A stretch of 64,000 nt of DNA. Origin: Thermoanaerobaculia bacterium. Its GTDB lineage: Bacteria; Acidobacteriota; Thermoanaerobaculia; UBA5066. A program made the position numbers and the translations under genes. The notes under the pieces were generated by a model. The model was not told the DNA's origin and searched no databases. It worked only from the letters and a program-made list of their open reading frames with translations. This document shows, piece after piece, positions 1 through 64,000 of the stretch. Location of the stretch: positions 2,688,001-2,752,000 of the forward strand of contig CAVRAY010000001.1 of assembly GCA_963719225.1 (NCBI GenBank), read 5' to 3'. The first letter of the stretch is position 1; the number at the start of each line of letters is the position of its first letter.

Positions 1-323
1 GCGGCGTCCGCGAAGTAGCCTTCGACGATGGCGCCCAGGTCGAGTCCCACGACGTCGCCCGGCTCGAGGACCCGCTTCGGCGACGGAATCCCGTGAACGA
101 CCTCGTCGTTCAGCGAAATGCAGAGCGTCTTCGGATAGCCGCGATAACCCGGGAAGGCGGCCTTGCCGCCGCGCGAAGCGATGCCGGTCGCGGCTACCCG
201 GTCGATCTCCTCGGTCGTCACGCCGACGCGGCAAGCGGCGATGCACTCGGCGAGCGTCTCGTGCACGATGCGCGCGGCGCGCTCCATCTTGAGGATCTCG
301 GACTTGCCCTTGCAGGTGATCAC
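1..323 (-). CDS. map: Methionine aminopeptidase type I (partial, runs off window start)
   Basis: Manual translation from a GTG overlapping the adk stop: VITCKGKSEILKM...GYRGYPKTLCISLNDEVVHGIPS...GDVVGLDLGAIVEGYFADAA. Canonical position after secY-adk. Confidence 0.92.
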   Translation of the reverse strand, partial: MITCKGKSEILKMERAARIVHETLAECIAACRVGVTTEEIDRVAATGIASRGGKAAFPGYRGYPKTLCISLNDEVVHGIPSPKRVLEPGDVVGLDLGAIVEGYFADA

Positions 324-907
324 GACTTCACCGCCCGGCTGCGCTCGACGGCCGACGCCACGTCCGCCGCGACCGCCTCGACGGGGCGGTCTCCGTCGAT
401 CGTGACGAGCGCCCCGGCTTTCGCGTACAGGTCGGCGAGAGGCGCCGTCTTCTCGCGGTAGACGCGGAGCCTTTCGGTGATCGTCTCTTTCGTGTCGTCC
501 GCCCGACCTTCGAGCGTCGCGCGCTTGAGCAGGCGCTCGACGAGGACGGCATCCGGCACGTCGATGAAGAGAACCGCGTCGACGCGGCCTCCGGTTTCCT
601 TCAGGAGCGCCTCCAAGGACCGCGCCTGCGCGACCGTCCGCGGATAGCCGTCGAAGATCGCGCCGTTCTTCGCGTCGGGCCCGTCGAGGCGCTCCTTCAG
701 CATCCGCGTCACGAGGTCGTCCGGCACGAGCGCGCCCGATTCCATGATCGGCTTCGCGATGGCGCCGAGCGCCGTGCCGCGGGCCACGTGGCTCCGCAGG
801 AGATCGCCCGTCGAGATCTGGGGAATGCCGGCAGAGGCCGCGAGCCGCGACGCCTGAGTCCCCTTTCCCGAGCCGGGAGGGCCGAAGAATACGATGGCGG
901 AAGGCAT
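320..907 (-). CDS. adk: Adenylate kinase (short-LID type)
   Basis: C-terminal part of ORF 320..2335 from ATG 907. Motifs GPPGSGKGTQ, ISTGDLLR, DGYPRT, GRADD. Confidence 0.96.
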   Translation of the reverse strand: MPSAIVFFGPPGSGKGTQASRLAASAGIPQISTGDLLRSHVARGTALGAIAKPIMESGALVPDDLVTRMLKERLDGPDAKNGAIFDGYPRTVAQARSLEALLKETGGRVDAVLFIDVPDAVLVERLLKRATLEGRADDTKETITERLRVYREKTAPLADLYAKAGALVTIDGDRPVEAVAADVASAVERSRAVKS

Positions 908-909
908 CG

Positions 910-2316
910 TCAGCCCCGGCGCCCCCGGATGCGGCCCTTCTTCATGAAGCCGTCGTAGTTGCGCATCACGAGCTGCGACTCCACCTGCTGGACGGTGTCC
1001 ATCGCGACGCCCACGACGATGAGGAGCGACGTGCCGCCGAAGTAGAACGTGATGCCCAGGCCCTGCGTGAAGAAGACCGGGAGGTGGGTATCGAGCCAGG
1101 GCCCGATTCCCGGGAGCCCCTGCACCTTGAAGCCCATCATGAGGAACTCGGGAATCAGCGCCACGACGACGAGGTACACCGCGCCGATCAGCGTGATGCG
1201 GGTCAGCACGTTGTCGATGTAGTCCGACGTGGCCTTGCCGGGACGGATGCCTGGAATGAAGCCGCCGTACTTGCGCATGTTCTCGGCCGTGTCGTTCGGG
1301 TTGAAGATGATCGAGATGTAGAAGTAGCAGAAGAAGATGATCCCGAGCCCGTAGAAGAGGTTGTAGAGCGGCTGTCCGATGGAGAGCTGCTCGGCGATCT
1401 TCTTCATGAAGTCGCTCTTGATGGCGGACGCGATGTACTGCGGAAACTGGATGATCGAGATCGCGAAGATGATCGGGATGACGCCGCCCGTATTTACGCG
1501 CAGCGGCAGGTACGTGTTCTGCCCGCCGTAGACCTTCCGGCCCACGACGCGCTTGGCGTACTGCACGGGGATGCGCCGCTGGGCCCGTTCCACGAAGACG
1601 ATCGCCGCGACGACGCCGATCATGAACGCGAGGAGGATGATCCCCGTGAAGAGAGACATCCCGCCCCGCTGTACCTGCTGGATCGAGTTGATGACGGCGG
1701 TCGGGAAGCCCGCGACGATGCCCGCGAAGATGATGAGCGAGATTCCGTTGCCGATTCCGCGTTCCGTGATCTGCTCCCCGAGCCACATGACGAAGGCCGT
1801 GCCGGTCGTCAGCGTCAGGATCGCGAGAAGAACGAAACCGACCTTGCCGACGTCCGACCCCGGGTCCCGGATCGCGAGAGTGCGGCCGCTCGGCGTCGTC
1901 TGGCTCCAGAGCCAGAGCGCGATGCCGGCGCCCTGAACGACCGAGAGGACGACGGTGCCGTAGCGCGTGTACTGCGTGATCTTCCGGCGCCCCATCTCGC
2001 CTTCCTTCGAGAGCTTCTCGAGGTAGGGCCAGACGACCGTCAGGAGCTGCAGGATGATCGATGCCGTGATGTACGGCGTGATGCCGAGCGCGAAGACCGA
2101 CAAGCGCCTCAAGGCGCCGCCCGAGAAGACGTCGAGGAAGCCGAGCAGGCCTCCGGCGCTCGCCTTGAAGAACTCCTCGAGGGCGGAGGCGTCGAGACCG
2201 GGCGTCGGGATGTGCGAACCGATCCGGTAGATCGCGAGCAGCCCGAACGTGAAGAGCACACGCTTCCTCAGGTCGGGGATCGCGAAGATGTTGCGGAACG
2301 ACTCGAGGATCTGCAT
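910..2316 (-). CDS. secY: Preprotein translocase subunit SecY
   Basis: Motifs SVFALGITPYITASII, WLGEQITERGIGNGISLIIF, GGFIPGIRPG, GGTSLLIVVGV. Confidence 0.99.
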   Translation of the reverse strand: MQILESFRNIFAIPDLRKRVLFTFGLLAIYRIGSHIPTPGLDASALEEFFKASAGGLLGFLDVFSGGALRRLSVFALGITPYITASIILQLLTVVWPYLEKLSKEGEMGRRKITQYTRYGTVVLSVVQGAGIALWLWSQTTPSGRTLAIRDPGSDVGKVGFVLLAILTLTTGTAFVMWLGEQITERGIGNGISLIIFAGIVAGFPTAVINSIQQVQRGGMSLFTGIILLAFMIGVVAAIVFVERAQRRIPVQYAKRVVGRKVYGGQNTYLPLRVNTGGVIPIIFAISIIQFPQYIASAIKSDFMKKIAEQLSIGQPLYNLFYGLGIIFFCYFYISIIFNPNDTAENMRKYGGFIPGIRPGKATSDYIDNVLTRITLIGAVYLVVVALIPEFLMMGFKVQGLPGIGPWLDTHLPVFFTQGLGITFYFGGTSLLIVVGVAMDTVQQVESQLVMRNYDGFMKKGRIRGRRG

Positions 2317-2768
2317 TACCGGGCCAGGACCTCACAGCGGCCGCCCGCGGCTTCGATCTTCTTCTTCGCGCCTTCCGTGAATTGGTGCGCCGAGACGATG
2401 AGCGCCTTCTTGAGCTCGCCGGAGCCGAGGACCTTCACGCCCTGGCTCGTCTTCTTGACGCCGGCGTTCTTGAGGGCCTCGAGGGTCACGGTGTCGCCGG
2501 TCTTGAACAACCGCTCCAGAGCCTCGACGCTGACGGTCGACCACTCCCTGCGGAAGATGTTCGTGAAGCCGCGCTTCGGCATGCGGCGATGGAGCGGCAT
2601 CTGGCCGCCTTCGTGGCCGCGCAGGTGCGAATAGCCGCTCCTCGAGTTCTGTCCCTTGTGGCCCTTGCCCGACGTCTTGCCGAGGCCGGAGCCCGGGCCG
2701 CGGCCGATGCGCTTCTTCGACGACGTCGCGCCCTTGCGGGGCCCGAGGTTGTGGAGTCCGTGCGACAT
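2316..2768 (-). CDS. rplO: 50S ribosomal protein L15
   Basis: [26 protein letters not shown] and [19 protein letters not shown] at 2768. Confidence 0.97.
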
Positions 2769-2772
2769 GCGT

Positions 2773-3255
2773 TTACCTCGCCGCGCCACCCTCGACGATT
2801 TCGACGAGGTGGCGGACCTTCTGGACCTGGCCCCGAACCGTCGGGGTGTCGGGGCGGACGACCTCGTGGCGGATGCGCCGAAGGCCGAGCCCGAAGAGAG
2901 TGTGTTTCTGGTCGACGGGCGCGCAGATGCCCGATTTGATCTGGCGAATACGGATTTGCTTCGGAGCGGCCGCTGCGGCGGCCGCAGGAGCCGCCGCCTT
3001 CGCGGCGGCCCGGGGTTGCTTAGAAGGGGAAGATGTCAGCGCCGCAGCACTCTCACCGGTCGCGCTTTCTGGGGCCGCCGCGTCGACCTGCGAAGGCACA
3101 TTCACCTTCGAAGAAACTTCGGACGATTCGGCCTTCTTCGCCGCAGCAGTCTTCAGCTCCGCCGGGCCGGCCTGCGCGGGGGTACTCACTTTCGAAGAAG
3201 TCTTCTTCTTCTCGGTCTTCCTCTCGATTCTGTCGGTCTTTTCCGTCTCGCTCAT
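2773..3255 (-). CDS. rpmD: 50S ribosomal protein L30 with ~95-aa Ala/Lys/Ser-rich N-terminal extension
   Basis: C-terminal L30 domain ([10 protein letters not shown]...[35 protein letters not shown]). The start ATG overlaps the rpsE stop (ATGA). Confidence 0.9.
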
Positions 3256-3911
3256 CCGATCTTCTCCGTGGTCTCGGGCACTGCCACCGGCACCGCCGCG
3301 ACGGGGGCAGCCGTCGCCGGCTCCGCCTTCGCTTCGCCGTTGCCGACGCCGCGCGCTTTCGCGATCGTCGCTTCGAGCTGCAGGTGCTGGAGCGCGTCGA
3401 ACGTGGCCTTGACGACGTTGTGCGGGTTCGTCGTGCCGAGCGACTTCGTCAGGATGTTCTGGACGCCCGCCGATTCGAGCACCGCGCGGACCGCTCCGCC
3501 CGCGATGACGCCGGTGCCTTCGGACGCCGGCTTCAGCATCACGCGGCCCGCGCCGTAGTGGCCGACGATGGGGTGTGGAATCGTCTTGCCTTTCAGCGGG
3601 ACGCTGATCATCTTCTTCTTGGCCATCTCGATGCCCTTCTTGATGGCCATCGGGACTTCCTTCGCCTTTCCGGCGCCGTAGCCGACGCGGCCGTGTCCGT
3701 CGCCCACGACGACGAGGGCCGAGAACGAGAAGTTCTTGCCGCCCTTGACGACCTTCGTCACGCGGTTGATGTGCACGACGTGGTCGATGAGGTCGGCTCC
3801 GGCACGGCCTTCACCGAGGGCGCCGGCCGGGCGGGGCGGCGGTCCGCCGGGGCGGTTGCCGCCCGGACGGTTCGGGCGCGGGGGACGATTGGTCGGCGCG
3901 TTGCTGCTCAA
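3252..3911 (-). CDS. rpsE: 30S ribosomal protein S5
   Basis: [25 protein letters not shown] and [15 protein letters not shown]. Probable TTG start overlapping the rplR stop (TTGA). Confidence 0.95.
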
Positions 3912-4276
3912 AACTTCAACCCCTTCTCGCGAGCGGCTTCCGCGAGCGCTTTCACGTTGCCGTGGTAGAGATGGCCTCCGCGATCGAACACGACGGCCGA
4001 GATTCCCTTCGCCTGGGCGCGCTCGGCGATGAGCGATCCGACCTTGACGGCGGCCGTCTTGTTGGCTGCGCTCTTCGCCTCGCCGCGCACGCCCGCCTCG
4101 CGCGACGTCGCGTGCGCGAGCGTCGTGCCTTTTGCGTCGTCGATCAGCTGAACGGAAATCCAGCGGAGGGTCCTGGAGACCGCGAGGCGCGGCCGTTCGG
4201 CCGTGCCTTTCACTTTCCGCCGGATCCGCGCGTGGATGCGATCCTTCGCCTCGACCCGGGCTTGTGCCTTGTCCAT
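3908..4276 (-). CDS. rplR: 50S ribosomal protein L18
   Basis: RPRLAVSRT and [23 protein letters not shown]. spc operon position. Confidence 0.97.
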
Positions 4277-4288
4277 GGTGCTCTTTCC

Positions 4289-4846
4289 TTACTTGCCCGT
4301 GGCCTTGCCGGCCTTCTTCTTGAGGACCTCGCCCACGAAGCGGAAACCCTTCAGCTTGTAGGGGTCGGGGGGGCGAATGCCGCGGATCTCGGTCGCCGTC
4401 TGGCCGACCTTCTGCTTGTCGACGCCCGTGACGATGATGTGCGTGATGTCCTTGGCCTTCGCGTCCGGCGCGACCTCGACCTTGATGCCCTCGGGCATCG
4501 GGAACTTCACGACGTGCGAGAAGCCGACGCTGAACACGACGGCCTGCCCCTTGACCTCGGCTTTGAAGCCGATGCCGACGAGGTCGATCTCGCGCTTGAA
4601 GCCCTGGGTGACGCCCAGGACCGCGTTCTGGAGGAGCGCGCGGTTCAGGCCGTGGAGCGCCTTGTCTTTCTTCTCTTCGCCCGCCCGCGCGAGGCGGACG
4701 ATCCCGTCTTTCTTCTCGACCGTGATGCCCGCGAGGATGGGTGTCACGACGGCGCCCTTCGGCCCCTTCACCGTGACCGAAAGATCCGCGACCTGGACGT
4801 CGACGCCCTTGGGAATGGGAATGGGCTTGAGACCGACTCGAGACAT
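4289..4846 (-). CDS. rplF: 50S ribosomal protein L6
   Basis: [26 protein letters not shown]. Confidence 0.97.
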
Positions 4847-4854
4847 GTCGCTCC

Positions 4855-5253
4855 TCACCACACCGTGCAGACGACCTCGCCGCCCACGCCGCGCTTCTTC
4901 GCGTCGTGGCCGGTGAGGAGACCCTGCGAGGTGGACACGATGGCGACGCCGAGTCCGCCGAGAACCTCGGGAAGCTCGTTCTTGCCGGCATAGAGGCGCC
5001 GTCCCGGCTTGCTCGAGCGCGCGAGGCCGTGAATGACGGGATTCCCAATATCGTCGTACTTGAGGTAGAGGCGCAGGAGGCTGCCGCCCCGGTCGTCCAT
5101 CACCTTGAAGTTCTTGATGTAGCCCTCGTCCTTGAGGATCCGGGCGAGCTCGACCTTGAAGCGCGACGACGGGATGTCGGCCTTCTCGTGCCGGGCCGAC
5201 AGCGCGTTCCTCAGGCGCGCGAGGAGATCGGAGACGGGATCGCTGATGTTCAT
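4855..5253 (-). CDS. rpsH: 30S ribosomal protein S8
   Basis: [42 protein letters not shown]. Confidence 0.98.
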
Positions 5254-5263
5254 CGTCTCCTCC

Positions 5264-5449
5264 TCACCACGACGCCTTCGTCACCCCGGGCACGTAGCCC
5301 GCGAGCGCGAGGTTCCGGAAGCAGATGCGGCACAGGCCGAACTTCCGCATGAACGCCCGCGGACGGCCGCAGCGCCTGCAGCGGTTTCGCTTGCGGATCG
5401 CGTATTTCAGTTTCGAGTTCGCCTTGATGATCGCGGCGCGACGAGCCAT
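5264..5449 (-). CDS. rpsN: 30S ribosomal protein S14, type Z (zinc-binding, 61 aa)
   Basis: MARRA...[24 protein letters not shown]...PGVTKASW, with two CxxC motifs. Confidence 0.97.
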
Positions 5450-5468
5450 GCCTGCGCTCCTTGACTTG

Positions 5469-6014
5469 CTATCGGCCGAACGGCATGCCGAGCTCTCGCA
5501 AGAGAACCCGGGCCCGGTCATCCGAGCCTGCCGTCGTGACGATGGTGACGTTGAGACCCTTGGACTTGTCGATCTTCGTGGGGTCGATTTCGGGAAAGAT
5601 GAGATGGTCCTTGACGCCGAGCGTGTAGTTGCCGCGCCCGTCGAACGCGCGCGTCGGCACGCCCCGGAAGTCGCGCACGCGCGGGAGCGCGACGTTCATG
5701 AGGCGGTCGAGGAACTCGTACATCCTGTCGCCCCGCAACGTCACGCGGCAGCCGATCGGCATGCCGGCGCGCAGCTTGAACGTGGCGATGGATTTCTTCG
5801 CACGCGTGACGACGGCACGCTGGCCGGCGATCTTCGTGAGCTCCTCGGCAGCCGCGTCGACGAGCTTCGCGTTCGTGATGGCCTCGCCGATCCCCATGTT
5901 GAGAACGACCTTTTCCAGCCTGGGAACGGCCATCGGGTTCGCGATCCCGAACTCCTTCTTGAGGACCGGGATGACGTCCTTCTTGTATCTGTCCTGGAGA
6001 CGTGCGGTTGTCAT
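5469..6014 (-). CDS. rplE: 50S ribosomal protein L5
   Basis: [44 protein letters not shown] at 6014. Confidence 0.98.
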
Positions 6015-6021
6015 GGCGTCC

Positions 6022-6387
6022 TCACTCGGCCGCCGGCCGGAGGGTGCCGATGGTGGCCCCGCTCTTCTTGGCGTAACGCACCCATTCGCCGCCCTCGGCA
6101 CGGATTCCCACGCGCGTCGGCTTGCCGCCCTCGGGGTCGACGAGCATGAGGTTCGACAGGGCGATCGGCGCCTCGCGCTCGAGGATGCCGCCCTTGATGT
6201 TCTTCTGGGGATTCGCGCGCGTGGCCCGCTTGATCTTGTTGACGCCTTCGACGACGGCGCGGCCCTTCTCGGGCAGCACCTTGAGGATCTTCCCGCGCGC
6301 TCCGCGGTCCTTCCCCGTCAGGACGATGACGACGTCGTCCTTGCGGATCCGGCGCTTCCCGGTGTACGTCGGCTGCCTTTTCTTCAT
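6022..6387 (-). CDS. rplX: 50S ribosomal protein L24
   Basis: KOW motif [13 protein letters not shown] and [11 protein letters not shown]. Confidence 0.97.
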
Positions 6388-6388
6388 G

Positions 6389-6763
6389 TCAGATGACTTC
6401 CGGAGCCAGCGAGATGATCTTCATGAACTTCTTCTCGCGGAGCTCCCTGGCGACCGGCCCGAACACGCGAGTCCCGATCGGCTCCCTTTCGTTGTTGACG
6501 AGGACGGCGGCGTTCGTGTCGAACCTGATGTAGCTGCCGTCGCGGCGACGCTGCTCGCGCACCGTGCGCACGATGACGGCCTTGACGACCTTGCCCTTCT
6601 TGACCGGGTCGGGCGCGTCCGGGTTCGACTCCCTCACCGAGCAGGTGATGACGTCGCCGATGCGGCCGAAATCCCCGGTCGAGCCGCCCTGCACCTTGAT
6701 GCACGCCAGACGTCGGGCACCGGAGTTGTCGGCGACCTCGAGGATCGTCCCCATCTGGATCAC
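6389..6763 (-). CDS. rplN: 50S ribosomal protein L14
   Basis: [42 protein letters not shown]. Confidence 0.98.
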
Positions 6764-7170
6764 GATTCCCTCCCCGCCGGCTCGGACGTGCCCTTCGCGG
6801 GCGCCTTCTTCTCGGGCGCGCTCTTCGCCGAGCTTCTCGTCTCGCTGCCCGGGACCTCGGCCGTGTCGGAGACGAGGGCGCGGCCCTTCGTCACGATCGC
6901 GATCACGCGCCAGCGTTTTTTGGCCGACAGAGGCCGGGTTTCCTCGATCTGCACGGTGTCGCCGGGCTGCGCCTTGAGGACGCGGTCGTCCGCCAGGAAC
7001 CGCGCCGACTTCCGCTGGTAACGGCCGTAGCGCGTGTGCTTGACGAGGCGAGACACCTCGACGACCACGGTCTTCTCCATCTTGTTCGAGACGACGGTCC
7101 CGACCTTCCGGCTGCGCCGCGGCTCGACGGCCGTCGCGATTTCAGGGGTGCTGCTCATGGGCGTGCTCAC
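6760..7170 (-). CDS. rpsQ: 30S ribosomal protein S17 with C-terminal extension
   Basis: [16 protein letters not shown] and [13 protein letters not shown], followed by a ~40-aa tail. Start is GTG 7170 or ATG 7158. Confidence 0.95.
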
Positions 7171-7186
7171 TGCTTCCTGTTACGAA

Positions 7187-7693
7187 CTACTTCTTCTTGC
7201 TTTTCTTGCTGGGAGCGGACTTGGCCTTCGGAGGAGCGGCCGTCTTCCCCTTAGGTCCTGAAGATTTCTTAGAAGGGGCCTGAGCCTTCGCAGCCGCGCC
7301 GCCCGTCTTCGAGCCCGTCGCCGCAGCCGTCTTCTTCTTGTGGGCGGCCGCGCGCTTCTTCGCGCCTTTGCCCGTTGCCGCGGCGTGGGGCTTCGGTTTC
7401 GCCGTCCCCGCCGCGCTCTTCTCATTCGCAGAAATCTTCTCTTCGGTCCCCTCCGAAACCCCAGTCTCATGAGTCTCGGCGGCCGCAGCGGCCGCCGCCT
7501 CGGCCGCGCTCATGTGCTGCGCGGTCTTCAGGCGGGCGATGTCCTTGCGGAGCTCCTTGATCTTCATGGGATTCTCGAGCTGGCCCGTAGCCTTCTGGAG
7601 GCGGAGCGTGAAGAGGGACTGCGCCCACTCCTTCGCCTTGGCGGCCTTTTCCTCGGCGGACCAGTCGAGCATCGCCTGGATCTTCATCGTCAT
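7187..7693 (-). CDS. rpmC: 50S ribosomal protein L29 with ~105-aa Lys/Ala-rich C-terminal tail
   Basis: [31 protein letters not shown]. Lies between rplP and rpsQ. Confidence 0.93.
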
Positions 7694-7697
7694 CTCG

Positions 7698-8123
7698 TCA
7701 CCTCACCGCCGCGAGGAAGGAGCGCGAGACGAATCGGGTCTTGATCCCGATCTTGTCCGACGCGAGGCCGAAGGCCTCGCGCGCGGTCTTCTCGTCGACG
7801 CCTTCCATCTCGAACAGGATGCGGGCGGGCTTGATGACGCACACCCAGCCTTCGGGCGCGCCCTTGCCCTTGCCCATGCGCGTCTCGGCGGGTTTCTTCG
7901 TGATCGGCTTGTCCGGAAACACGCGGATCCAGAGCTTTCCGCCGCGCTTCACGTGGCGCTGCACCGCGACGCGGCCCGCCTCGATCTGGCGCGCCGTGAG
8001 CCAGCCCGGCTCGAGCGCCTGCAGCCCGTACTCCCCGTTCGAGAGAGACGAGCCCTTGCGCGCCGTGCCGCGCATGCGGCCGCGCTGCTGCTTTCTGTAC
8101 TTGACCTTCGACGGCATCAACAT
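7698..8123 (-). CDS. rplP: 50S ribosomal protein L16
   Basis: [16 protein letters not shown] and [22 protein letters not shown]. Confidence 0.98.
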
Positions 8124-8135
8124 GAGCGTTGTTCC

Positions 8136-8783
8136 TTACGCGACTTTCCGGCGGCTCTTGGCGCGGTGGAGGTCGCCCTTGTAGATCCAGCACTTGACGC
8201 CGATCTTTCCGTACGTCGTGCGCGCCTCGGCGAAGCCGTAGTCGATGTCGGCCTTGAGCGTGTGAAGAGGAAGGCGACCTTCCTGGTACCACTCCGAGCG
8301 CGCGATCTCGGCTCCGTTGAGGCGCCCCCCGCAGCGGATCTTGATGCCCTGCGCGCCGAACCGGAACGCGGACTCCATGCCCTTCTTCATCGCCCGGCGG
8401 AAGGCGACGCGGCGCTCGAGCTGCATCGCGATGGACTCGGCGACGAGCTGGGCGTCCGTTTCGGGGCGCTGGATCTCGACGATGTTCACGTGGATGTCCT
8501 TCCCGAGCCGCTGCTGCAGCCGGTCGCGGAGCTGGTCCACGGACGCGCCCTTCTTCCCGATGATGACGCCGGGGCGGGCCGTCATGATGTTGATCTTCAG
8601 CTTGTTGCCGCGCTCGATCTCCACCTCGGAGACCGCCGCGTTGACGAGATCCCGCTTGAGCTCGTCGCGGAGCTTCAGGTCGTCGTGAAGGAACTTGAGG
8701 TAGTCCTTTTCCGCGTACCAGCGCGAATGCCAGGTCCGGTTGTAGCCGATACGAAAACCGTAGGGGTGGACTTTCTGACCCAT
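8136..8783 (-). CDS. rpsC: 30S ribosomal protein S3
   Basis: [35 protein letters not shown]. Confidence 0.98.
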
Positions 8784-8794
8784 CGTTTGCTCCG

Positions 8795-9451
8795 TTATCC
8801 GGCCGATTCCGGCTTCGTCGGCTTCTTGGACTTCTTCTCGTGTTTTTCGTGCTTTTCCTGATTTGCTTCGGCTGCTTCGACCCGCTCGGCGCGCTTCTCG
8901 TCGGACGCCACTTTCTTGTGCGCTCGCTCGACCGCCCGGTCTTCCCGGCCGGGGCGATGCGCGGCGGCGGAAACGGCGGCCGCGACGCGGCCCTGGCGCT
9001 TCTTGACGAGCGGCTTCGGTGCTTCGGCCTTGAGACCCGCTTCCTTCCGGGCGGCCGCGTCGTCCGAGAGCGTGACCGTCACGTGGCAGAAAGGACGCGG
9101 GATGAGCCACATGCGGCCCTGCGGGCCGCTCATGAAGCGCGGACGGGCGAAGCGCTTCTTGTAGTTGGAGATCGCGCGGATCATCGCGTTGCGCTGGAGC
9201 GGCTTGCGTCCGGCTTCGTCGACGTGGATCTTCGAGACGACGAGCGCGTCCGCGTCCACGCCCGACTCGTTCTGCCGGGCGTTCGCGATCGCGGACTCCA
9301 CGAGCTTCAGGAGGTCTGACGAGCAGCCCTTGCGCGTCGTGCGCAGCGTCGCGAGGGCTTTCCCGACGGGTTTCATCCGGATGAGGTCGGCGACGAGCCG
9401 CACCTTCTGGGCGGAGCCCCTGTAATGGCGGAGACGGGCGACTGCTTGCAT
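8795..9451 (-). CDS. rplV: 50S ribosomal protein L22 with beta-hairpin insertion and long C-terminal tail
   Basis: [25 protein letters not shown]...[10 protein letters not shown]...HVTVTL. Lies between rpsS and rpsC, with a GAGGAG RBS. Confidence 0.93.
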
Positions 9452-9462
9452 CGCTCTCCTCC

Positions 9463-9816
9463 TCAGGCCTTCGCCGCCGGCGCGGCCACGGGAGCGCCCG
9501 GCGCGCCCGGTGCGCCAGGAACGCCCGGTGCGCCAGGCGTCGCACCCTTCTCGACCTTCTTGCCCGAGTGGCCCTTGAAGATGCGCGTGGGCGAGAACTC
9601 GCCGAGCTTGTGCCCGACCATGTTCTCGGAGATGTAGACGGGGATGAACTTCTTGCCGTTGTGGACGGCGAGCGTGTGTCCGACCATGTCGGGCAGGATC
9701 GTCGAGCGGCGCGACCACGTCTTCAGGACGCGCTTCTCTCCGGCCGCGTTCATCGCGGTGATCTTCTCGAGGAGCGGCGTGTCGACGAACGGCCCCTTTT
9801 TCGTGGAACGAGACAT
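9463..9816 (-). CDS. rpsS: 30S ribosomal protein S19 with Pro-Gly-Ala tail
   Basis: [33 protein letters not shown]. Confidence 0.98.
9494..9538. repeat. Five tandem 9-bp units (RCGCCMGGH) encoding the PGA/PGV tail of S19
   Basis: gcgcccggc gcgcccggt gcgccagga acgcccggt gcgccaggc, read directly. Confidence 0.85.
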
Positions 9817-9832
9817 GTGTTTCCTCGAATCC

Positions 9833-10654
9833 CTACTTGCGGCGCTTGACGATCATGGCGTCGGTCCGCTTGTTGTTGCGCGTCTTCATACCCTTCGTCT
9901 TCCAGCCCCACGGCGAGGTCGGATGGCGCCCTCCCGACGTCTTGCCCTCTCCGCCGCCCATCGGGTGGTCGACGGGATTCATGGCGACGCCGCGGTTGTG
10001 GGACTTCCAGCCGAGCCAGCGGTTGCGCCCGGCTTTGCCGATGGAGATGTTCTCGTGCTCGAGGTTGCCGACCTGGCCGATCGTGGCGTAGCAATCGACG
10101 CCGACGCGCCGAAGCTCGCCCGACGGCACACGGAGGAGCGCGAAGGCTCCTTCTTTCGCCATGAGCTGAGCCCCGGCTCCGGCGGAGCGCGCGAGCTGAC
10201 CGCCCCCGCCCGGCTTGAATTCGACGTTGTGGACGACCGTGCCGAGAGGGATCGCCTTGAGCGGGAGCGCATTTCCAACCACGATGTCGACGGCGGGACC
10301 GGCCACGACCGTCTGGCCGACCGCGAGGCCGGCGGGCGCCACGATGTACCTCTTCTCCCCGTCGGCGTAGGCGAGGAGCGCGATGCGCGCCGAGCGGTTC
10401 GGGTCGTACTCGATGGAGGCGACCTTCGCCGGGATGTCGCGCTTGTCGCGCTTGAAGTCGATGTCGCGATAGCGTTTCTTGTGTCCGCCGCCCCGCCACC
10501 AGGACGTGAGGTGGCCGCGGCTGTCGCGGCCACCGGTCTTGAGCTTCCCGCGCGTGAGCGACTTTGTCGGCGTGGACTTCGTGATCTCCGAGAAGTCGGA
10601 CGTGGTCCGCTGGCGGAGGCCGGGAGACGTGGGTTTGTACGATTTGACGGGCAT
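9833..10654 (-). CDS. rplB: 50S ribosomal protein L2
   Basis: [13 protein letters not shown] and [17 protein letters not shown]. Confidence 0.99.
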
Positions 10655-10660
10655 GGCGCG

Positions 10661-10960
10661 TTACACCCCTTCGAAGAGGGCCGGAAGCTTCTGGCCCTTC
10701 GCCAGCTTCACGTAGGCCTTCTTGCGATCCTGGGCCCGGCCGATCGACTTGCCGACCTTCTTGATCTTCCCGGACACGGCGACGACGCGGACGGCGTCCA
10801 CCTTGACCTGAAAGAGGGCCTCGACGGCTTTGCGGATCTGGATCTTGTTCGCGTCGCGGGCGACGTCGAACGTGAGGACGTTCTGCGCCTGGCTCATCGC
10901 CGTCGAGCGCTCGGTGAGGACGGGACGAACGAGCACCGACTGCATCGTTCGCTCGCTCAC
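10661..10960 (-). CDS. rplW: 50S ribosomal protein L23
   Basis: RPVLTERS, ANKIQIRKAVEALFQVKV, KKAYVKL. GTG start overlaps the rplD stop. Confidence 0.95.
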   Translation of the reverse strand: MSERTMQSVLVRPVLTERSTAMSQAQNVLTFDVARDANKIQIRKAVEALFQVKVDAVRVVAVSGKIKKVGKSIGRAQDRKKAYVKLAKGQKLPALFEGV

Positions 10961-11664
10961 GCCAGCACCTCGATCGCCGCGCGGAGAGCGTCTTCGGAGA
11001 AGACGACCGTTCCCGCGTTCAGCGCGTCGTAGACGTTGATGCCGAGGACGTCCATCGCCACGACCTTCGGGTTGTTGGAAGCCGCGCGCGAGAGATTGAG
11101 GTTCTGCTTCCGGTCGAGAACGAGCGCCTTGCCCTCGACGCCGAGCTTCGCGAGGACGCCCGCGAAGTCCTTCGTCTTGTGGCTCGAGAGCTCGAGCGAG
11201 TCGAGGAGGACGACCTGGTTGCCGCGCGCCTTCTCGGAAAGCACGCAACGCAGGGCCGCCTTCTTCGCCTTCGCGTTGACCTTCAGGTCGTAGGAATGCG
11301 GCCGCGGGCCGAAGACCGTGCCGCCGTGGCGGTGGATCGGCGGGCGTCCGCCGCCCTGACGCGCGCGGCCGGTGTGCTTCTGCTTGAAGGGCTTCTTGCC
11401 GCTGCCGGAGACTTCCGAGCGCACTTTCGTCTTGTGCGTGCCGCGGTGCTCGCGCGCGCGGATCTGCTTCACGACCTCCCAGACGAGGTGACGGCGGAAG
11501 GGCACGCCGAAGATCTCTTCCGGAAGAGTGACCTCGCCCACCTTCTCGGCCGCGAGGTTGCGAAGCGGGAGCGTGAGCGACGCGCTCTCGCCCGCCTTCG
11601 GCGTGGCCGCGGTGCCGCTCTTCGCGGCTTTTCGGAGGGGGGTTTTCCGGGTCGTCGCCATCAT
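10957..11664 (-). CDS. rplD: 50S ribosomal protein L4
   Basis: GTHKTKVRSEVSGSGKKPFKQKHTGRARQG and GGTVFGPRP. Start is ATG 11664 or GTG 11676. Confidence 0.96.
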   Translation of the reverse strand: MMATTRKTPLRKAAKSGTAATPKAGESASLTLPLRNLAAEKVGEVTLPEEIFGVPFRRHLVWEVVKQIRAREHRGTHKTKVRSEVSGSGKKPFKQKHTGRARQGGGRPPIHRHGGTVFGPRPHSYDLKVNAKAKKAALRCVLSEKARGNQVVLLDSLELSSHKTKDFAGVLAKLGVEGKALVLDRKQNLNLSRAASNNPKVVAMDVLGINVYDALNAGTVVFSEDALRAAIEVLA

Positions 11665-11672
11665 CGCCCCCT

Positions 11673-12329
11673 TCACGCCGCCGCCCCGCGGCTAGCTTTC
11701 CCGGAGAGCTTCTTCACGATCTTGACGACCGTGTTGCGGGCTCCCGGGACCGCGCCCCGGAGGTAGAGCAGGTGGTTCTCCGAGTCGACGCGCACGACGA
11801 CGAGGTTCTTCATCGTCGTCTGCTTGCCGCCCATCCGACCCGAGGAACGCGTGCCGGCATACACCCGCGACGGAAAGGCCGAGGGCCCGATCGAGCCGGG
11901 GGCCCTGTGGAACATCGAGCCGTGCGTGGCCGCGCCGCCGGCGAAGCCGTGGCGCTTCATGACGCCCTGGAAACCCTTGCCCTTGGAGACGCCGACGACG
12001 TCGACGTGCTCCTTCTCGGCGAAGATGTCGCAGAGCACCTTGTCGCCCGGCGCCGCTTTCTCGTCCGCGTCGCAGCGCACCTCGCCGAGGGTCTTCGTCG
12101 GCGGCACGCCCGCCTTCTCGAAATGCCCTTTCGCGGGAGCCGTGAGGCGCCGCGGCGAGACGCGTCCGACGAGCCCGAGCTGAAGGGCGTCGTAACCGTC
12201 GTTGTCCTTCGTCTTGCGCTGGACGACGAGGCAGGGCCCGGCCTCGACGACGGTGACCGGCACGACCGTGCCGTCCGCCTCGAAGACCTGGGTCATCCCG
12301 ATCTTGCGTCCCAGAATTCCGTTGATCAT
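11673..12329 (-). CDS. rplC: 50S ribosomal protein L3
   Basis: [33 protein letters not shown]. Confidence 0.98.
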
Positions 12330-12368
12330 CGTGTGCTTCCTCGTCCCGCCTTCGTGTGACGGGACGGT

Positions 12369-12686
<318 letters not shown>

Positions 12687-12701
12687 TTGAATCTCGTTTC
12701 C

Positions 12702-13904
<1,203 letters not shown>

Positions 13905-13928
13905 CGTCTCCTCCGTTGCTCGGGATTC

Positions 13929-16004
13929 TTAAACCGAGACCTTGGCGATGATCCCCTCGGCGATCGCCTTCGGGACCTCGTCGTAGCGTTCGAACTGCAT
14001 CGAGTAGTTGGCCCGGCCCTGCGTGAGCGACCGGAGCGTGGTGGCGTAGCCGAACATCTCCGCGAGCGGGACGCTCGCCGTGATGACCTGGAAGTTCACG
14101 CGCGGCTCCATGTGATTGATCCGGCCTCGGCGCGAGCTCAGGTCGCCGTTCACGGGCCCGAGGAACTCGTCGGGCGTGACGACCTCGACGGCCATCATGG
14201 GCTCGAGGATGACGGGGTTCGCCTTTCGCGCGGCGTCCTGGAACGCCATCGAGCCCGCGATCTTGAAGGCCATCTCCGACGAATCGACGTCGTGGTACGA
14301 GCCGTCGTACAGCTCGACCTGGATGTTGACGGTCGGGTAGCCGGCGAGGACGCCCGTGAGGGTCGCCTCGCGAATGCCCTGGTCGATCGGCTTGATGAAT
14401 TCCTTGGGGATCGTGCCGCCGGTGATGCCGTTGATGAACTCGTAGTCCTTGCCCTCGGGATGCGGCCGAAGCCGGATCTTGGCGTGGCCGTACTGGCCCT
14501 TGCCGCCCGACTGGCGGATGAACTTGCCTTCGCCCGCGACGTCCTTGCGGATCGTCTCGCGGTAGGCGACCTGGGGCTTGCCAACGTTCGCGCCGACGTT
14601 GAACTCGCGCACCATGCGGTCGACGATGATCTCGAGGTGGAGCTCGCCCATCCCGGCGATGATCGTCTGGTTCGTCTCCTTGTCCGTGTGCACGCGGAAG
14701 GTCGGGTCCTCCTGCATGAGCTTCGCGAGCGCCATCCCCATCTTTTCCTGATCGGCCTTCGTTTTCGGCTCGATGGAGAGCGTGATGACGGGCTCGGGGA
14801 ACTTCATCGACTCGAGGACGACGATGTGGTCGCGCTCGCAGATCGTGTCGCCCGTCGTGACGTTCTTCAGGCCGACGGCGGCGGCGATGTCGCCCGCCCA
14901 CACTTCCTTGATCTCCTCGCGCTTGTTCGCGTGCATCTTCAGGAGACGGCCGATGCGCTCGTTCGTCTGCTTCGTCGAGTTGTAGACGCCCGAGCCGGCG
15001 TCGAGGTGCCCCGCGTAGACGCGGAAGAACGCGAGCTGGCCGACGAACGGGTCGGTCATGATCTTGAACACGAGGCCGGCGAACGGCGCCTCGTCGTCCG
15101 TGTCGAGCGCGACTTCCTTCCCGTCGTCATCCACGCCCCGGATCGCGGGAATGTCGAGAGGCGACGGGAGGTAGTCGACGACGGCATCGAGAAGCTGCTG
15201 GACGCCCTTGTTCTTGAACGCCGAGCCGCAGACGACCGGATGGAGCTTGCCCGAGATCGTCGCCTTGCGAAGGGCGGCGCGCATCTCGTCCGGCGTCGGC
15301 GCATGGCCGTCCATGAACTTCTGCATGAGCGCGTCGTCGGTCTCCGCGAGAAGCTCGATGAGCCGCTCGCGGTACTTGTCGTACATGGCCTTGTGGTCGG
15401 CCGGGACTTCGATGGTCTCGAATTCCGCGCCGAGCGCGTCGTCCTTGAAGTCGTAGGCCTTGCCCTCGATGAGGTCGATGACCCCCTCGAAGGTCTCGGC
15501 CGAGCCGAACGGAATCTGGACCGCCGTGGGCTTCGCCCCGAGCTTCGTGATCATCATCTCGACGCAGCGGTCGAAATCCGCGCCGACGCGGTCCATCTTG
15601 TTGATGAACGCGATGCGCGGAACGCCGTAGCGGTCCGCCTGGCGCCATACCGTCTCGGACTGCGGCTCGACTCCGGAGACGGCGTCGAACACGGCCACCG
15701 CGCCGTCCAGCACGCGCAACGACCGCTCCACCTCGGCCGTGAAGTCCACGTGCCCGGGGGTGTCGATGATGTTGATCCGGGTGTCCTTCCAGAAGCACGT
15801 CGTAGCGGCCGACGTGATCGTGATCCCGCGCTCCTGCTCCTGGACCATCCAGTCCATCACGGCGGTGCCTTCGTGGACCTCGCCGAGCTTGTAGCTGACG
15901 CCGGTGTAATAGAGCACACGCTCAGTCGTCGTGGTCTTACCCGCGTCGATGTGAGCCATGATGCCGATGTTGCGGCACTTATCGAGAGGATGAGTTCTCG
16001 GCAT
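13929..16004 (-). CDS. fusA: Elongation factor G
   Basis: [40 protein letters not shown]. Confidence 0.99.
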
Positions 16005-16198
16005 AACGAGTGTGTCCCGTCCCGGGGTGTCTGCGCCGTCGATCGCAGTGTTTCCGCGGTTGCCGAATCGGGCCGGCGCCGGGAACCTGAGATCCGCACG
16101 CTGTGAGGCGTGTCCGGGCTTCTCGAGAGGACCTGTCCGGGTCTGCGCCTTTCAGCGCCGACCGGCCGGTTTCCGCTCACCCGGAGAAGTGTGCAGTC

Positions 16199-16678
<480 letters not shown>

Positions 16679-17053
16679 TTACGCCTTCGGCCTTTTCGCG
16701 CCGTACTTGCTGCGCGACTGCTTGCGGTTCGCGACGCCGACCGCGTCGAGCGTTCCGCGAATGATGTGGTAGCGCACGCCGGGAAGGTCCTTCACGCGGC
16801 CTCCGCGGATCATGACGATCGAGTGCTCCTGCAGGTTGTGGCCGATGCCCGGGATGTAGGTCGTGACCTCGATCCCGTTCGTGAGCCTGACGCGGGCGAT
16901 CTTGCGGAGAGCCGAGTTCGGCTTTTTCGGCGTCGTCGTCTTGACCTGCGTGCACACGCCCCGTCGCTGGGGGCAGGACTGAAGAGCGGGCGATTTCGTC
17001 TTGTAACGGACGCTTTCGCGGCCCTTTCTCACGAGCTGGCTGATCGTCGGCAT
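16679..17053 (-). CDS. rpsL: 30S ribosomal protein S12
   Basis: [11 protein letters not shown] and [13 protein letters not shown]. Confidence 0.99.
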
Positions 17054-17210
17054 GAGAGTTTCGAGACTCCTTCGGACATGAAAAGACGATGGGACGACCC
17101 GTTGAAGGAAGACGACGGAGCGGAATCAGCCGAGTCGACGGCCGAACGGCTGTCCCAGAGGCGCGACACGACCTTTTCGCCGCCGAGCCGGTCCCCGGGG
17201 AAACCGGTGG

Positions 17211-17239
17211 AGAATATAGGTCCCGGCGGGGGCTGTCAA
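17211..17239 (-). promoter_or_regulatory. Sigma70-type promoter of the str/S10/spc transcript
   Basis: Minus strand reads TTGACA-N17-TATTCT, about 160 bp upstream of rpsL. Confidence 0.75.
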
Positions 17240-18180
17240 GCGCGATCCCCTGCGTTTGACAGACGTTGCGCGAGGCTCTCGCCGGTGTCCAAGGCGTGAC
17301 GCACCCTCCGGGCCAGCCGGAAAACCTCGGGTCGCCCGACTTTGGATCCCGGGCCGTACGTTTCGATCTTCTCCAGGGAAAGCCAGGCGAGCTCCACGGG
17401 CAGGCCCGTGAATTCGAGAATGCCGCGGGGAGCGCCTGCCCGTTCGAGGGCGCCGATGTACTTCCCGGCCGCCACGAGGTCTCGGCGGGCCAGGTCAAAC
17501 ACCTCGCCACGGGGGACGGACGTCGGCAGATAGGTGCGGCCTTCCGAGGCATCTACGGCGGCATCCTTCAGAATATTCACGAGTTGCAGCGCTTCCCCAA
17601 AGGTGGCGGCCCTGGAGCGGAGCGTCTCCGCCACCGCCTCGAGGTTCGGGCGATCGAGCAGGAAGAGCTCCGTCAGCATCTCCCCCACGAGGCCGGCGAC
17701 GACATAGCAGTACGCCTTGAGGTCGTCGAAATCAAGGAGCGTGAGACGCCCGTCGCGGACGCGCCCGACGAACCCGGCCATGCCGTCCGCCGTACGGCTC
17801 ACGTATCTGCGGATCGCCTCGGCGGCCCCGGGCGAGAGCCCACGAAACGCATCCAGAACGAAAGGGACCTCGGAGAGGAGCTCCCGGTCTCCGCGACTCG
17901 CCGCGATCCGGGCGTCCGCCCATTTCCGCGAGAGGCCGAGCGCTTCGTCGGGCCTCGGGGCGGCGACGAGACCGATGAAGTCGCGCAACGCGCCGATGCG
18001 AATTTCGGGGGAAACGTGCGAGGCGTCCTCGAACGTGTCGGCGATCCGAAAGAGAAGGTATGCCACCGTGACTTCCCGCCGCGTCGGCTCCGGCAGAGGA
18101 GGGATCGACAGCGCGAAGGTGCGGCTCGTCTTCTCGAGGAGATCGAAGAGATCAGCCACGTCGTCCGGCCATTTCCGCAT
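17236..18180 (-). CDS. Squalene/phytoene synthase family protein
   Basis: TSRTFALSI, RIADTFED (DxxED), YCYVVAGLVGEML, ALQLVNILKD...DASEGRTYLP. Start assumed at ATG 18180. Confidence 0.88.
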   Translation of the reverse strand: MRKWPDDVADLFDLLEKTSRTFALSIPPLPEPTRREVTVAYLLFRIADTFEDASHVSPEIRIGALRDFIGLVAAPRPDEALGLSRKWADARIAASRGDRELLSEVPFVLDAFRGLSPGAAEAIRRYVSRTADGMAGFVGRVRDGRLTLLDFDDLKAYCYVVAGLVGEMLTELFLLDRPNLEAVAETLRSRAATFGEALQLVNILKDAAVDASEGRTYLPTSVPRGEVFDLARRDLVAAGKYIGALERAGAPRGILEFTGLPVELAWLSLEKIETYGPGSKVGRPEVFRLARRVRHALDTGESLAQRLSNAGDRA

Positions 18181-18290
18181 GTTACGAGACGGACATTTCT
18201 CGCGCCGAGGGGCTCCTGAAGGAATTTCCGGCACGCAACGTGAAACAACACCGGTGTGGCGGTATGGAAGCCACGAAAAGGAGGGAGAAA

Positions 18291-18530
18291 ATGGTCCTTC
18301 TCGAGACTTTCACGGATCAGGCGCCCGGCTCCCTTCAAGGTCCGGAGGCGGTGATCGAGCTTTGCCCGCGCTGCGGAAGGCCTGGCGTGGAACGGCGCTC
18401 GGCCGAAGGCCGCGTCTGCGTCCATGCCGAAACGTCGGAGCTTCTTGCCGACGGCCTGCTGACGATGCCCGTCGAGTCGTGCCCGCTCGGACCTCTTCCG
18501 TTCGACGTCCACGATCCCGACGTGATCTGA
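18291..18530 (+). CDS. Small hypothetical protein with CPRC...CxH...C (possible zinc-binding)
   Basis: GAGGGAG RBS before ATG 18291. Contains ELCPRCGRPG...VCVH...ESCP. Confidence 0.55.
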   Translation: MVLLETFTDQAPGSLQGPEAVIELCPRCGRPGVERRSAEGRVCVHAETSELLADGLLTMPVESCPLGPLPFDVHDPDVI

Positions 18531-18570
18531 GGTTTCCGAGATAGGCTTCCGTCGATTAGACGGAGGCCTC

Positions 18571-20343
18571 ATGTCGCAGCCGGCTGCTTTTCCGGCGAAC
18601 GTTCGCGCACGCCGGACGCTCGCCCCTCTCATCCTAGTTGTGCTCTGGGCGGCACCCGGGACCGCGTCCGGGACGATCCCTTCGCCGCTGCGTTTCGCCG
18701 TCTCCTTCCCGAAGGAACGCAGCGCGGCGCCGCTCGACGGACGTGTCTACCTCATGCTGTCAACCGACCCGGCCGAGGAGCCTCGAAAGCAGATCTCGAT
18801 CGGCCTCAAGACGCAGCAGATCTTCGGCATCGACGTGGAGCGTCTCCTGCCCGGGGTGGATGCGGTCTTCGATGCGGCCGTCCTCGGCTATCCGGTCGAC
18901 AGCCTCGCGCGCGTTCCGAAGGGGACGTACATCGTCCAGGCTCTTCTCCATCGCTACGAGACGTTTCGCCGCGCCGACGGCCACGTCGTCAAGCTCCCGA
19001 TGGACCGCTGCGAAGGGCAGCACTGGAACCTCGCGCCGGGCAACTTCTACTCGACGCCGCGGAAAATCGACGTCGACCCCTCCCGGTCCGACACGATTCG
19101 GATTGCGCTCGACCAGGTGATCCCGCCCATCCCCGATCCGCCCGCCACGAAGTGGATCCGGCACGAGAAGATCCGGAGCGAGCGCCTGTCCAGGTTCTGG
19201 GGGCGGGACATGTATCTCGGCGCGCACGTGCTCCTTCCCCTCGGCTTCGACGAGCACCCGGAGGCCCGCTACCCCTTCGTCATCTTCCACGGCCACTTCC
19301 CCGAAACGTTCGGCGGCTTCCGCGAGGAGCCGCCGGACCCGAACCTGAAGCCGAAGTTCAGCGAGCGGTTCCATCTCGAGGGCTACAACCGAATCGAGCA
19401 GGAACAGGCCCACCAGCTCTACAAGGACTGGACGTCTCCCGGGTTCCCGCGCGCGATCGTCGTCGAGATCCAGCACGCGAACCCGTACTACGACGACTCC
19501 TACGCCGTGAACTCCGCCAACCTCGGGCCTTACGGCGATGCGATCGAATACGAGCTCATCCCGTACCTCGAGAAGAAATACCGGGCGCTCGGCGCCGGCT
19601 GGGCGAGATTCGCTTACGGCGGCTCGACGGGCGGCTGGGAAGCCATGGCCGTCCAGGTCTTCTATCCCGACGACTACAACGGCGTGTACGTCGCCTGTCC
19701 CGACCCCATCGACTTCCGCGCGTACACGGTCATCAACCTCTACGAGGACACGAACGCCTACGTCCCCGACTCTCCCTGGAAGAAGATTGCGCGCCCGGCC
19801 CAGCGCGACGCCTTCGGGACGATCTCGGCGACCGTCGAGGACACGAACCGGCTCGAGCTCGTCCTCGGGACGAACGGCCGCTCGGGCGAGCAGTGGGACA
19901 TCTGGCAGGCCGTCTACTCGCCGGCTGGCGCCGACGGCTACCCGAAGCCGATCTGGAACAAGCGGACCGGAGTCATCGACAAGGAGGTCGCCGCGTACTG
20001 GAAGGAGCACTTCGACCTCACGCACATCCTGAAGCGCGACTGGGACAAGGGACTCGGGAAGAGGGTCGAGGGCAAGCTCCACATCTTCGTGGGCGAGGCG
20101 GACAACTACTTCCTGAACAACGCGGTCGTCCTCGCCGAGGAGTTCCTGAAATCGGCGAAGAACCCGCCCTCCGGCGCCTTCGTCGACTACGAGCCTCGCG
20201 CCGAGCACTGCTGGAACGGCGATCACACCCGCCCGAACGCGATCTCCCGCTTGCGCTACCATCAGATGTTCTTGCCCAGGATCGTCGAACGCATCCGGAA
20301 GTCTGCGCCGCCTGGGGCCGACTTAAGTAGCTGGAATTACTAG
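18571..20343 (+). CDS. Secreted alpha/beta-hydrolase (putative esterase family)
   Basis: Signal-peptide-like N-terminus, GGSTGG nucleophile elbow, SANLGPYGDAI..ELIPYLE, C-terminal His (AEHCW). Confidence 0.8.
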   Translation: MSQPAAFPANVRARRTLAPLILVVLWAAPGTASGTIPSPLRFAVSFPKERSAAPLDGRVYLMLSTDPAEEPRKQISIGLKTQQIFGIDVERLLPGVDAVFDAAVLGYPVDSLARVPKGTYIVQALLHRYETFRRADGHVVKLPMDRCEGQHWNLAPGNFYSTPRKIDVDPSRSDTIRIALDQVIPPIPDPPATKWIRHEKIRSERLSRFWGRDMYLGAHVLLPLGFDEHPEARYPFVIFHGHFPETFGGFREEPPDPNLKPKFSERFHLEGYNRIEQEQAHQLYKDWTSPGFPRAIVVEIQHANPYYDDSYAVNSANLGPYGDAIEYELIPYLEKKYRALGAGWARFAYGGSTGGWEAMAVQVFYPDDYNGVYVACPDPIDFRAYTVINLYEDTNAYVPDSPWKKIARPAQRDAFGTISATVEDTNRLELVLGTNGRSGEQWDIWQAVYSPAGADGYPKPIWNKRTGVIDKEVAAYWKEHFDLTHILKRDWDKGLGKRVEGKLHIFVGEADNYFLNNAVVLAEEFLKSAKNPPSGAFVDYEPRAEHCWNGDHTRPNAISRLRYHQMFLPRIVERIRKSAPPGADLSSWNY

Positions 20344-20510
20344 TACTTAGATCAAATATGGGCTTGCCGCGAGCTCGGCCGAAACACCGGCTCCGAGTCT
20401 TGGGGGTCCTCTACATGCAAGTTCATCAGAGACGCCCGGGTCCCGGGGCCGCCAACATTAGGTAGGCGCTCCGGGCCCGGCCCCGGTTCCGGAGACGCTC
20501 GGGAGGAACC

Positions 20511-20945
20511 ATGAAAAACATCTCTCTCATCGCGCTGGCAGCGGCGCTGCTGGGTTCGGCGGTCTACGCGGCCGAGGAAACGAACCCGGCCTCGGCATCG
20601 GCAGGGGCCCATTTCAAGCTCGCCATCATCACGAGCGACAAGTACTCGCGCGACGAAAAAGGCGTTTTCGCACCCGATGCTCCGAAAGTCTTCGCGGTGT
20701 ACCGGGTCATCGTCGGACAGGGGACGAAGGTGAAGGCCTCGTGGTTCGCCGAGAAGGTCGCGGGCCTCGAGCCAAAGACGAAGCTGGCCGAGAACGAAAC
20801 GACGTTCTCGTCGAAGGGCGAGTTCATCGGCTCCTTCTACTGCTCGAAGCCGCCTCAGGGCTGGCCGGTCGGCAGCTACTCCGTCAACCTGTACATGGAC
20901 GGCGTGCTCAGGAAGACGCTCGGGTTCCGCGTCGAGAAGAACTAG
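20511..20945 (+). CDS. Exported hypothetical protein
   Basis: GGAGG RBS, Sec signal peptide (MKNISLIALAAALLGSAVYA), GWPVGSYSVNLY motif, host-like codon usage. Confidence 0.8.
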   Translation: MKNISLIALAAALLGSAVYAAEETNPASASAGAHFKLAIITSDKYSRDEKGVFAPDAPKVFAVYRVIVGQGTKVKASWFAEKVAGLEPKTKLAENETTFSSKGEFIGSFYCSKPPQGWPVGSYSVNLYMDGVLRKTLGFRVEKN

Positions 20946-20948
20946 GCG

Positions 20949-21377
20949 TCAGCGACGTCCGGACGAGACAGCCGGCAGGATCTCGAACCCCATCTGCCGG
21001 AAATGCCGATCGGTCGTCAGAGCCTGCTTGAGCCGGAGCTCCTGCATGACGACGAGGCTCGTGCAGTCCGTGAAGGAGTAGTTCTTGTCGCGATGCCGGA
21101 AGAAGACGCGCCGCGCCTTCTCCGCCCGCGTAACTCCGATCCACTCCCACCGTACACGGGAGCTCCCTTCGACCTGAGTCCACCAGTTCTGGGCAGCTGA
21201 GAGGCTCAGCCTCATCCGGATCAGAGTCAGAGTCTCATCCAGCACGTAATCCGTTGTGACGAGGATATTGCCCTTCTCGAGTGCCTCATCGCGCGCTGCA
21301 CACGCTCTGCCGTTCACGGGGTCGGAACCGTCTGCGCAGGCCATCCAACCGGCCGTGTCGACGAAGATCCCCTTCAT
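20949..21377 (-). CDS. vapC: PIN-domain toxin (VapC family)
   Basis: IFVDTAGW, YVLDETLT, YSFTDCTS, ALTTDRHF acidic PIN motifs. ATGA overlap with the antitoxin. Confidence 0.9.
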   Translation of the reverse strand: MKGIFVDTAGWMACADGSDPVNGRACAARDEALEKGNILVTTDYVLDETLTLIRMRLSLSAAQNWWTQVEGSSRVRWEWIGVTRAEKARRVFFRHRDKNYSFTDCTSLVVMQELRLKQALTTDRHFRQMGFEILPAVSSGRR

Positions 21378-21622
21378 CGCCCGTACAGCACTTCGTCGTG
21401 CCGGTCCGCCGCTCCGCCGTCCACGGAGCGACCCACGGCCTTCGCCCGATAAAGGGTGTCTGCCTCGAGCTCCGGCAACGACGCGGTCATTTCCTCCGCG
21501 GGAACGATCTGGAACGCCGCGCGGCTGCGGTAAATCACGGTGAAACGCGCCCCCTTGCGAACGCGCTCGACCACTCTCGGCAGGGACGCTCGGAGCTGTT
21601 TCGCGTTGATGGTGATGTTCAT
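21374..21622 (-). CDS. Phd/YefM-family antitoxin
   Basis: TINAKQLRASLPRVVERVRKGARFTVIYRSR is a Phd-like N-terminus. Directly upstream of the PIN toxin, with GAGGAG RBS. Confidence 0.8.
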   Translation of the reverse strand: MNITINAKQLRASLPRVVERVRKGARFTVIYRSRAAFQIVPAEEMTASLPELEADTLYRAKAVGRSVDGGAADRHDEVLYGR

Positions 21623-21640
21623 GGCGGCTCCTCACGACAA

Positions 21641-21680
21641 GTTCATTTTGAGTTGAACACGTTTCCCGGAGGTGCGTCAA
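21641..21680 (-). promoter_or_regulatory. Putative TA promoter/operator
   Basis: TTGACG -35-like hexamer (21675-21680) and inverted repeat GTTCA-N8-TGAAC (21641-21658) just upstream of the antitoxin. Confidence 0.45.
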
Positions 21681-21712
21681 GTGGCGGCGCCACCCGGGCT
21701 CGTCCGCACGGA

Positions 21713-21946
21713 TCATCCAAGCCGCCTCACGAAGTCCCGAAGAAGCGAGACGATCCGCGGCAACCTGCGCCGAGCGGGCTCGACGTTCTCGTGGTCGAAC
21801 GGGCAATGGCGGCAGCCCGAGCCGCAGCAGGCGCCGCGGCGGAGCAGATACGCGGTCGTGAAGACCTCGTATCCCGTCTCCGGGTCGAGGTACGTGTCTT
21901 TCCCCTCGGCGATGGCCGCCGCGTGCAGCCGGTCGATCTCGTCCAC
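21713..21946 (-). CDS. DUF5522-like small Cys-rich protein
   Basis: YLDPETGYEVFTTAYLLRRGACCGSGCRHCPF motif. Confidence 0.8.
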   Translation of the reverse strand: MDEIDRLHAAAIAEGKDTYLDPETGYEVFTTAYLLRRGACCGSGCRHCPFDHENVEPARRRLPRIVSLLRDFVRRLG

Positions 21947-21969
21947 GGACGGATTCTGATGAAATCAGA

Positions 21970-22254
21970 ATGCTTTGCGCGAACGTCTTCCGGAGCCGCG
22001 TCCATCGGCGACTCATGAAGCCGGAGGCGGCGCGCGATGCATTCGGGATCCTGCGCGGCCTGCCCCTGAGGGTGGTCGCGTCTGGAGAGCTCTCGTCCGC
22101 GGCGCTGGACCTCGCCCTCGACGCCGGAATCTCCGTCTACGACTCCGTCTATGCGTCCCTCGCCCGCATGCTCGCCGTTCCGCTCGTCACGGCGGACGGC
22201 CGCCTGATCGCCACGCTCCGGAAGGCCGGCGTCGCGGCCCTGCCTCTCGTGTAG
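21970..22254 (+). pseudogene. N-terminally truncated PIN-domain (VapC-like) gene
   Basis: Has CANVF...SVYDSVYASLA...LVTADGRL but lacks the first PIN motif and an antitoxin. Confidence 0.65.
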
Positions 22255-22260
22255 GTCGGA

Positions 22261-22293
22261 GAAGGAAACGGGGCCGGCTTTTCGCCGGCCCCG
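22261..22293 (-). terminator. Rho-independent terminator after rpoC
   Basis: Stem CGGGGCCGGC-GAAAA-GCCGGCCCCG followed by TTTCCTTC on the minus strand. Confidence 0.8.
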
Positions 22294-22319
22294 GGAATTT
22301 GCTTGGAAGGTAAGAGGGG

Positions 22320-26543
<4,224 letters not shown>

Positions 26544-26558
26544 GTGACTCTCTTCTCC

Positions 26559-30833
<4,275 letters not shown>

Positions 30834-30917
30834 TGAGTCAGGTCCCTCTCATGGCCGCGCGCAGGCCGGGGTATGAGGCGCGCGATGGGGCGGCGAAGAA
30901 CGAAGGATGAGGGAGGG

Positions 30918-31298
30918 TTACTTGACTTCGACCTTCGCTCCCGCGTCCTCGAACTTCTTCTTGATCGAGGCGGCCTCGTCCTTCGAGATCCCCTCCTTGA
31001 TCGTTCCGAGGTTCTCGACGAGGTCCTTCGCTTCCTTGAGGCCGAGCGAGCTGTTGACCTCGCGGACGGCTTTGATGACGTTGATCTTGTTCGCGCCGGC
31101 TTCCTTGAGGACGACCGTGAATTCGGTCTGCTCCTCGGCGGCGGCGGCGGCAGGGGCGGCGCCCGCAGCAGCCGCAGGGGCAGCCATCATCGCGGCGGAG
31201 ACGCCGAACTTATCCTCGAGCGCCTTCACGAGGCCGTTGAGCTCGAGGACCGACATCGATTCGATTTCCTTGATGAAAGTTTCGACGGTGAGAGCCAT
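30918..31298 (-). CDS. rplL: 50S ribosomal protein L7/L12
   Basis: [34 protein letters not shown]. Confidence 0.98.
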
Positions 31299-31322
31299 GG
31301 TTCTTCTCCTGATTCTTCGGCG

Positions 31323-31862
31323 TTAGGCCGCGGATTCTTGAGCGGTTTTTTGCTTCGAAATCGCCGCGAGCGTCGCGGCGACGTTGCGATGAGGAGCGGA
31401 AAGGACCGTCACGAGGCGCCGCATCGGCGACTGCATGAGGCCGAGAAGCCTGCCCACGAGCTCGAGGCGCGAGGGCAGGTTCGCGAGGGTCTCGAGCTCC
31501 TTCGCCGCGACGGGCTTGCCGTCGAGAAGGGCGGCCTTGACCTTCAGGTTGGGATTCGTCTTGCCGAACGTGTGCAGCACCTTCGCGAGCGCCACGACGT
31601 CCGTGGCGCTGTAGGCGACGCCTGTCATCCCCGTGAAGTGCTCCTTGAGCGACCCGAGTGGCCTGCCTTCGAGCGCACGGAGGGCGAGGGTGTTCTTGAC
31701 GACGACGTAGCCCGAGTTCGCGCTCTTGATCTGGCGACGCAGGTCGGTCACGGCCGGAACCGTGAGGCCCTTGTAATCGATCAGGAACGCGTGCGCGGCC
31801 TTCCCGACCGTGCCCTGGAGCTCGAGGATCTCGTCGTTCTTGGTGATGCGGGTTGCGGTCAC
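31323..31862 (-). CDS. rplJ: 50S ribosomal protein L10
   Basis: DYKGLTV..VTDLRRQ, VVKNTLA, LANLPSR. GTG start at 31862. Confidence 0.96.
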   Translation of the reverse strand: MTATRITKNDEILELQGTVGKAAHAFLIDYKGLTVPAVTDLRRQIKSANSGYVVVKNTLALRALEGRPLGSLKEHFTGMTGVAYSATDVVALAKVLHTFGKTNPNLKVKAALLDGKPVAAKELETLANLPSRLELVGRLLGLMQSPMRRLVTVLSAPHRNVAATLAAISKQKTAQESAA

Positions 31863-31863
31863 G

Positions 31864-32571
31864 TCAGACCCCCTTCCCGACGAGCTTCTCGGCGGCGGTA
31901 GGGTCGACCGCGATGCCTGGGCCCATCGTCGACGAGAGAACGACCGAACGCATGTACTTGCCCTTGGCGGTGGCCGGCCTGGCTTTCTGAACCGCGCTGA
32001 GAAGAGCTTCGGTGTTCTCGGCGAGCTGCTTTTCGCCGAACGAGACCTTTCCAACCGGCACGTGGATGATGGCGGTCTTGTCGACGCGGAACTCGATCTT
32101 GCCGGCCTTGAGCTCCGTGACGGCTTTCGCGACGTCGAACGTGACGGTGCCGGCCTTCGGGTTCGGCATGAGGCCGCGCGGTCCGAGAATCTTCCCGAGA
32201 CGGCCGAGCGACTTCATCATGTCCGGCGTCGCGACGAGCGCCTCGAAATCGAGCATGCCGGCCTGGATCTTCGCGACGAGGTCGTCGCCTCCCACGAGAT
32301 CGGCGCCGGCCGCTTCGGCTTCCTTGATCTTTTCGCCCGAGGCGACGACCGCGACCCGGGTCGTCTTGCCGAGGCCGTGCGGCAGCACGACCGTGCCGCG
32401 CACCATCTGATCCGCGTGCTTGGGATCGACTCCGAGACGCAGCGCGATCTCGACGGTTTCGTTGAACTTGGCGAACGCCGCCGACTTGACGAGGGCGACG
32501 GCCTGAGGCACGTCGTAGACCTTCGTCTTGTCGACTTTCGCGGCGGCCGCGGTGAATTTCTTGCCACTCAT
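31864..32571 (-). CDS. rplA: 50S ribosomal protein L1
   Basis: [35 protein letters not shown]. Confidence 0.99.
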
Positions 32572-32676
32572 GTGTTTCTACTCCGGGGAACTAGGCGCTT
32601 CGCGTCGTCCGGCGAGAAGCCCCGGGGGCATACCCGGGCACCAGGATGAGCGCGATTCCTGTTCCCTATTCAAACC

Positions 32677-33102
32677 TCAGCCGATGACCTCGATACCCAT
32701 GGATCGCGCCGTTCCCTCCACCGACTTGACGGCGGCCGCGAGATCGACGGTGTTCAGGTCGACGAGCTTGAGCTTCGCGATCTCCTCGACCTGTTTCTTG
32801 GTGACTTTTCCGACCTTCGTCTTGTTCGGCACGCCCGAGCCCTTCTCGAGCTTCGCGGCCTTCTTCAGCAGGACGGACGCCGGAGGCGTCTTCGTGATGA
32901 AGGAGTACGACCGGTCCGAGTAGACCGTGACGACGACGGGGATGATGAGCCCGGCGTCCTTCGCGGTCTTCGCGTTGAAGGCCTTGCAGAAGTCCATGAT
33001 GTTGACGCCCTGCGGGCCGAGCGCCGTGCCCACGGGCGGAGCCGGCGTGGCCTTCCCCGCCTCGATCTGGAGCTTGACGTAACCGGTTACTTTCTTTGCC
33101 AT
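32677..33102 (-). CDS. rplK: 50S ribosomal protein L11
   Basis: [15 protein letters not shown] and GTARSMG. Confidence 0.99.
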
Positions 33103-33109
33103 GTCATTC

Positions 33110-33697
33110 CTACAGTTTCTGAACCTGGACGAATTCGAGCTCGACCGGCGTCGGCCGGCCGAAGATGGTGACGAGGACGCGGAGCGTGGAGCGCTCGAGG
33201 TTGATGTCCTCGACGAGCCCGGTGAATTCCTTGAAGGGGCCGTCGGTGATCTTGACCTGCTCGCCGCGCTCGTAGACGTAGCGCGGCTTCGGCTTCTCCT
33301 TCGACTCGGCCGTGTGGTGGAGGATCGAGTCGACTTCCTCCCGCGTGAGCGGGACGGGCGCCTTCGAGGAGCCGCCCACGAAGCCGGTCACCTTCGGCGT
33401 GTTACGCACGAGGTGCCAGGTCTCGTCGGACATTTCCATCTGGACGAGGACGTAGCCCGGGAAGAACTTCCGCTCGACGTTGCGCCGCTTTCCGGCCTTC
33501 ATCTCGACGACCGTCTCCTTCGGCACGCGGATCTCGCCGAAGTGCGACTCCATGCCGAGGGCCTTGATGCGGTTCGTCAGCTCGAGAACGACGCGGTCCT
33601 CGAACCCCGAATACGTGTGCACGATGAACCAGTCCATCGGTGCCGCGGCACTAGCCGGGGCGGCGGTCGTCTGGTCCTGCGGGTCGGTGGTGCTCAC
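33110..33697 (-). CDS. nusG: Transcription termination/antitermination factor NusG
   Basis: [22 protein letters not shown] motif [19 protein letters not shown]. Confidence 0.98.
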
Positions 33698-33718
33698 GGT
33701 GTATCCGTCCTTGTGTCG

Positions 33719-33931
33719 TCAGCTGCCGAAAGCCGCGAAGAGTTTGTTGACGAGAGGCGTCACCCCCGCATCCACGAGAAAAAGGAAGAGTCCGAAGATC
33801 GCAGTGGAGATGATGACGACCGTGGTCGTGCCGACGACCTCTTCGCGGCCCGGCCACGAGACCTTTCCGGATTCCTTCCTGACCTCGGAGAGAAAGCCGC
33901 GGAAGTGATGCCAGCGCTCGATCGGGTTCAT
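33719..33931 (-). CDS. secE: Preprotein translocase subunit SecE
   Basis: EVRKESGKVSWP followed by a single TM helix. Upstream of nusG. Confidence 0.93.
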   Translation of the reverse strand: MNPIERWHHFRGFLSEVRKESGKVSWPGREEVVGTTTVVIISTAIFGLFLFLVDAGVTPLVNKLFAAFGS

Positions 33932-34003
33932 GTCTTTTTGTTCGTCCTCGGGTTCGTGATTCGTCGTCTTCGTTCGTTCGTCGTCGTGCGGTCCGTTCGG
34001 CTT

Positions 34004-34081
34004 TGGCAGGGGTGCGGGGATTCGAACCCCGAACCTACGGTTTTGGAGACCGCCGCTCTAGCCAGTTGGAGCTACACCCCT
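34004..34081 (-). tRNA. tRNA-Trp (CCA)
   Basis: Cloverleaf with anticodon loop CT-CCA-AA, GTTCGAAT T-loop and encoded CCA end. Confidence 0.95.
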
Positions 34082-34104
34082 GTAAGAAGGTTGAAAGGCG
34101 CTCG

Positions 34105-34179
34105 TGGAGCGGGAGACGGGATTCGAACCCGCGACCAACAGCTTGGAAGGCTGTGACTCTACCCCTGAGTTACTCCCGC
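34105..34179 (-). tRNA. tRNA-Gly (TCC)
   Basis: GCGGGAGTAACTCAG...CAGCCT-TCC-AAGCTG...GTTCGAATCCCGTCTCCCGCTCCA. Confidence 0.95.
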
Positions 34180-34197
34180 GAAAGGATCCCGTGAAGC

Positions 34198-34273
34198 TGG
34201 AGCCCACGAGCAGATTTGAACTGCTGACCCCGTCCTTACCAAGGACGTGCTCTACCAACTGAGCTACGTGGGC
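34198..34273 (-). tRNA. tRNA-Thr (GGT)
   Basis: GCCCACGTAGCTCAG...GTCCTT-GGT-AAGGAC...GTTCAAATC...CCA. Confidence 0.95.
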
Positions 34274-34289
34274 GGAGGTTCCCTGCTGA

Positions 34290-34378
34290 TGGTGGGCAGA
34301 GAGGGATTCGAACCCCCGTAGCACGCAAGGTGCGGCAGATTTACAGTCTGCTGCCATTAACCGCTCGGCCATCTGCCC
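34290..34378 (-). tRNA. tRNA-Tyr (GTA)
   Basis: GGGCAGATGGCCGAGCGG...GCAGACT-GTA-AATCTGC, long variable arm, CCA end. Confidence 0.95.
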
Positions 34379-34427
34379 GCTCCCCGTTCTTCGTCGATCC
34401 CGATCTCCGGCCCCACGGAGGCTCACC

Positions 34428-34503
34428 TGGAGCTGGCGATGGGACTCGAACCCGCAACCTGCCGATTACAAATCGGCTGCTCTACCCATTGAGCTACGCC
34501 AGC
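34428..34503 (-). tRNA. tRNA-Thr (TGT)
   Basis: GCTGGCGTAGCTCAA...CCGATT-TGT-AATCGG...GTTCGAGT...CCA. Confidence 0.95.
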
Positions 34504-34602
34504 ATTCGCGTTCCCGCCGAAGAGAGCTCGACCGTGCGACCCGGACTGGTAACTGAAGCGGTGGCACGGCTTCGCGCACCTCGGCAAAGGCGCGAACTGT
34601 GG

Positions 34603-34632
34603 TTTATACCAGCCCCGTTCGAGGCGCGTCAA
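34603..34632 (-). promoter_or_regulatory. Sigma70-type promoter of the tRNA-secE-nusG transcript
   Basis: Minus strand reads TTGACG-N18-TATAAA, 100 bp upstream of the first tRNA. Confidence 0.7.
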
Positions 34633-35372
34633 GCCATTTTCATGCCGGGGCTGCTCCGCGGGGAGCTCCGGCGCCTGACCCAGTCGAAAACGAGCACGCC
34701 CGCAGCGACCGAAACGTTGAGGGATCCGGCTCCGGGGCGCATCGGAATCGAAATCAGTCGATCGCATGATTCTTTCGTCAACCTCCTCAGGCCGGTTCCT
34801 TCCGAGCCCAGGCAGAGGACCACGTCACCGGAAATGTCGACGTCGTAGAGGTTTTCGCCCTCGGTTGCCGCGCCGAAGACCCAGAAGCCGGCATCCTTCG
34901 CCTGCTGGATGAAGCGGGCCGCGTTGACGACTCTGCCGATCCTGACGCGCTCCAGCGCTCCCGCCGAGGCCTTCGACACGGTTTCATTGAGACCTGCGGA
35001 GTGACGCTCCGTGAGGACGACCGCGGCGCCTGCCGCGGCAGCGCTTCTCAGGATGGCCCCCAGATTCCCCGGATCGGTCACTTCGTCGAGAAAAAGGACG
35101 CAGCGGCTCCCCTTCACCCCCGCGAGGCATTCCTCGACTGTGTCGTATTCGCGCTCGGCGACTCGCGCTGCGACTCCGTTGTGTGCGCGGCCCGCGGCAC
35201 GGTCGAGCTCTTCTTTCGCGACGAGCCGGACGGAGACGCCTTTTCCCCGCGCCAGCTCCTCGATTTCCGCGGCCCGCGCGTCCTTGCGGCCCCGCTGCAC
35301 GAGAAGCGCCTCGACCGAGCGCGGACGCCGCTCGAGCACTTCTCGCACCGGATGGAAGCCGGAGACGATCAC
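34629..35372 (-). CDS. rlmB: 23S rRNA Gm2251 methyltransferase RlmB (SpoU/TrmH family)
   Basis: GFHPVRE, HNGVAA, DPGNLGAILRSA, GSEGTGL, SLNVSVAAG. GTG start overlaps the ispF stop. Confidence 0.92.
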   Translation of the reverse strand: MIVSGFHPVREVLERRPRSVEALLVQRGRKDARAAEIEELARGKGVSVRLVAKEELDRAAGRAHNGVAARVAEREYDTVEECLAGVKGSRCVLFLDEVTDPGNLGAILRSAAAAGAAVVLTERHSAGLNETVSKASAGALERVRIGRVVNAARFIQQAKDAGFWVFGAATEGENLYDVDISGDVVLCLGSEGTGLRRLTKESCDRLISIPMRPGAGSLNVSVAAGVLVFDWVRRRSSPRSSPGMKMA

Positions 35373-35845
35373 TCGGCCGCGTTGCCGCCGACGAGGACGA
35401 CGACCGTCGCGGCCACTCCGACGCCGCGACCGAAGTCGGTCAGGCCGTTTCCCGAGGAAGCCTTGACCGAGATGCGGTCCACGGACGTGCCGAGAAGCGC
35501 CGCGATGTTCGCGCGCATCGCGTCGCGGTGCTCCGCGACGGCGGGCCGCGCCGCGAGCACCGTCACGTCCACGTTTCGGATCTCGGGATGATCCGTCAGC
35601 TCGCGCACGTGGCGCACGAGCGCCTCCCCCGCCGCGCTTTTCCATTCGGGCCGATCCGTGCCGAAGACCGAGCCGAGGTCTCCGGCGGCCGCCGCGCCGA
35701 GGAGGGCGCCCGCCAGGGCGTGGAGCACGACGTCTCCGTCCGAGTGCCCGACGGGCCCGGCGTCCGAAGGAATCGCCACGCCGCCGAGGACGCACGGCCG
35801 CCCGGCGGCGAGAGGGTGCGCGTCGAAACCGTGCCCGATCCTCAT
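35369..35845 (-). CDS. ispF: 2-C-methyl-D-erythritol 2,4-cyclodiphosphate synthase
   Basis: MRIGHGFDAH, GHSDGDVVLHA, GDLG, ISVKA. Confidence 0.93.
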   Translation of the reverse strand: MRIGHGFDAHPLAAGRPCVLGGVAIPSDAGPVGHSDGDVVLHALAGALLGAAAAGDLGSVFGTDRPEWKSAAGEALVRHVRELTDHPEIRNVDVTVLAARPAVAEHRDAMRANIAALLGTSVDRISVKASSGNGLTDFGRGVGVAATVVVLVGGNAAE

Positions 35846-36525
35846 GAGGACGTCCGGGCGAGGAACGCCTCGGCCCAGGCGAGGTCTTCGGGATACGTGA
35901 TCTTGATGTTCCAGCGGGACGTGAGGACGACGGTCACGGGCCCGCCGGTTCGTTCCACGAGCTCGGCATCGTCGGTGGCGTCGGGGCCGCCCTCTTTCTC
36001 GACGGCAGGCCGGAACAGGCCCGCGCGGAAAACCTGCGGCGTCGTGGCCGCGAAGAGGTCGATCCTCGAGACGGTGCCGGCCACCGTGCCGCCGGAAATC
36101 CTCTTGACCGTCTCGACGATCGAGTAGCCCGCGATGGCCGCGCCCGTCTTCTCCGCCGCGTCCACGACCGCCGCCACCTCGACGGGATCGACGAGCGGAC
36201 GCGCGGCGTCGTGGACGAGGACGAGGTCGTCGTCGCTCTCGAACCGGGCTGCCGCGAACGCGCGCGCGACCGATTCCCGCCGTGTCACACCGCCGTCGAC
36301 GAGCACGCAGGGTATCGGGGTTTGGGCAAGAGCTTCCCGGAATGCATCCGTGTGGCCCGGCGAGACCGCGATCACCGCTTCCTTGACGCGCTTCGACGCC
36401 GCGAGGCGCTCGAGAGCGTGCAGGAGCATGGGCCGCCCCGCGAGCAGGACGAGCGCTTTCGGCCCCTCGTCGTGGAAGCGTGTTCCGAAGCCGGCCGAGG
36501 GGATGAGCGCGACGGCGAGAACCAT
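35842..36525 (-). CDS. ispD: 2-C-methyl-D-erythritol 4-phosphate cytidylyltransferase
   Basis: SAGFGTRF...PK, GGVTRRESV, VLVHDAARP, TPQVF, TDDA, NIKITYPEDL. Confidence 0.95.
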   Translation of the reverse strand: MVLAVALIPSAGFGTRFHDEGPKALVLLAGRPMLLHALERLAASKRVKEAVIAVSPGHTDAFREALAQTPIPCVLVDGGVTRRESVARAFAAARFESDDDLVLVHDAARPLVDPVEVAAVVDAAEKTGAAIAGYSIVETVKRISGGTVAGTVSRIDLFAATTPQVFRAGLFRPAVEKEGGPDATDDAELVERTGGPVTVVLTSRWNIKITYPEDLAWAEAFLARTSS

Positions 36526-37088
36526 CAGCGGGCCAGCACTTCCGCTTCTTTCGTCTTCAGGACGTGCTCGACCTCGGCGACGCTCTTGTCCGTCATTTTC
36601 TGGACGTCGTCGAGAGCGCGCTTCTCGTCGTCGGCCGAGATCGACGAGGCTTTCGCCTCCTTCTTGATCGCGTCGTTTCCCTCGTGGCGATGATGGCGGA
36701 TCTCGACTCTCGCCTGCTCCGCGAAGCCGTGAGCCTTCTTGACGATCTCCTTGCGGCGCTCTTCCGTGGGCTGCGGGACGGGGATGCGCACGACCTTACC
36801 GTCCGAGGACGGGTTGAGGCCGAGGTCGCTCGTCCGGATGGCCTTTTCGATGGCCGGGCAGAGCGAGGGCTCCCAGGGAGACGCGAGCAGCAACGTCGCG
36901 TCGGGCGCCGAAAGGTTCGCCACCTGGTTCAGGGGAGTCGGCGTGCCGTAGTACTCCACGAGGATTCCCTCGAGGATCCCGACGGACGCGCGACCAGTAC
37001 GCAGGTGCTTGAGTTCCGTCTTGAGCGCGTCGAGCGTGGCGTGCATCCGGCGTTCGGTTTCCTTCTTGATCTCGGCAATCGTCGGCAT
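36525..37088 (-). CDS. frr: Ribosome recycling factor
   Basis: LRTGRAS, YYGTPTPLNQVA, SDLGLNP, TEERRKE. Confidence 0.97.
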   Translation of the reverse strand: MPTIAEIKKETERRMHATLDALKTELKHLRTGRASVGILEGILVEYYGTPTPLNQVANLSAPDATLLLASPWEPSLCPAIEKAIRTSDLGLNPSSDGKVVRIPVPQPTEERRKEIVKKAHGFAEQARVEIRHHRHEGNDAIKKEAKASSISADDEKRALDDVQKMTDKSVAEVEHVLKTKEAEVLAR

Positions 37089-37123
37089 GGTTCCCCGGCT
37101 CCTTCACCCGGCTCGTGATGAGA

Positions 37124-37846
37124 TCAGGCCTTCACGGAGTCCACAACGCTCCCGATCGGCTCTCCGAGGACGACCCTGCGGATGTTTCCGGGAACGAGGA
37201 GGTTGAAGACGCGAATCGGCATCTTGTTGTCCCGGCAGAGGGAGATCGCCGTGGCGTCCATGACCGCCAACCGCTTCTCGAGCACGTCCTGGTAGGTGAC
37301 CCGCGGCAGGAAAACGGCCTTCGGGTCCGTCTTCGGGTCGGCAGTGTAAATGCCGTCGACGCGCGTGGCCTTCAGGATCGCCTCGGCGCGGACCTCGTTC
37401 GCGCGCAAGGCGGCGGCCGAGTCCGTCGTGAAGTACGGATTGCCCGTGCCTCCGGCGAAGATGACGCAGCGCTTCTTTTCGAGATGCCGGATCGCCCGTC
37501 GCCGGATGAACGGCTCCGCGACCGCCCGCACCTCGAAAGCCGTCATGACGCGCGTGTGGATGTCGCGTTTCTCGAGAGCGTCCTGCAGCGCGAGCGCGTT
37601 GATCACGGTCGCGAGCATCCCCATGTTGTCACCCGTGACGCGGTCGATGCCCTGCGTCGCCGCCGAGACGCCACGGATGATGTTGCCGCCCCCGATCACG
37701 ATGGCGACCTCGACGCCGAGGCGCGCGACCTCGGCGATCTCGTCGGCGAGGCGCTCGACGACGGCCGGCTCGATTCCGAAAGACTGGCTGCCGAGGAGGG
37801 CCTCCCCGGAGAGCTTCAGCAGGACCCGGCGAAAGCGGGCTTCCAC
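37124..37846 (-). CDS. pyrH: UMP kinase
   Basis: [32 protein letters not shown] start at 37846. Confidence 0.97.
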
Positions 37847-37850
37847 GTTC

Positions 37851-38774
37851 TTACTTGGCCAGCGCGGCGACCTCGGCCGCGAAGTCTCCGCCGCCGGAAT
37901 TCTTCTCGATGCCTTCGCCCACCTTGAAGCGCACGAAGCGGACGACGGAAGCGTCCTTGCCCGCGCGCTCGGCGATGACCTGCGACACTTTCTTGCTGTC
38001 GTCCTTCGCGAAAGGCTGGTCGAGGAGCACGACCTCTCCATACCACTTTCCGATCATCCCCTCGACCATCTTGTCGGCCACGGCCTCCGGCTTGCCGGCG
38101 GCGACCGCCTTGGCGCGCGCGATCTCGCGCTCGTCGGCGAGCGCCTTGGCGGACACGCCGTCCCGATTCGCGAACTGCGGAGACAACGCGGCCACGTGCA
38201 TCGCGAGGTCTTTGGACAGATCCCCGGGCATTCCCTTCGTCTCGATGACGACGACGGTCTTGTCGCCGGGGTGCGCATAGAGCGTGAGCGCGGATTCCGG
38301 CGCGGCCATGAGGCGCGCGAAGCGTCGAAGCTGCGTGTTCTCCCCCGTCTCGGCCGTGAAGGCCTGGAGCGATTCGGCGACGGTTCCGGTCGCACACGGG
38401 AGATGCTTCGGAGCGGGGAGGGCTTTCACCCGCTCGACGTCTCCTTCGGCCGTGTCTCCGAGGCTTGCCGAATGGAAGACGAGCTCGGCGAGAACGTGGC
38501 GCGCCTTCTTGAACGCGTCCGTCCGCGCGACGAAGTCCGTCTCGCAGTTCAGCTCGACGAGAGCCGCCATGCCGGCCTCCACGTGATAGCCGACGAGGCC
38601 CTCGGCGGCCACGCGACCTGCCTTCTTCGCGGCGGCCGCGAGCCCCTTCTTGCGGAGGATCTTCTCGGCCTCCTCCATGTTGCCGTTCGACTCCTCGAGC
38701 GCGCGCTTGCAATCGAGCATTCCGGCGCCCGTTCTGTCGCGGAGCATCTTGACCATCACTGCGGAAATCGCCAT
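37851..38774 (-). CDS. tsf: Elongation factor Ts
   Basis: [36 protein letters not shown]. Confidence 0.98.
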
Positions 38775-38790
38775 GGGTACCTCTTACGTC

Positions 38791-38834
38791 AAAAGGGGCC
38801 GGCGGGAGAAGCGTGTCCTCCAGCCGGCCCCGTT
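38791..38834 (-). terminator. Terminator/attenuator hairpin between rpsB and tsf
   Basis: GGGGCCGGC...GCCGGCCCC stem followed by TTTT on the minus strand. Confidence 0.65.
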
Positions 38835-38850
38835 CTCTCTCGGATTCGGT

Positions 38851-39693
38851 TCAGACCGGGACGGGGACGACCGGGACCTCGGGTTTCGCTGGGGAGCCGG
38901 CGGCGGCGCCCGCCGCAGGCGCGGCGGCTGTCGTTGCGTCGGCCACGTGGAAGTTCGCGGGCATGGGCTCGTCGTCCGCATGATCGACCTTACCCACGAA
39001 GCGCTCTTCCTGCGCGTGCAGGCCTTCCAGAACGGCGTCGGCCATCTTGCCCGTGAAGAGCTTGATGGCGCGGATCGCGTCGTCGTTGCCGGGGATGACG
39101 TGCGAGATGCTGTCGGGATCGCAGTTCGTGTCGACGATGGCCACGACCGGGATGCTCAGCTTCCGGGCCTCCTGCACCGCGATCGCCTCCTTCTTGGGGT
39201 CGATCACGAAGAGGACGTCCGGCAGCTCCTCCATCTCCTTGATCCCGATGAGGTTCTTCGAAAGCTTCGCCTTCTCGCGGTCGAGCTGGATGCGCTCTTT
39301 CTTGGTCAGGATCGCGTCCGATCCCTCCACGAGCATCGCCTCGATCTCCTTGAGGCGGCTGATGGACTTCCGGATCGTCACGAAGTTCGTGAGGGTGCCG
39401 CCGAGCCACCGGTTGTTCACGTAGAACATGCCGCAGCGGTTCGCCTCCTCGTAGATGGCGTCCTGGGCCTGCCGCTTCGTCCCGACGAAGAGGATGTTCT
39501 TCCCCTGCGAGGCGACGTCCGTGATGAAGGCCGCGGCCTCGCGGAAGCACTTGAGGGTCTTCTGGAGATCGATGATGTAGATGCCGTTGCGCTTGCCGAA
39601 GATGTACTTCTTCATCTTCGGATTCCAGCGTTTCGTCTGGTGCCCGAAATGAACGCCCGCCTCGAGCAGCTCCTTCATCGTGATCTGACTCAT
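38851..39693 (-). CDS. rpsB: 30S ribosomal protein S2
   Basis: [32 protein letters not shown]. Confidence 0.99.
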
Positions 39694-39703
39694 CTCTCCC
39701 CCA

Positions 39704-40096
39704 TTACCTCTTCGAGAACTGGAACCGGGCGCGAGCCCCGCGCTGTCCGTACTTCTTGCGCTCCTTCATGCGCGAGTCGCGCGTGAGGAGGCCGGCCTTC
39801 TTGAGCGCGCCGCGGAGCTCGCCGTTGAAGAGGCAGAGCGCGCGGGCGATCCCGTGGCGGATCGCGCCCGCCTGGCCCGCGCTCCCCCCGCCCTCGACGA
39901 GGGCGACGACGTCGAACTTGTCGACCGTCTCGGTGAGCTGCAGGGGCTGGCGGATGACCATCTTGAGCACGTCGTTCGGGAAGAAGTCCTCGAAGGTGCG
40001 GTCGTTGACCTGCACGGTCCCCTTGCCGGGGCGGAGGTACACGCGGGCAACGGACTCTTTCCGGCGTCCCACGGCCTGATACTGGAGGTTCGTCAC
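39704..40096 (-). CDS. rpsI: 30S ribosomal protein S9
   Basis: [29 protein letters not shown]. Confidence 0.99.
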
Positions 40097-40143
40097 GGGG
40101 TTCGTTTCTCTCTTTCCGTTCGTGCTTTCGTCGTCAATCCCGG

Positions 40144-40578
40144 TCAGACGGCGACGGCGGCCGGAGACTGGGCGGTGTGCGGATGAGCCGGGCCTGCGTA
40201 GACCTTGAGCTTCTTGAACATCTTCCGGCCGAGCTTCGTCTTCGGCAGCATGCCGCGGACGGCCGCTTCGATGACACGCTCGGGATGCGTGGCCTTCAGC
40301 TTGCCCGCTTCGATCGAGCGGAGGCCTCCCGGGAAGCCCGTGTGGTGCCGGTACATCTTCTGGTCGAGCTTCGTGCCGGTGAAGGCGACCTTCTCGGCGT
40401 TCACCACGACGACGAAGTCACCGGTGTCGAGAAAAGGCGTGTAGATGGCTTTCGTCTTGCCCGTGAGGTGGCGCGCGACGAGCGTCGCGAGACGACCGAG
40501 CACCTTGCCGTCGGCATCGACGACGATCCAGCGTCGGGAGAGGTCGGAGATTTTCGGAAGCGGCGTGCGAGTGCTCAC
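40144..40578 (-). CDS. rplM: 50S ribosomal protein L13
   Basis: [31 protein letters not shown]. Confidence 0.98.
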
Positions 40579-40742
40579 GGGAACAGCGGTCTCCGATCGG
40601 GGCGGTTGAGGGGTGCGTCACCCCGGCTGGAAAATTCCGGGGTCGGTCTCACGATGCGGACCAGGGAAGCATCGAAAGACCAGGGCCCCGACGGCACACG
40701 ATAAGCGGGCTTCCGGCGAACCATCCACCCGCAGGGCCATGA

Positions 40743-40771
40743 AAAATACGCCCCCTGCCGGTCCCTGTCAA
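40743..40771 (-). promoter_or_regulatory. Sigma70-type promoter upstream of rplM
   Basis: Minus strand reads TTGACA-N17-TATTTT. Confidence 0.7.
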
Positions 40772-40808
40772 GCAAGGCCCCCGTCCTTTCTCCCTCAGAA
40801 TAGAAGAG

Positions 40809-41729
40809 ATGACGGCTTCCATTCTGGACGGGGCGCGTGTCGCACGCGCGATCCGCGCCGAGGTGGCCGACGACGTGGCGGAGCTCGCAGGGCGCGGGGT
40901 CATCCCCTGCCTCGCGGTCGTCCTCGTGGGAGAGCATCCGGCGAGCGCGGTCTACGTCGCGAGCAAAGGCGCCGCGGCGCGCGAGGCCGGGATCGCCGAA
41001 CGCACGCTGCGCTTCCCCGAGACCCTGCCGGAAGAGGTGCTCCTCCGGACGGTCGCCGAGCTCAACGCGGACGACGCGGTGGACGGGATCCTGGTCCAGC
41101 TTCCCCTTCCGAAACACATCGACACCACCCGCGTCCTCGAGGCGATCGACCCCGGGAAGGACGTCGACGGGTTCCACCCGCTGAACGCCGGACGGCTGCT
41201 GCAGGGCAAGCCCGCGATCGTCCCCTGCACGCCGGCGGGAATCCTCGAGCTGCTCGCCCGTGAAGGGATCCCGATCCAGGGGACGAGGGCCGTCGTCGTC
41301 GGCCGGAGCGACATCGTGGGAAAGCCCACGGCGCTCCTGCTTCTCCAGAGCCACGCGACCGTGACGATCGCGCATTCGAAGACCCGCGACCTGCCGGGCC
41401 TCTGCCGGGAGGCGGACCTCCTCGTCGCGGCGATCGGGCGGCCCGGCTTCGTGACGGGTGACTTCGTGAAGGAAGGCGCCGTCCTCGTGGACGTCGGGAT
41501 CAACCGGCTGACCTTGCGCGCCGACGTGGAGAGATTCTTTCCCGGCGACGCCGCGCGCCTTCTGGCTTTCGAGAAGAAGGGCTCGACGCTCGTGGGCGAT
41601 TGCGACCCGGCGACGGCTTTCCCGCGATCGTCCCGCTACACGCCTGTCCCCGGCGGCGTCGGACCGCTCACGATTTCCATGCTCCTCCGAAACACGCTCG
41701 ACCTCTGCCGGGTAAGGCGCCCGGCATGA
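40809..41729 (+). CDS. folD: Bifunctional methylene-THF dehydrogenase/cyclohydrolase
   Basis: GILVQLPLP, KDVDGFHP, PCTPAG, GRSDIVGKP, PVPGGVGPLT. Confidence 0.97.
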   Translation: MTASILDGARVARAIRAEVADDVAELAGRGVIPCLAVVLVGEHPASAVYVASKGAAAREAGIAERTLRFPETLPEEVLLRTVAELNADDAVDGILVQLPLPKHIDTTRVLEAIDPGKDVDGFHPLNAGRLLQGKPAIVPCTPAGILELLAREGIPIQGTRAVVVGRSDIVGKPTALLLLQSHATVTIAHSKTRDLPGLCREADLLVAAIGRPGFVTGDFVKEGAVLVDVGINRLTLRADVERFFPGDAARLLAFEKKGSTLVGDCDPATAFPRSSRYTPVPGGVGPLTISMLLRNTLDLCRVRRPA

Positions 41730-42340
41730 TCCTGAAAGTCGGCCTGACCGGGGGTCTCGCGTCGGGCAAGAGCACCGTGGCCGCGCGGCTTCGCGAGCAC
41801 GGAATATCCGTTCTCGACGCGGACCTCATCGTCCACGACCTTTATCGCGCGCACCGCGCGGGCGCCCTCGCGGTGGCGGATGCGTTCGGGCCCGAGTTCC
41901 TCGCGCCGGACAGCTCGGTCGACCGCCGCAAGGTCTCCGCCCACGTCTTCCACGATCCCGACGCGCTCGCGCGCCTCAACGGGCTCATTCACCCGCTCGT
42001 CCGCGACGAGCAGGCGCGCTGGTTCCAGGAGCTCGAGGCGAAGGGCGAGAAGCTCGGTGTCGTCGAGGCCTCGCTCCTCGTGGAGACCGGAGGCCGCCAG
42101 CGCTTCGACGTCCTCGTGACCGTCTCGGCTCCGACGGACGTGCGCCTCGCCCGGGCGATTCGCCGCAGCGGCGAGACGGACCCGAACGAGCTCATACGCC
42201 GCATGTCGTCGCAGTTCTCGGACGCCGTCCGCGAAGAGGTCGCGGACATCGTCCTGCGCGCGGACGGGACGAAGGAAGACCTGCTCGCGAAAGTCGACGC
42301 GCTGGCGGACAAGCTGCGCGCGCTCGCGGGGAAGAATTGA
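41726..42340 (+). CDS. coaE: Dephospho-CoA kinase
   Basis: VGLTGGLASGKSTV, DAD, LIHPLV. ATGA overlap with folD. Confidence 0.94.
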   Translation: MILKVGLTGGLASGKSTVAARLREHGISVLDADLIVHDLYRAHRAGALAVADAFGPEFLAPDSSVDRRKVSAHVFHDPDALARLNGLIHPLVRDEQARWFQELEAKGEKLGVVEASLLVETGGRQRFDVLVTVSAPTDVRLARAIRRSGETDPNELIRRMSSQFSDAVREEVADIVLRADGTKEDLLAKVDALADKLRALAGKN

Positions 42341-42355
42341 ACAAAGACGATCTTC

Positions 42356-42931
42356 TTAGAATAGGAATTCGCGCGAGGTTCTCAGGCGTTGGAACGCTCG
42401 CGCCCGGTGCGAGCCGTTGTTCTTCTCTTCTTCGCTCATCTCCGCCCAGGTCCTCGTGTCGCCCCTCGGGATGAAGAGCACGTCCCAGCCGAAGCCGTTC
42501 GTGCCGCGCGGGTGGAGTGCGATGGAGCCGCGGACGCGCCCTTCCGCGACGACGACGTCGCCGGAGTCTTGTCCGGGCCGCGCGACCGCGAGGACGGAAA
42601 CGGCCTCGGCGGACCGGTCGGTGAAGCCGTCCAGCATCTTCGCGAAGGCGTCGCAGCCCGCGGCTCCCGCCGTGATCCATTTCGTCAGTGGGCCGGGGAA
42701 GCCGCCCCAGGCATCGACCGCGAGTCCCGAGTCCTCGACGAGGACCGGGACACGGAGAGCACCCGCCGCGACGATCGCCTTGGCGCGGGCCACCTCGGCG
42801 AAGTCGAGGGACTGGATCTCGGGAATCTCGACGTCCTTCACCGCGACCTCCCGCCCCAGAAACACCGCCGCCTCGCGCGCCTTGCCCGCGTTCGAGGTCA
42901 CGAACATCAGTCCTGCGAGCGCGTCCGTCAC
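42356..42931 (-). CDS. rdgB: Non-canonical purine NTP pyrophosphatase (RdgB/HAM1)
   Basis: TSNAGK, EIQ, EDSGL, FPGP, FGWD, SHR. GTG start overlaps the cyclase stop. Confidence 0.9.
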   Translation of the reverse strand: MTDALAGLMFVTSNAGKAREAAVFLGREVAVKDVEIPEIQSLDFAEVARAKAIVAAGALRVPVLVEDSGLAVDAWGGFPGPLTKWITAGAAGCDAFAKMLDGFTDRSAEAVSVLAVARPGQDSGDVVVAEGRVRGSIALHPRGTNGFGWDVLFIPRGDTRTWAEMSEEEKNNGSHRARAFQRLRTSREFLF

Positions 42932-44547
42932 CGCGGGCGAACCGGCGCGCCCTTCTCGTCGAGCTTCACGCGATACGCTTTCAGGCCTTTCGTGAGGCCC
43001 TTCAGGCGCTGTTCGCCGAGGGGCTCGAACACGAAGAACTCGCCCGCGAGCCGGGCCGTTTCCTCGCCGACGACGATCTCGTTCGGGCCGGCGACGTAGT
43101 CCTCGAGCCGCGCCGCCACGTTCACGGTGTTGCCGAGGACCGTGTAATCCACGCGCCGGTCGGACCCGATGTCGCCGACGACGGCGTGACCCGTATTGAC
43201 GCCCACGCGCACCGCGACTTTTCCCTCCCCGCGCCGGGCGCGCTCCGCGTTCCACGCGGTCAGGCTCTCGATGAGCCTCGCCGCCGCGGCCACCGCCCGG
43301 CGGGGATGGTCGGGCTGGCGGATCGGCGCACCGAAGAAGGCCATCACGGCGTCGCCGATGAACTTGTCGAGCGTCCCGCCCTGCTCGAAGATCGCGTCCG
43401 CCGCGAAGGTGAACACGGTCTCGAGAAAGCGCGACAGCTCTTCCGGAGCCATGCCCTCCGCGGCGGTCGAGAAGCCGACGATGTCCGCGAAGAAGACGCT
43501 CACGTCGCGCGTGCGCACTTTCTCGACGCCGGCGGGACCCTCGGAGACGATCTCCTCGACGACGCCCGGAGAGTGATAGCGCGCGAGACGCTCCCGGATG
43601 CGCTCCTCCTTCGCGACGCGGCCCTGCAGGCGCGCGCGCTCGATCGCGACCGCCGCGAAATTTCCGAGCGCGGTCAGGAGGTCGAGATCGTCCGCGGTGA
43701 AGGTGCCGGTCTTGAGGGGGGTGTCGACGTGAAGGGCGCCGATGACGTTCTCGCGGTTCCACAGCGGGACGCACATGGCGGACCGGATCTGCTGGATGCG
43801 GATCGACTGGCCGGCCTCGAAGCGATCGTCGGTCAGGGCGTCGGACGTCAGCACGGCCACGCGCTCGCGTACGACGGTCTCGACGATCGTGTGGGAGAAC
43901 GTCTCGGTCGACTCCGGTCCCGCGCGCCCTCGCTGGCGCGCGAGCGTCGCGACGAGCCGGCCCCCATCCTCGAGAAGAACGACGACGGCGCGCTCGGCCG
44001 GAAGGAAATCGAAGAGCAGGTCGACGACCTTCGAGAGGATCTGGTCGACGTCCGGCGCCTCGATGAGCGTGCGCGCCACCTGGACGAGGATCTCGAAGAT
44101 CTTTTCGCGCGCCTTTTCGGGCGGGGCCCGCCGCCCGGCGAGCGTTCCCCCGACGTCCGTGATCGCAGCGTCGAGGTTGAAGTCGCGGTTGAAATCGGCG
44201 ATCGAGCGGACGAACGTCGAGCTCGAGTCGCTGATCGACTTCGTGGCGACGCTCCTCGTCGTGGGCTGCTCGCGCACGTGAAGCGTAAAGGTGCCGACGG
44301 AGACGACGTCGTTCACCTTCAGGGGCGACTTGGCCGCGAACTCGCCGTTCACCTTGACGCCGTTCGTCGACTTCAGGTCTTCGACCGTCCAGACCCCCGC
44401 GCGTTCGGACAGGAGCGCATGCCGGCGCGACACGGAGAAGTCGTTCAGGACGATTCCGTTCTCGCTCGAGCGGCCGATGGACACGTCACCGCCGGAGAGT
44501 AGGAAACACCGGGTCTGCCCCTCGACCTCGTAGACGATCTCCAGCAT
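42928..44547 (-). CDS. FHA-GAF-class III adenylate/guanylate cyclase
   Basis: FHA (IGRSS..VSRRHA..STNG), GAF (SAMCVPL) and cyclase (FADIVGFS, DKFIGDAVMA, GNTVNVAARLE) motifs. Confidence 0.93.
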   Translation of the reverse strand: MLEIVYEVEGQTRCFLLSGGDVSIGRSSENGIVLNDFSVSRRHALLSERAGVWTVEDLKSTNGVKVNGEFAAKSPLKVNDVVSVGTFTLHVREQPTTRSVATKSISDSSSTFVRSIADFNRDFNLDAAITDVGGTLAGRRAPPEKAREKIFEILVQVARTLIEAPDVDQILSKVVDLLFDFLPAERAVVVLLEDGGRLVATLARQRGRAGPESTETFSHTIVETVVRERVAVLTSDALTDDRFEAGQSIRIQQIRSAMCVPLWNRENVIGALHVDTPLKTGTFTADDLDLLTALGNFAAVAIERARLQGRVAKEERIRERLARYHSPGVVEEIVSEGPAGVEKVRTRDVSVFFADIVGFSTAAEGMAPEELSRFLETVFTFAADAIFEQGGTLDKFIGDAVMAFFGAPIRQPDHPRRAVAAAARLIESLTAWNAERARRGEGKVAVRVGVNTGHAVVGDIGSDRRVDYTVLGNTVNVAARLEDYVAGPNEIVVGEETARLAGEFFVFEPLGEQRLKGLTKGLKAYRVKLDEKGAPVRPR

Positions 44548-44601
44548 CGGCAGGACGGAGTTTATAAGGACCGGGTGAAGCCGCCGGTCCTGCCCGCCCG
44601 T

Positions 44602-45621
44602 TCAGTCGAGCGGAGGCTCGCGCTCTGGCGTTCGGGAAAAGCGCACGCGGACGACCTTCCAGACGGCCACCGGCTGGCCCGCGATCCGTGCCGGCCGGAA
44701 GGTCCATCGCCGCACGGCGTCGCCGGCCGCCTCCGTCATCCCGGCTGGCCCCGGAGAGATCACGTCGATCCGGCCCACGGTGCCGTTCGCCTCCACCACG
44801 ATGCGGAGGATGACTTCGCCGCTCAGATTCATCCGGCGCGCCGCCTCCGGGAACCGGGGATCCACGCGAGTCACGAGGACGGGTGGATCCGCTCCCTCGG
44901 GCAGCGAGGCGAGCGGGGTGCGCGAGAAAGCAGCCGCGGAAATCGGGAATGCCGGCGTCGTCGATACCGCCGGGACTCCGGGCGGCGACATCTGCGCGCC
45001 GGTTCCCCCGGGGCCATCGGAAGGTGCGAGCGGCTGGACCTCCGGCACGATGCCGCGCCCGCCGGGCCCCGACGCAAGGGCCGGGACGGCAGAGGGAAGC
45101 AGGCGTATGGATCGCGCCGGGACGAACGCGAGGATCCTCCCCGCGAGGCGGACGCCGAAGAAATCGTGGTCCGCCAGCACGACATCGACGTTCTCGCCGT
45201 CATCGAGGGTGCCCCACCGCGCCGCGCCGTAGTCGGGGGCGAGCAGGATCGGGCAGGATTCGACCGCGCGCGCCGGCTGGGGAGCGAAAGCCGCGACGGC
45301 GGCCGCTCTCTTTTCGCGCGCCGCACGGTCGGCCATCCGCTCGAAGGAATCGGCGGGAATCCAGACGTCGCGGCCCTCGGCCACGACGTGGACGTGGTCC
45401 CCGAGAGGCTCGCGCACCTTGAGCGCCGCTCCCCGCGGCAGCGTCAGCGCGGCGGCGGCCTTCGGCTCCGCCGAAACGCGTGCCGTCACCCGTTCGAGCG
45501 TCACGACGGCTCGATCGTCGGGCGGCCCGACCGGGGACAGGGCTGCCGGGCGGCTCTTCCGGCAGGCGCCGACGAGCACGAGCACACCGCAGGCGGCAGC
45601 GAGCGCGACCTTGCGCCTCAG
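44602..45621 (-). CDS. Putative lipoprotein with SH3-like region and TonB C-terminal domain
   Basis: Lipobox-like LVLVGAC. C-terminal PRFPEAARRMNLSGEVILRIVV...AVRRWTFRPA. Start uncertain (CTG overlapping the argF stop). Confidence 0.75.
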   Translation of the reverse strand: MRRKVALAAACGVLVLVGACRKSRPAALSPVGPPDDRAVVTLERVTARVSAEPKAAAALTLPRGAALKVREPLGDHVHVVAEGRDVWIPADSFERMADRAAREKRAAAVAAFAPQPARAVESCPILLAPDYGAARWGTLDDGENVDVVLADHDFFGVRLAGRILAFVPARSIRLLPSAVPALASGPGGRGIVPEVQPLAPSDGPGGTGAQMSPPGVPAVSTTPAFPISAAAFSRTPLASLPEGADPPVLVTRVDPRFPEAARRMNLSGEVILRIVVEANGTVGRIDVISPGPAGMTEAAGDAVRRWTFRPARIAGQPVAVWKVVRVRFSRTPEREPPLD

Positions 45622-46541
45622 AGGCGGCCCATCAGCGTGGCGAGAATCGCCTTCTGGACGTGGAGGCGATTCTCCGCCTCGTCGAAAATGACGGAGCGCG
45701 GCCCGTCGCAGACCTCGGCGGCCACTTCCTCGCCGCGATGCGCGGGGAGGCAATGCATGAACACCGCATCGGGATGAGCTCGGGCGAGAAGCTCGGTCGT
45801 GACGGTCCATCCTGCGAAATCGCGCGCGCGCTTTTGCTGCTCGGCTTCCTGCCCCATCGAAGCCCACACGTCGGTGTAAACGACGTGCGCCCCCTCGACC
45901 GCTTCCTCCTTCGAATGCGTCAGGAGGAGCGTCGTCCCCGCCGCGGCGGCGTCGGCCCGCGCGTTCGCGGTGACGGTCGCGTCCGGCTCGTAGCCCTTCG
46001 GCGTCGCGACGGCCACGTTCACCGAGCACTTCGGCCCTCCGTACATCAACGAGTGCGCCATGTTGTTCCCGTCGCCGACGTACGCGAGCCTGAGAGAGGC
46101 CAGCTTTCCGAACCTCTCGCTCATCGTGAAGTAATCGGCGAGGGCCTGGCAGGGGTGGAGGAGGTCCGTGAGTCCATTGACGACGGGGACCGTCGCGTGG
46201 CGGGCGAGAGACAGGACGGTTTCGTGGGCGAACGTGCGAGCCATGATGCCGTTCACGTAGCGCGAGAGGACGCGGGCCGTGTCGGCGATGGGCTCTCCCC
46301 GCCCGAGCTGGATGTCGCGCGACGAGAGGAACTGCGCGGCGCCCCCGAGCTGCGTCATCCCCGCCTCGAACGAGACGCGCGTCCGCGTGGACGACTTCTC
46401 GAAGATCATCGCGAGGATCTTTCCGCTGAGCGCCGTCCGAAACTCGGCCGGGCGCGCCTTCATCCGCGCGGCGAGGGCGAAGAGCGCCGCGACGTCGGCG
46501 GCGGTCAGGTCGTGGATCGAGACGAGGTCCTTCTCGAGCAT
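45618..46541 (-). CDS. argF: Ornithine carbamoyltransferase
   Basis: STRT, HPCQ, YTDVWASMG, HCLP, ENRLH. Confidence 0.96.
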   Translation of the reverse strand: MLEKDLVSIHDLTAADVAALFALAARMKARPAEFRTALSGKILAMIFEKSSTRTRVSFEAGMTQLGGAAQFLSSRDIQLGRGEPIADTARVLSRYVNGIMARTFAHETVLSLARHATVPVVNGLTDLLHPCQALADYFTMSERFGKLASLRLAYVGDGNNMAHSLMYGGPKCSVNVAVATPKGYEPDATVTANARADAAAAGTTLLLTHSKEEAVEGAHVVYTDVWASMGQEAEQQKRARDFAGWTVTTELLARAHPDAVFMHCLPAHRGEEVAAEVCDGPRSVIFDEAENRLHVQKAILATLMGRL

Positions 46542-46551
46542 GTCTTCCCTT

Positions 46552-47835
46552 TTACACCGGATCGCGCACGAGCGGCATGGTCATGCAGCGCGGCCCGCCG
46601 CGTGCCCGCGACAGCTCCGGCGCCGAGAGCAGGATCGCGTGCTTGCCGGGCTTTCTCGGGTCGAGCGTCTCTCGTCCCAGCAGGAGATCGTCGTCCGCGA
46701 CGACCGCGTATCCCTCGCGCGCGAGGGACTCGGCCGTGCGCTCGTTTCGGTCGTAGCAGAGGATGATCCCGGGCGCGAGCGCGAAGACGTTTGCCCCGTC
46801 CGTCCACTGCTCGCGCTGCTGGTCGATCGGATCGGAGCCGCCGCAGAGGATGGGAACGAGGTCGATGCCGAGGGCCTTGAGCGCCGACAGGAGGTCCTCC
46901 CTGGTCGTCCACGTGATCTCACGCGCCGTGAGGTCGGCCTCGTACACGTCGGCCTCCTCGGCGCCGCCGGAAAGGATCATCGGCCCGTAGCAGAGACACT
47001 CGCCGGCCGAGATGCGCGTGAACACCGTATCGAGGTGCATCGTCGCGCGCTGGGGAGGAATGGCCACGACGAGGATCTTCCTCACCCGCGAGCCTTCCCG
47101 CTTCAGGGCTTCGGCAAGGCGTTCGATGGTCGTCTTCTCGGTCCGCTCCGAGTAGCCGATCACGAGCACCTCGTCGGAGAGGACGAGGACGTCCCCTCCT
47201 TCGAGCGTGGGCCTCATGCGCGCCCAGGCGAGGTCGCGCCCTTCGCCCGCGGCGAACTCCTGGAACCAGAAGCGCGGCTCCGGTCCGGCGAACCGGGGAT
47301 GCCGGGCGAAGACCGCCCCGGACAGCAGCGGCTCCCGCCAGCGCGCGCGGGTCGCCATCGAACCCCTCACGACGCGGTCTCCCACGACGGTGGCGGGATC
47401 GCGCTGGAAAAACCAGTTCGGGAGCGGCGGCAGGAGGTACAGGGAGTCGAGAGAGTCGGAGATCGTGGGCTCGGCGCGCTCGACTCCTTCCACGAGGCCC
47501 GCCGCGAGCCGGCCGGCGGGAAGGTCGTTCAGCGCGAGGAGGACCGCGGGCGGCCAGGCGAGGAGCCGCCCGAGCTCCGAGAGCACTTCGTTGCGAGCGT
47601 CGGGATCGCGAAGGACTTCCTCGAGGAGCTCCTGGACGTCGATCACCTCGTCCGCCACGAAGCGGAGCACCTGGCGGAACCGCCGGTGCTCCTCGCGCGC
47701 CCGGGCTCCGAACAGGATGTCGTCGAAGAGGAGGTCCTGCATCATCGAGGGCACCATCCGGTCGATCTCGCGACCGGGCTCGTGAACGAGGACCGAGCGC
47801 AGGCGCCCGATCTCGGAGTCGACACGGAGGGTCAT
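46552..47835 (-). CDS. arcA: Arginine deiminase
   Basis: VDSEIGRL, LLFDDI, FQRD, LEGGD, MHLDT, EQWTDGAN, RARGGPRCMTMP. Confidence 0.93.
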   Translation of the reverse strand: MTLRVDSEIGRLRSVLVHEPGREIDRMVPSMMQDLLFDDILFGARAREEHRRFRQVLRFVADEVIDVQELLEEVLRDPDARNEVLSELGRLLAWPPAVLLALNDLPAGRLAAGLVEGVERAEPTISDSLDSLYLLPPLPNWFFQRDPATVVGDRVVRGSMATRARWREPLLSGAVFARHPRFAGPEPRFWFQEFAAGEGRDLAWARMRPTLEGGDVLVLSDEVLVIGYSERTEKTTIERLAEALKREGSRVRKILVVAIPPQRATMHLDTVFTRISAGECLCYGPMILSGGAEEADVYEADLTAREITWTTREDLLSALKALGIDLVPILCGGSDPIDQQREQWTDGANVFALAPGIILCYDRNERTAESLAREGYAVVADDDLLLGRETLDPRKPGKHAILLSAPELSRARGGPRCMTMPLVRDPV

Positions 47836-47900
47836 GGCGGTCTCGAACGGCGGCTCGGGCCGCCGCCGGGATGCTAACCTGAACGCCGAAGGATCGCGCC

Positions 47901-48062
47901 GTGGAGGATGTCGAGTTCATCGTCTGTCTCAACTGCGACACGCCGTGCTACTTCTTCGAGTACGAAGAGGCGAAGGGGATCACGAGCGCGTTCTGCAACG
48001 TGTGCGGAAACGACGAAACAAAGGAGTTCCGCCTTCCCACGGACGACGAGATCGAGGAGTGA
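47901..48062 (+). CDS. 53-aa acidic CxxC...CxxC protein (not in the ORF track)
   Basis: GTG 47901 to TGA 48062 gives MEDVEFIVCLNCDTPCYFFEYEEAKGITSAFCNVCGNDETKEFRLPTDDEIEE. Host-like codons; 5 bp upstream of purB. Confidence 0.75.
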   Translation: MEDVEFIVCLNCDTPCYFFEYEEAKGITSAFCNVCGNDETKEFRLPTDDEIEE

Positions 48063-48067
48063 GCCAG

Positions 48068-49522
48068 GTGAGCGACTCCCCCATCGACCGGTATGAAAAC
48101 CCGCTCACGAGCCGGTATGCGTCCGCCGAGATGTCCGCCCTGTTCTCGGCGCGGTCGAAATTCACGACGTGGCGCAAGCTCTGGCTCTGGCTCGCCGAGG
48201 CGGAGCGGGAGCTCGGGCTCCCGATCCCCGAGGCCTCTCTCGACGCGCTCCGCGCCCACCTCGTCCCGACCGAAGCCGAGCTCGCCGCCGCCGACGGGTA
48301 CGAGCGCGAGACGAAGCACGACGTCATGGCGCACCTCCACGCCCTCGGCGACGTCGCTCCCGCGGCGCGCGGGGTTCTGCACCTCGGCGCGACCTCGGCT
48401 TTCGTGGGCGACAACGCCGACCTCCTCCTCCTGCGCACCGCCCTGCGTCTCCTCGCGAAGCGCACGGTGCGCGTCATGGGACGCCTGGCGCGGTTCGCGC
48501 GCACGTACCGCGACCTCCCCTGCCTCGGATTCACGCACTTCCAGGCCGCGCAGCCCACCACGGTCGGCAAGCGCGCGTGCCTCTGGCTCCAGGACCTCGC
48601 TCTCGACCACCGCGAGCTCGTCCGGCGCGCCGACGAGCTGCGCTTTCTGGGCTGCAAGGGAGCCACGGGCACGCAGGCGTCGTTCGTGGCGCTCTTCGAC
48701 GGCGACGCCGACAAGGCCGAGCGCCTGGACCGCCTCGTGGCCCAGAAGGCGGGCTTCACGGACCGCCTCCTGATCTCCGGCCAGACGTACACGCGCAAGC
48801 AGGACGCCCTCGTGCTTTCGGCGCTCGCCGGCCTCGCGGCTTCGGCCTCGAAGTTCGGCAACGACGTCCGGCTGCTTCAGCACCTCAAGGAGGTCGAAGA
48901 GCCTTTCGGCAAGAAGCAGGTCGGCTCGTCGGCGATGCCCTACAAGCGCAACCCCATGAAGAGCGAGAGGATGAACGCGCTCGCGCGCTGGCTGCTTTCG
49001 ATCTCGGACAACGGCAACTGGACGCACGCGACGCAGTGGTTCGAGCGGACTCTCGACGACTCCGCGAACCGGCGACTCGCGCTCGCCGAATCCTTCCTCT
49101 CGGCCGACTCGATCCTCCTCCTCTGGGACGCGGTGACGGACGGGCTGGTCGTCCATCCCACCGTCGTGAGGCGCCGCCTCGACGCCGAGCTGCCCTTTCT
49201 GGCCACGGAAAACATCCTCATGGCGGCGGCCAAGAAGGGCGGCGACCGGCAGGCTCTCCACGAGAGGCTGCGCGTCCTCGCGCAGGCCGCGGGCGACCGC
49301 ATGAAGGCCGAGGGCGGTGAAAACGATCTCCTGTTCCGCATCGCGGGCGATCCGGCGTTCGGCCTCACGCCGGCCGAGGTCATCGCGGCCTCCGAGCCGG
49401 CGCGGTTCATCGGGCGCGCTCCGGAGCAGGTGGACGAGTTCCTCGATGTCGAGATCGAGCCCATCCTCGCGACGGACCCCGAGGCCGCCTCCGGCGAGAC
49501 GCGCGAAGAGGTTCGCGTCTGA
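48068..49522 (+). CDS. purB: Adenylosuccinate lyase
   Basis: YENPLTSRYAS, HDVMAH, FTHFQAAQPTT, GSSAMPYKRNP. GTG start at 48068. Confidence 0.96.
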   Translation: MSDSPIDRYENPLTSRYASAEMSALFSARSKFTTWRKLWLWLAEAERELGLPIPEASLDALRAHLVPTEAELAAADGYERETKHDVMAHLHALGDVAPAARGVLHLGATSAFVGDNADLLLLRTALRLLAKRTVRVMGRLARFARTYRDLPCLGFTHFQAAQPTTVGKRACLWLQDLALDHRELVRRADELRFLGCKGATGTQASFVALFDGDADKAERLDRLVAQKAGFTDRLLISGQTYTRKQDALVLSALAGLAASASKFGNDVRLLQHLKEVEEPFGKKQVGSSAMPYKRNPMKSERMNALARWLLSISDNGNWTHATQWFERTLDDSANRRLALAESFLSADSILLLWDAVTDGLVVHPTVVRRRLDAELPFLATENILMAAAKKGGDRQALHERLRVLAQAAGDRMKAEGGENDLLFRIAGDPAFGLTPAEVIAASEPARFIGRAPEQVDEFLDVEIEPILATDPEAASGETREEVRV

Positions 49523-49570
49523 AGAGAAGAAAAGAAAAAACATTTTGTTTCGGAAATAGAAGAGGAAGAG

Positions 49571-49669
49571 GGATTTTCTTAGAAGGTGAATGAGCTGGCT
49601 GCCCGCCGCGCAATCGACGCTCAACGGCGCCGCCCGCGCCGCGCCCTATTCACTTTCAAAGAAATCTTC
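49571..49669. repeat. Imperfect ~21-bp inverted repeat pair around a GC-rich core
   Basis: +49571 GGATTTTCTTAGAAGGTGAATG versus the reverse complement of 49647-49669, GAAGATTTCTTTGAAAGTGAATA. Confidence 0.75.
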
Positions 49670-50341
49670 TCGTCTCTTTTTGTCTTGATCCTCATCGCCT
49701 GCTCATCACAACCGCGGCCCGCACCGCAGACAACTTCTCTCGCCCCCCCTTCCGCAGAGCGCGGGCTCGCGTCGTGGTACGGGAAGGAATTCGACGGGCT
49801 TCCGACGGCTTCGGGCGAGACGTTCCGGCCCGAGAAGATCTCCGCCGCGCACCGCACGCTGCCGCTCGGCACGGTCGTGGACGTGACGAACGAGAAGAAC
49901 GGAAAGACCGTGCGCGTGAAGATCAACGACCGCGGCCCGTTCGTCGCCGGCCGCATCGTGGACCTTTCGAAGGCAGCCGCGCACGAGATTGCGTCCGTCG
50001 GAGACGGCGTCGTCCCCGTCACGCTTCGCGTCGTGTCGCTCGGAGACAACTTCCGCGTTCGTGCCGGCTCCGACGAGCCGCCCCCCGTGACCGCCGCGAA
50101 CACGGCGACGCGTTCCGAGCCCGGCGCATTCGCCGTGCAGGCCGGCGCGTTCGGAGACGAGGCGAATGCGGTCCGGCTGCGCAACCGACTCGCCGCGCGC
50201 TACCCGAACCCCTTCATCGAGGAATACCAGGGACTCAAGCGCGTGAAGTTCGGTCCTTACCGGACGCGTGAAGAGGCCGATGCCGCGCGGGAATCTCTCG
50301 GCGACATGGGTCTCGCCGGCGTCGTCGTGATCTACCGGTAG
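49586..50341 (+). CDS. rlpA: Septal ring lytic transglycosylase RlpA family lipoprotein (DPBB + SPOR)
   Basis: LIAC lipobox, GLASWYG, TASGE, AAHRTLP, INDRGPF, and SPOR motif VQAGAF. Start uncertain. Confidence 0.92.
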   Translation: MNELAARRAIDAQRRRPRRALFTFKEIFSSLFVLILIACSSQPRPAPQTTSLAPPSAERGLASWYGKEFDGLPTASGETFRPEKISAAHRTLPLGTVVDVTNEKNGKTVRVKINDRGPFVAGRIVDLSKAAAHEIASVGDGVVPVTLRVVSLGDNFRVRAGSDEPPPVTAANTATRSEPGAFAVQAGAFGDEANAVRLRNRLAARYPNPFIEEYQGLKRVKFGPYRTREEADAARESLGDMGLAGVVVIYR

Positions 50342-50347
50342 ATTCCT

Positions 50348-51469
50348 TCAGCGCCCGCGCATCGGCCGCTGGAACGCGCTCCGGACGAGACGGTCGAGAA
50401 GCTTCGGAAGCGGCAGCCCCGTGGCTTCCCACAGCTTCGGGAACATCGAGATGGGGGTGAAGCCCGGCAGGGAGTTGATCTCGTTCACGAGCAACCGGTG
50501 CGTGCCGCGCTCGAGGAAGAAGTCGACGCGCGCGAAGCCGGCGCCGCCGAGGACGTCGAACGCGCGCACCGCGAGCGCCCGCACCTCGTCGCGGAACGAT
50601 TCGGGCAGATCGCACGGGATGATCGAACGCGAAAGCGTGCCGATGTACTTGTCCTCGTAGTCGTAGAACTCGCGGCCCGGCACGATCTCACCGGGAAGGG
50701 AAGCCTCCGTCGGCCGGCCGGCCTCGCCCTCGAGGACCGAACATTCGATTTCGCGGGCATCGACGCCCTGCTCCGCCAGGACGCGCCCATCCACGAGAAA
50801 CGCCTCCTCGACCGCGGGCGCCAAGCCCGCTTCGGACTTGACCTTCGAGACGCCCACCGACGAGCCGGCGCACGAGGGCTTCACGAAAAGCGGAAACCCA
50901 AGGCGGCTCGCGCGATGCACGATCGACGCGTGGCTCTCTTCCGCCTTCCACTCGGCGCGGGAAAACGCGACGTACGGTACCTGGGGCAGGCCGGCCGCGC
51001 CGAACGCGGCCTTCATGAAGATCTTGTCCATGCCGACGGCCGAGGCCGCGACGCCGAAGCCCACGTACGGGATGCCGAGCGACTCCAGAAGCCCCTGCAG
51101 CACGCCGTCCTCGCCGAACGTCCCGTGCACGATCGGAAAGAGCACCTCGGCTCCCGCTTCGTGCCAGGCGGAGAAGAACGAATCCACGATCTCCGAAGTC
51201 CGCGCCGCCTTGCTGCCCGGCTTGACGCCGTCGAGGAGCAGCTCCTTCGAAGGGCGGGAGAGCTGACGTTCGAGCTCGGTTTTCGACGCGGAAGGCGCGT
51301 GCCACAGCGCGTCTTTCCCGACGAAGAGCGGGATCGCCTCGTACGTGTCCTTGGGGAGATTCTCGAGAAGACACGCCGCCGAGACGAACGACACGCCGTG
51401 CTCGCGCGACGGGCCGCCGAAGACGACGCCGACGCGTCGGCGCGCGCGGACGCGGGGCGCCGAGCTCAC
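50348..51469 (-). CDS. ddl: D-alanine--D-alanine ligase
   Basis: FGGPSREHGVS, HGTFGEDG, GSSVG, YDYEDKY, NEINSLPGFT. Confidence 0.96.
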   Translation of the reverse strand: MSSAPRVRARRRVGVVFGGPSREHGVSFVSAACLLENLPKDTYEAIPLFVGKDALWHAPSASKTELERQLSRPSKELLLDGVKPGSKAARTSEIVDSFFSAWHEAGAEVLFPIVHGTFGEDGVLQGLLESLGIPYVGFGVAASAVGMDKIFMKAAFGAAGLPQVPYVAFSRAEWKAEESHASIVHRASRLGFPLFVKPSCAGSSVGVSKVKSEAGLAPAVEEAFLVDGRVLAEQGVDAREIECSVLEGEAGRPTEASLPGEIVPGREFYDYEDKYIGTLSRSIIPCDLPESFRDEVRALAVRAFDVLGGAGFARVDFFLERGTHRLLVNEINSLPGFTPISMFPKLWEATGLPLPKLLDRLVRSAFQRPMRGR

Positions 51470-51473
51470 GCGC

Positions 51474-53051
51474 TCACCCGAGCGTCACGAGCCGCGCCGA
51501 ATCGATGCCCTCGAGCGTCTTGACCGCTTTGACGAGATCCTGTCCGATCGCGCCGTTCGCCGCGTCGATCCGGACGACGGCGGCTGCCTGGCCGTCCTTT
51601 CCCCGTGCGAGAGCGAGGTCCGAGATGTTCACGCCGCGCGACCCCAGGAGGGTCCCGATACGCCCGACGACGCCCGGCACGTCGCGGTTTGCGATCACGA
51701 GAAGAGTCCCCTCGGGCGAGAACTCGAGTGACAGGCCGTTGACGCCCACGATCCGGCAATGCCGGTCCGAGAAGAGCGTCCCGGACGCGCTTCGGTCGCC
51801 CGCAGACACGGTGACGAGGCTCGCGTAGCCTCCCCCGTCTTCGCGCACGGAATCCGAAACCGAGATTCCGTTCAGCTTCGCGAGAGAAACGGCGTTCACG
51901 ATGTTGACGCCCTCGGCGAACGTCGAGACGACGCCCTTCACGGCGGCCACGACGCAGGCTTTCCGGATCGCCTCCGGTATTCCCGCAAGCGTCACGGTGA
52001 GCTGTCTCGGCGCCTCGGGCATCGACTGCCCCACGAATGCCCCGACCTTCTCGGCGAGGCGCATCCACGGGAGGGCCGCGTGCGGGTCGCCTCCGGAGGG
52101 AAACGGCAGGTTCACCGCTGCGACGAAGGGGGAGCCTTTCAGCGCCTCGGCGAGCATCTCGACGGTCTCCACCGCCACGCGATCCTGCGCCTCGACCGTG
52201 GAGGCCCCGAGGTGCGGCGTGCAGAGCACTTTCGGGTGCTTCACGAGCGAGAAGTCCTTCGGCGGCTCGACGGAAAAGACGTCGAGCGCCGCACCAGCGA
52301 GATGCCCGGAGTCGAGCGCGGCCGCGAGCGCGGCCTCGTCCACGAGGGCGCCGCGCGCGCAGTTCACCAGGATGGCGCCCTTCTTCATCGCCGCGAGCTG
52401 CCGGGCGCCGATGAGATGTTTCGTCTCCGAGCCGCCCGGCGCATGAAGCGAGACGACGTCGGATTTCGCGAGCAGCTCGTCCAGCGAGACGGGTGTCACG
52501 CCGAGCTCGGCGGTCCGCTCCGGCGTCACATAGGGGTCGAACGCGAGAAGCGTGACGTGCCAGGGGCGCAGCCGCGCGGCCACGCGGGCCCCGACCTGTC
52601 CGAGGCCCACGAGGCCCACGGTCTTGCCCTGCAGCTCCGTTCCGACGAACTTCGTGCGCTTCCATTCCCCGGCTTTCAGCGAGGTCTGTGCCTCGGGAAT
52701 CTTGCGCAGGAACGAGAGAAGAAGCGCGATCGCATGCTCCGCCGCGGAGACGACGTTCCCGGACGGAGCGTTGACGACGAGGACCCCGCGCTCGGTGGCC
52801 GCCTTCACGTCGACGTTGTCGAGGCCGACTCCCGCCCGTCCGACGACGCGGAGCTTCTTCCCGGCGGTCAGGAGCTCTCGGTCCACCTGGGTCGCGGAGC
52901 GCACGACGAGCGCGTCGTAGTCGCCGATCGCCGCCAGGAGCGCTCCCCGGGACAGATCGGTGCGGACGTCCGCCACGAGGCCCTCTTTCGAAAGCACCGC
53001 GAGGCCGGTCTGGGAGAGTGGCTCGGCGATGAGGACGCGCGGACCGCTCAC
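51474..53051 (-). CDS. serA: D-3-phosphoglycerate dehydrogenase (long form with ACT domain)
   Basis: GRAGVGLDNVD, GLGQVG, NCARG, TPHLGAST, DVPGVVGRIG...VNI. GTG start at 53051. Confidence 0.96.
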   Translation of the reverse strand: MSGPRVLIAEPLSQTGLAVLSKEGLVADVRTDLSRGALLAAIGDYDALVVRSATQVDRELLTAGKKLRVVGRAGVGLDNVDVKAATERGVLVVNAPSGNVVSAAEHAIALLLSFLRKIPEAQTSLKAGEWKRTKFVGTELQGKTVGLVGLGQVGARVAARLRPWHVTLLAFDPYVTPERTAELGVTPVSLDELLAKSDVVSLHAPGGSETKHLIGARQLAAMKKGAILVNCARGALVDEAALAAALDSGHLAGAALDVFSVEPPKDFSLVKHPKVLCTPHLGASTVEAQDRVAVETVEMLAEALKGSPFVAAVNLPFPSGGDPHAALPWMRLAEKVGAFVGQSMPEAPRQLTVTLAGIPEAIRKACVVAAVKGVVSTFAEGVNIVNAVSLAKLNGISVSDSVREDGGGYASLVTVSAGDRSASGTLFSDRHCRIVGVNGLSLEFSPEGTLLVIANRDVPGVVGRIGTLLGSRGVNISDLALARGKDGQAAAVVRIDAANGAIGQDLVKAVKTLEGIDSARLVTLG

Positions 53052-54175
53052 GCGGGCTGCCCGGCCCTCGGCCGCATCGAGGCCATGGCCTCCTCGTGAG
53101 CCTTCAGGTAGGCCTCGACGGAGGCAACGTCCACGTCGCCCATGTGGCCGATGCGCACGTTCGTGGGCTTCAGCTTTCCGTAACCGGAGCCCGTCGTCCA
53201 TTTCATGCCCTTGAGGGCCTTGTTCAGCTCTTCCGCGTTCACGCCCTCCGGCGGGATGAGGGACGTGACGGTGGGCGAATGCGCGCCCGCCTCGGCGAAC
53301 ACGCGGAAGCCGTTCTTCGCCGCCCAGTCCTCCACGGCCTTTCGCATCGCGCCGTGCCGCGCCCAGCGGTTCTCGATTCCCTCGGCGAGGATGTGGTCCA
53401 GCTGGATGTCGAGAGCGTAGAGGAGCGGCAGACACGGCGTCGTCGGCGTCTGTTTCTTGGCCGCGAAGGCCTCGATGTCGACGAGGTCGAGGTACAGGCC
53501 GCGGAATTTCTTCTTCTTCGCGGCGGCCATCGCGCGCTCGGAGACGGCGAAGAGTGCGAGTCCCGGCGGCAGCGCGAGGGCTTTCTGCGAACCCGTGAGA
53601 ACGACGTCGAGACCCCACTCGTCCGTCTCCACGCGCGTTCCTGCGACCGACGTCACGGCGTCGGCGAAGACGAGCGCGTCGGAATTCTCGCGAACCACCT
53701 TCGCGATCGCCCCGAGGTCCGAGAGCACGCCCGTGGACGTCTCGCTGTGCACGACGGTCACCGCGGCGTACTTCTTTTCCGCGAGCTTTTTCTTCACGGC
53801 GTCGGGCTTGACGGCCTCGCCCCACTCGAACTTGAGGACGTCCGTCTCCAGCCCAAGACGCGACGCCATCTCTCCCCACTTTCCGGAGAAAGCTCCGTTG
53901 GACAGACAGAGAACGGGACCCTCGACGCAGGAGACGAGCGCGGCTTCCCAGACGCCGGTCGCCGAGGACGCGAGCGTGTGGGCCGTGCGCGCGGTCCGGA
54001 AGACCTTGGGAAGCTTCTCGAGGATTCGTCCGTAGAGGTCCATGAAAGCCTGCGAGCGGTGGGAGAGCATGGGACCGGTCAGCGCCTGCAACACCTGGGG
54101 CCTCACCCACACGGGACCCGGGTTGAAGAAGCGCACCTGGCCGGGAGAGCCGGAGGTCGAATCGAAGTTCGTCAT
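53048..54175 (-). CDS. Class V PLP aminotransferase (alanine-glyoxylate/serine-pyruvate family; possible SerC substitute)
   Basis: PGPV, HRS, HSETSTGV, DAVTS, GSQKALALPPG, RIGHMG. Coupled to serA. Confidence 0.9.
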   Translation of the reverse strand: MTNFDSTSGSPGQVRFFNPGPVWVRPQVLQALTGPMLSHRSQAFMDLYGRILEKLPKVFRTARTAHTLASSATGVWEAALVSCVEGPVLCLSNGAFSGKWGEMASRLGLETDVLKFEWGEAVKPDAVKKKLAEKKYAAVTVVHSETSTGVLSDLGAIAKVVRENSDALVFADAVTSVAGTRVETDEWGLDVVLTGSQKALALPPGLALFAVSERAMAAAKKKKFRGLYLDLVDIEAFAAKKQTPTTPCLPLLYALDIQLDHILAEGIENRWARHGAMRKAVEDWAAKNGFRVFAEAGAHSPTVTSLIPPEGVNAEELNKALKGMKWTTGSGYGKLKPTNVRIGHMGDVDVASVEAYLKAHEEAMASMRPRAGQPA

Positions 54176-54186
54176 GGCGCTGGATT

Positions 54187-54846
54187 CTACGAGGCCACGA
54201 GGAGAGGCAGAAGCTCTTCGAGATTTTCGACGATGGCGTCAGGAGAACACGCTTCGAGCTCTTTTCGTGTCGCGCTGCCGCTCGGAAGTGCGATGATGGA
54301 AAGTTCGGCCGCCCGGGCCGTGGCGACGTCGATCGGCATGTCGCCCACGAAGATCGTGTCGCGCGCGGGAACCAGGAGCGTGGCCAGCGCCATGAAGACC
54401 ATGTGCGGGGCGGGCTTCGGCGGGAAGCCGTCGTCGGGCCCGGCGACGAAGGCGAACCGGCCCGCGAGGCCGAGCCACTCCAGGAGCGGCCGCGTGAAGC
54501 GGGCCGGCTTGTTGGACGCGATGGCGAGGCGGATGCCACTCTCGAAGAGCCGCCGTGTGACGAGCTCGGCGCCCGGCAGGAGCCGCGTGGACTCGACCCC
54601 GACTCTCTCGTAGCGCTCGCGAAAGAGCCGCACGCCTTCGGCGACGTTCTCCTGCCCGACGGCCTTGGCGACGAGCACCTCGAGGCCGTGGCCGACCATC
54701 CGGCGCGTCTCGTCCCTCGTGATGGGAGGGCGTCCGAAGGCTTCGAGGACCACGCCGAGCGACTCGTGGATCGGCGCGTACGCGTCGACGAGCGTGCCGT
54801 CGAGGTCGAAGATGACGGCTCGCGGGTGGGGCGGGAGAGACGCCAC
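54187..54846 (-). CDS. HAD-superfamily hydrolase (phosphoglycolate phosphatase-like)
   Basis: FDLDGTLVD, SNK, KPAP, VGDMPIDV. Confidence 0.88.
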   Translation of the reverse strand: MASLPPHPRAVIFDLDGTLVDAYAPIHESLGVVLEAFGRPPITRDETRRMVGHGLEVLVAKAVGQENVAEGVRLFRERYERVGVESTRLLPGAELVTRRLFESGIRLAIASNKPARFTRPLLEWLGLAGRFAFVAGPDDGFPPKPAPHMVFMALATLLVPARDTIFVGDMPIDVATARAAELSIIALPSGSATRKELEACSPDAIVENLEELLPLLVAS

Positions 54847-55800
54847 TCAGTCCACGACGAGCACGATCTTGCCCACGTTCTCGTTCGCTGCCATGCGGCG
54901 GTGAGCGTCGGCGGCTGCCGAGAGCGGGAAGCTCCGGTCCACGACCGGGACGAGAGAGCCGTCCGCGAAGCCGGGCAGGACGTCTCTCACGAACGAGGCC
55001 GTCAGGTCGATCTTCTCCGCGAGCGGACGGCTCCGGAGCGTCGATCCGATGATCCGCAGCCGCTTGACGAGCACGATGCGCAGATCGATCTCGGCCGAAG
55101 GCCCGGCCATGCTCGCGATGAGGACGATCCGTCCGCCGCGCCGGAGCGCCTTGAGGTTCGGAGCAAAGAGAGGCCCCCCCACCGGATCGAGCACGAGGTC
55201 GATCGACTCCTTGCCGAACGTCTGCTCGATGCGGCTCAGGAACTCCTCGCGGGAGGTGTCGACCGCGAGATCCGCCCCGAGAGCGACGAGAGCATCGCAT
55301 TTCTTCGCGCTGCGCGCCGTCGCGACGACGGAGGCTCCAGCCCGCTTTGCGAGCCGGATCGCGGCCGTCCCGACGCCCGAGCCCGCCGCATGGACGAGAA
55401 CGCGCTGTCCCTCCCTCAGCCCGCCTTCGTGGAACAGGTTCAGATATGCGGTGAACCACGCCTCGGGAATCGCCGCCGCGTCCGAAAACGAGAGCGAGCG
55501 CGGGATCGGTATGAGCATGGCCCGCGGCACGGCCACCCTTTCGGCGTAGCCGCCCCCGGAGAGCAGGAAGAAGACCCTCTCCCCCGTCCCCTCCACCTCT
55601 CCCGCAGCCTCGAGTCCCAGGATCTCCGAGGCGCCGGGAGGAGGAGGGTACTTGCCCTGCGATTGCAGCAGGTCGGCGCGGTTCACCGCCGTGGCTCGCA
55701 CGCGCACGACGACCTCGCCGGGCCCCGGCACCGGATCCGGCACCTCGCCCCACACGAGAGCTTCGGGTCCGCCGGGCTTGGGGACGAGGATGGCTTTCAT
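54847..55800 (-). CDS. NAD(P)H-quinone oxidoreductase (MDR, PIG3-like)
   Basis: VNRADLLQ..GKYPPPPGASEILGLE, HAAGSGVG, GSTLRSR, GKIVL. Confidence 0.92.
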   Translation of the reverse strand: MKAILVPKPGGPEALVWGEVPDPVPGPGEVVVRVRATAVNRADLLQSQGKYPPPPGASEILGLEAAGEVEGTGERVFFLLSGGGYAERVAVPRAMLIPIPRSLSFSDAAAIPEAWFTAYLNLFHEGGLREGQRVLVHAAGSGVGTAAIRLAKRAGASVVATARSAKKCDALVALGADLAVDTSREEFLSRIEQTFGKESIDLVLDPVGGPLFAPNLKALRRGGRIVLIASMAGPSAEIDLRIVLVKRLRIIGSTLRSRPLAEKIDLTASFVRDVLPGFADGSLVPVVDRSFPLSAAADAHRRMAANENVGKIVLVVD

Positions 55801-55812
55801 GCAACCTTGATT

Positions 55813-55910
55813 GTCATAGAAAGAAGAGAAGACCGGGGGTTTCTTAGAAAGAAAAGAGAATTGAAGATTTTCTTAGAAAGGAAAGAAGACCAGGAACCTC
55901 TGAGAATGAA
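55813..55910. repeat. AT/purine-rich degenerate tandem array, ~28-29 bp period
   Basis: TAGAAAG at 55817, 55845 and 55874, and GAGAATG at 55902. Units at 55817-55834 and 55874-55891 match 16/18. Confidence 0.6.
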
Positions 55911-57607
55911 AATCGGGGGATCGGAGCGGGGTGCCCAGTGGCGCGGTCCGTCACGACTGCGACGACGTCCGGATCGTTCTCGCAGAGCGGCTCCCGGCCC
56001 GTCGCCGCGCGGCACACCTCGATTTTCGGGTAGAGCTCGCTCCGGTATCCCTCGACGACCACGACGTCACACGAGCCAAGCCCATATTCCCCTTCTAAGA
56101 AAACGGACAGAGCCGGCCGCAGGTTGGCTCCAGCCGCGCCCGTGCTCGGGTCCGAAGCAGAAATCTCCGGTGGCCTCCGGTGCACCGCGCTTCGCCGCCC
56201 CGCGACGAGGATCGCGGGCTCGGCGCCCGCCGCCTTGTGGCGCTGCGAGTCCTTGCCTTCGACGTCGGTCTCGTATTCGTGGTCCGTGTGCTTGAGCGAG
56301 CCGACCCTCAAGCCGTCCTTCACGAGCGCCTCGATGAGCTTCACGGCGACGGTCGTCTTGCCCGATTCGTGGGCGCCGGTGACGAGGAGGACCACCGGGG
56401 ATGAAGATCTCTTGGAAGGGTAAAGGAGGCCGCGTTCGCGCGAGGAAGCGAAACGTGCGATGTCGGCCGGAAAACTCTCGATCCAGGAGTCCAGGCTCGC
56501 GCCTTCATCCACGAGCTGCCGGTATTTCGCGGTGCCGGTCAGGAGGTCGATCGCGGGGACGTCGTCGCGGTACTCGTACGCTTCCGTCCGCCAGCGAAAC
56601 CGGTCCGGGTCCAGGTCGTGAAGGGCTTTCAGCAAGCGCAGGTACGTCTCGTACGGTCGGAACGCGCCGCGGTCCGTCACGTGGACCTGCACGCCGCCGC
56701 AGGTTTTTCCCGCGTGCTTCTGGAACGTTGGCTTGAAGACGTGCGGCCGAAAGACGGCGCCGTGGAGTCCGAGGGCGTTCGCCGCGTCGGCCGCTTCCTC
56801 CGCGTCGAGCCACGGCGCGCCGACGAGCTCGAAGGGCCGCGTCGTGCCGCGCCCCTCCGAGAGATTCGCCCCCTCGACGAGGCAACCGCCGGGATAGACG
56901 AGGGCGGTCTCTCGCGTCGGCATGTTCGGGGACGGGAGGACCCAGGCGGGCGTCTCGGCGACTTCGCGGCGCGAGGGCGCGCGGCCGCCCTTGCGCATCG
57001 GCACGACGGTGAGGTCGCAGCCGAGGCGATACTCGGTGTTCAAGAAGCGCGCGATCTCGCCGGGCGTCATCCCGTGGCGGACCGGCACCGGATACAGGCC
57101 GACGAAGGACAGCAGCCTCTCCTCGGGCAGGTTGCCCTCGAGGATCTCGCCGCCGAGCGGATTCGGCCGGTCGAGAACGACGACGGGAATTCCGCGCGCG
57201 GCGCAGGCCTTCATCATCAGCGCCGTCGTCCACACGAACGTGTAGTAACGGCTGCCCACGTCGGGAAGGTCGGAAACCACGGCGTCGAGATCGCGCAGGT
57301 GCTCCGGCTTCGGAGAGAGCTCTTCGAACGTCGAGCCGTAGAGGGAAACGATCGGCACGCTGCAGGACGCGCAGCCCGCCACCGCTTCCATGTCCTGCGC
57401 CGCACCCCAGAACCCGTGCTCGGGCCCGAAGAGGACGCGCACGTCGTACCCCGCGTCGCGAAGCGCGCGCTCGGCCGGGACGAATGCCGACGTCACCGAG
57501 GCCGCGTTCGCGAGAAGGCCGATCCTCTTGCCGCGAAGAACCTCGCTTGCGCTCTCGCCTTCCGTTAACAGCATGTCGAGACCGGTCTTCACGCGCGAAG
57601 GTTTCAC
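55844..57607 (-). CDS. Fusion of NamZ/DUF1343 exo-beta-N-acetylmuramidase and MobB
   Basis: N-part: LFGPEHG, SLYG, DVGSRYYTF, LDRPNP, RHGMTPGE, PSPNMP, SEGRGT. C-part: GAHESGKTT, LKH, GKDS.RH..AGA, VVEGY, PKIEV. Confidence 0.85.
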   Translation of the reverse strand: MKPSRVKTGLDMLLTEGESASEVLRGKRIGLLANAASVTSAFVPAERALRDAGYDVRVLFGPEHGFWGAAQDMEAVAGCASCSVPIVSLYGSTFEELSPKPEHLRDLDAVVSDLPDVGSRYYTFVWTTALMMKACAARGIPVVVLDRPNPLGGEILEGNLPEERLLSFVGLYPVPVRHGMTPGEIARFLNTEYRLGCDLTVVPMRKGGRAPSRREVAETPAWVLPSPNMPTRETALVYPGGCLVEGANLSEGRGTTRPFELVGAPWLDAEEAADAANALGLHGAVFRPHVFKPTFQKHAGKTCGGVQVHVTDRGAFRPYETYLRLLKALHDLDPDRFRWRTEAYEYRDDVPAIDLLTGTAKYRQLVDEGASLDSWIESFPADIARFASSRERGLLYPSKRSSSPVVLLVTGAHESGKTTVAVKLIEALVKDGLRVGSLKHTDHEYETDVEGKDSQRHKAAGAEPAILVAGRRSAVHRRPPEISASDPSTGAAGANLRPALSVFLEGEYGLGSCDVVVVEGYRSELYPKIEVCRAATGREPLCENDPDVVAVVTDRATGHPAPIPRFSFSEVPGLLSFLRKSSILFSF

Positions 57608-57638
57608 GCGATCGAGTCTAACCGCCGCGGGCGCCTTG

Positions 57639-57669
57639 AAAAGGAAACGGCGGGCCGGGTGGCCCGCCG
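57639..57669 (-). terminator. Rho-independent terminator after the collagen-like gene
   Basis: CGGCGGGCC-ACCC-GGCCCGCCG followed by TTTCCTTTT on the minus strand. Confidence 0.75.
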
Positions 57670-57693
57670 CTCCGTTCGAAGGATAGAGAGAGA

Positions 57694-59363
57694 TCAGGGA
57701 ACAGCGTACTTGAGGGAGATGCCGATCGAGTTCACCGCGAAGTTCGGATTCTTGTTGAAGAGGATCGAGAGCGTGTCACCGTCCAAGAACGTTATGGTGG
57801 ACGAGAGCTCGCTGCACACGCGGCCCGTGCCGCTTATCGTGCAGGTGAGCCCGGTGCTCACGCCGTTCTTCCGAATCGTCACCGTCGCGGTTTTGCCCAA
57901 CCCGGGGGCCGGACTGATCGCAAAACGGAGAGCGGTCGCGGTGCCGGCCGGCATCGGAAGCTGAACGTCCGTCTCGGCCGACGCGGCCGACGCGCCCCAC
58001 GGACCGAAGAAAGTACTGTCGGTCACGTTGTTGACGACCGTCACGCCGATCACGGCGCCGCCGCCGGTCGCACCGGTTGCGCCCGTCGGTCCCTGAGGCC
58101 CAGTCGCCCCGGTCAAACCGATCGGACCTTGCGGTCCCGTCGCGCCTGTCGCACCCGTTGCGCCGGTGGCACCGGTCGAGCCAGTGGGCCCGCCATTGCC
58201 GATCGGACCCTGCGGTCCCGTCGCGCCCGTGGCGCCCGTCGCCCCGGCCGGACCGACGACCGAGACGCCCGAACCCGGCCACCCGCCGGAGGCCTTCGGG
58301 CCGTAGAAGGAATTCGTCGACGTGTCGACGTAGAAGTCTCCGTCCACACCCACTCCGGCGCCGGGAGCTCCAATGCCGTTCAGGAGGGTTTTTCCGTCCT
58401 GACCGTTGGTTCCGTTCGAGCCGGCGGGACCCTGGGAACCGGTCGCACCCGTGGCACCGGTCGCGCCGGTGTTACCGATCGGACCCTGCGGTCCTGTCGC
58501 ACCCGTGGCACCTGTCAGGCCGATCGGACCCTGCGGTCCTGTCGCGCCCGCCGATCCGGCAGGGCCAGTCGGCCCGGCCGGTCCCGTGGCACCGACCGGA
58601 CCCTGAGGACCGGCAGGGCCGTTGGTCCCTGCTGGGCCGGCCGGACCCGCCGGAACGGACGTCGCGATCGTGAGCGAACCTGCCCCGGCCGTGACCGTCA
58701 CGTTTGCGCCCGCATTGAGAGTGAGCGCGCCCGTGAGTGTGTTGACCGACGTCACCACGCTCGGTCCGTAGTAGCCGTTCACGTCCACGACGATGTCCGC
58801 CCCGCTCACGCCGAACGCGATCGAAATCGCGCCGCCCGCGCCCAGCGGCACGACCGCGGCGTTCGCGATCGTCTGTCCCCCGACGAAGTTCAGCGTCGAC
58901 ACCAAGGGAGTGCAGCACCCGAGGGCCACGCCAACAGGTGGCCCGGTCCGAGCGTGTTCGTCGCCGTGAGGTTGGAGGAGACGGCTACGGCACCCGAGGG
59001 AATGCCGCACTGCCCCGTGATGGGGATATCGCGCACGACGGCGGCAATGACGGAAGGCGGGCCGAATGCACCCGTGAATCCGTTGCCCCGCGTATCGGCT
59101 ACGCGACAAGGCGTGATTGCGACGAACGGGGCGGGCGCCGATTGCGACGGGAGCGCGCTGACGTCGAGCGCGTGTCGCGTGCTCTTCGAGTCGGCGGCGG
59201 ACGTCGAGTCGGAAGCCGCCGTCGCCTGCCAGTAGGGCGGAGCGGACCAGTTTTCGATCTGGTCCGATTCAGCGCGAACTGGAGTTGCCATAGCGCACGT
59301 TGCAAGGATCGCCTAGCCTCGGGGAATCGAGGCAAAAGAAATGTCGCTTTTGCGACGCTGCAA
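57694..59363 (-). pseudogene. Collagen-like surface protein gene with an in-frame TAG and a frameshift
   Basis: The N-terminal domain ([13 protein letters not shown]...[13 protein letters not shown]) continues as LVSTLNF...ANAAVVPL...VDVNGYY in another frame at ~58905. TAG at 59313-59315 lies within a signal-peptide-like stretch. Confidence 0.75.
58063..58650 (-). repeat. Gly-X-Y collagen triplet repeats ([12 protein letters not shown]), split by a ~45-aa non-collagen module
   Basis: Translation of ORF 57694..59109. Confidence 0.9.
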
Positions 59364-59481
59364 TCGCGATTCCGCCGATCCTTCAAGGCGCCGTGACACA
59401 CTGCGGCGAGACGTTGATGTGTCATCCGTTTTCCGCACCCGCTCTGCGCACAGGAATCGGGCGGCCTCGCGGCGGGCGCCT

Positions 59482-60375
59482 TCAGGCCGAGAGGGTCTTC
59501 GTCTCCGCTCCGCGGTAATAGAGAGCGAGAATGGCGTCTCGACTTTCGCCGCGTTTCGCACGCGCGATCGCACCGGCCTGGCACATTCCGGCGCCATGGC
59601 CCGTGCCGCGTCCCGACAAGAGATATGCCGGCCGCGATTCCTCGAGAGCGAAAGCCGTCGAGCGCACGGAGTCCCAGCCCCAGAGCTCCGACGCGGCCTT
59701 GCGAAACTCGAATCCGCGTACGACACGAGAGGCTCCGCCCGGCGCCGCGAAACGCACCATCGAGACGCGCCCGCTCGCATCGTGGCCGTACACCTCCAGA
59801 AACCGCGCGTCACCGAAGCCGAGTGAGGACGAAAGAGTCGAAAGGGCGGGGCGCGGAATCGTGTAGGACCAGGCCGCGCCCGGCGCTCCCACGCAGGCGT
59901 CGTCCTCGACGGACTCGAGGTCGGGGATCTCCTCGTCGTCCCACACGTCCCTCGGGCGCGCCGTCCGGCCGCCGCAAACGGCATGAAAAGGCGCGGCGAT
60001 GACGCGGCCCTTCTGAGTCAGGACGACACCTGCCGTGGCGGCCGCCGCCCGCCGCGAATCTTCCGTGGCCGCAGAGAGCCCCTGAAAGACCTGGCAATGC
60101 GTGCCGTCGCACAGATCCGCGCCGTTTTCGAGATGGCGCTCTTCGCGCGCGAGCGCGTACGACCGCGCCGCGACGGCCTGGGCTTCGAGCGCCGCCGGGG
60201 GCGCGCGGCCGATCTCCCTCGGCACTACGGCCGCCACGTATTCCTCGAGATCGACTTCCTCGACGGCGCCCGTCTTCACGCGAAGAATCTTCCGCGTCCG
60301 TGGGGCGGCCGAAGCCGCGGCCCGAAACGTCGCGCCGAGCGCGAGGAGAGAGGCGAGCAGGAACCGCCTGGTCAC
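59482..60375 (-). CDS. SpoIID/LytB-domain lytic transglycosylase
   Basis: LEEYVAAVVPRE, ALEAQAVAARSY, LCDGTHCQVF, GHGAGMCQAGA, ILALYY. GTG start at 60375 with a signal peptide. Confidence 0.9.
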   Translation of the reverse strand: MTRRFLLASLLALGATFRAAASAAPRTRKILRVKTGAVEEVDLEEYVAAVVPREIGRAPPAALEAQAVAARSYALAREERHLENGADLCDGTHCQVFQGLSAATEDSRRAAAATAGVVLTQKGRVIAAPFHAVCGGRTARPRDVWDDEEIPDLESVEDDACVGAPGAAWSYTIPRPALSTLSSSLGFGDARFLEVYGHDASGRVSMVRFAAPGGASRVVRGFEFRKAASELWGWDSVRSTAFALEESRPAYLLSGRGTGHGAGMCQAGAIARAKRGESRDAILALYYRGAETKTLSA

Positions 60376-60409
60376 GGGGGTGAATTGTAGAGGTCGGAAC
60401 GGCTGAGGG

Positions 60410-60910
60410 TCAGCCGGAGCTCGGATGGGCGTCTCCCGCTTCGCCTCGAAGCGTGGCGATCGCATGCGGAAGCACGGAGGCCACGGCCTCGAGACACTCC
60501 ACGGCGCCGCGTGGAGAGCCCGGGAGGTTCACGATGAGCGTGCGCCCGCACACGGCCGCGACCTGCCGCGACAGGATCGCCGTGGGGACGGCCCTCCGAC
60601 TCGCATCCCGCATCGCCTCCGCGAGGCCGGGAACGTCGTAATCGAGGATGTCCCGCGTCGCCTGGGGCGTCACGTCGCGCGGAGAGAGGCCCGTGCCGCC
60701 CGTCGTGAGCACGAGTTCGGCGGCGCCGGTGTCGGCGAGTCGCTTGAGGTTCCACGCGATGTCCTCGCGCTCGTCGGGCAGGATCGTCCGCTCCACGACG
60801 ACGGCGCCGGGCAGCAGACGCAGCACTCCCTCGGCTACGGCGGGCCCGCTCTTGTCGGCGCGCTCGCCGTGGTACGACCGATCCGAGATCGTCAGGATCG
60901 CGACGCGCAC
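60410..60910 (-). CDS. Molybdopterin adenylyltransferase MogA/MoaB family
   Basis: ILTISDR, DKSG, TTGGTGLSPRDVTP, NLPGSP. Confidence 0.92.
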   Translation of the reverse strand: MRVAILTISDRSYHGERADKSGPAVAEGVLRLLPGAVVVERTILPDEREDIAWNLKRLADTGAAELVLTTGGTGLSPRDVTPQATRDILDYDVPGLAEAMRDASRRAVPTAILSRQVAAVCGRTLIVNLPGSPRGAVECLEAVASVLPHAIATLRGEAGDAHPSSG

Positions 60911-60917
60911 GGCGCCA

Positions 60918-61931
60918 TCAGCCGCCGATCTCGCTCATGTTGCGGGCATGAAGGGGCAGCGTCGCCTTGTTCATCCCGACGAACATGGGGTGCCGCTCTT
61001 CCTTGATCGTGGCCGCGCGGATCACGAGCGCGCGCAGCTCTTCGTCGCTCGCTCCCGCGCGCATCGGCTTCAGGAGGTCCACGTCCGCGTGTCCGAAGAG
61101 ACAGCCCTTGAGGAAGCCGTCCTGCGTGAGGCGCATGCGGTTGCAGGTGTCGCAGAACCTGTCCGAGACCGGCGTGATGAAACCGATCGAGCCCGTATGC
61201 GCGCCGGCGGGCGACGTGACCGAATACTCGTCTGCGGGTCCGGCCACGAGCGTCTTCGAGATCGGCGTGAGGACGTAGCCGGCGGCGGCGAGGCGGTCCC
61301 ACACCTCCTCCCACCCCACCCAGTCGGATTCCTTCCAGTCGTTGTCGCCGAACGGCATGAACTCGATGAAGCGCACGCCGAGCTTCTTGTCCTTCGTCAT
61401 CGCCGCGAGCGGAAGGATCTGATCGTCGTTCAGGCCGCGGATGACGACCGCGTTGATCTTGATGGAGTCGAACGGGAGCGAAAGGGCGAGGGCGATCGAA
61501 TCGACGACCGGCTTGAAGTGGTCGCGCCGCGTCATTTTTCGGAAATGCTCGGCTTCGGCCGCGTCCAGAGAGACGTTCACCTTCGTGAGGCCCGCCGCGA
61601 GAAGGTCGTGCGCCATCCTCGGAAAGAGGACGCCGTTCGTCGACATCGCGATCCCGCCCGGAAATCCGATTTCGGCCAGGTCGCGCACGATGTCCACGAG
61701 ATCGGGACGCGTCGTGGGCTCCCCGCCCGTGATGCGGATCTTCTCGACGCCGAAATCCGCGAGGAGGCGCGCCGTACGGCGGATCTCGTCGCGCGAGAGG
61801 AGGTGCGGCAGCGGCCGGAACTTCTGGTCCTCCGGCATGCAGTAGATGCAGCGAAGGTTGCACCGGTCGGTGACGGAGATGCGAACGTAGGTGATGCGGC
61901 GTCCGTGCCCGTCGATGAGCGCCCGCTCCAT
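60918..61931 (-). CDS. moaA: GTP 3',8-cyclase (radical SAM)
   Basis: RISVTDRCNLRCIYCM, TGGEP, IEFMP, FCDTCNR..C, C-terminal IGG. Confidence 0.97.
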   Translation of the reverse strand: MERALIDGHGRRITYVRISVTDRCNLRCIYCMPEDQKFRPLPHLLSRDEIRRTARLLADFGVEKIRITGGEPTTRPDLVDIVRDLAEIGFPGGIAMSTNGVLFPRMAHDLLAAGLTKVNVSLDAAEAEHFRKMTRRDHFKPVVDSIALALSLPFDSIKINAVVIRGLNDDQILPLAAMTKDKKLGVRFIEFMPFGDNDWKESDWVGWEEVWDRLAAAGYVLTPISKTLVAGPADEYSVTSPAGAHTGSIGFITPVSDRFCDTCNRMRLTQDGFLKGCLFGHADVDLLKPMRAGASDEELRALVIRAATIKEERHPMFVGMNKATLPLHARNMSEIGG

Positions 61932-61957
61932 GCCGCCTCCCTGAGATCGAGTCTAGC

Positions 61958-62485
61958 TCAGCCGGTCTCTCCCCGCCGCCACCTTCCGCTCTTGCCGCCC
62001 GTTTTCTCGAGGAGGGCGATTTCGCGGATCTCGATGCCCTTGTCCGCCGCCTTGCACATGTCGTACAGCGCGAGCGCCGCGGCGGAGGCCGCGACGAGCG
62101 CTTCCATCTCGTATCCGGTCTTTCCGGTTCCCCTGACCTCGGTCGTGATCTCGACCGCCCACGCCCGACGGCGGGGCTCCAGGCGCACGGCGACCGAGTC
62201 GAACGCGAGCGGATGGCAGAGCGGGATCCACTCGGCCGTGCGCTTGGCCGCCTGGATCCCCGCGAGGCGCGCGACGGCGAGAGCGTCGCCCTTCCGGTTC
62301 ATGGCGGAATCGAGCGAGAGGAAGGCGGTGCTTCCGAGGGACACGAGGGCGCGGGCGCGAGCCGTGCGAACGGTCAGCCGCTTGGACGAGACGTCCACCA
62401 TGCGGGCGCGCCCCTCAGCGTCGAGGTGACTGAGCGGCCGTGCCAGACGGTCCGTCCGCCGGGACTTCGCTTTGGAGCGCTTCAT
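61958..62485 (-). CDS. moaC: Cyclic pyranopterin monophosphate synthase
   Basis: LSHLD, MVDVS, KGD, IPLCHPL, TGYEMEAL, YDMCKA, KTGGKSG. Confidence 0.96.
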   Translation of the reverse strand: MKRSKAKSRRTDRLARPLSHLDAEGRARMVDVSSKRLTVRTARARALVSLGSTAFLSLDSAMNRKGDALAVARLAGIQAAKRTAEWIPLCHPLAFDSVAVRLEPRRRAWAVEITTEVRGTGKTGYEMEALVAASAAALALYDMCKAADKGIEIREIALLEKTGGKSGRWRRGETG

Positions 62486-63047
62486 ATTCCTCCGGGGTGT
62501 TGACGTTGAAGAAACCGGACGGAGAGCCGCCCGCCATCGCAGCCGTGACTTCCTCCGGAATGAGGACCGCGTGAAACGAAAGGAGCGCGGCGACGAGGGA
62601 GTAATCGCCGGCCTCGAGACGTGCGCGGAGCGGCGCGAGCGCGGAGCGCCTCCAGACGGCGCACAGCGGCTGCGGCCGCCCGCCCGAAACCGGCACCACG
62701 GCGGGAGCGTGAATCGCCTCGGCGACGTCGAGCAGAGCCGCGAGAAAGGACTCCGGACAGCGCGGCACGTCCGCCGCGAGGACGAGGTTCGTCTCCTCCG
62801 GCGAGAACGCCAGCGCCGTCGCGACGCCGAACGCCGCGGCGACTTCGGGTGCCTCGTCGGTCACGTAGGGAAAGCGCGAGTCGGCGAAGGCTTCGGGGTC
62901 CTTCCCGACGAGTGCGACGCGCCCGCAGACGACTGCCAGCTTCTCCGCCTGATGGAGAGCCATCGGAACCCCCCGGTAAGGCAGGCGCGTCTTGTCGCGG
63001 CCCATCCGCGCCGAGCGACCGCCCACGAGGACAAACCCGTATGGCAT
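62415..63047 (-). CDS. mobA: Molybdenum cofactor guanylyltransferase
   Basis: LVGGRSARMGRDK, AADVP, QPLCAVW, FFNVNTPEE. Confidence 0.88.
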   Translation of the reverse strand: MPYGFVLVGGRSARMGRDKTRLPYRGVPMALHQAEKLAVVCGRVALVGKDPEAFADSRFPYVTDEAPEVAAAFGVATALAFSPEETNLVLAADVPRCPESFLAALLDVAEAIHAPAVVPVSGGRPQPLCAVWRRSALAPLRARLEAGDYSLVAALLSFHAVLIPEEVTAAMAGGSPSGFFNVNTPEEYEALQSEVPADGPSGTAAQSPRR

Positions 63048-63056
63048 CGTGGCGGG

Positions 63057-63806
63057 ATGCTACCGCCTTCGCCGGGGCCCGCTCGCATCGCGGTCATCGT
63101 TCCGCTGGCGGCCGGCGAAGCAGCGCCACCGGAGATTTTCTTCGAAAGGGTGCTGGGAGCGGAGAAACCCGTTTCACTCGTCGTGGCGGCGGATTCGGAG
63201 ATTTCTTCGAATGTCCGTGAGGCCTTCGCGCGGGCGGGCGCCCGTGTTCACATCTCTACGGCTCCACGCGGACAGCGCCTGCGCGAGGCCGCTCTCTTCA
63301 CCTTCAAAGATTCTTCTCCCTCGTCCTCGTCTTCCTCCTCCTCTTCACCAGAAACTTCTGTCTTCCTCTTTCTCCACGCCGACACACTTCTGCCTCAGCG
63401 CTGGGAGAAGGCCGTCCGCGACGCGATCGCTTCGGGCGCCGTCGGCGGCGCGTTCCGGCTGTCCTTCTCCGGCGGCGGAGCGCGCATGAGGTGGGTCGCG
63501 TTCTGGGCGAACGCCCGCAGCGCGTTCACACGCGTGCCGTACGGCGACCAGGCTCCCTTCGTACGGAATGACGTCTACGAGAGGCTCGGCGGCCATCCGC
63601 CCTGGCCGCTTCTCGACGACTGGGATTTCGCGAGGAGGCTCAGGAACGAGGGTCGGATAATGATCCTCGAGAACGCGGTCGAAACTTCGCCCCGGCGCTA
63701 TCTCGAGCGTGGCGTCGCCCGCACGATCTGGAAGAACTGGAAGACGCTTTGGCGTTTCCGGAGGGGCGCGACGCCGGAAGAGCTCGCGCGGGAGTACCGG
63801 AGGTAG
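63057..63806 (+). CDS. Family-2 glycosyltransferase (TIGR04283-like) with Ser-rich insertion
   Basis: FLHADT, GGAFRL, PYGDQ, TSPRR motifs. ATG at 63057; N-terminus is divergent. Confidence 0.75.
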   Translation: MLPPSPGPARIAVIVPLAAGEAAPPEIFFERVLGAEKPVSLVVAADSEISSNVREAFARAGARVHISTAPRGQRLREAALFTFKDSSPSSSSSSSSSPETSVFLFLHADTLLPQRWEKAVRDAIASGAVGGAFRLSFSGGGARMRWVAFWANARSAFTRVPYGDQAPFVRNDVYERLGGHPPWPLLDDWDFARRLRNEGRIMILENAVETSPRRYLERGVARTIWKNWKTLWRFRRGATPEELAREYRR

Positions 63807-63808
63807 TC

Positions 63809-64000
63809 TCACTTCTTCGTCGCCGCAGGCCCCTTCTGCCGTGAGAGCTCAGCGTCGAAGCCGGGAAGGATGGCCCGGAAGAACGCGTTCTCGATGAGGC
63901 GGACGATGATCTCGAGCGTGCTCGCGTGCGCGGTGTCGACGGGCCCCACGACGCGCGCCTTCGTGGCGACTTCGTTCCGCTGGCGGTTCTCGAGCAGCTT
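63809..64000 (-). CDS. C-terminus of a probable DUF748-family protein (partial)
   Basis: Manual translation: KLLENRQRNEVATKARVVGPVD...IIVRLIENAFFRAILPGFD...KK-stop. Confidence 0.55.
   Translation of the reverse strand, partial: KLLENRQRNEVATKARVVGPVDTAHASTLEIIVRLIENAFFRAILPGFDAELSRQKGPAATKK

Follow-up and report, generated by a model that had tools for sequence, protein, structure and literature searches.

The genome studied here (G000, 97% complete with 6% estimated contamination), from the uncultured soil Acidobacteria of the class Thermoanaerobaculia, carries a short motif with the consensus RRRWTTTCTTNGAARGKGAA at 852 sites, as counted by a weight-matrix scan. The motif is restricted to one genus and, in traces, its sister genus, its sites are polar and face each other in pairs, their density is graded along the chromosome, and at most in-gene positions the motif arose in place. 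It is likely that the motif is the double-stranded binding site of a putative lineage-specific protein, and the reading that we prefer, with a probability of roughly 45%, is that the facing pairs constitute a two-site chromosome-architecture signal.

The motif was noticed in a 64-kb stretch of the genome, called here the window, in which an earlier note had listed 16 copies. All 16 were confirmed in position and strand and are recovered by the weight matrix with 20.7–36.4 bits, together with a weak 17th copy at 55902. The copies and their main host genes are the following.

2773..3255, minus strand: host gene rpmD (L30), with an N-terminal extension of ~100 aa
3011..3033, plus strand: motif copy, centre 3021, 24.1 bits; in a facing pair with 3111 (90 bp apart); lies in the rpmD N-terminal extension, antisense (PSKQ)
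3099..3121, minus strand: motif copy, centre 3111, 29.2 bits; sense in the rpmD extension (SSKV)
3183..3205, minus strand: motif copy, centre 3195, 28.9 bits; another arm with the same direction as 3111, likewise sense in the rpmD extension
7187..7693, minus strand: host gene rpmC (L29), with an Ala/Lys-rich tail
7260..7282, plus strand: motif copy, centre 7270, 24.9 bits; in a facing pair with 7429 (159 bp apart); lies in the rpmC tail, antisense (PSKKS)
7417..7439, minus strand: motif copy, centre 7429, 27.9 bits; sense in the rpmC tail (ISANE)
22294..22316, plus strand: lone motif copy, centre 22304, 25.4 bits; directly beyond the rpoC stop codon
42347..42369, plus strand: lone motif copy, centre 42357, 24.8 bits; coaE/rdgB junction, overlapping the final codons of the minus-strand gene rdgB together with its TAA stop
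49570..49592, plus strand: motif copy, centre 49580, 34.4 bits; in a facing pair with 49659 (79 bp apart); lies between purB and rlpA and overlaps a possible GTG start of rlpA
49647..49669, minus strand: motif copy, centre 49659, 34.6 bits; part of the rlpA leader (TFKEI), provided that translation starts at the GTG at 49586
55835..55857, plus strand: motif copy, centre 55845, 30.6 bits; overlaps the namZ-mobB stop codon
55864..55886, plus strand: motif copy, centre 55874, 36.4 bits; antisense in the namZ-mobB C-terminus (FLRKS); faces 56097
55892..55914, plus strand: weak motif copy, centre 55902, 16.5 bits; missing from the earlier list
56085..56107, minus strand: motif copy, centre 56097, 25.9 bits; sense (FLEGE), within the MobB domain match (residue ~504 in 406–554)
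56403..56425, plus strand: lone motif copy, centre 56413, 25.8 bits; lies in the linker of NamZ-MobB, antisense (PSKRS)
63057..63806, plus strand: probable gene of a TIGR04283-like glycosyltransferase, host of 63142, 63207 and 63307
63132..63154, plus strand: motif copy, centre 63142, 24.8 bits; sense (IFFER) in the glycosyltransferase
63197..63219, plus strand: motif copy, centre 63207, 20.7 bits; sense (ISSNV); in a facing pair with 63307 (100 bp apart)
63295..63317, minus strand: motif copy, centre 63307, 21.2 bits; antisense (TFKDS), with a Ser run on its outer side

The exact core TTCTTAGAA occurs six times in the window, at every position claimed for it, and its rarity by chance holds as well, with a recomputed zero-order expectation of 0.05 in place of ~0.04. 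The form TTCTTNGAARG is found 10 times, against 0.17 ± 0.40 in 100 dinucleotide shuffles, none of which reaches 10. On both strands of the whole genome, TTCTTAGAA is present 273 times, compared with 3.7 expected under an order-3 Markov model and 78 under an order-5 model, the latter figure being high because that model absorbs the motif itself. The genome scan thus shows that the motif is not confined to the window. The sites have a near-palindromic core (TTC-N3-GAA) and lie on average one per 5.6 kb, unevenly, with gaps of 45–150 kb, the largest being 150 kb; 621 of the 852 (73%) are in called genes. A literature search found no description of the motif.

The suggestion of the earlier note that the conserved entity is DNA rather than peptide is borne out. 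With a threshold of at least 17 bits, 570 sites are found inside genes, compared with a mean of ~54 in 20 synonymous-codon shuffles, so that a roughly tenfold excess survives a codon-preserving test. A Ser/Lys-rich composition read in one fixed frame fails as an explanation, the sites being divided between 313 sense and 308 antisense orientations, with all three frames used. With respect to replication, 418 of 852 sites are on the leading strand, and such a lack of preference for either transcription or replication is as expected for double-stranded recognition. The outer purine tracts show no effect of fork direction (p 0.67) and a marginal one of gene strand (p 0.04).

The motif has a measurable effect on the encoded proteins. 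A quarter of the TTA codons in the 3566 called genes (64 of 256, 25%) are no more than 8 bp away from the centre of a site, and at gap-free sites the amino-acid identity to G040, a motif-poor relative used for comparison, is 259/620 (42%), versus 66% across the same genes. Synonymous differences amount to 28/209 at the cores versus 1467/4607 elsewhere, a contrast inflated by the choice of loci, and to 8/70 versus 133/612 in unselected L29 orthologues; a higher synonymous divergence between the arms was not significant (8 genes, p 0.31). Site density is 2.6–5.5 per 100 kb in orthologues at least 75% identical to G040 and 21–37 per 100 kb in those 45–75% identical. The proposed preference for permissive places therefore stands, whereas the proposed absence from conserved domains does not, given the copy at 56097 in MobB and the many sites genome-wide in folded domains, including kinase and other enzyme domains. 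The sites also adjoin low-complexity runs. A location in the rlpA signal peptide was likewise claimed; the copies at 49580 and 49659 are real, and their coding status hinges on whether rlpA starts at the GTG at 49586 or at a later codon.

The pairs follow a geometric rule that the earlier note missed. Within 400 bp, 337 pairs face each other, 15 are back-to-back and 102 are in tandem. The facing spacings are mostly 65–300 bp, with an onset at ~65 bp, a mode at 75–77 bp and few pairs under 62 bp (16/298). About one third of the sites are unpaired, and among lone sites a weak partner is detected on the facing side in 67 of 212 cases versus behind in 6. Some orthologous pairs hold the ~75-bp spacing though their interiors no longer align. 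The arms hardly co-vary, each following the consensus independently of the other (for intergenic pairs, p 0.15 and 0.34), and no excess of inner-arm pairing or interior folding was found. Short rigid DNA loops often show a 10–11-bp spacing period; none is seen in these spacings (p 0.36).

The density of sites increases from origin to terminus, the quintile values being 9.8, 9.5, 18.6, 21.6 and 30.2 per 100 kb, another feature that had been missed. The threefold gradient is present on both chromosome arms, within genes and between them, and has a broad shape rather than a sharp peak at dif. In this genome dif is flanked by two pairs, and a site within 700 bp of dif is found at 22 of 26 loci of the genus versus 0 of 2 in the sister genus. 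Among other genomes, G049 gives moderate support for the gradient and G050 mixed support, the latter having dense sites right up to dnaA on one side, such that density may follow gene neighbourhood. GC3 falls slightly toward the terminus (0.899 to 0.876); a binning of site density by GC3 was abandoned, since GC3 is lowered by the very presence of the sites.

Besides being genome-wide, as claimed, the motif is lineage-restricted. It is abundant in 28 of 28 congeners (several assemblies); the sister genus has it sparsely, and in the other 235 genomes of the class it stays at background level. Exact 12-mers range ninefold within the genus (27–245); G039 is intermediate in motif content, and G040 seems to have let its sites decay. 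In 360 kb of four genomes of other genera (G067, G066, G031 and G055), no 8-mer stood out as a variant motif and the matrix found 0 sites. A viral contig collection contained 0 exact pairs, a weak negative given that the hosts of the contigs are unnamed.

In the architecture reading, a putative lineage-specific protein would recognise the motif on double-stranded DNA and would bend, wrap or bridge the stretch separating the two sites of a facing pair, which may organise the chromosome, most densely toward the terminus. Selection on the protein–DNA contact would keep the sites, the ~65-bp floor would represent the room needed by two facing complexes, and insertions between and outside the arms would be a by-product of reaching the spacing in permissive places. 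A more tentative extension is a sequence-programmed bacterial chromatin, in which several hundred facing pairs would position a putative wrapping or looping protein on 65–300-bp units, graded to the terminus, altering residues in kinases and tRNA synthetases and adding linkers and tails. Against the architecture reading, the ninefold range in copy number and the apparent decay in G040 fit a dispensable or selfish process equally well, sites are present in only 303 of 3566 genes, gaps reach 150 kb, and both a helical spacing period and a sharp dif peak are missing. The claim of an undescribed genome-wide protein-binding signal thus holds as regards the genome-wide signal; binding is predicted, as the best reading, and the reader protein was not found among the candidates considered. 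The ParB paralogue beside dif occurs in 10/10 genera, with the same helix in the motif-poor G040, G035 and G056. In IHF alpha/beta the DNA-contacting arms are unchanged between motif-rich and motif-free genomes (19 sequences), and the HU/IHF family has four genes in most of the genus and also in G040, G038 and G057. A histone (PF00808) was found in 0 of 49 genomes, and MatP (PF06303) was not found in the 97% complete G000. The 130 genes missing from the syntenic parts of G040 (1.8 of 4.2 Mb, 43%) include no DNA-binding candidate evident by eye.

An improbable alternative is an old degenerate miniature mobile element of the MITE, REPIN or RPE type, with the arms as inverted ends and interiors that have since diverged, akin to the tiny mobile repeat generating coding sequence that had been proposed. 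Congeners do differ by the presence or absence of whole pairs as blocks (of 65 alignable loci, 18 are siteless in G000). The rpmD pair is found in 5 of 9 recovered congeners and is absent where the N-terminus is short. At least 14 extra residues accompany 13 of 50 in-gene pairs, and pair-bearing spacers are a median of 81 bp longer than in G040. Interiors of 66–92 bp score 13.07 versus 12.31 ± 0.12 in shuffles, and within-pair arm likeness is marginal before stratification (p 0.05), with p 0.036 at the N position after stratification by frame. However, 124 of 182 sites align gap-free to G040, which means that the motif was mostly written in place and a minority of sites came with new DNA; 23 of 50 in-gene pairs enclose ordinary coding sequence with no net length change between the arms. 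In kinase N-lobes the pair is present in 11 of 14 paralogues, and the corresponding arm-to-arm length is unchanged in the 3 that lack it. Of 11 genomes of the genus, 10 have the rpmC pair, with spacings of 129–159 bp, and the L29 tail, present without the motif in G040, G038 and G031, predates it. The 254 pairs fall into 222 unrelated interior clusters, the largest being the kinase paralogues; block ends differ from case to case, one third of sites are unpaired, and Y1_Tnp/RAYT, whose co-occurrence had been suggested as a check, gave 0 matches in G000. By eye, in part of the alignments, no consistent target-site duplication was seen, the relatives being strongly diverged. For most sites, the mobile-element explanation is thus largely refuted. 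Even less probable is a long-loop hairpin in RNA or single-stranded DNA whose stem would function in processing, stability or termination. In 122 of 168 segments the predicted fold has the two cores base-paired, because both arms match one consensus, and the arm duplex energy is −18.5 kcal/mol versus −17.8 ± 0.2 for permuted pairs; nevertheless, position-wise co-variation is absent (stratified tests give p about 0.1, with none in intergenic pairs), inner arms and interiors show no excess pairing, the short loops favourable to hairpins are avoided, and Rfam matches only tRNAs in the window. Recombination sites at which an invertase flips the interior (intragenic invertons) would share the inverted geometry and size range, but among orthologous interiors 92 of 107 have the same orientation, 14 are ambiguous and one is weakly inverted, and many interiors are conserved protein cores, so that we consider this very improbable. 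An artefact of Ser/Lys/Glu-rich composition, sequencing or assembly, which the low-complexity runs and the 6% contamination might suggest, is ruled out by the excess over synonymous shuffles, the use of all frames and both strands, the presence of the motif in the 28 further genomes of the genus and the conservation of orthologous sites.

The main rival, unlikely in our estimate, is an uptake-sequence-like or polar Chi-like protection signal, in which site-bearing fragments, or facing pairs shielding both ends, would be taken up or integrated more often, with drive in permissive parts of core genes. The footprint resembles that described for neisserial DUS in PMC2397512, lying in permissive parts of core genes and being rarer in accessory ones: genes absent from G040 hold 6 sites versus 13.6 expected (p 0.018; small sample, 43% of G040). 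A single genus-level dialect and the viral contigs without an exact pair also fit; comEC is present in the genome, which says little since 10 of 14 control genomes have it too. On the other hand, DUS act singly and their inverted pairs are closely spaced terminator hairpins (at most 21 nt in PMC2397512), whereas here the sites face one way with a ~65-bp floor, and their density is uneven, with long gaps and the threefold terminus gradient. The two-ended protection model we can only infer.

An exact probe (consensus, polarity and spacing) is now at hand, as is a control series comprising the rich genus, the intermediate G039, the decayed G040 and motif-free genera; with the measurable protein cost, these make the reader protein findable. 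The motif also offers a case for studying how constraint at the DNA level drives change in proteins and gives rise to new low-complexity linkers. Signals with the strength to rewrite coding sequence across a whole genome are few in bacteria, the standard case being uptake sequences. The DUS of Neisseriaceae and USS of Pasteurellaceae are similarly short and lineage-specific, with hundreds of copies in permissive core-gene parts and fewer in accessory genes (PMC2397512). They differ in sequence, in occurring as single sites or close terminator hairpins rather than facing pairs with a ~65-bp floor, and in lacking the lower, uneven density and terminus gradient of the present motif. The matS/MatP, parS/ParB and NBS/Noc systems share sequence-specific sites biased to one chromosome region and a near-palindromic core, and the motif core may resemble parS/NBS half-sites. 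The canonical parS here is a single separate site near dnaA. Enterobacterial matS has 23 sites confined to Ter (PMC6907758), while here ~850 polar sites occupy all quintiles in a broad gradient with facing-pair geometry, and MatP was not found in G000. REP/BIME/REPIN elements with RAYT also form hundreds of inverted, genus-restricted doublets; here, in contrast, 73% of sites are in called genes, interiors are unrelated, and neither a hairpin signal nor, in G000, a RAYT is found. Rickettsia palindromic elements and coding MITEs likewise lie inside unrelated protein-coding genes, sometimes adding residues. The former are ~150-bp insertions encoding a conserved peptide (PMC10969869), whereas here only two ~22-bp arms are common, whatever the frame, and the majority of sites substitute existing residues without adding length. 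What sets the present motif apart from all the systems compared is its rule of two polar sites facing each other at a minimum distance.

All 16 copies of the motif listed for the window (C1:2,688,001-2,752,000), as well as the six exact cores, were confirmed at their positions, and the pattern TTCTTNGAARG occurs 10 times there, compared to 0.17 in dinucleotide shuffles. In the whole 4.75-Mb genome, which consists of the two contigs C1 and C2, TTCTTAGAA is found 273 times, versus expectations of 3.7 from an order-3 model and 78 from order 5. An iterated 23-position matrix gave the consensus RRRW-T-TTCTTNGAA-RGKGAA and matched the genome 816 times at 18 bits or more, compared to 106 times for its reverse. 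The scan proposed in the earlier note thus shows the motif to be genome-wide, and its 852 de-duplicated sites at a cut-off of at least 17 bits constitute our working set. The motif is polar: the central T is 90% fixed, the base following it is variable (A 48%, C 34%), and the G-rich tail is present on one side only. On the outer side, a purine tract of at least 15 nt accompanies 286 of the 852 sites, compared to about 1.5% of random positions.

The motif is real, and it is confined to one lineage. The exact 12-mer is present in 27-245 copies in all 28 other genomes of the genus and in 1-25 copies in all eight genomes of the sister genus, while the 26 genomes from eight other genera of the family contain one copy in total; it was not found in 12 genomes from two other families of the order. 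When 251 genomes of the class were scanned with a looser 12-mer, the counts were 141-394 in 14 genus genomes, 65 in the intermediate G039, and 7 in the motif-poor relative G040; none of the other 235 exceeds 30, and the top count among them comes with a control of 23 (these 235 include the unpublished G019, G223, and G226, on which no claim rests). A scan for exact pairs, with one genome per species, returned 112 stretches, and the 80 listed are all from Acidobacteriota or Thermoanaerobaculia MAGs. In the 1.8 Mb scanned of G040, 25 sites of at least 17 bits were found, versus 4 with the reversed matrix, including 5 facing pairs; the cores have drifted toward TTCTTCGAA, which looks like decay. 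The motif is therefore no general feature of the class. G200, from another family, has 17 matches versus 1 in the control; most are TTTCTTGGAAGG, which may be a separate repeat. The studied genome also carries a 22-copy family with the core CTAACGATAT, in two arrays with a spacing of 0.5-2 kb (C1 ~1.103-1.113 Mb and ~2.197-2.208 Mb), which look like integron attC sites.

With our own gene caller, 621 of the 852 sites fall in called genes, and for 461 of these the nearest gene end is more than 150 bp away. They are read in the sense (313) and antisense (308) directions and in all frames, 64 of 256 TTA codons lie within sites, and synonymous shuffling reduces the in-gene sites from 570 to about 54. 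The use of both strands and all frames, together with this loss, upholds the earlier claim that the DNA rather than the peptide is conserved. Synonymous differences are fewer in the cores (28/209) than elsewhere (1467/4607) for a set in which a perfect motif was the reason for choosing most loci; the figure from the unselected set of one gene, rpmC (L29), 8/70 versus 133/612, is therefore the fairer one. Other coding features of the window are the following:
55844-57607, minus strand, an apparent in-frame fusion of NamZ (exo-beta-N-acetylmuramidase) and MobB
20949-22254, likely toxin-antitoxin modules, seen as ORFs with PIN domains that separate rpoC from the rpsL-tuf cluster

Two copies in face-to-face orientation appear to form the working unit. 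Among combinations at most 400 bp apart, 337 are facing, 15 back-to-back, and 102 tandem, and the 491 clusters include 196 simple facing pairs, 54 pairs with one doubled arm, 212 lone sites, and 3 back-to-back arrangements. For 67 of the lone sites, a weak partner exists on the side that they face, and for 6 behind them. The spacing of facing pairs sets in at about 62-68 bp and is most often 75-77 bp, which is also the peak for the exact pairs of the relatives; it tails to about 300 bp, with no 10-11-bp period (p 0.36).

Such facing arms could also be read as those of a hairpin, a MITE, or an inverton. On the whole, we reject these readings, because the interiors are unrelated (222 clusters from 254 pairs), the arms are independent, and the orientation of the interior is kept in 92 of 107 orthologous comparisons. 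Position-wise co-variation between the arms is absent, and inner arms and interiors have no pairing excess. A stricter pair set gave a weak excess of arm likeness (gapped score, 1 of 100 shuffles), which drops to p ~0.1 after removal of paralogues and stratification by frame; some signal is left at the N position (p 0.036), but none in intergenic pairs. Compared with their own shuffles, the interiors are slightly more similar to each other, so that some short pairs may share an ancient origin.

The comparison with relatives shows that, for the most part, the motif was not inserted but arose in place within genes that were already there, in some cases with growth. In alignments to syntenic orthologues from G040 (n = 182 sites), 124 sites are gap-free, 21 partly so, 23 face a gap, and 14 lie outside the alignment; the amino-acid identity is 42% at gap-free sites and 66% across the same genes. 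Of 14 pattern-matched kinase paralogues, 11 have the N-lobe spanned by a 93-bp pair, while the other 3 have no such pair at equal arm-to-arm length; the second arm is followed by Ser runs that vary in length. About nine Ser/Thr kinase paralogues, most with this pair and Ser run, form a tandem array at C1:2,293,328-2,319,611. The L29 tail is present without the motif in G040, G038, and G031, while 10 of 11 genus genomes have the L29 pair, at a spacing of 129-159 bp; the L30 extension carries a pair in 5 of 9. In 50 in-gene pairs, there is no net length change between the arms in 23 and a surplus of at least 14 residues in 13. The 19 pair-bearing spacers exceed their G040 counterparts by a median of 81 bp, versus 0 for the 484 site-free spacers. 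The earlier proposal of a tiny mobile repeat thus fits the minority of pairs with added DNA, but not the gap-free majority of sites, and a RAYT search of the studied genome found none. By hand count, 65 of 80 loci from relatives could be aligned, and the studied genome has a pair in 29, one site in 18, and none in 18. Sites avoid the most conserved proteins, and accessory genes hold 6 versus 13.6 expected.

The chromosomal landmarks of the studied genome are:
C2:326 kb, dnaA, next to one parS and the canonical parAB
C1:2,037,575, dif, near the skew switch
C1:2,037,865-2,039,524 (L153:7865-9524), minus strand, a second ParA-ParB pair, ~280 bp from dif

If C1 and C2 are joined as the skew suggests, the site density from origin to terminus is 9.8, 9.5, 18.6, 21.6, and 30.2 per 100 kb on both chromosome arms, and the gradient holds both between genes (21 to 73) and within them (7.6 to 23). 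Two pairs flank dif within 200 bp, and a site lies at most 700 bp from dif in 22 of 26 dif loci of the genus, although the spacer there is permissive. Two relatives have sites in common with the studied genome by descent and are not independent of it. G049 gives moderate support, as 46 of 82 exact 14-mers (hand count) fall inside a dif-centered region that makes up 41% of the contig. The picture in G050 is mixed, with a high density between dif and dnaA (20 sites in 0.85 Mb) and a low one on the far side of dnaA (6 in 0.9 Mb). In G050 C2, dnaA (839 kb) is only ~0.73 Mb from the ParB paralogue and dif (~107 kb), which suggests a large rearrangement or a misassembly. The studied genome has site-free stretches at C2:473,627-623,420 (150 kb) and C1:59,554-159,524 (100 kb), which could reflect recent acquisition or contamination. 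Dif-like palindromic sites occur off the terminus at C1:1,426,452, 3,645,717-3,645,722, and 3,663,774-3,663,779, the two that are 18 kb apart possibly being the ends of a Xer-integrated element.

The lack of transcription or replication strand bias, the independent arms, the fixed core, the single orientation, and the minimum distance are, in combination, indicative of two protein complexes that would face each other on double-stranded DNA. We favor a protein-binding signal for chromosome architecture, with a probability of roughly 0.45; a new type of sequence-programmed chromatin is a more tentative proposal. The main rival is an uptake signal, since the motif evolves like a DNA uptake sequence; it is ranked lower because of the terminus gradient and the dif-flanking pairs. 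Geometry and gradient thus speak for the protein-binding signal of the earlier note, but no candidate reader, i.e., a protein recognizing the motif, co-varies with it; the gene-absence search spanned 43% of one relative (G040). The dif-side ParB, found in all 10 genera of the family and adjoined by dif in 28 of 30 loci fetched, was rejected as reader because of this presence throughout and its unchanged recognition helix; with its ParA, it may form a terminus-linked partition system. IHF was rejected on account of its unchanged DNA-binding arms. Both IHF-like subunits of this family (C1:2,066,464-2,066,796 and 1,862,341-1,862,679; L283-L297) have one extra residue at the arm tip, relative to the canonical arm pattern, whether or not the genome carries the motif. 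MatP was not found in the studied genome, nor PF00808 histones in any of 49 genomes.

No account of the motif was found in the largely open-access literature searched. For REPIN, Chi, Noc, and inverton, the comparison was made with their generally known features. DNA uptake sequences, as described in PMC2397512, resemble the motif in their evolution, but it lacks their single-site and close-hairpin features. To matS, as described in PMC6907758, the likeness is in regional bias only. The motif also differs from RPEs, which PMC10969869 describes as ~150-bp insertions encoding a conserved peptide.
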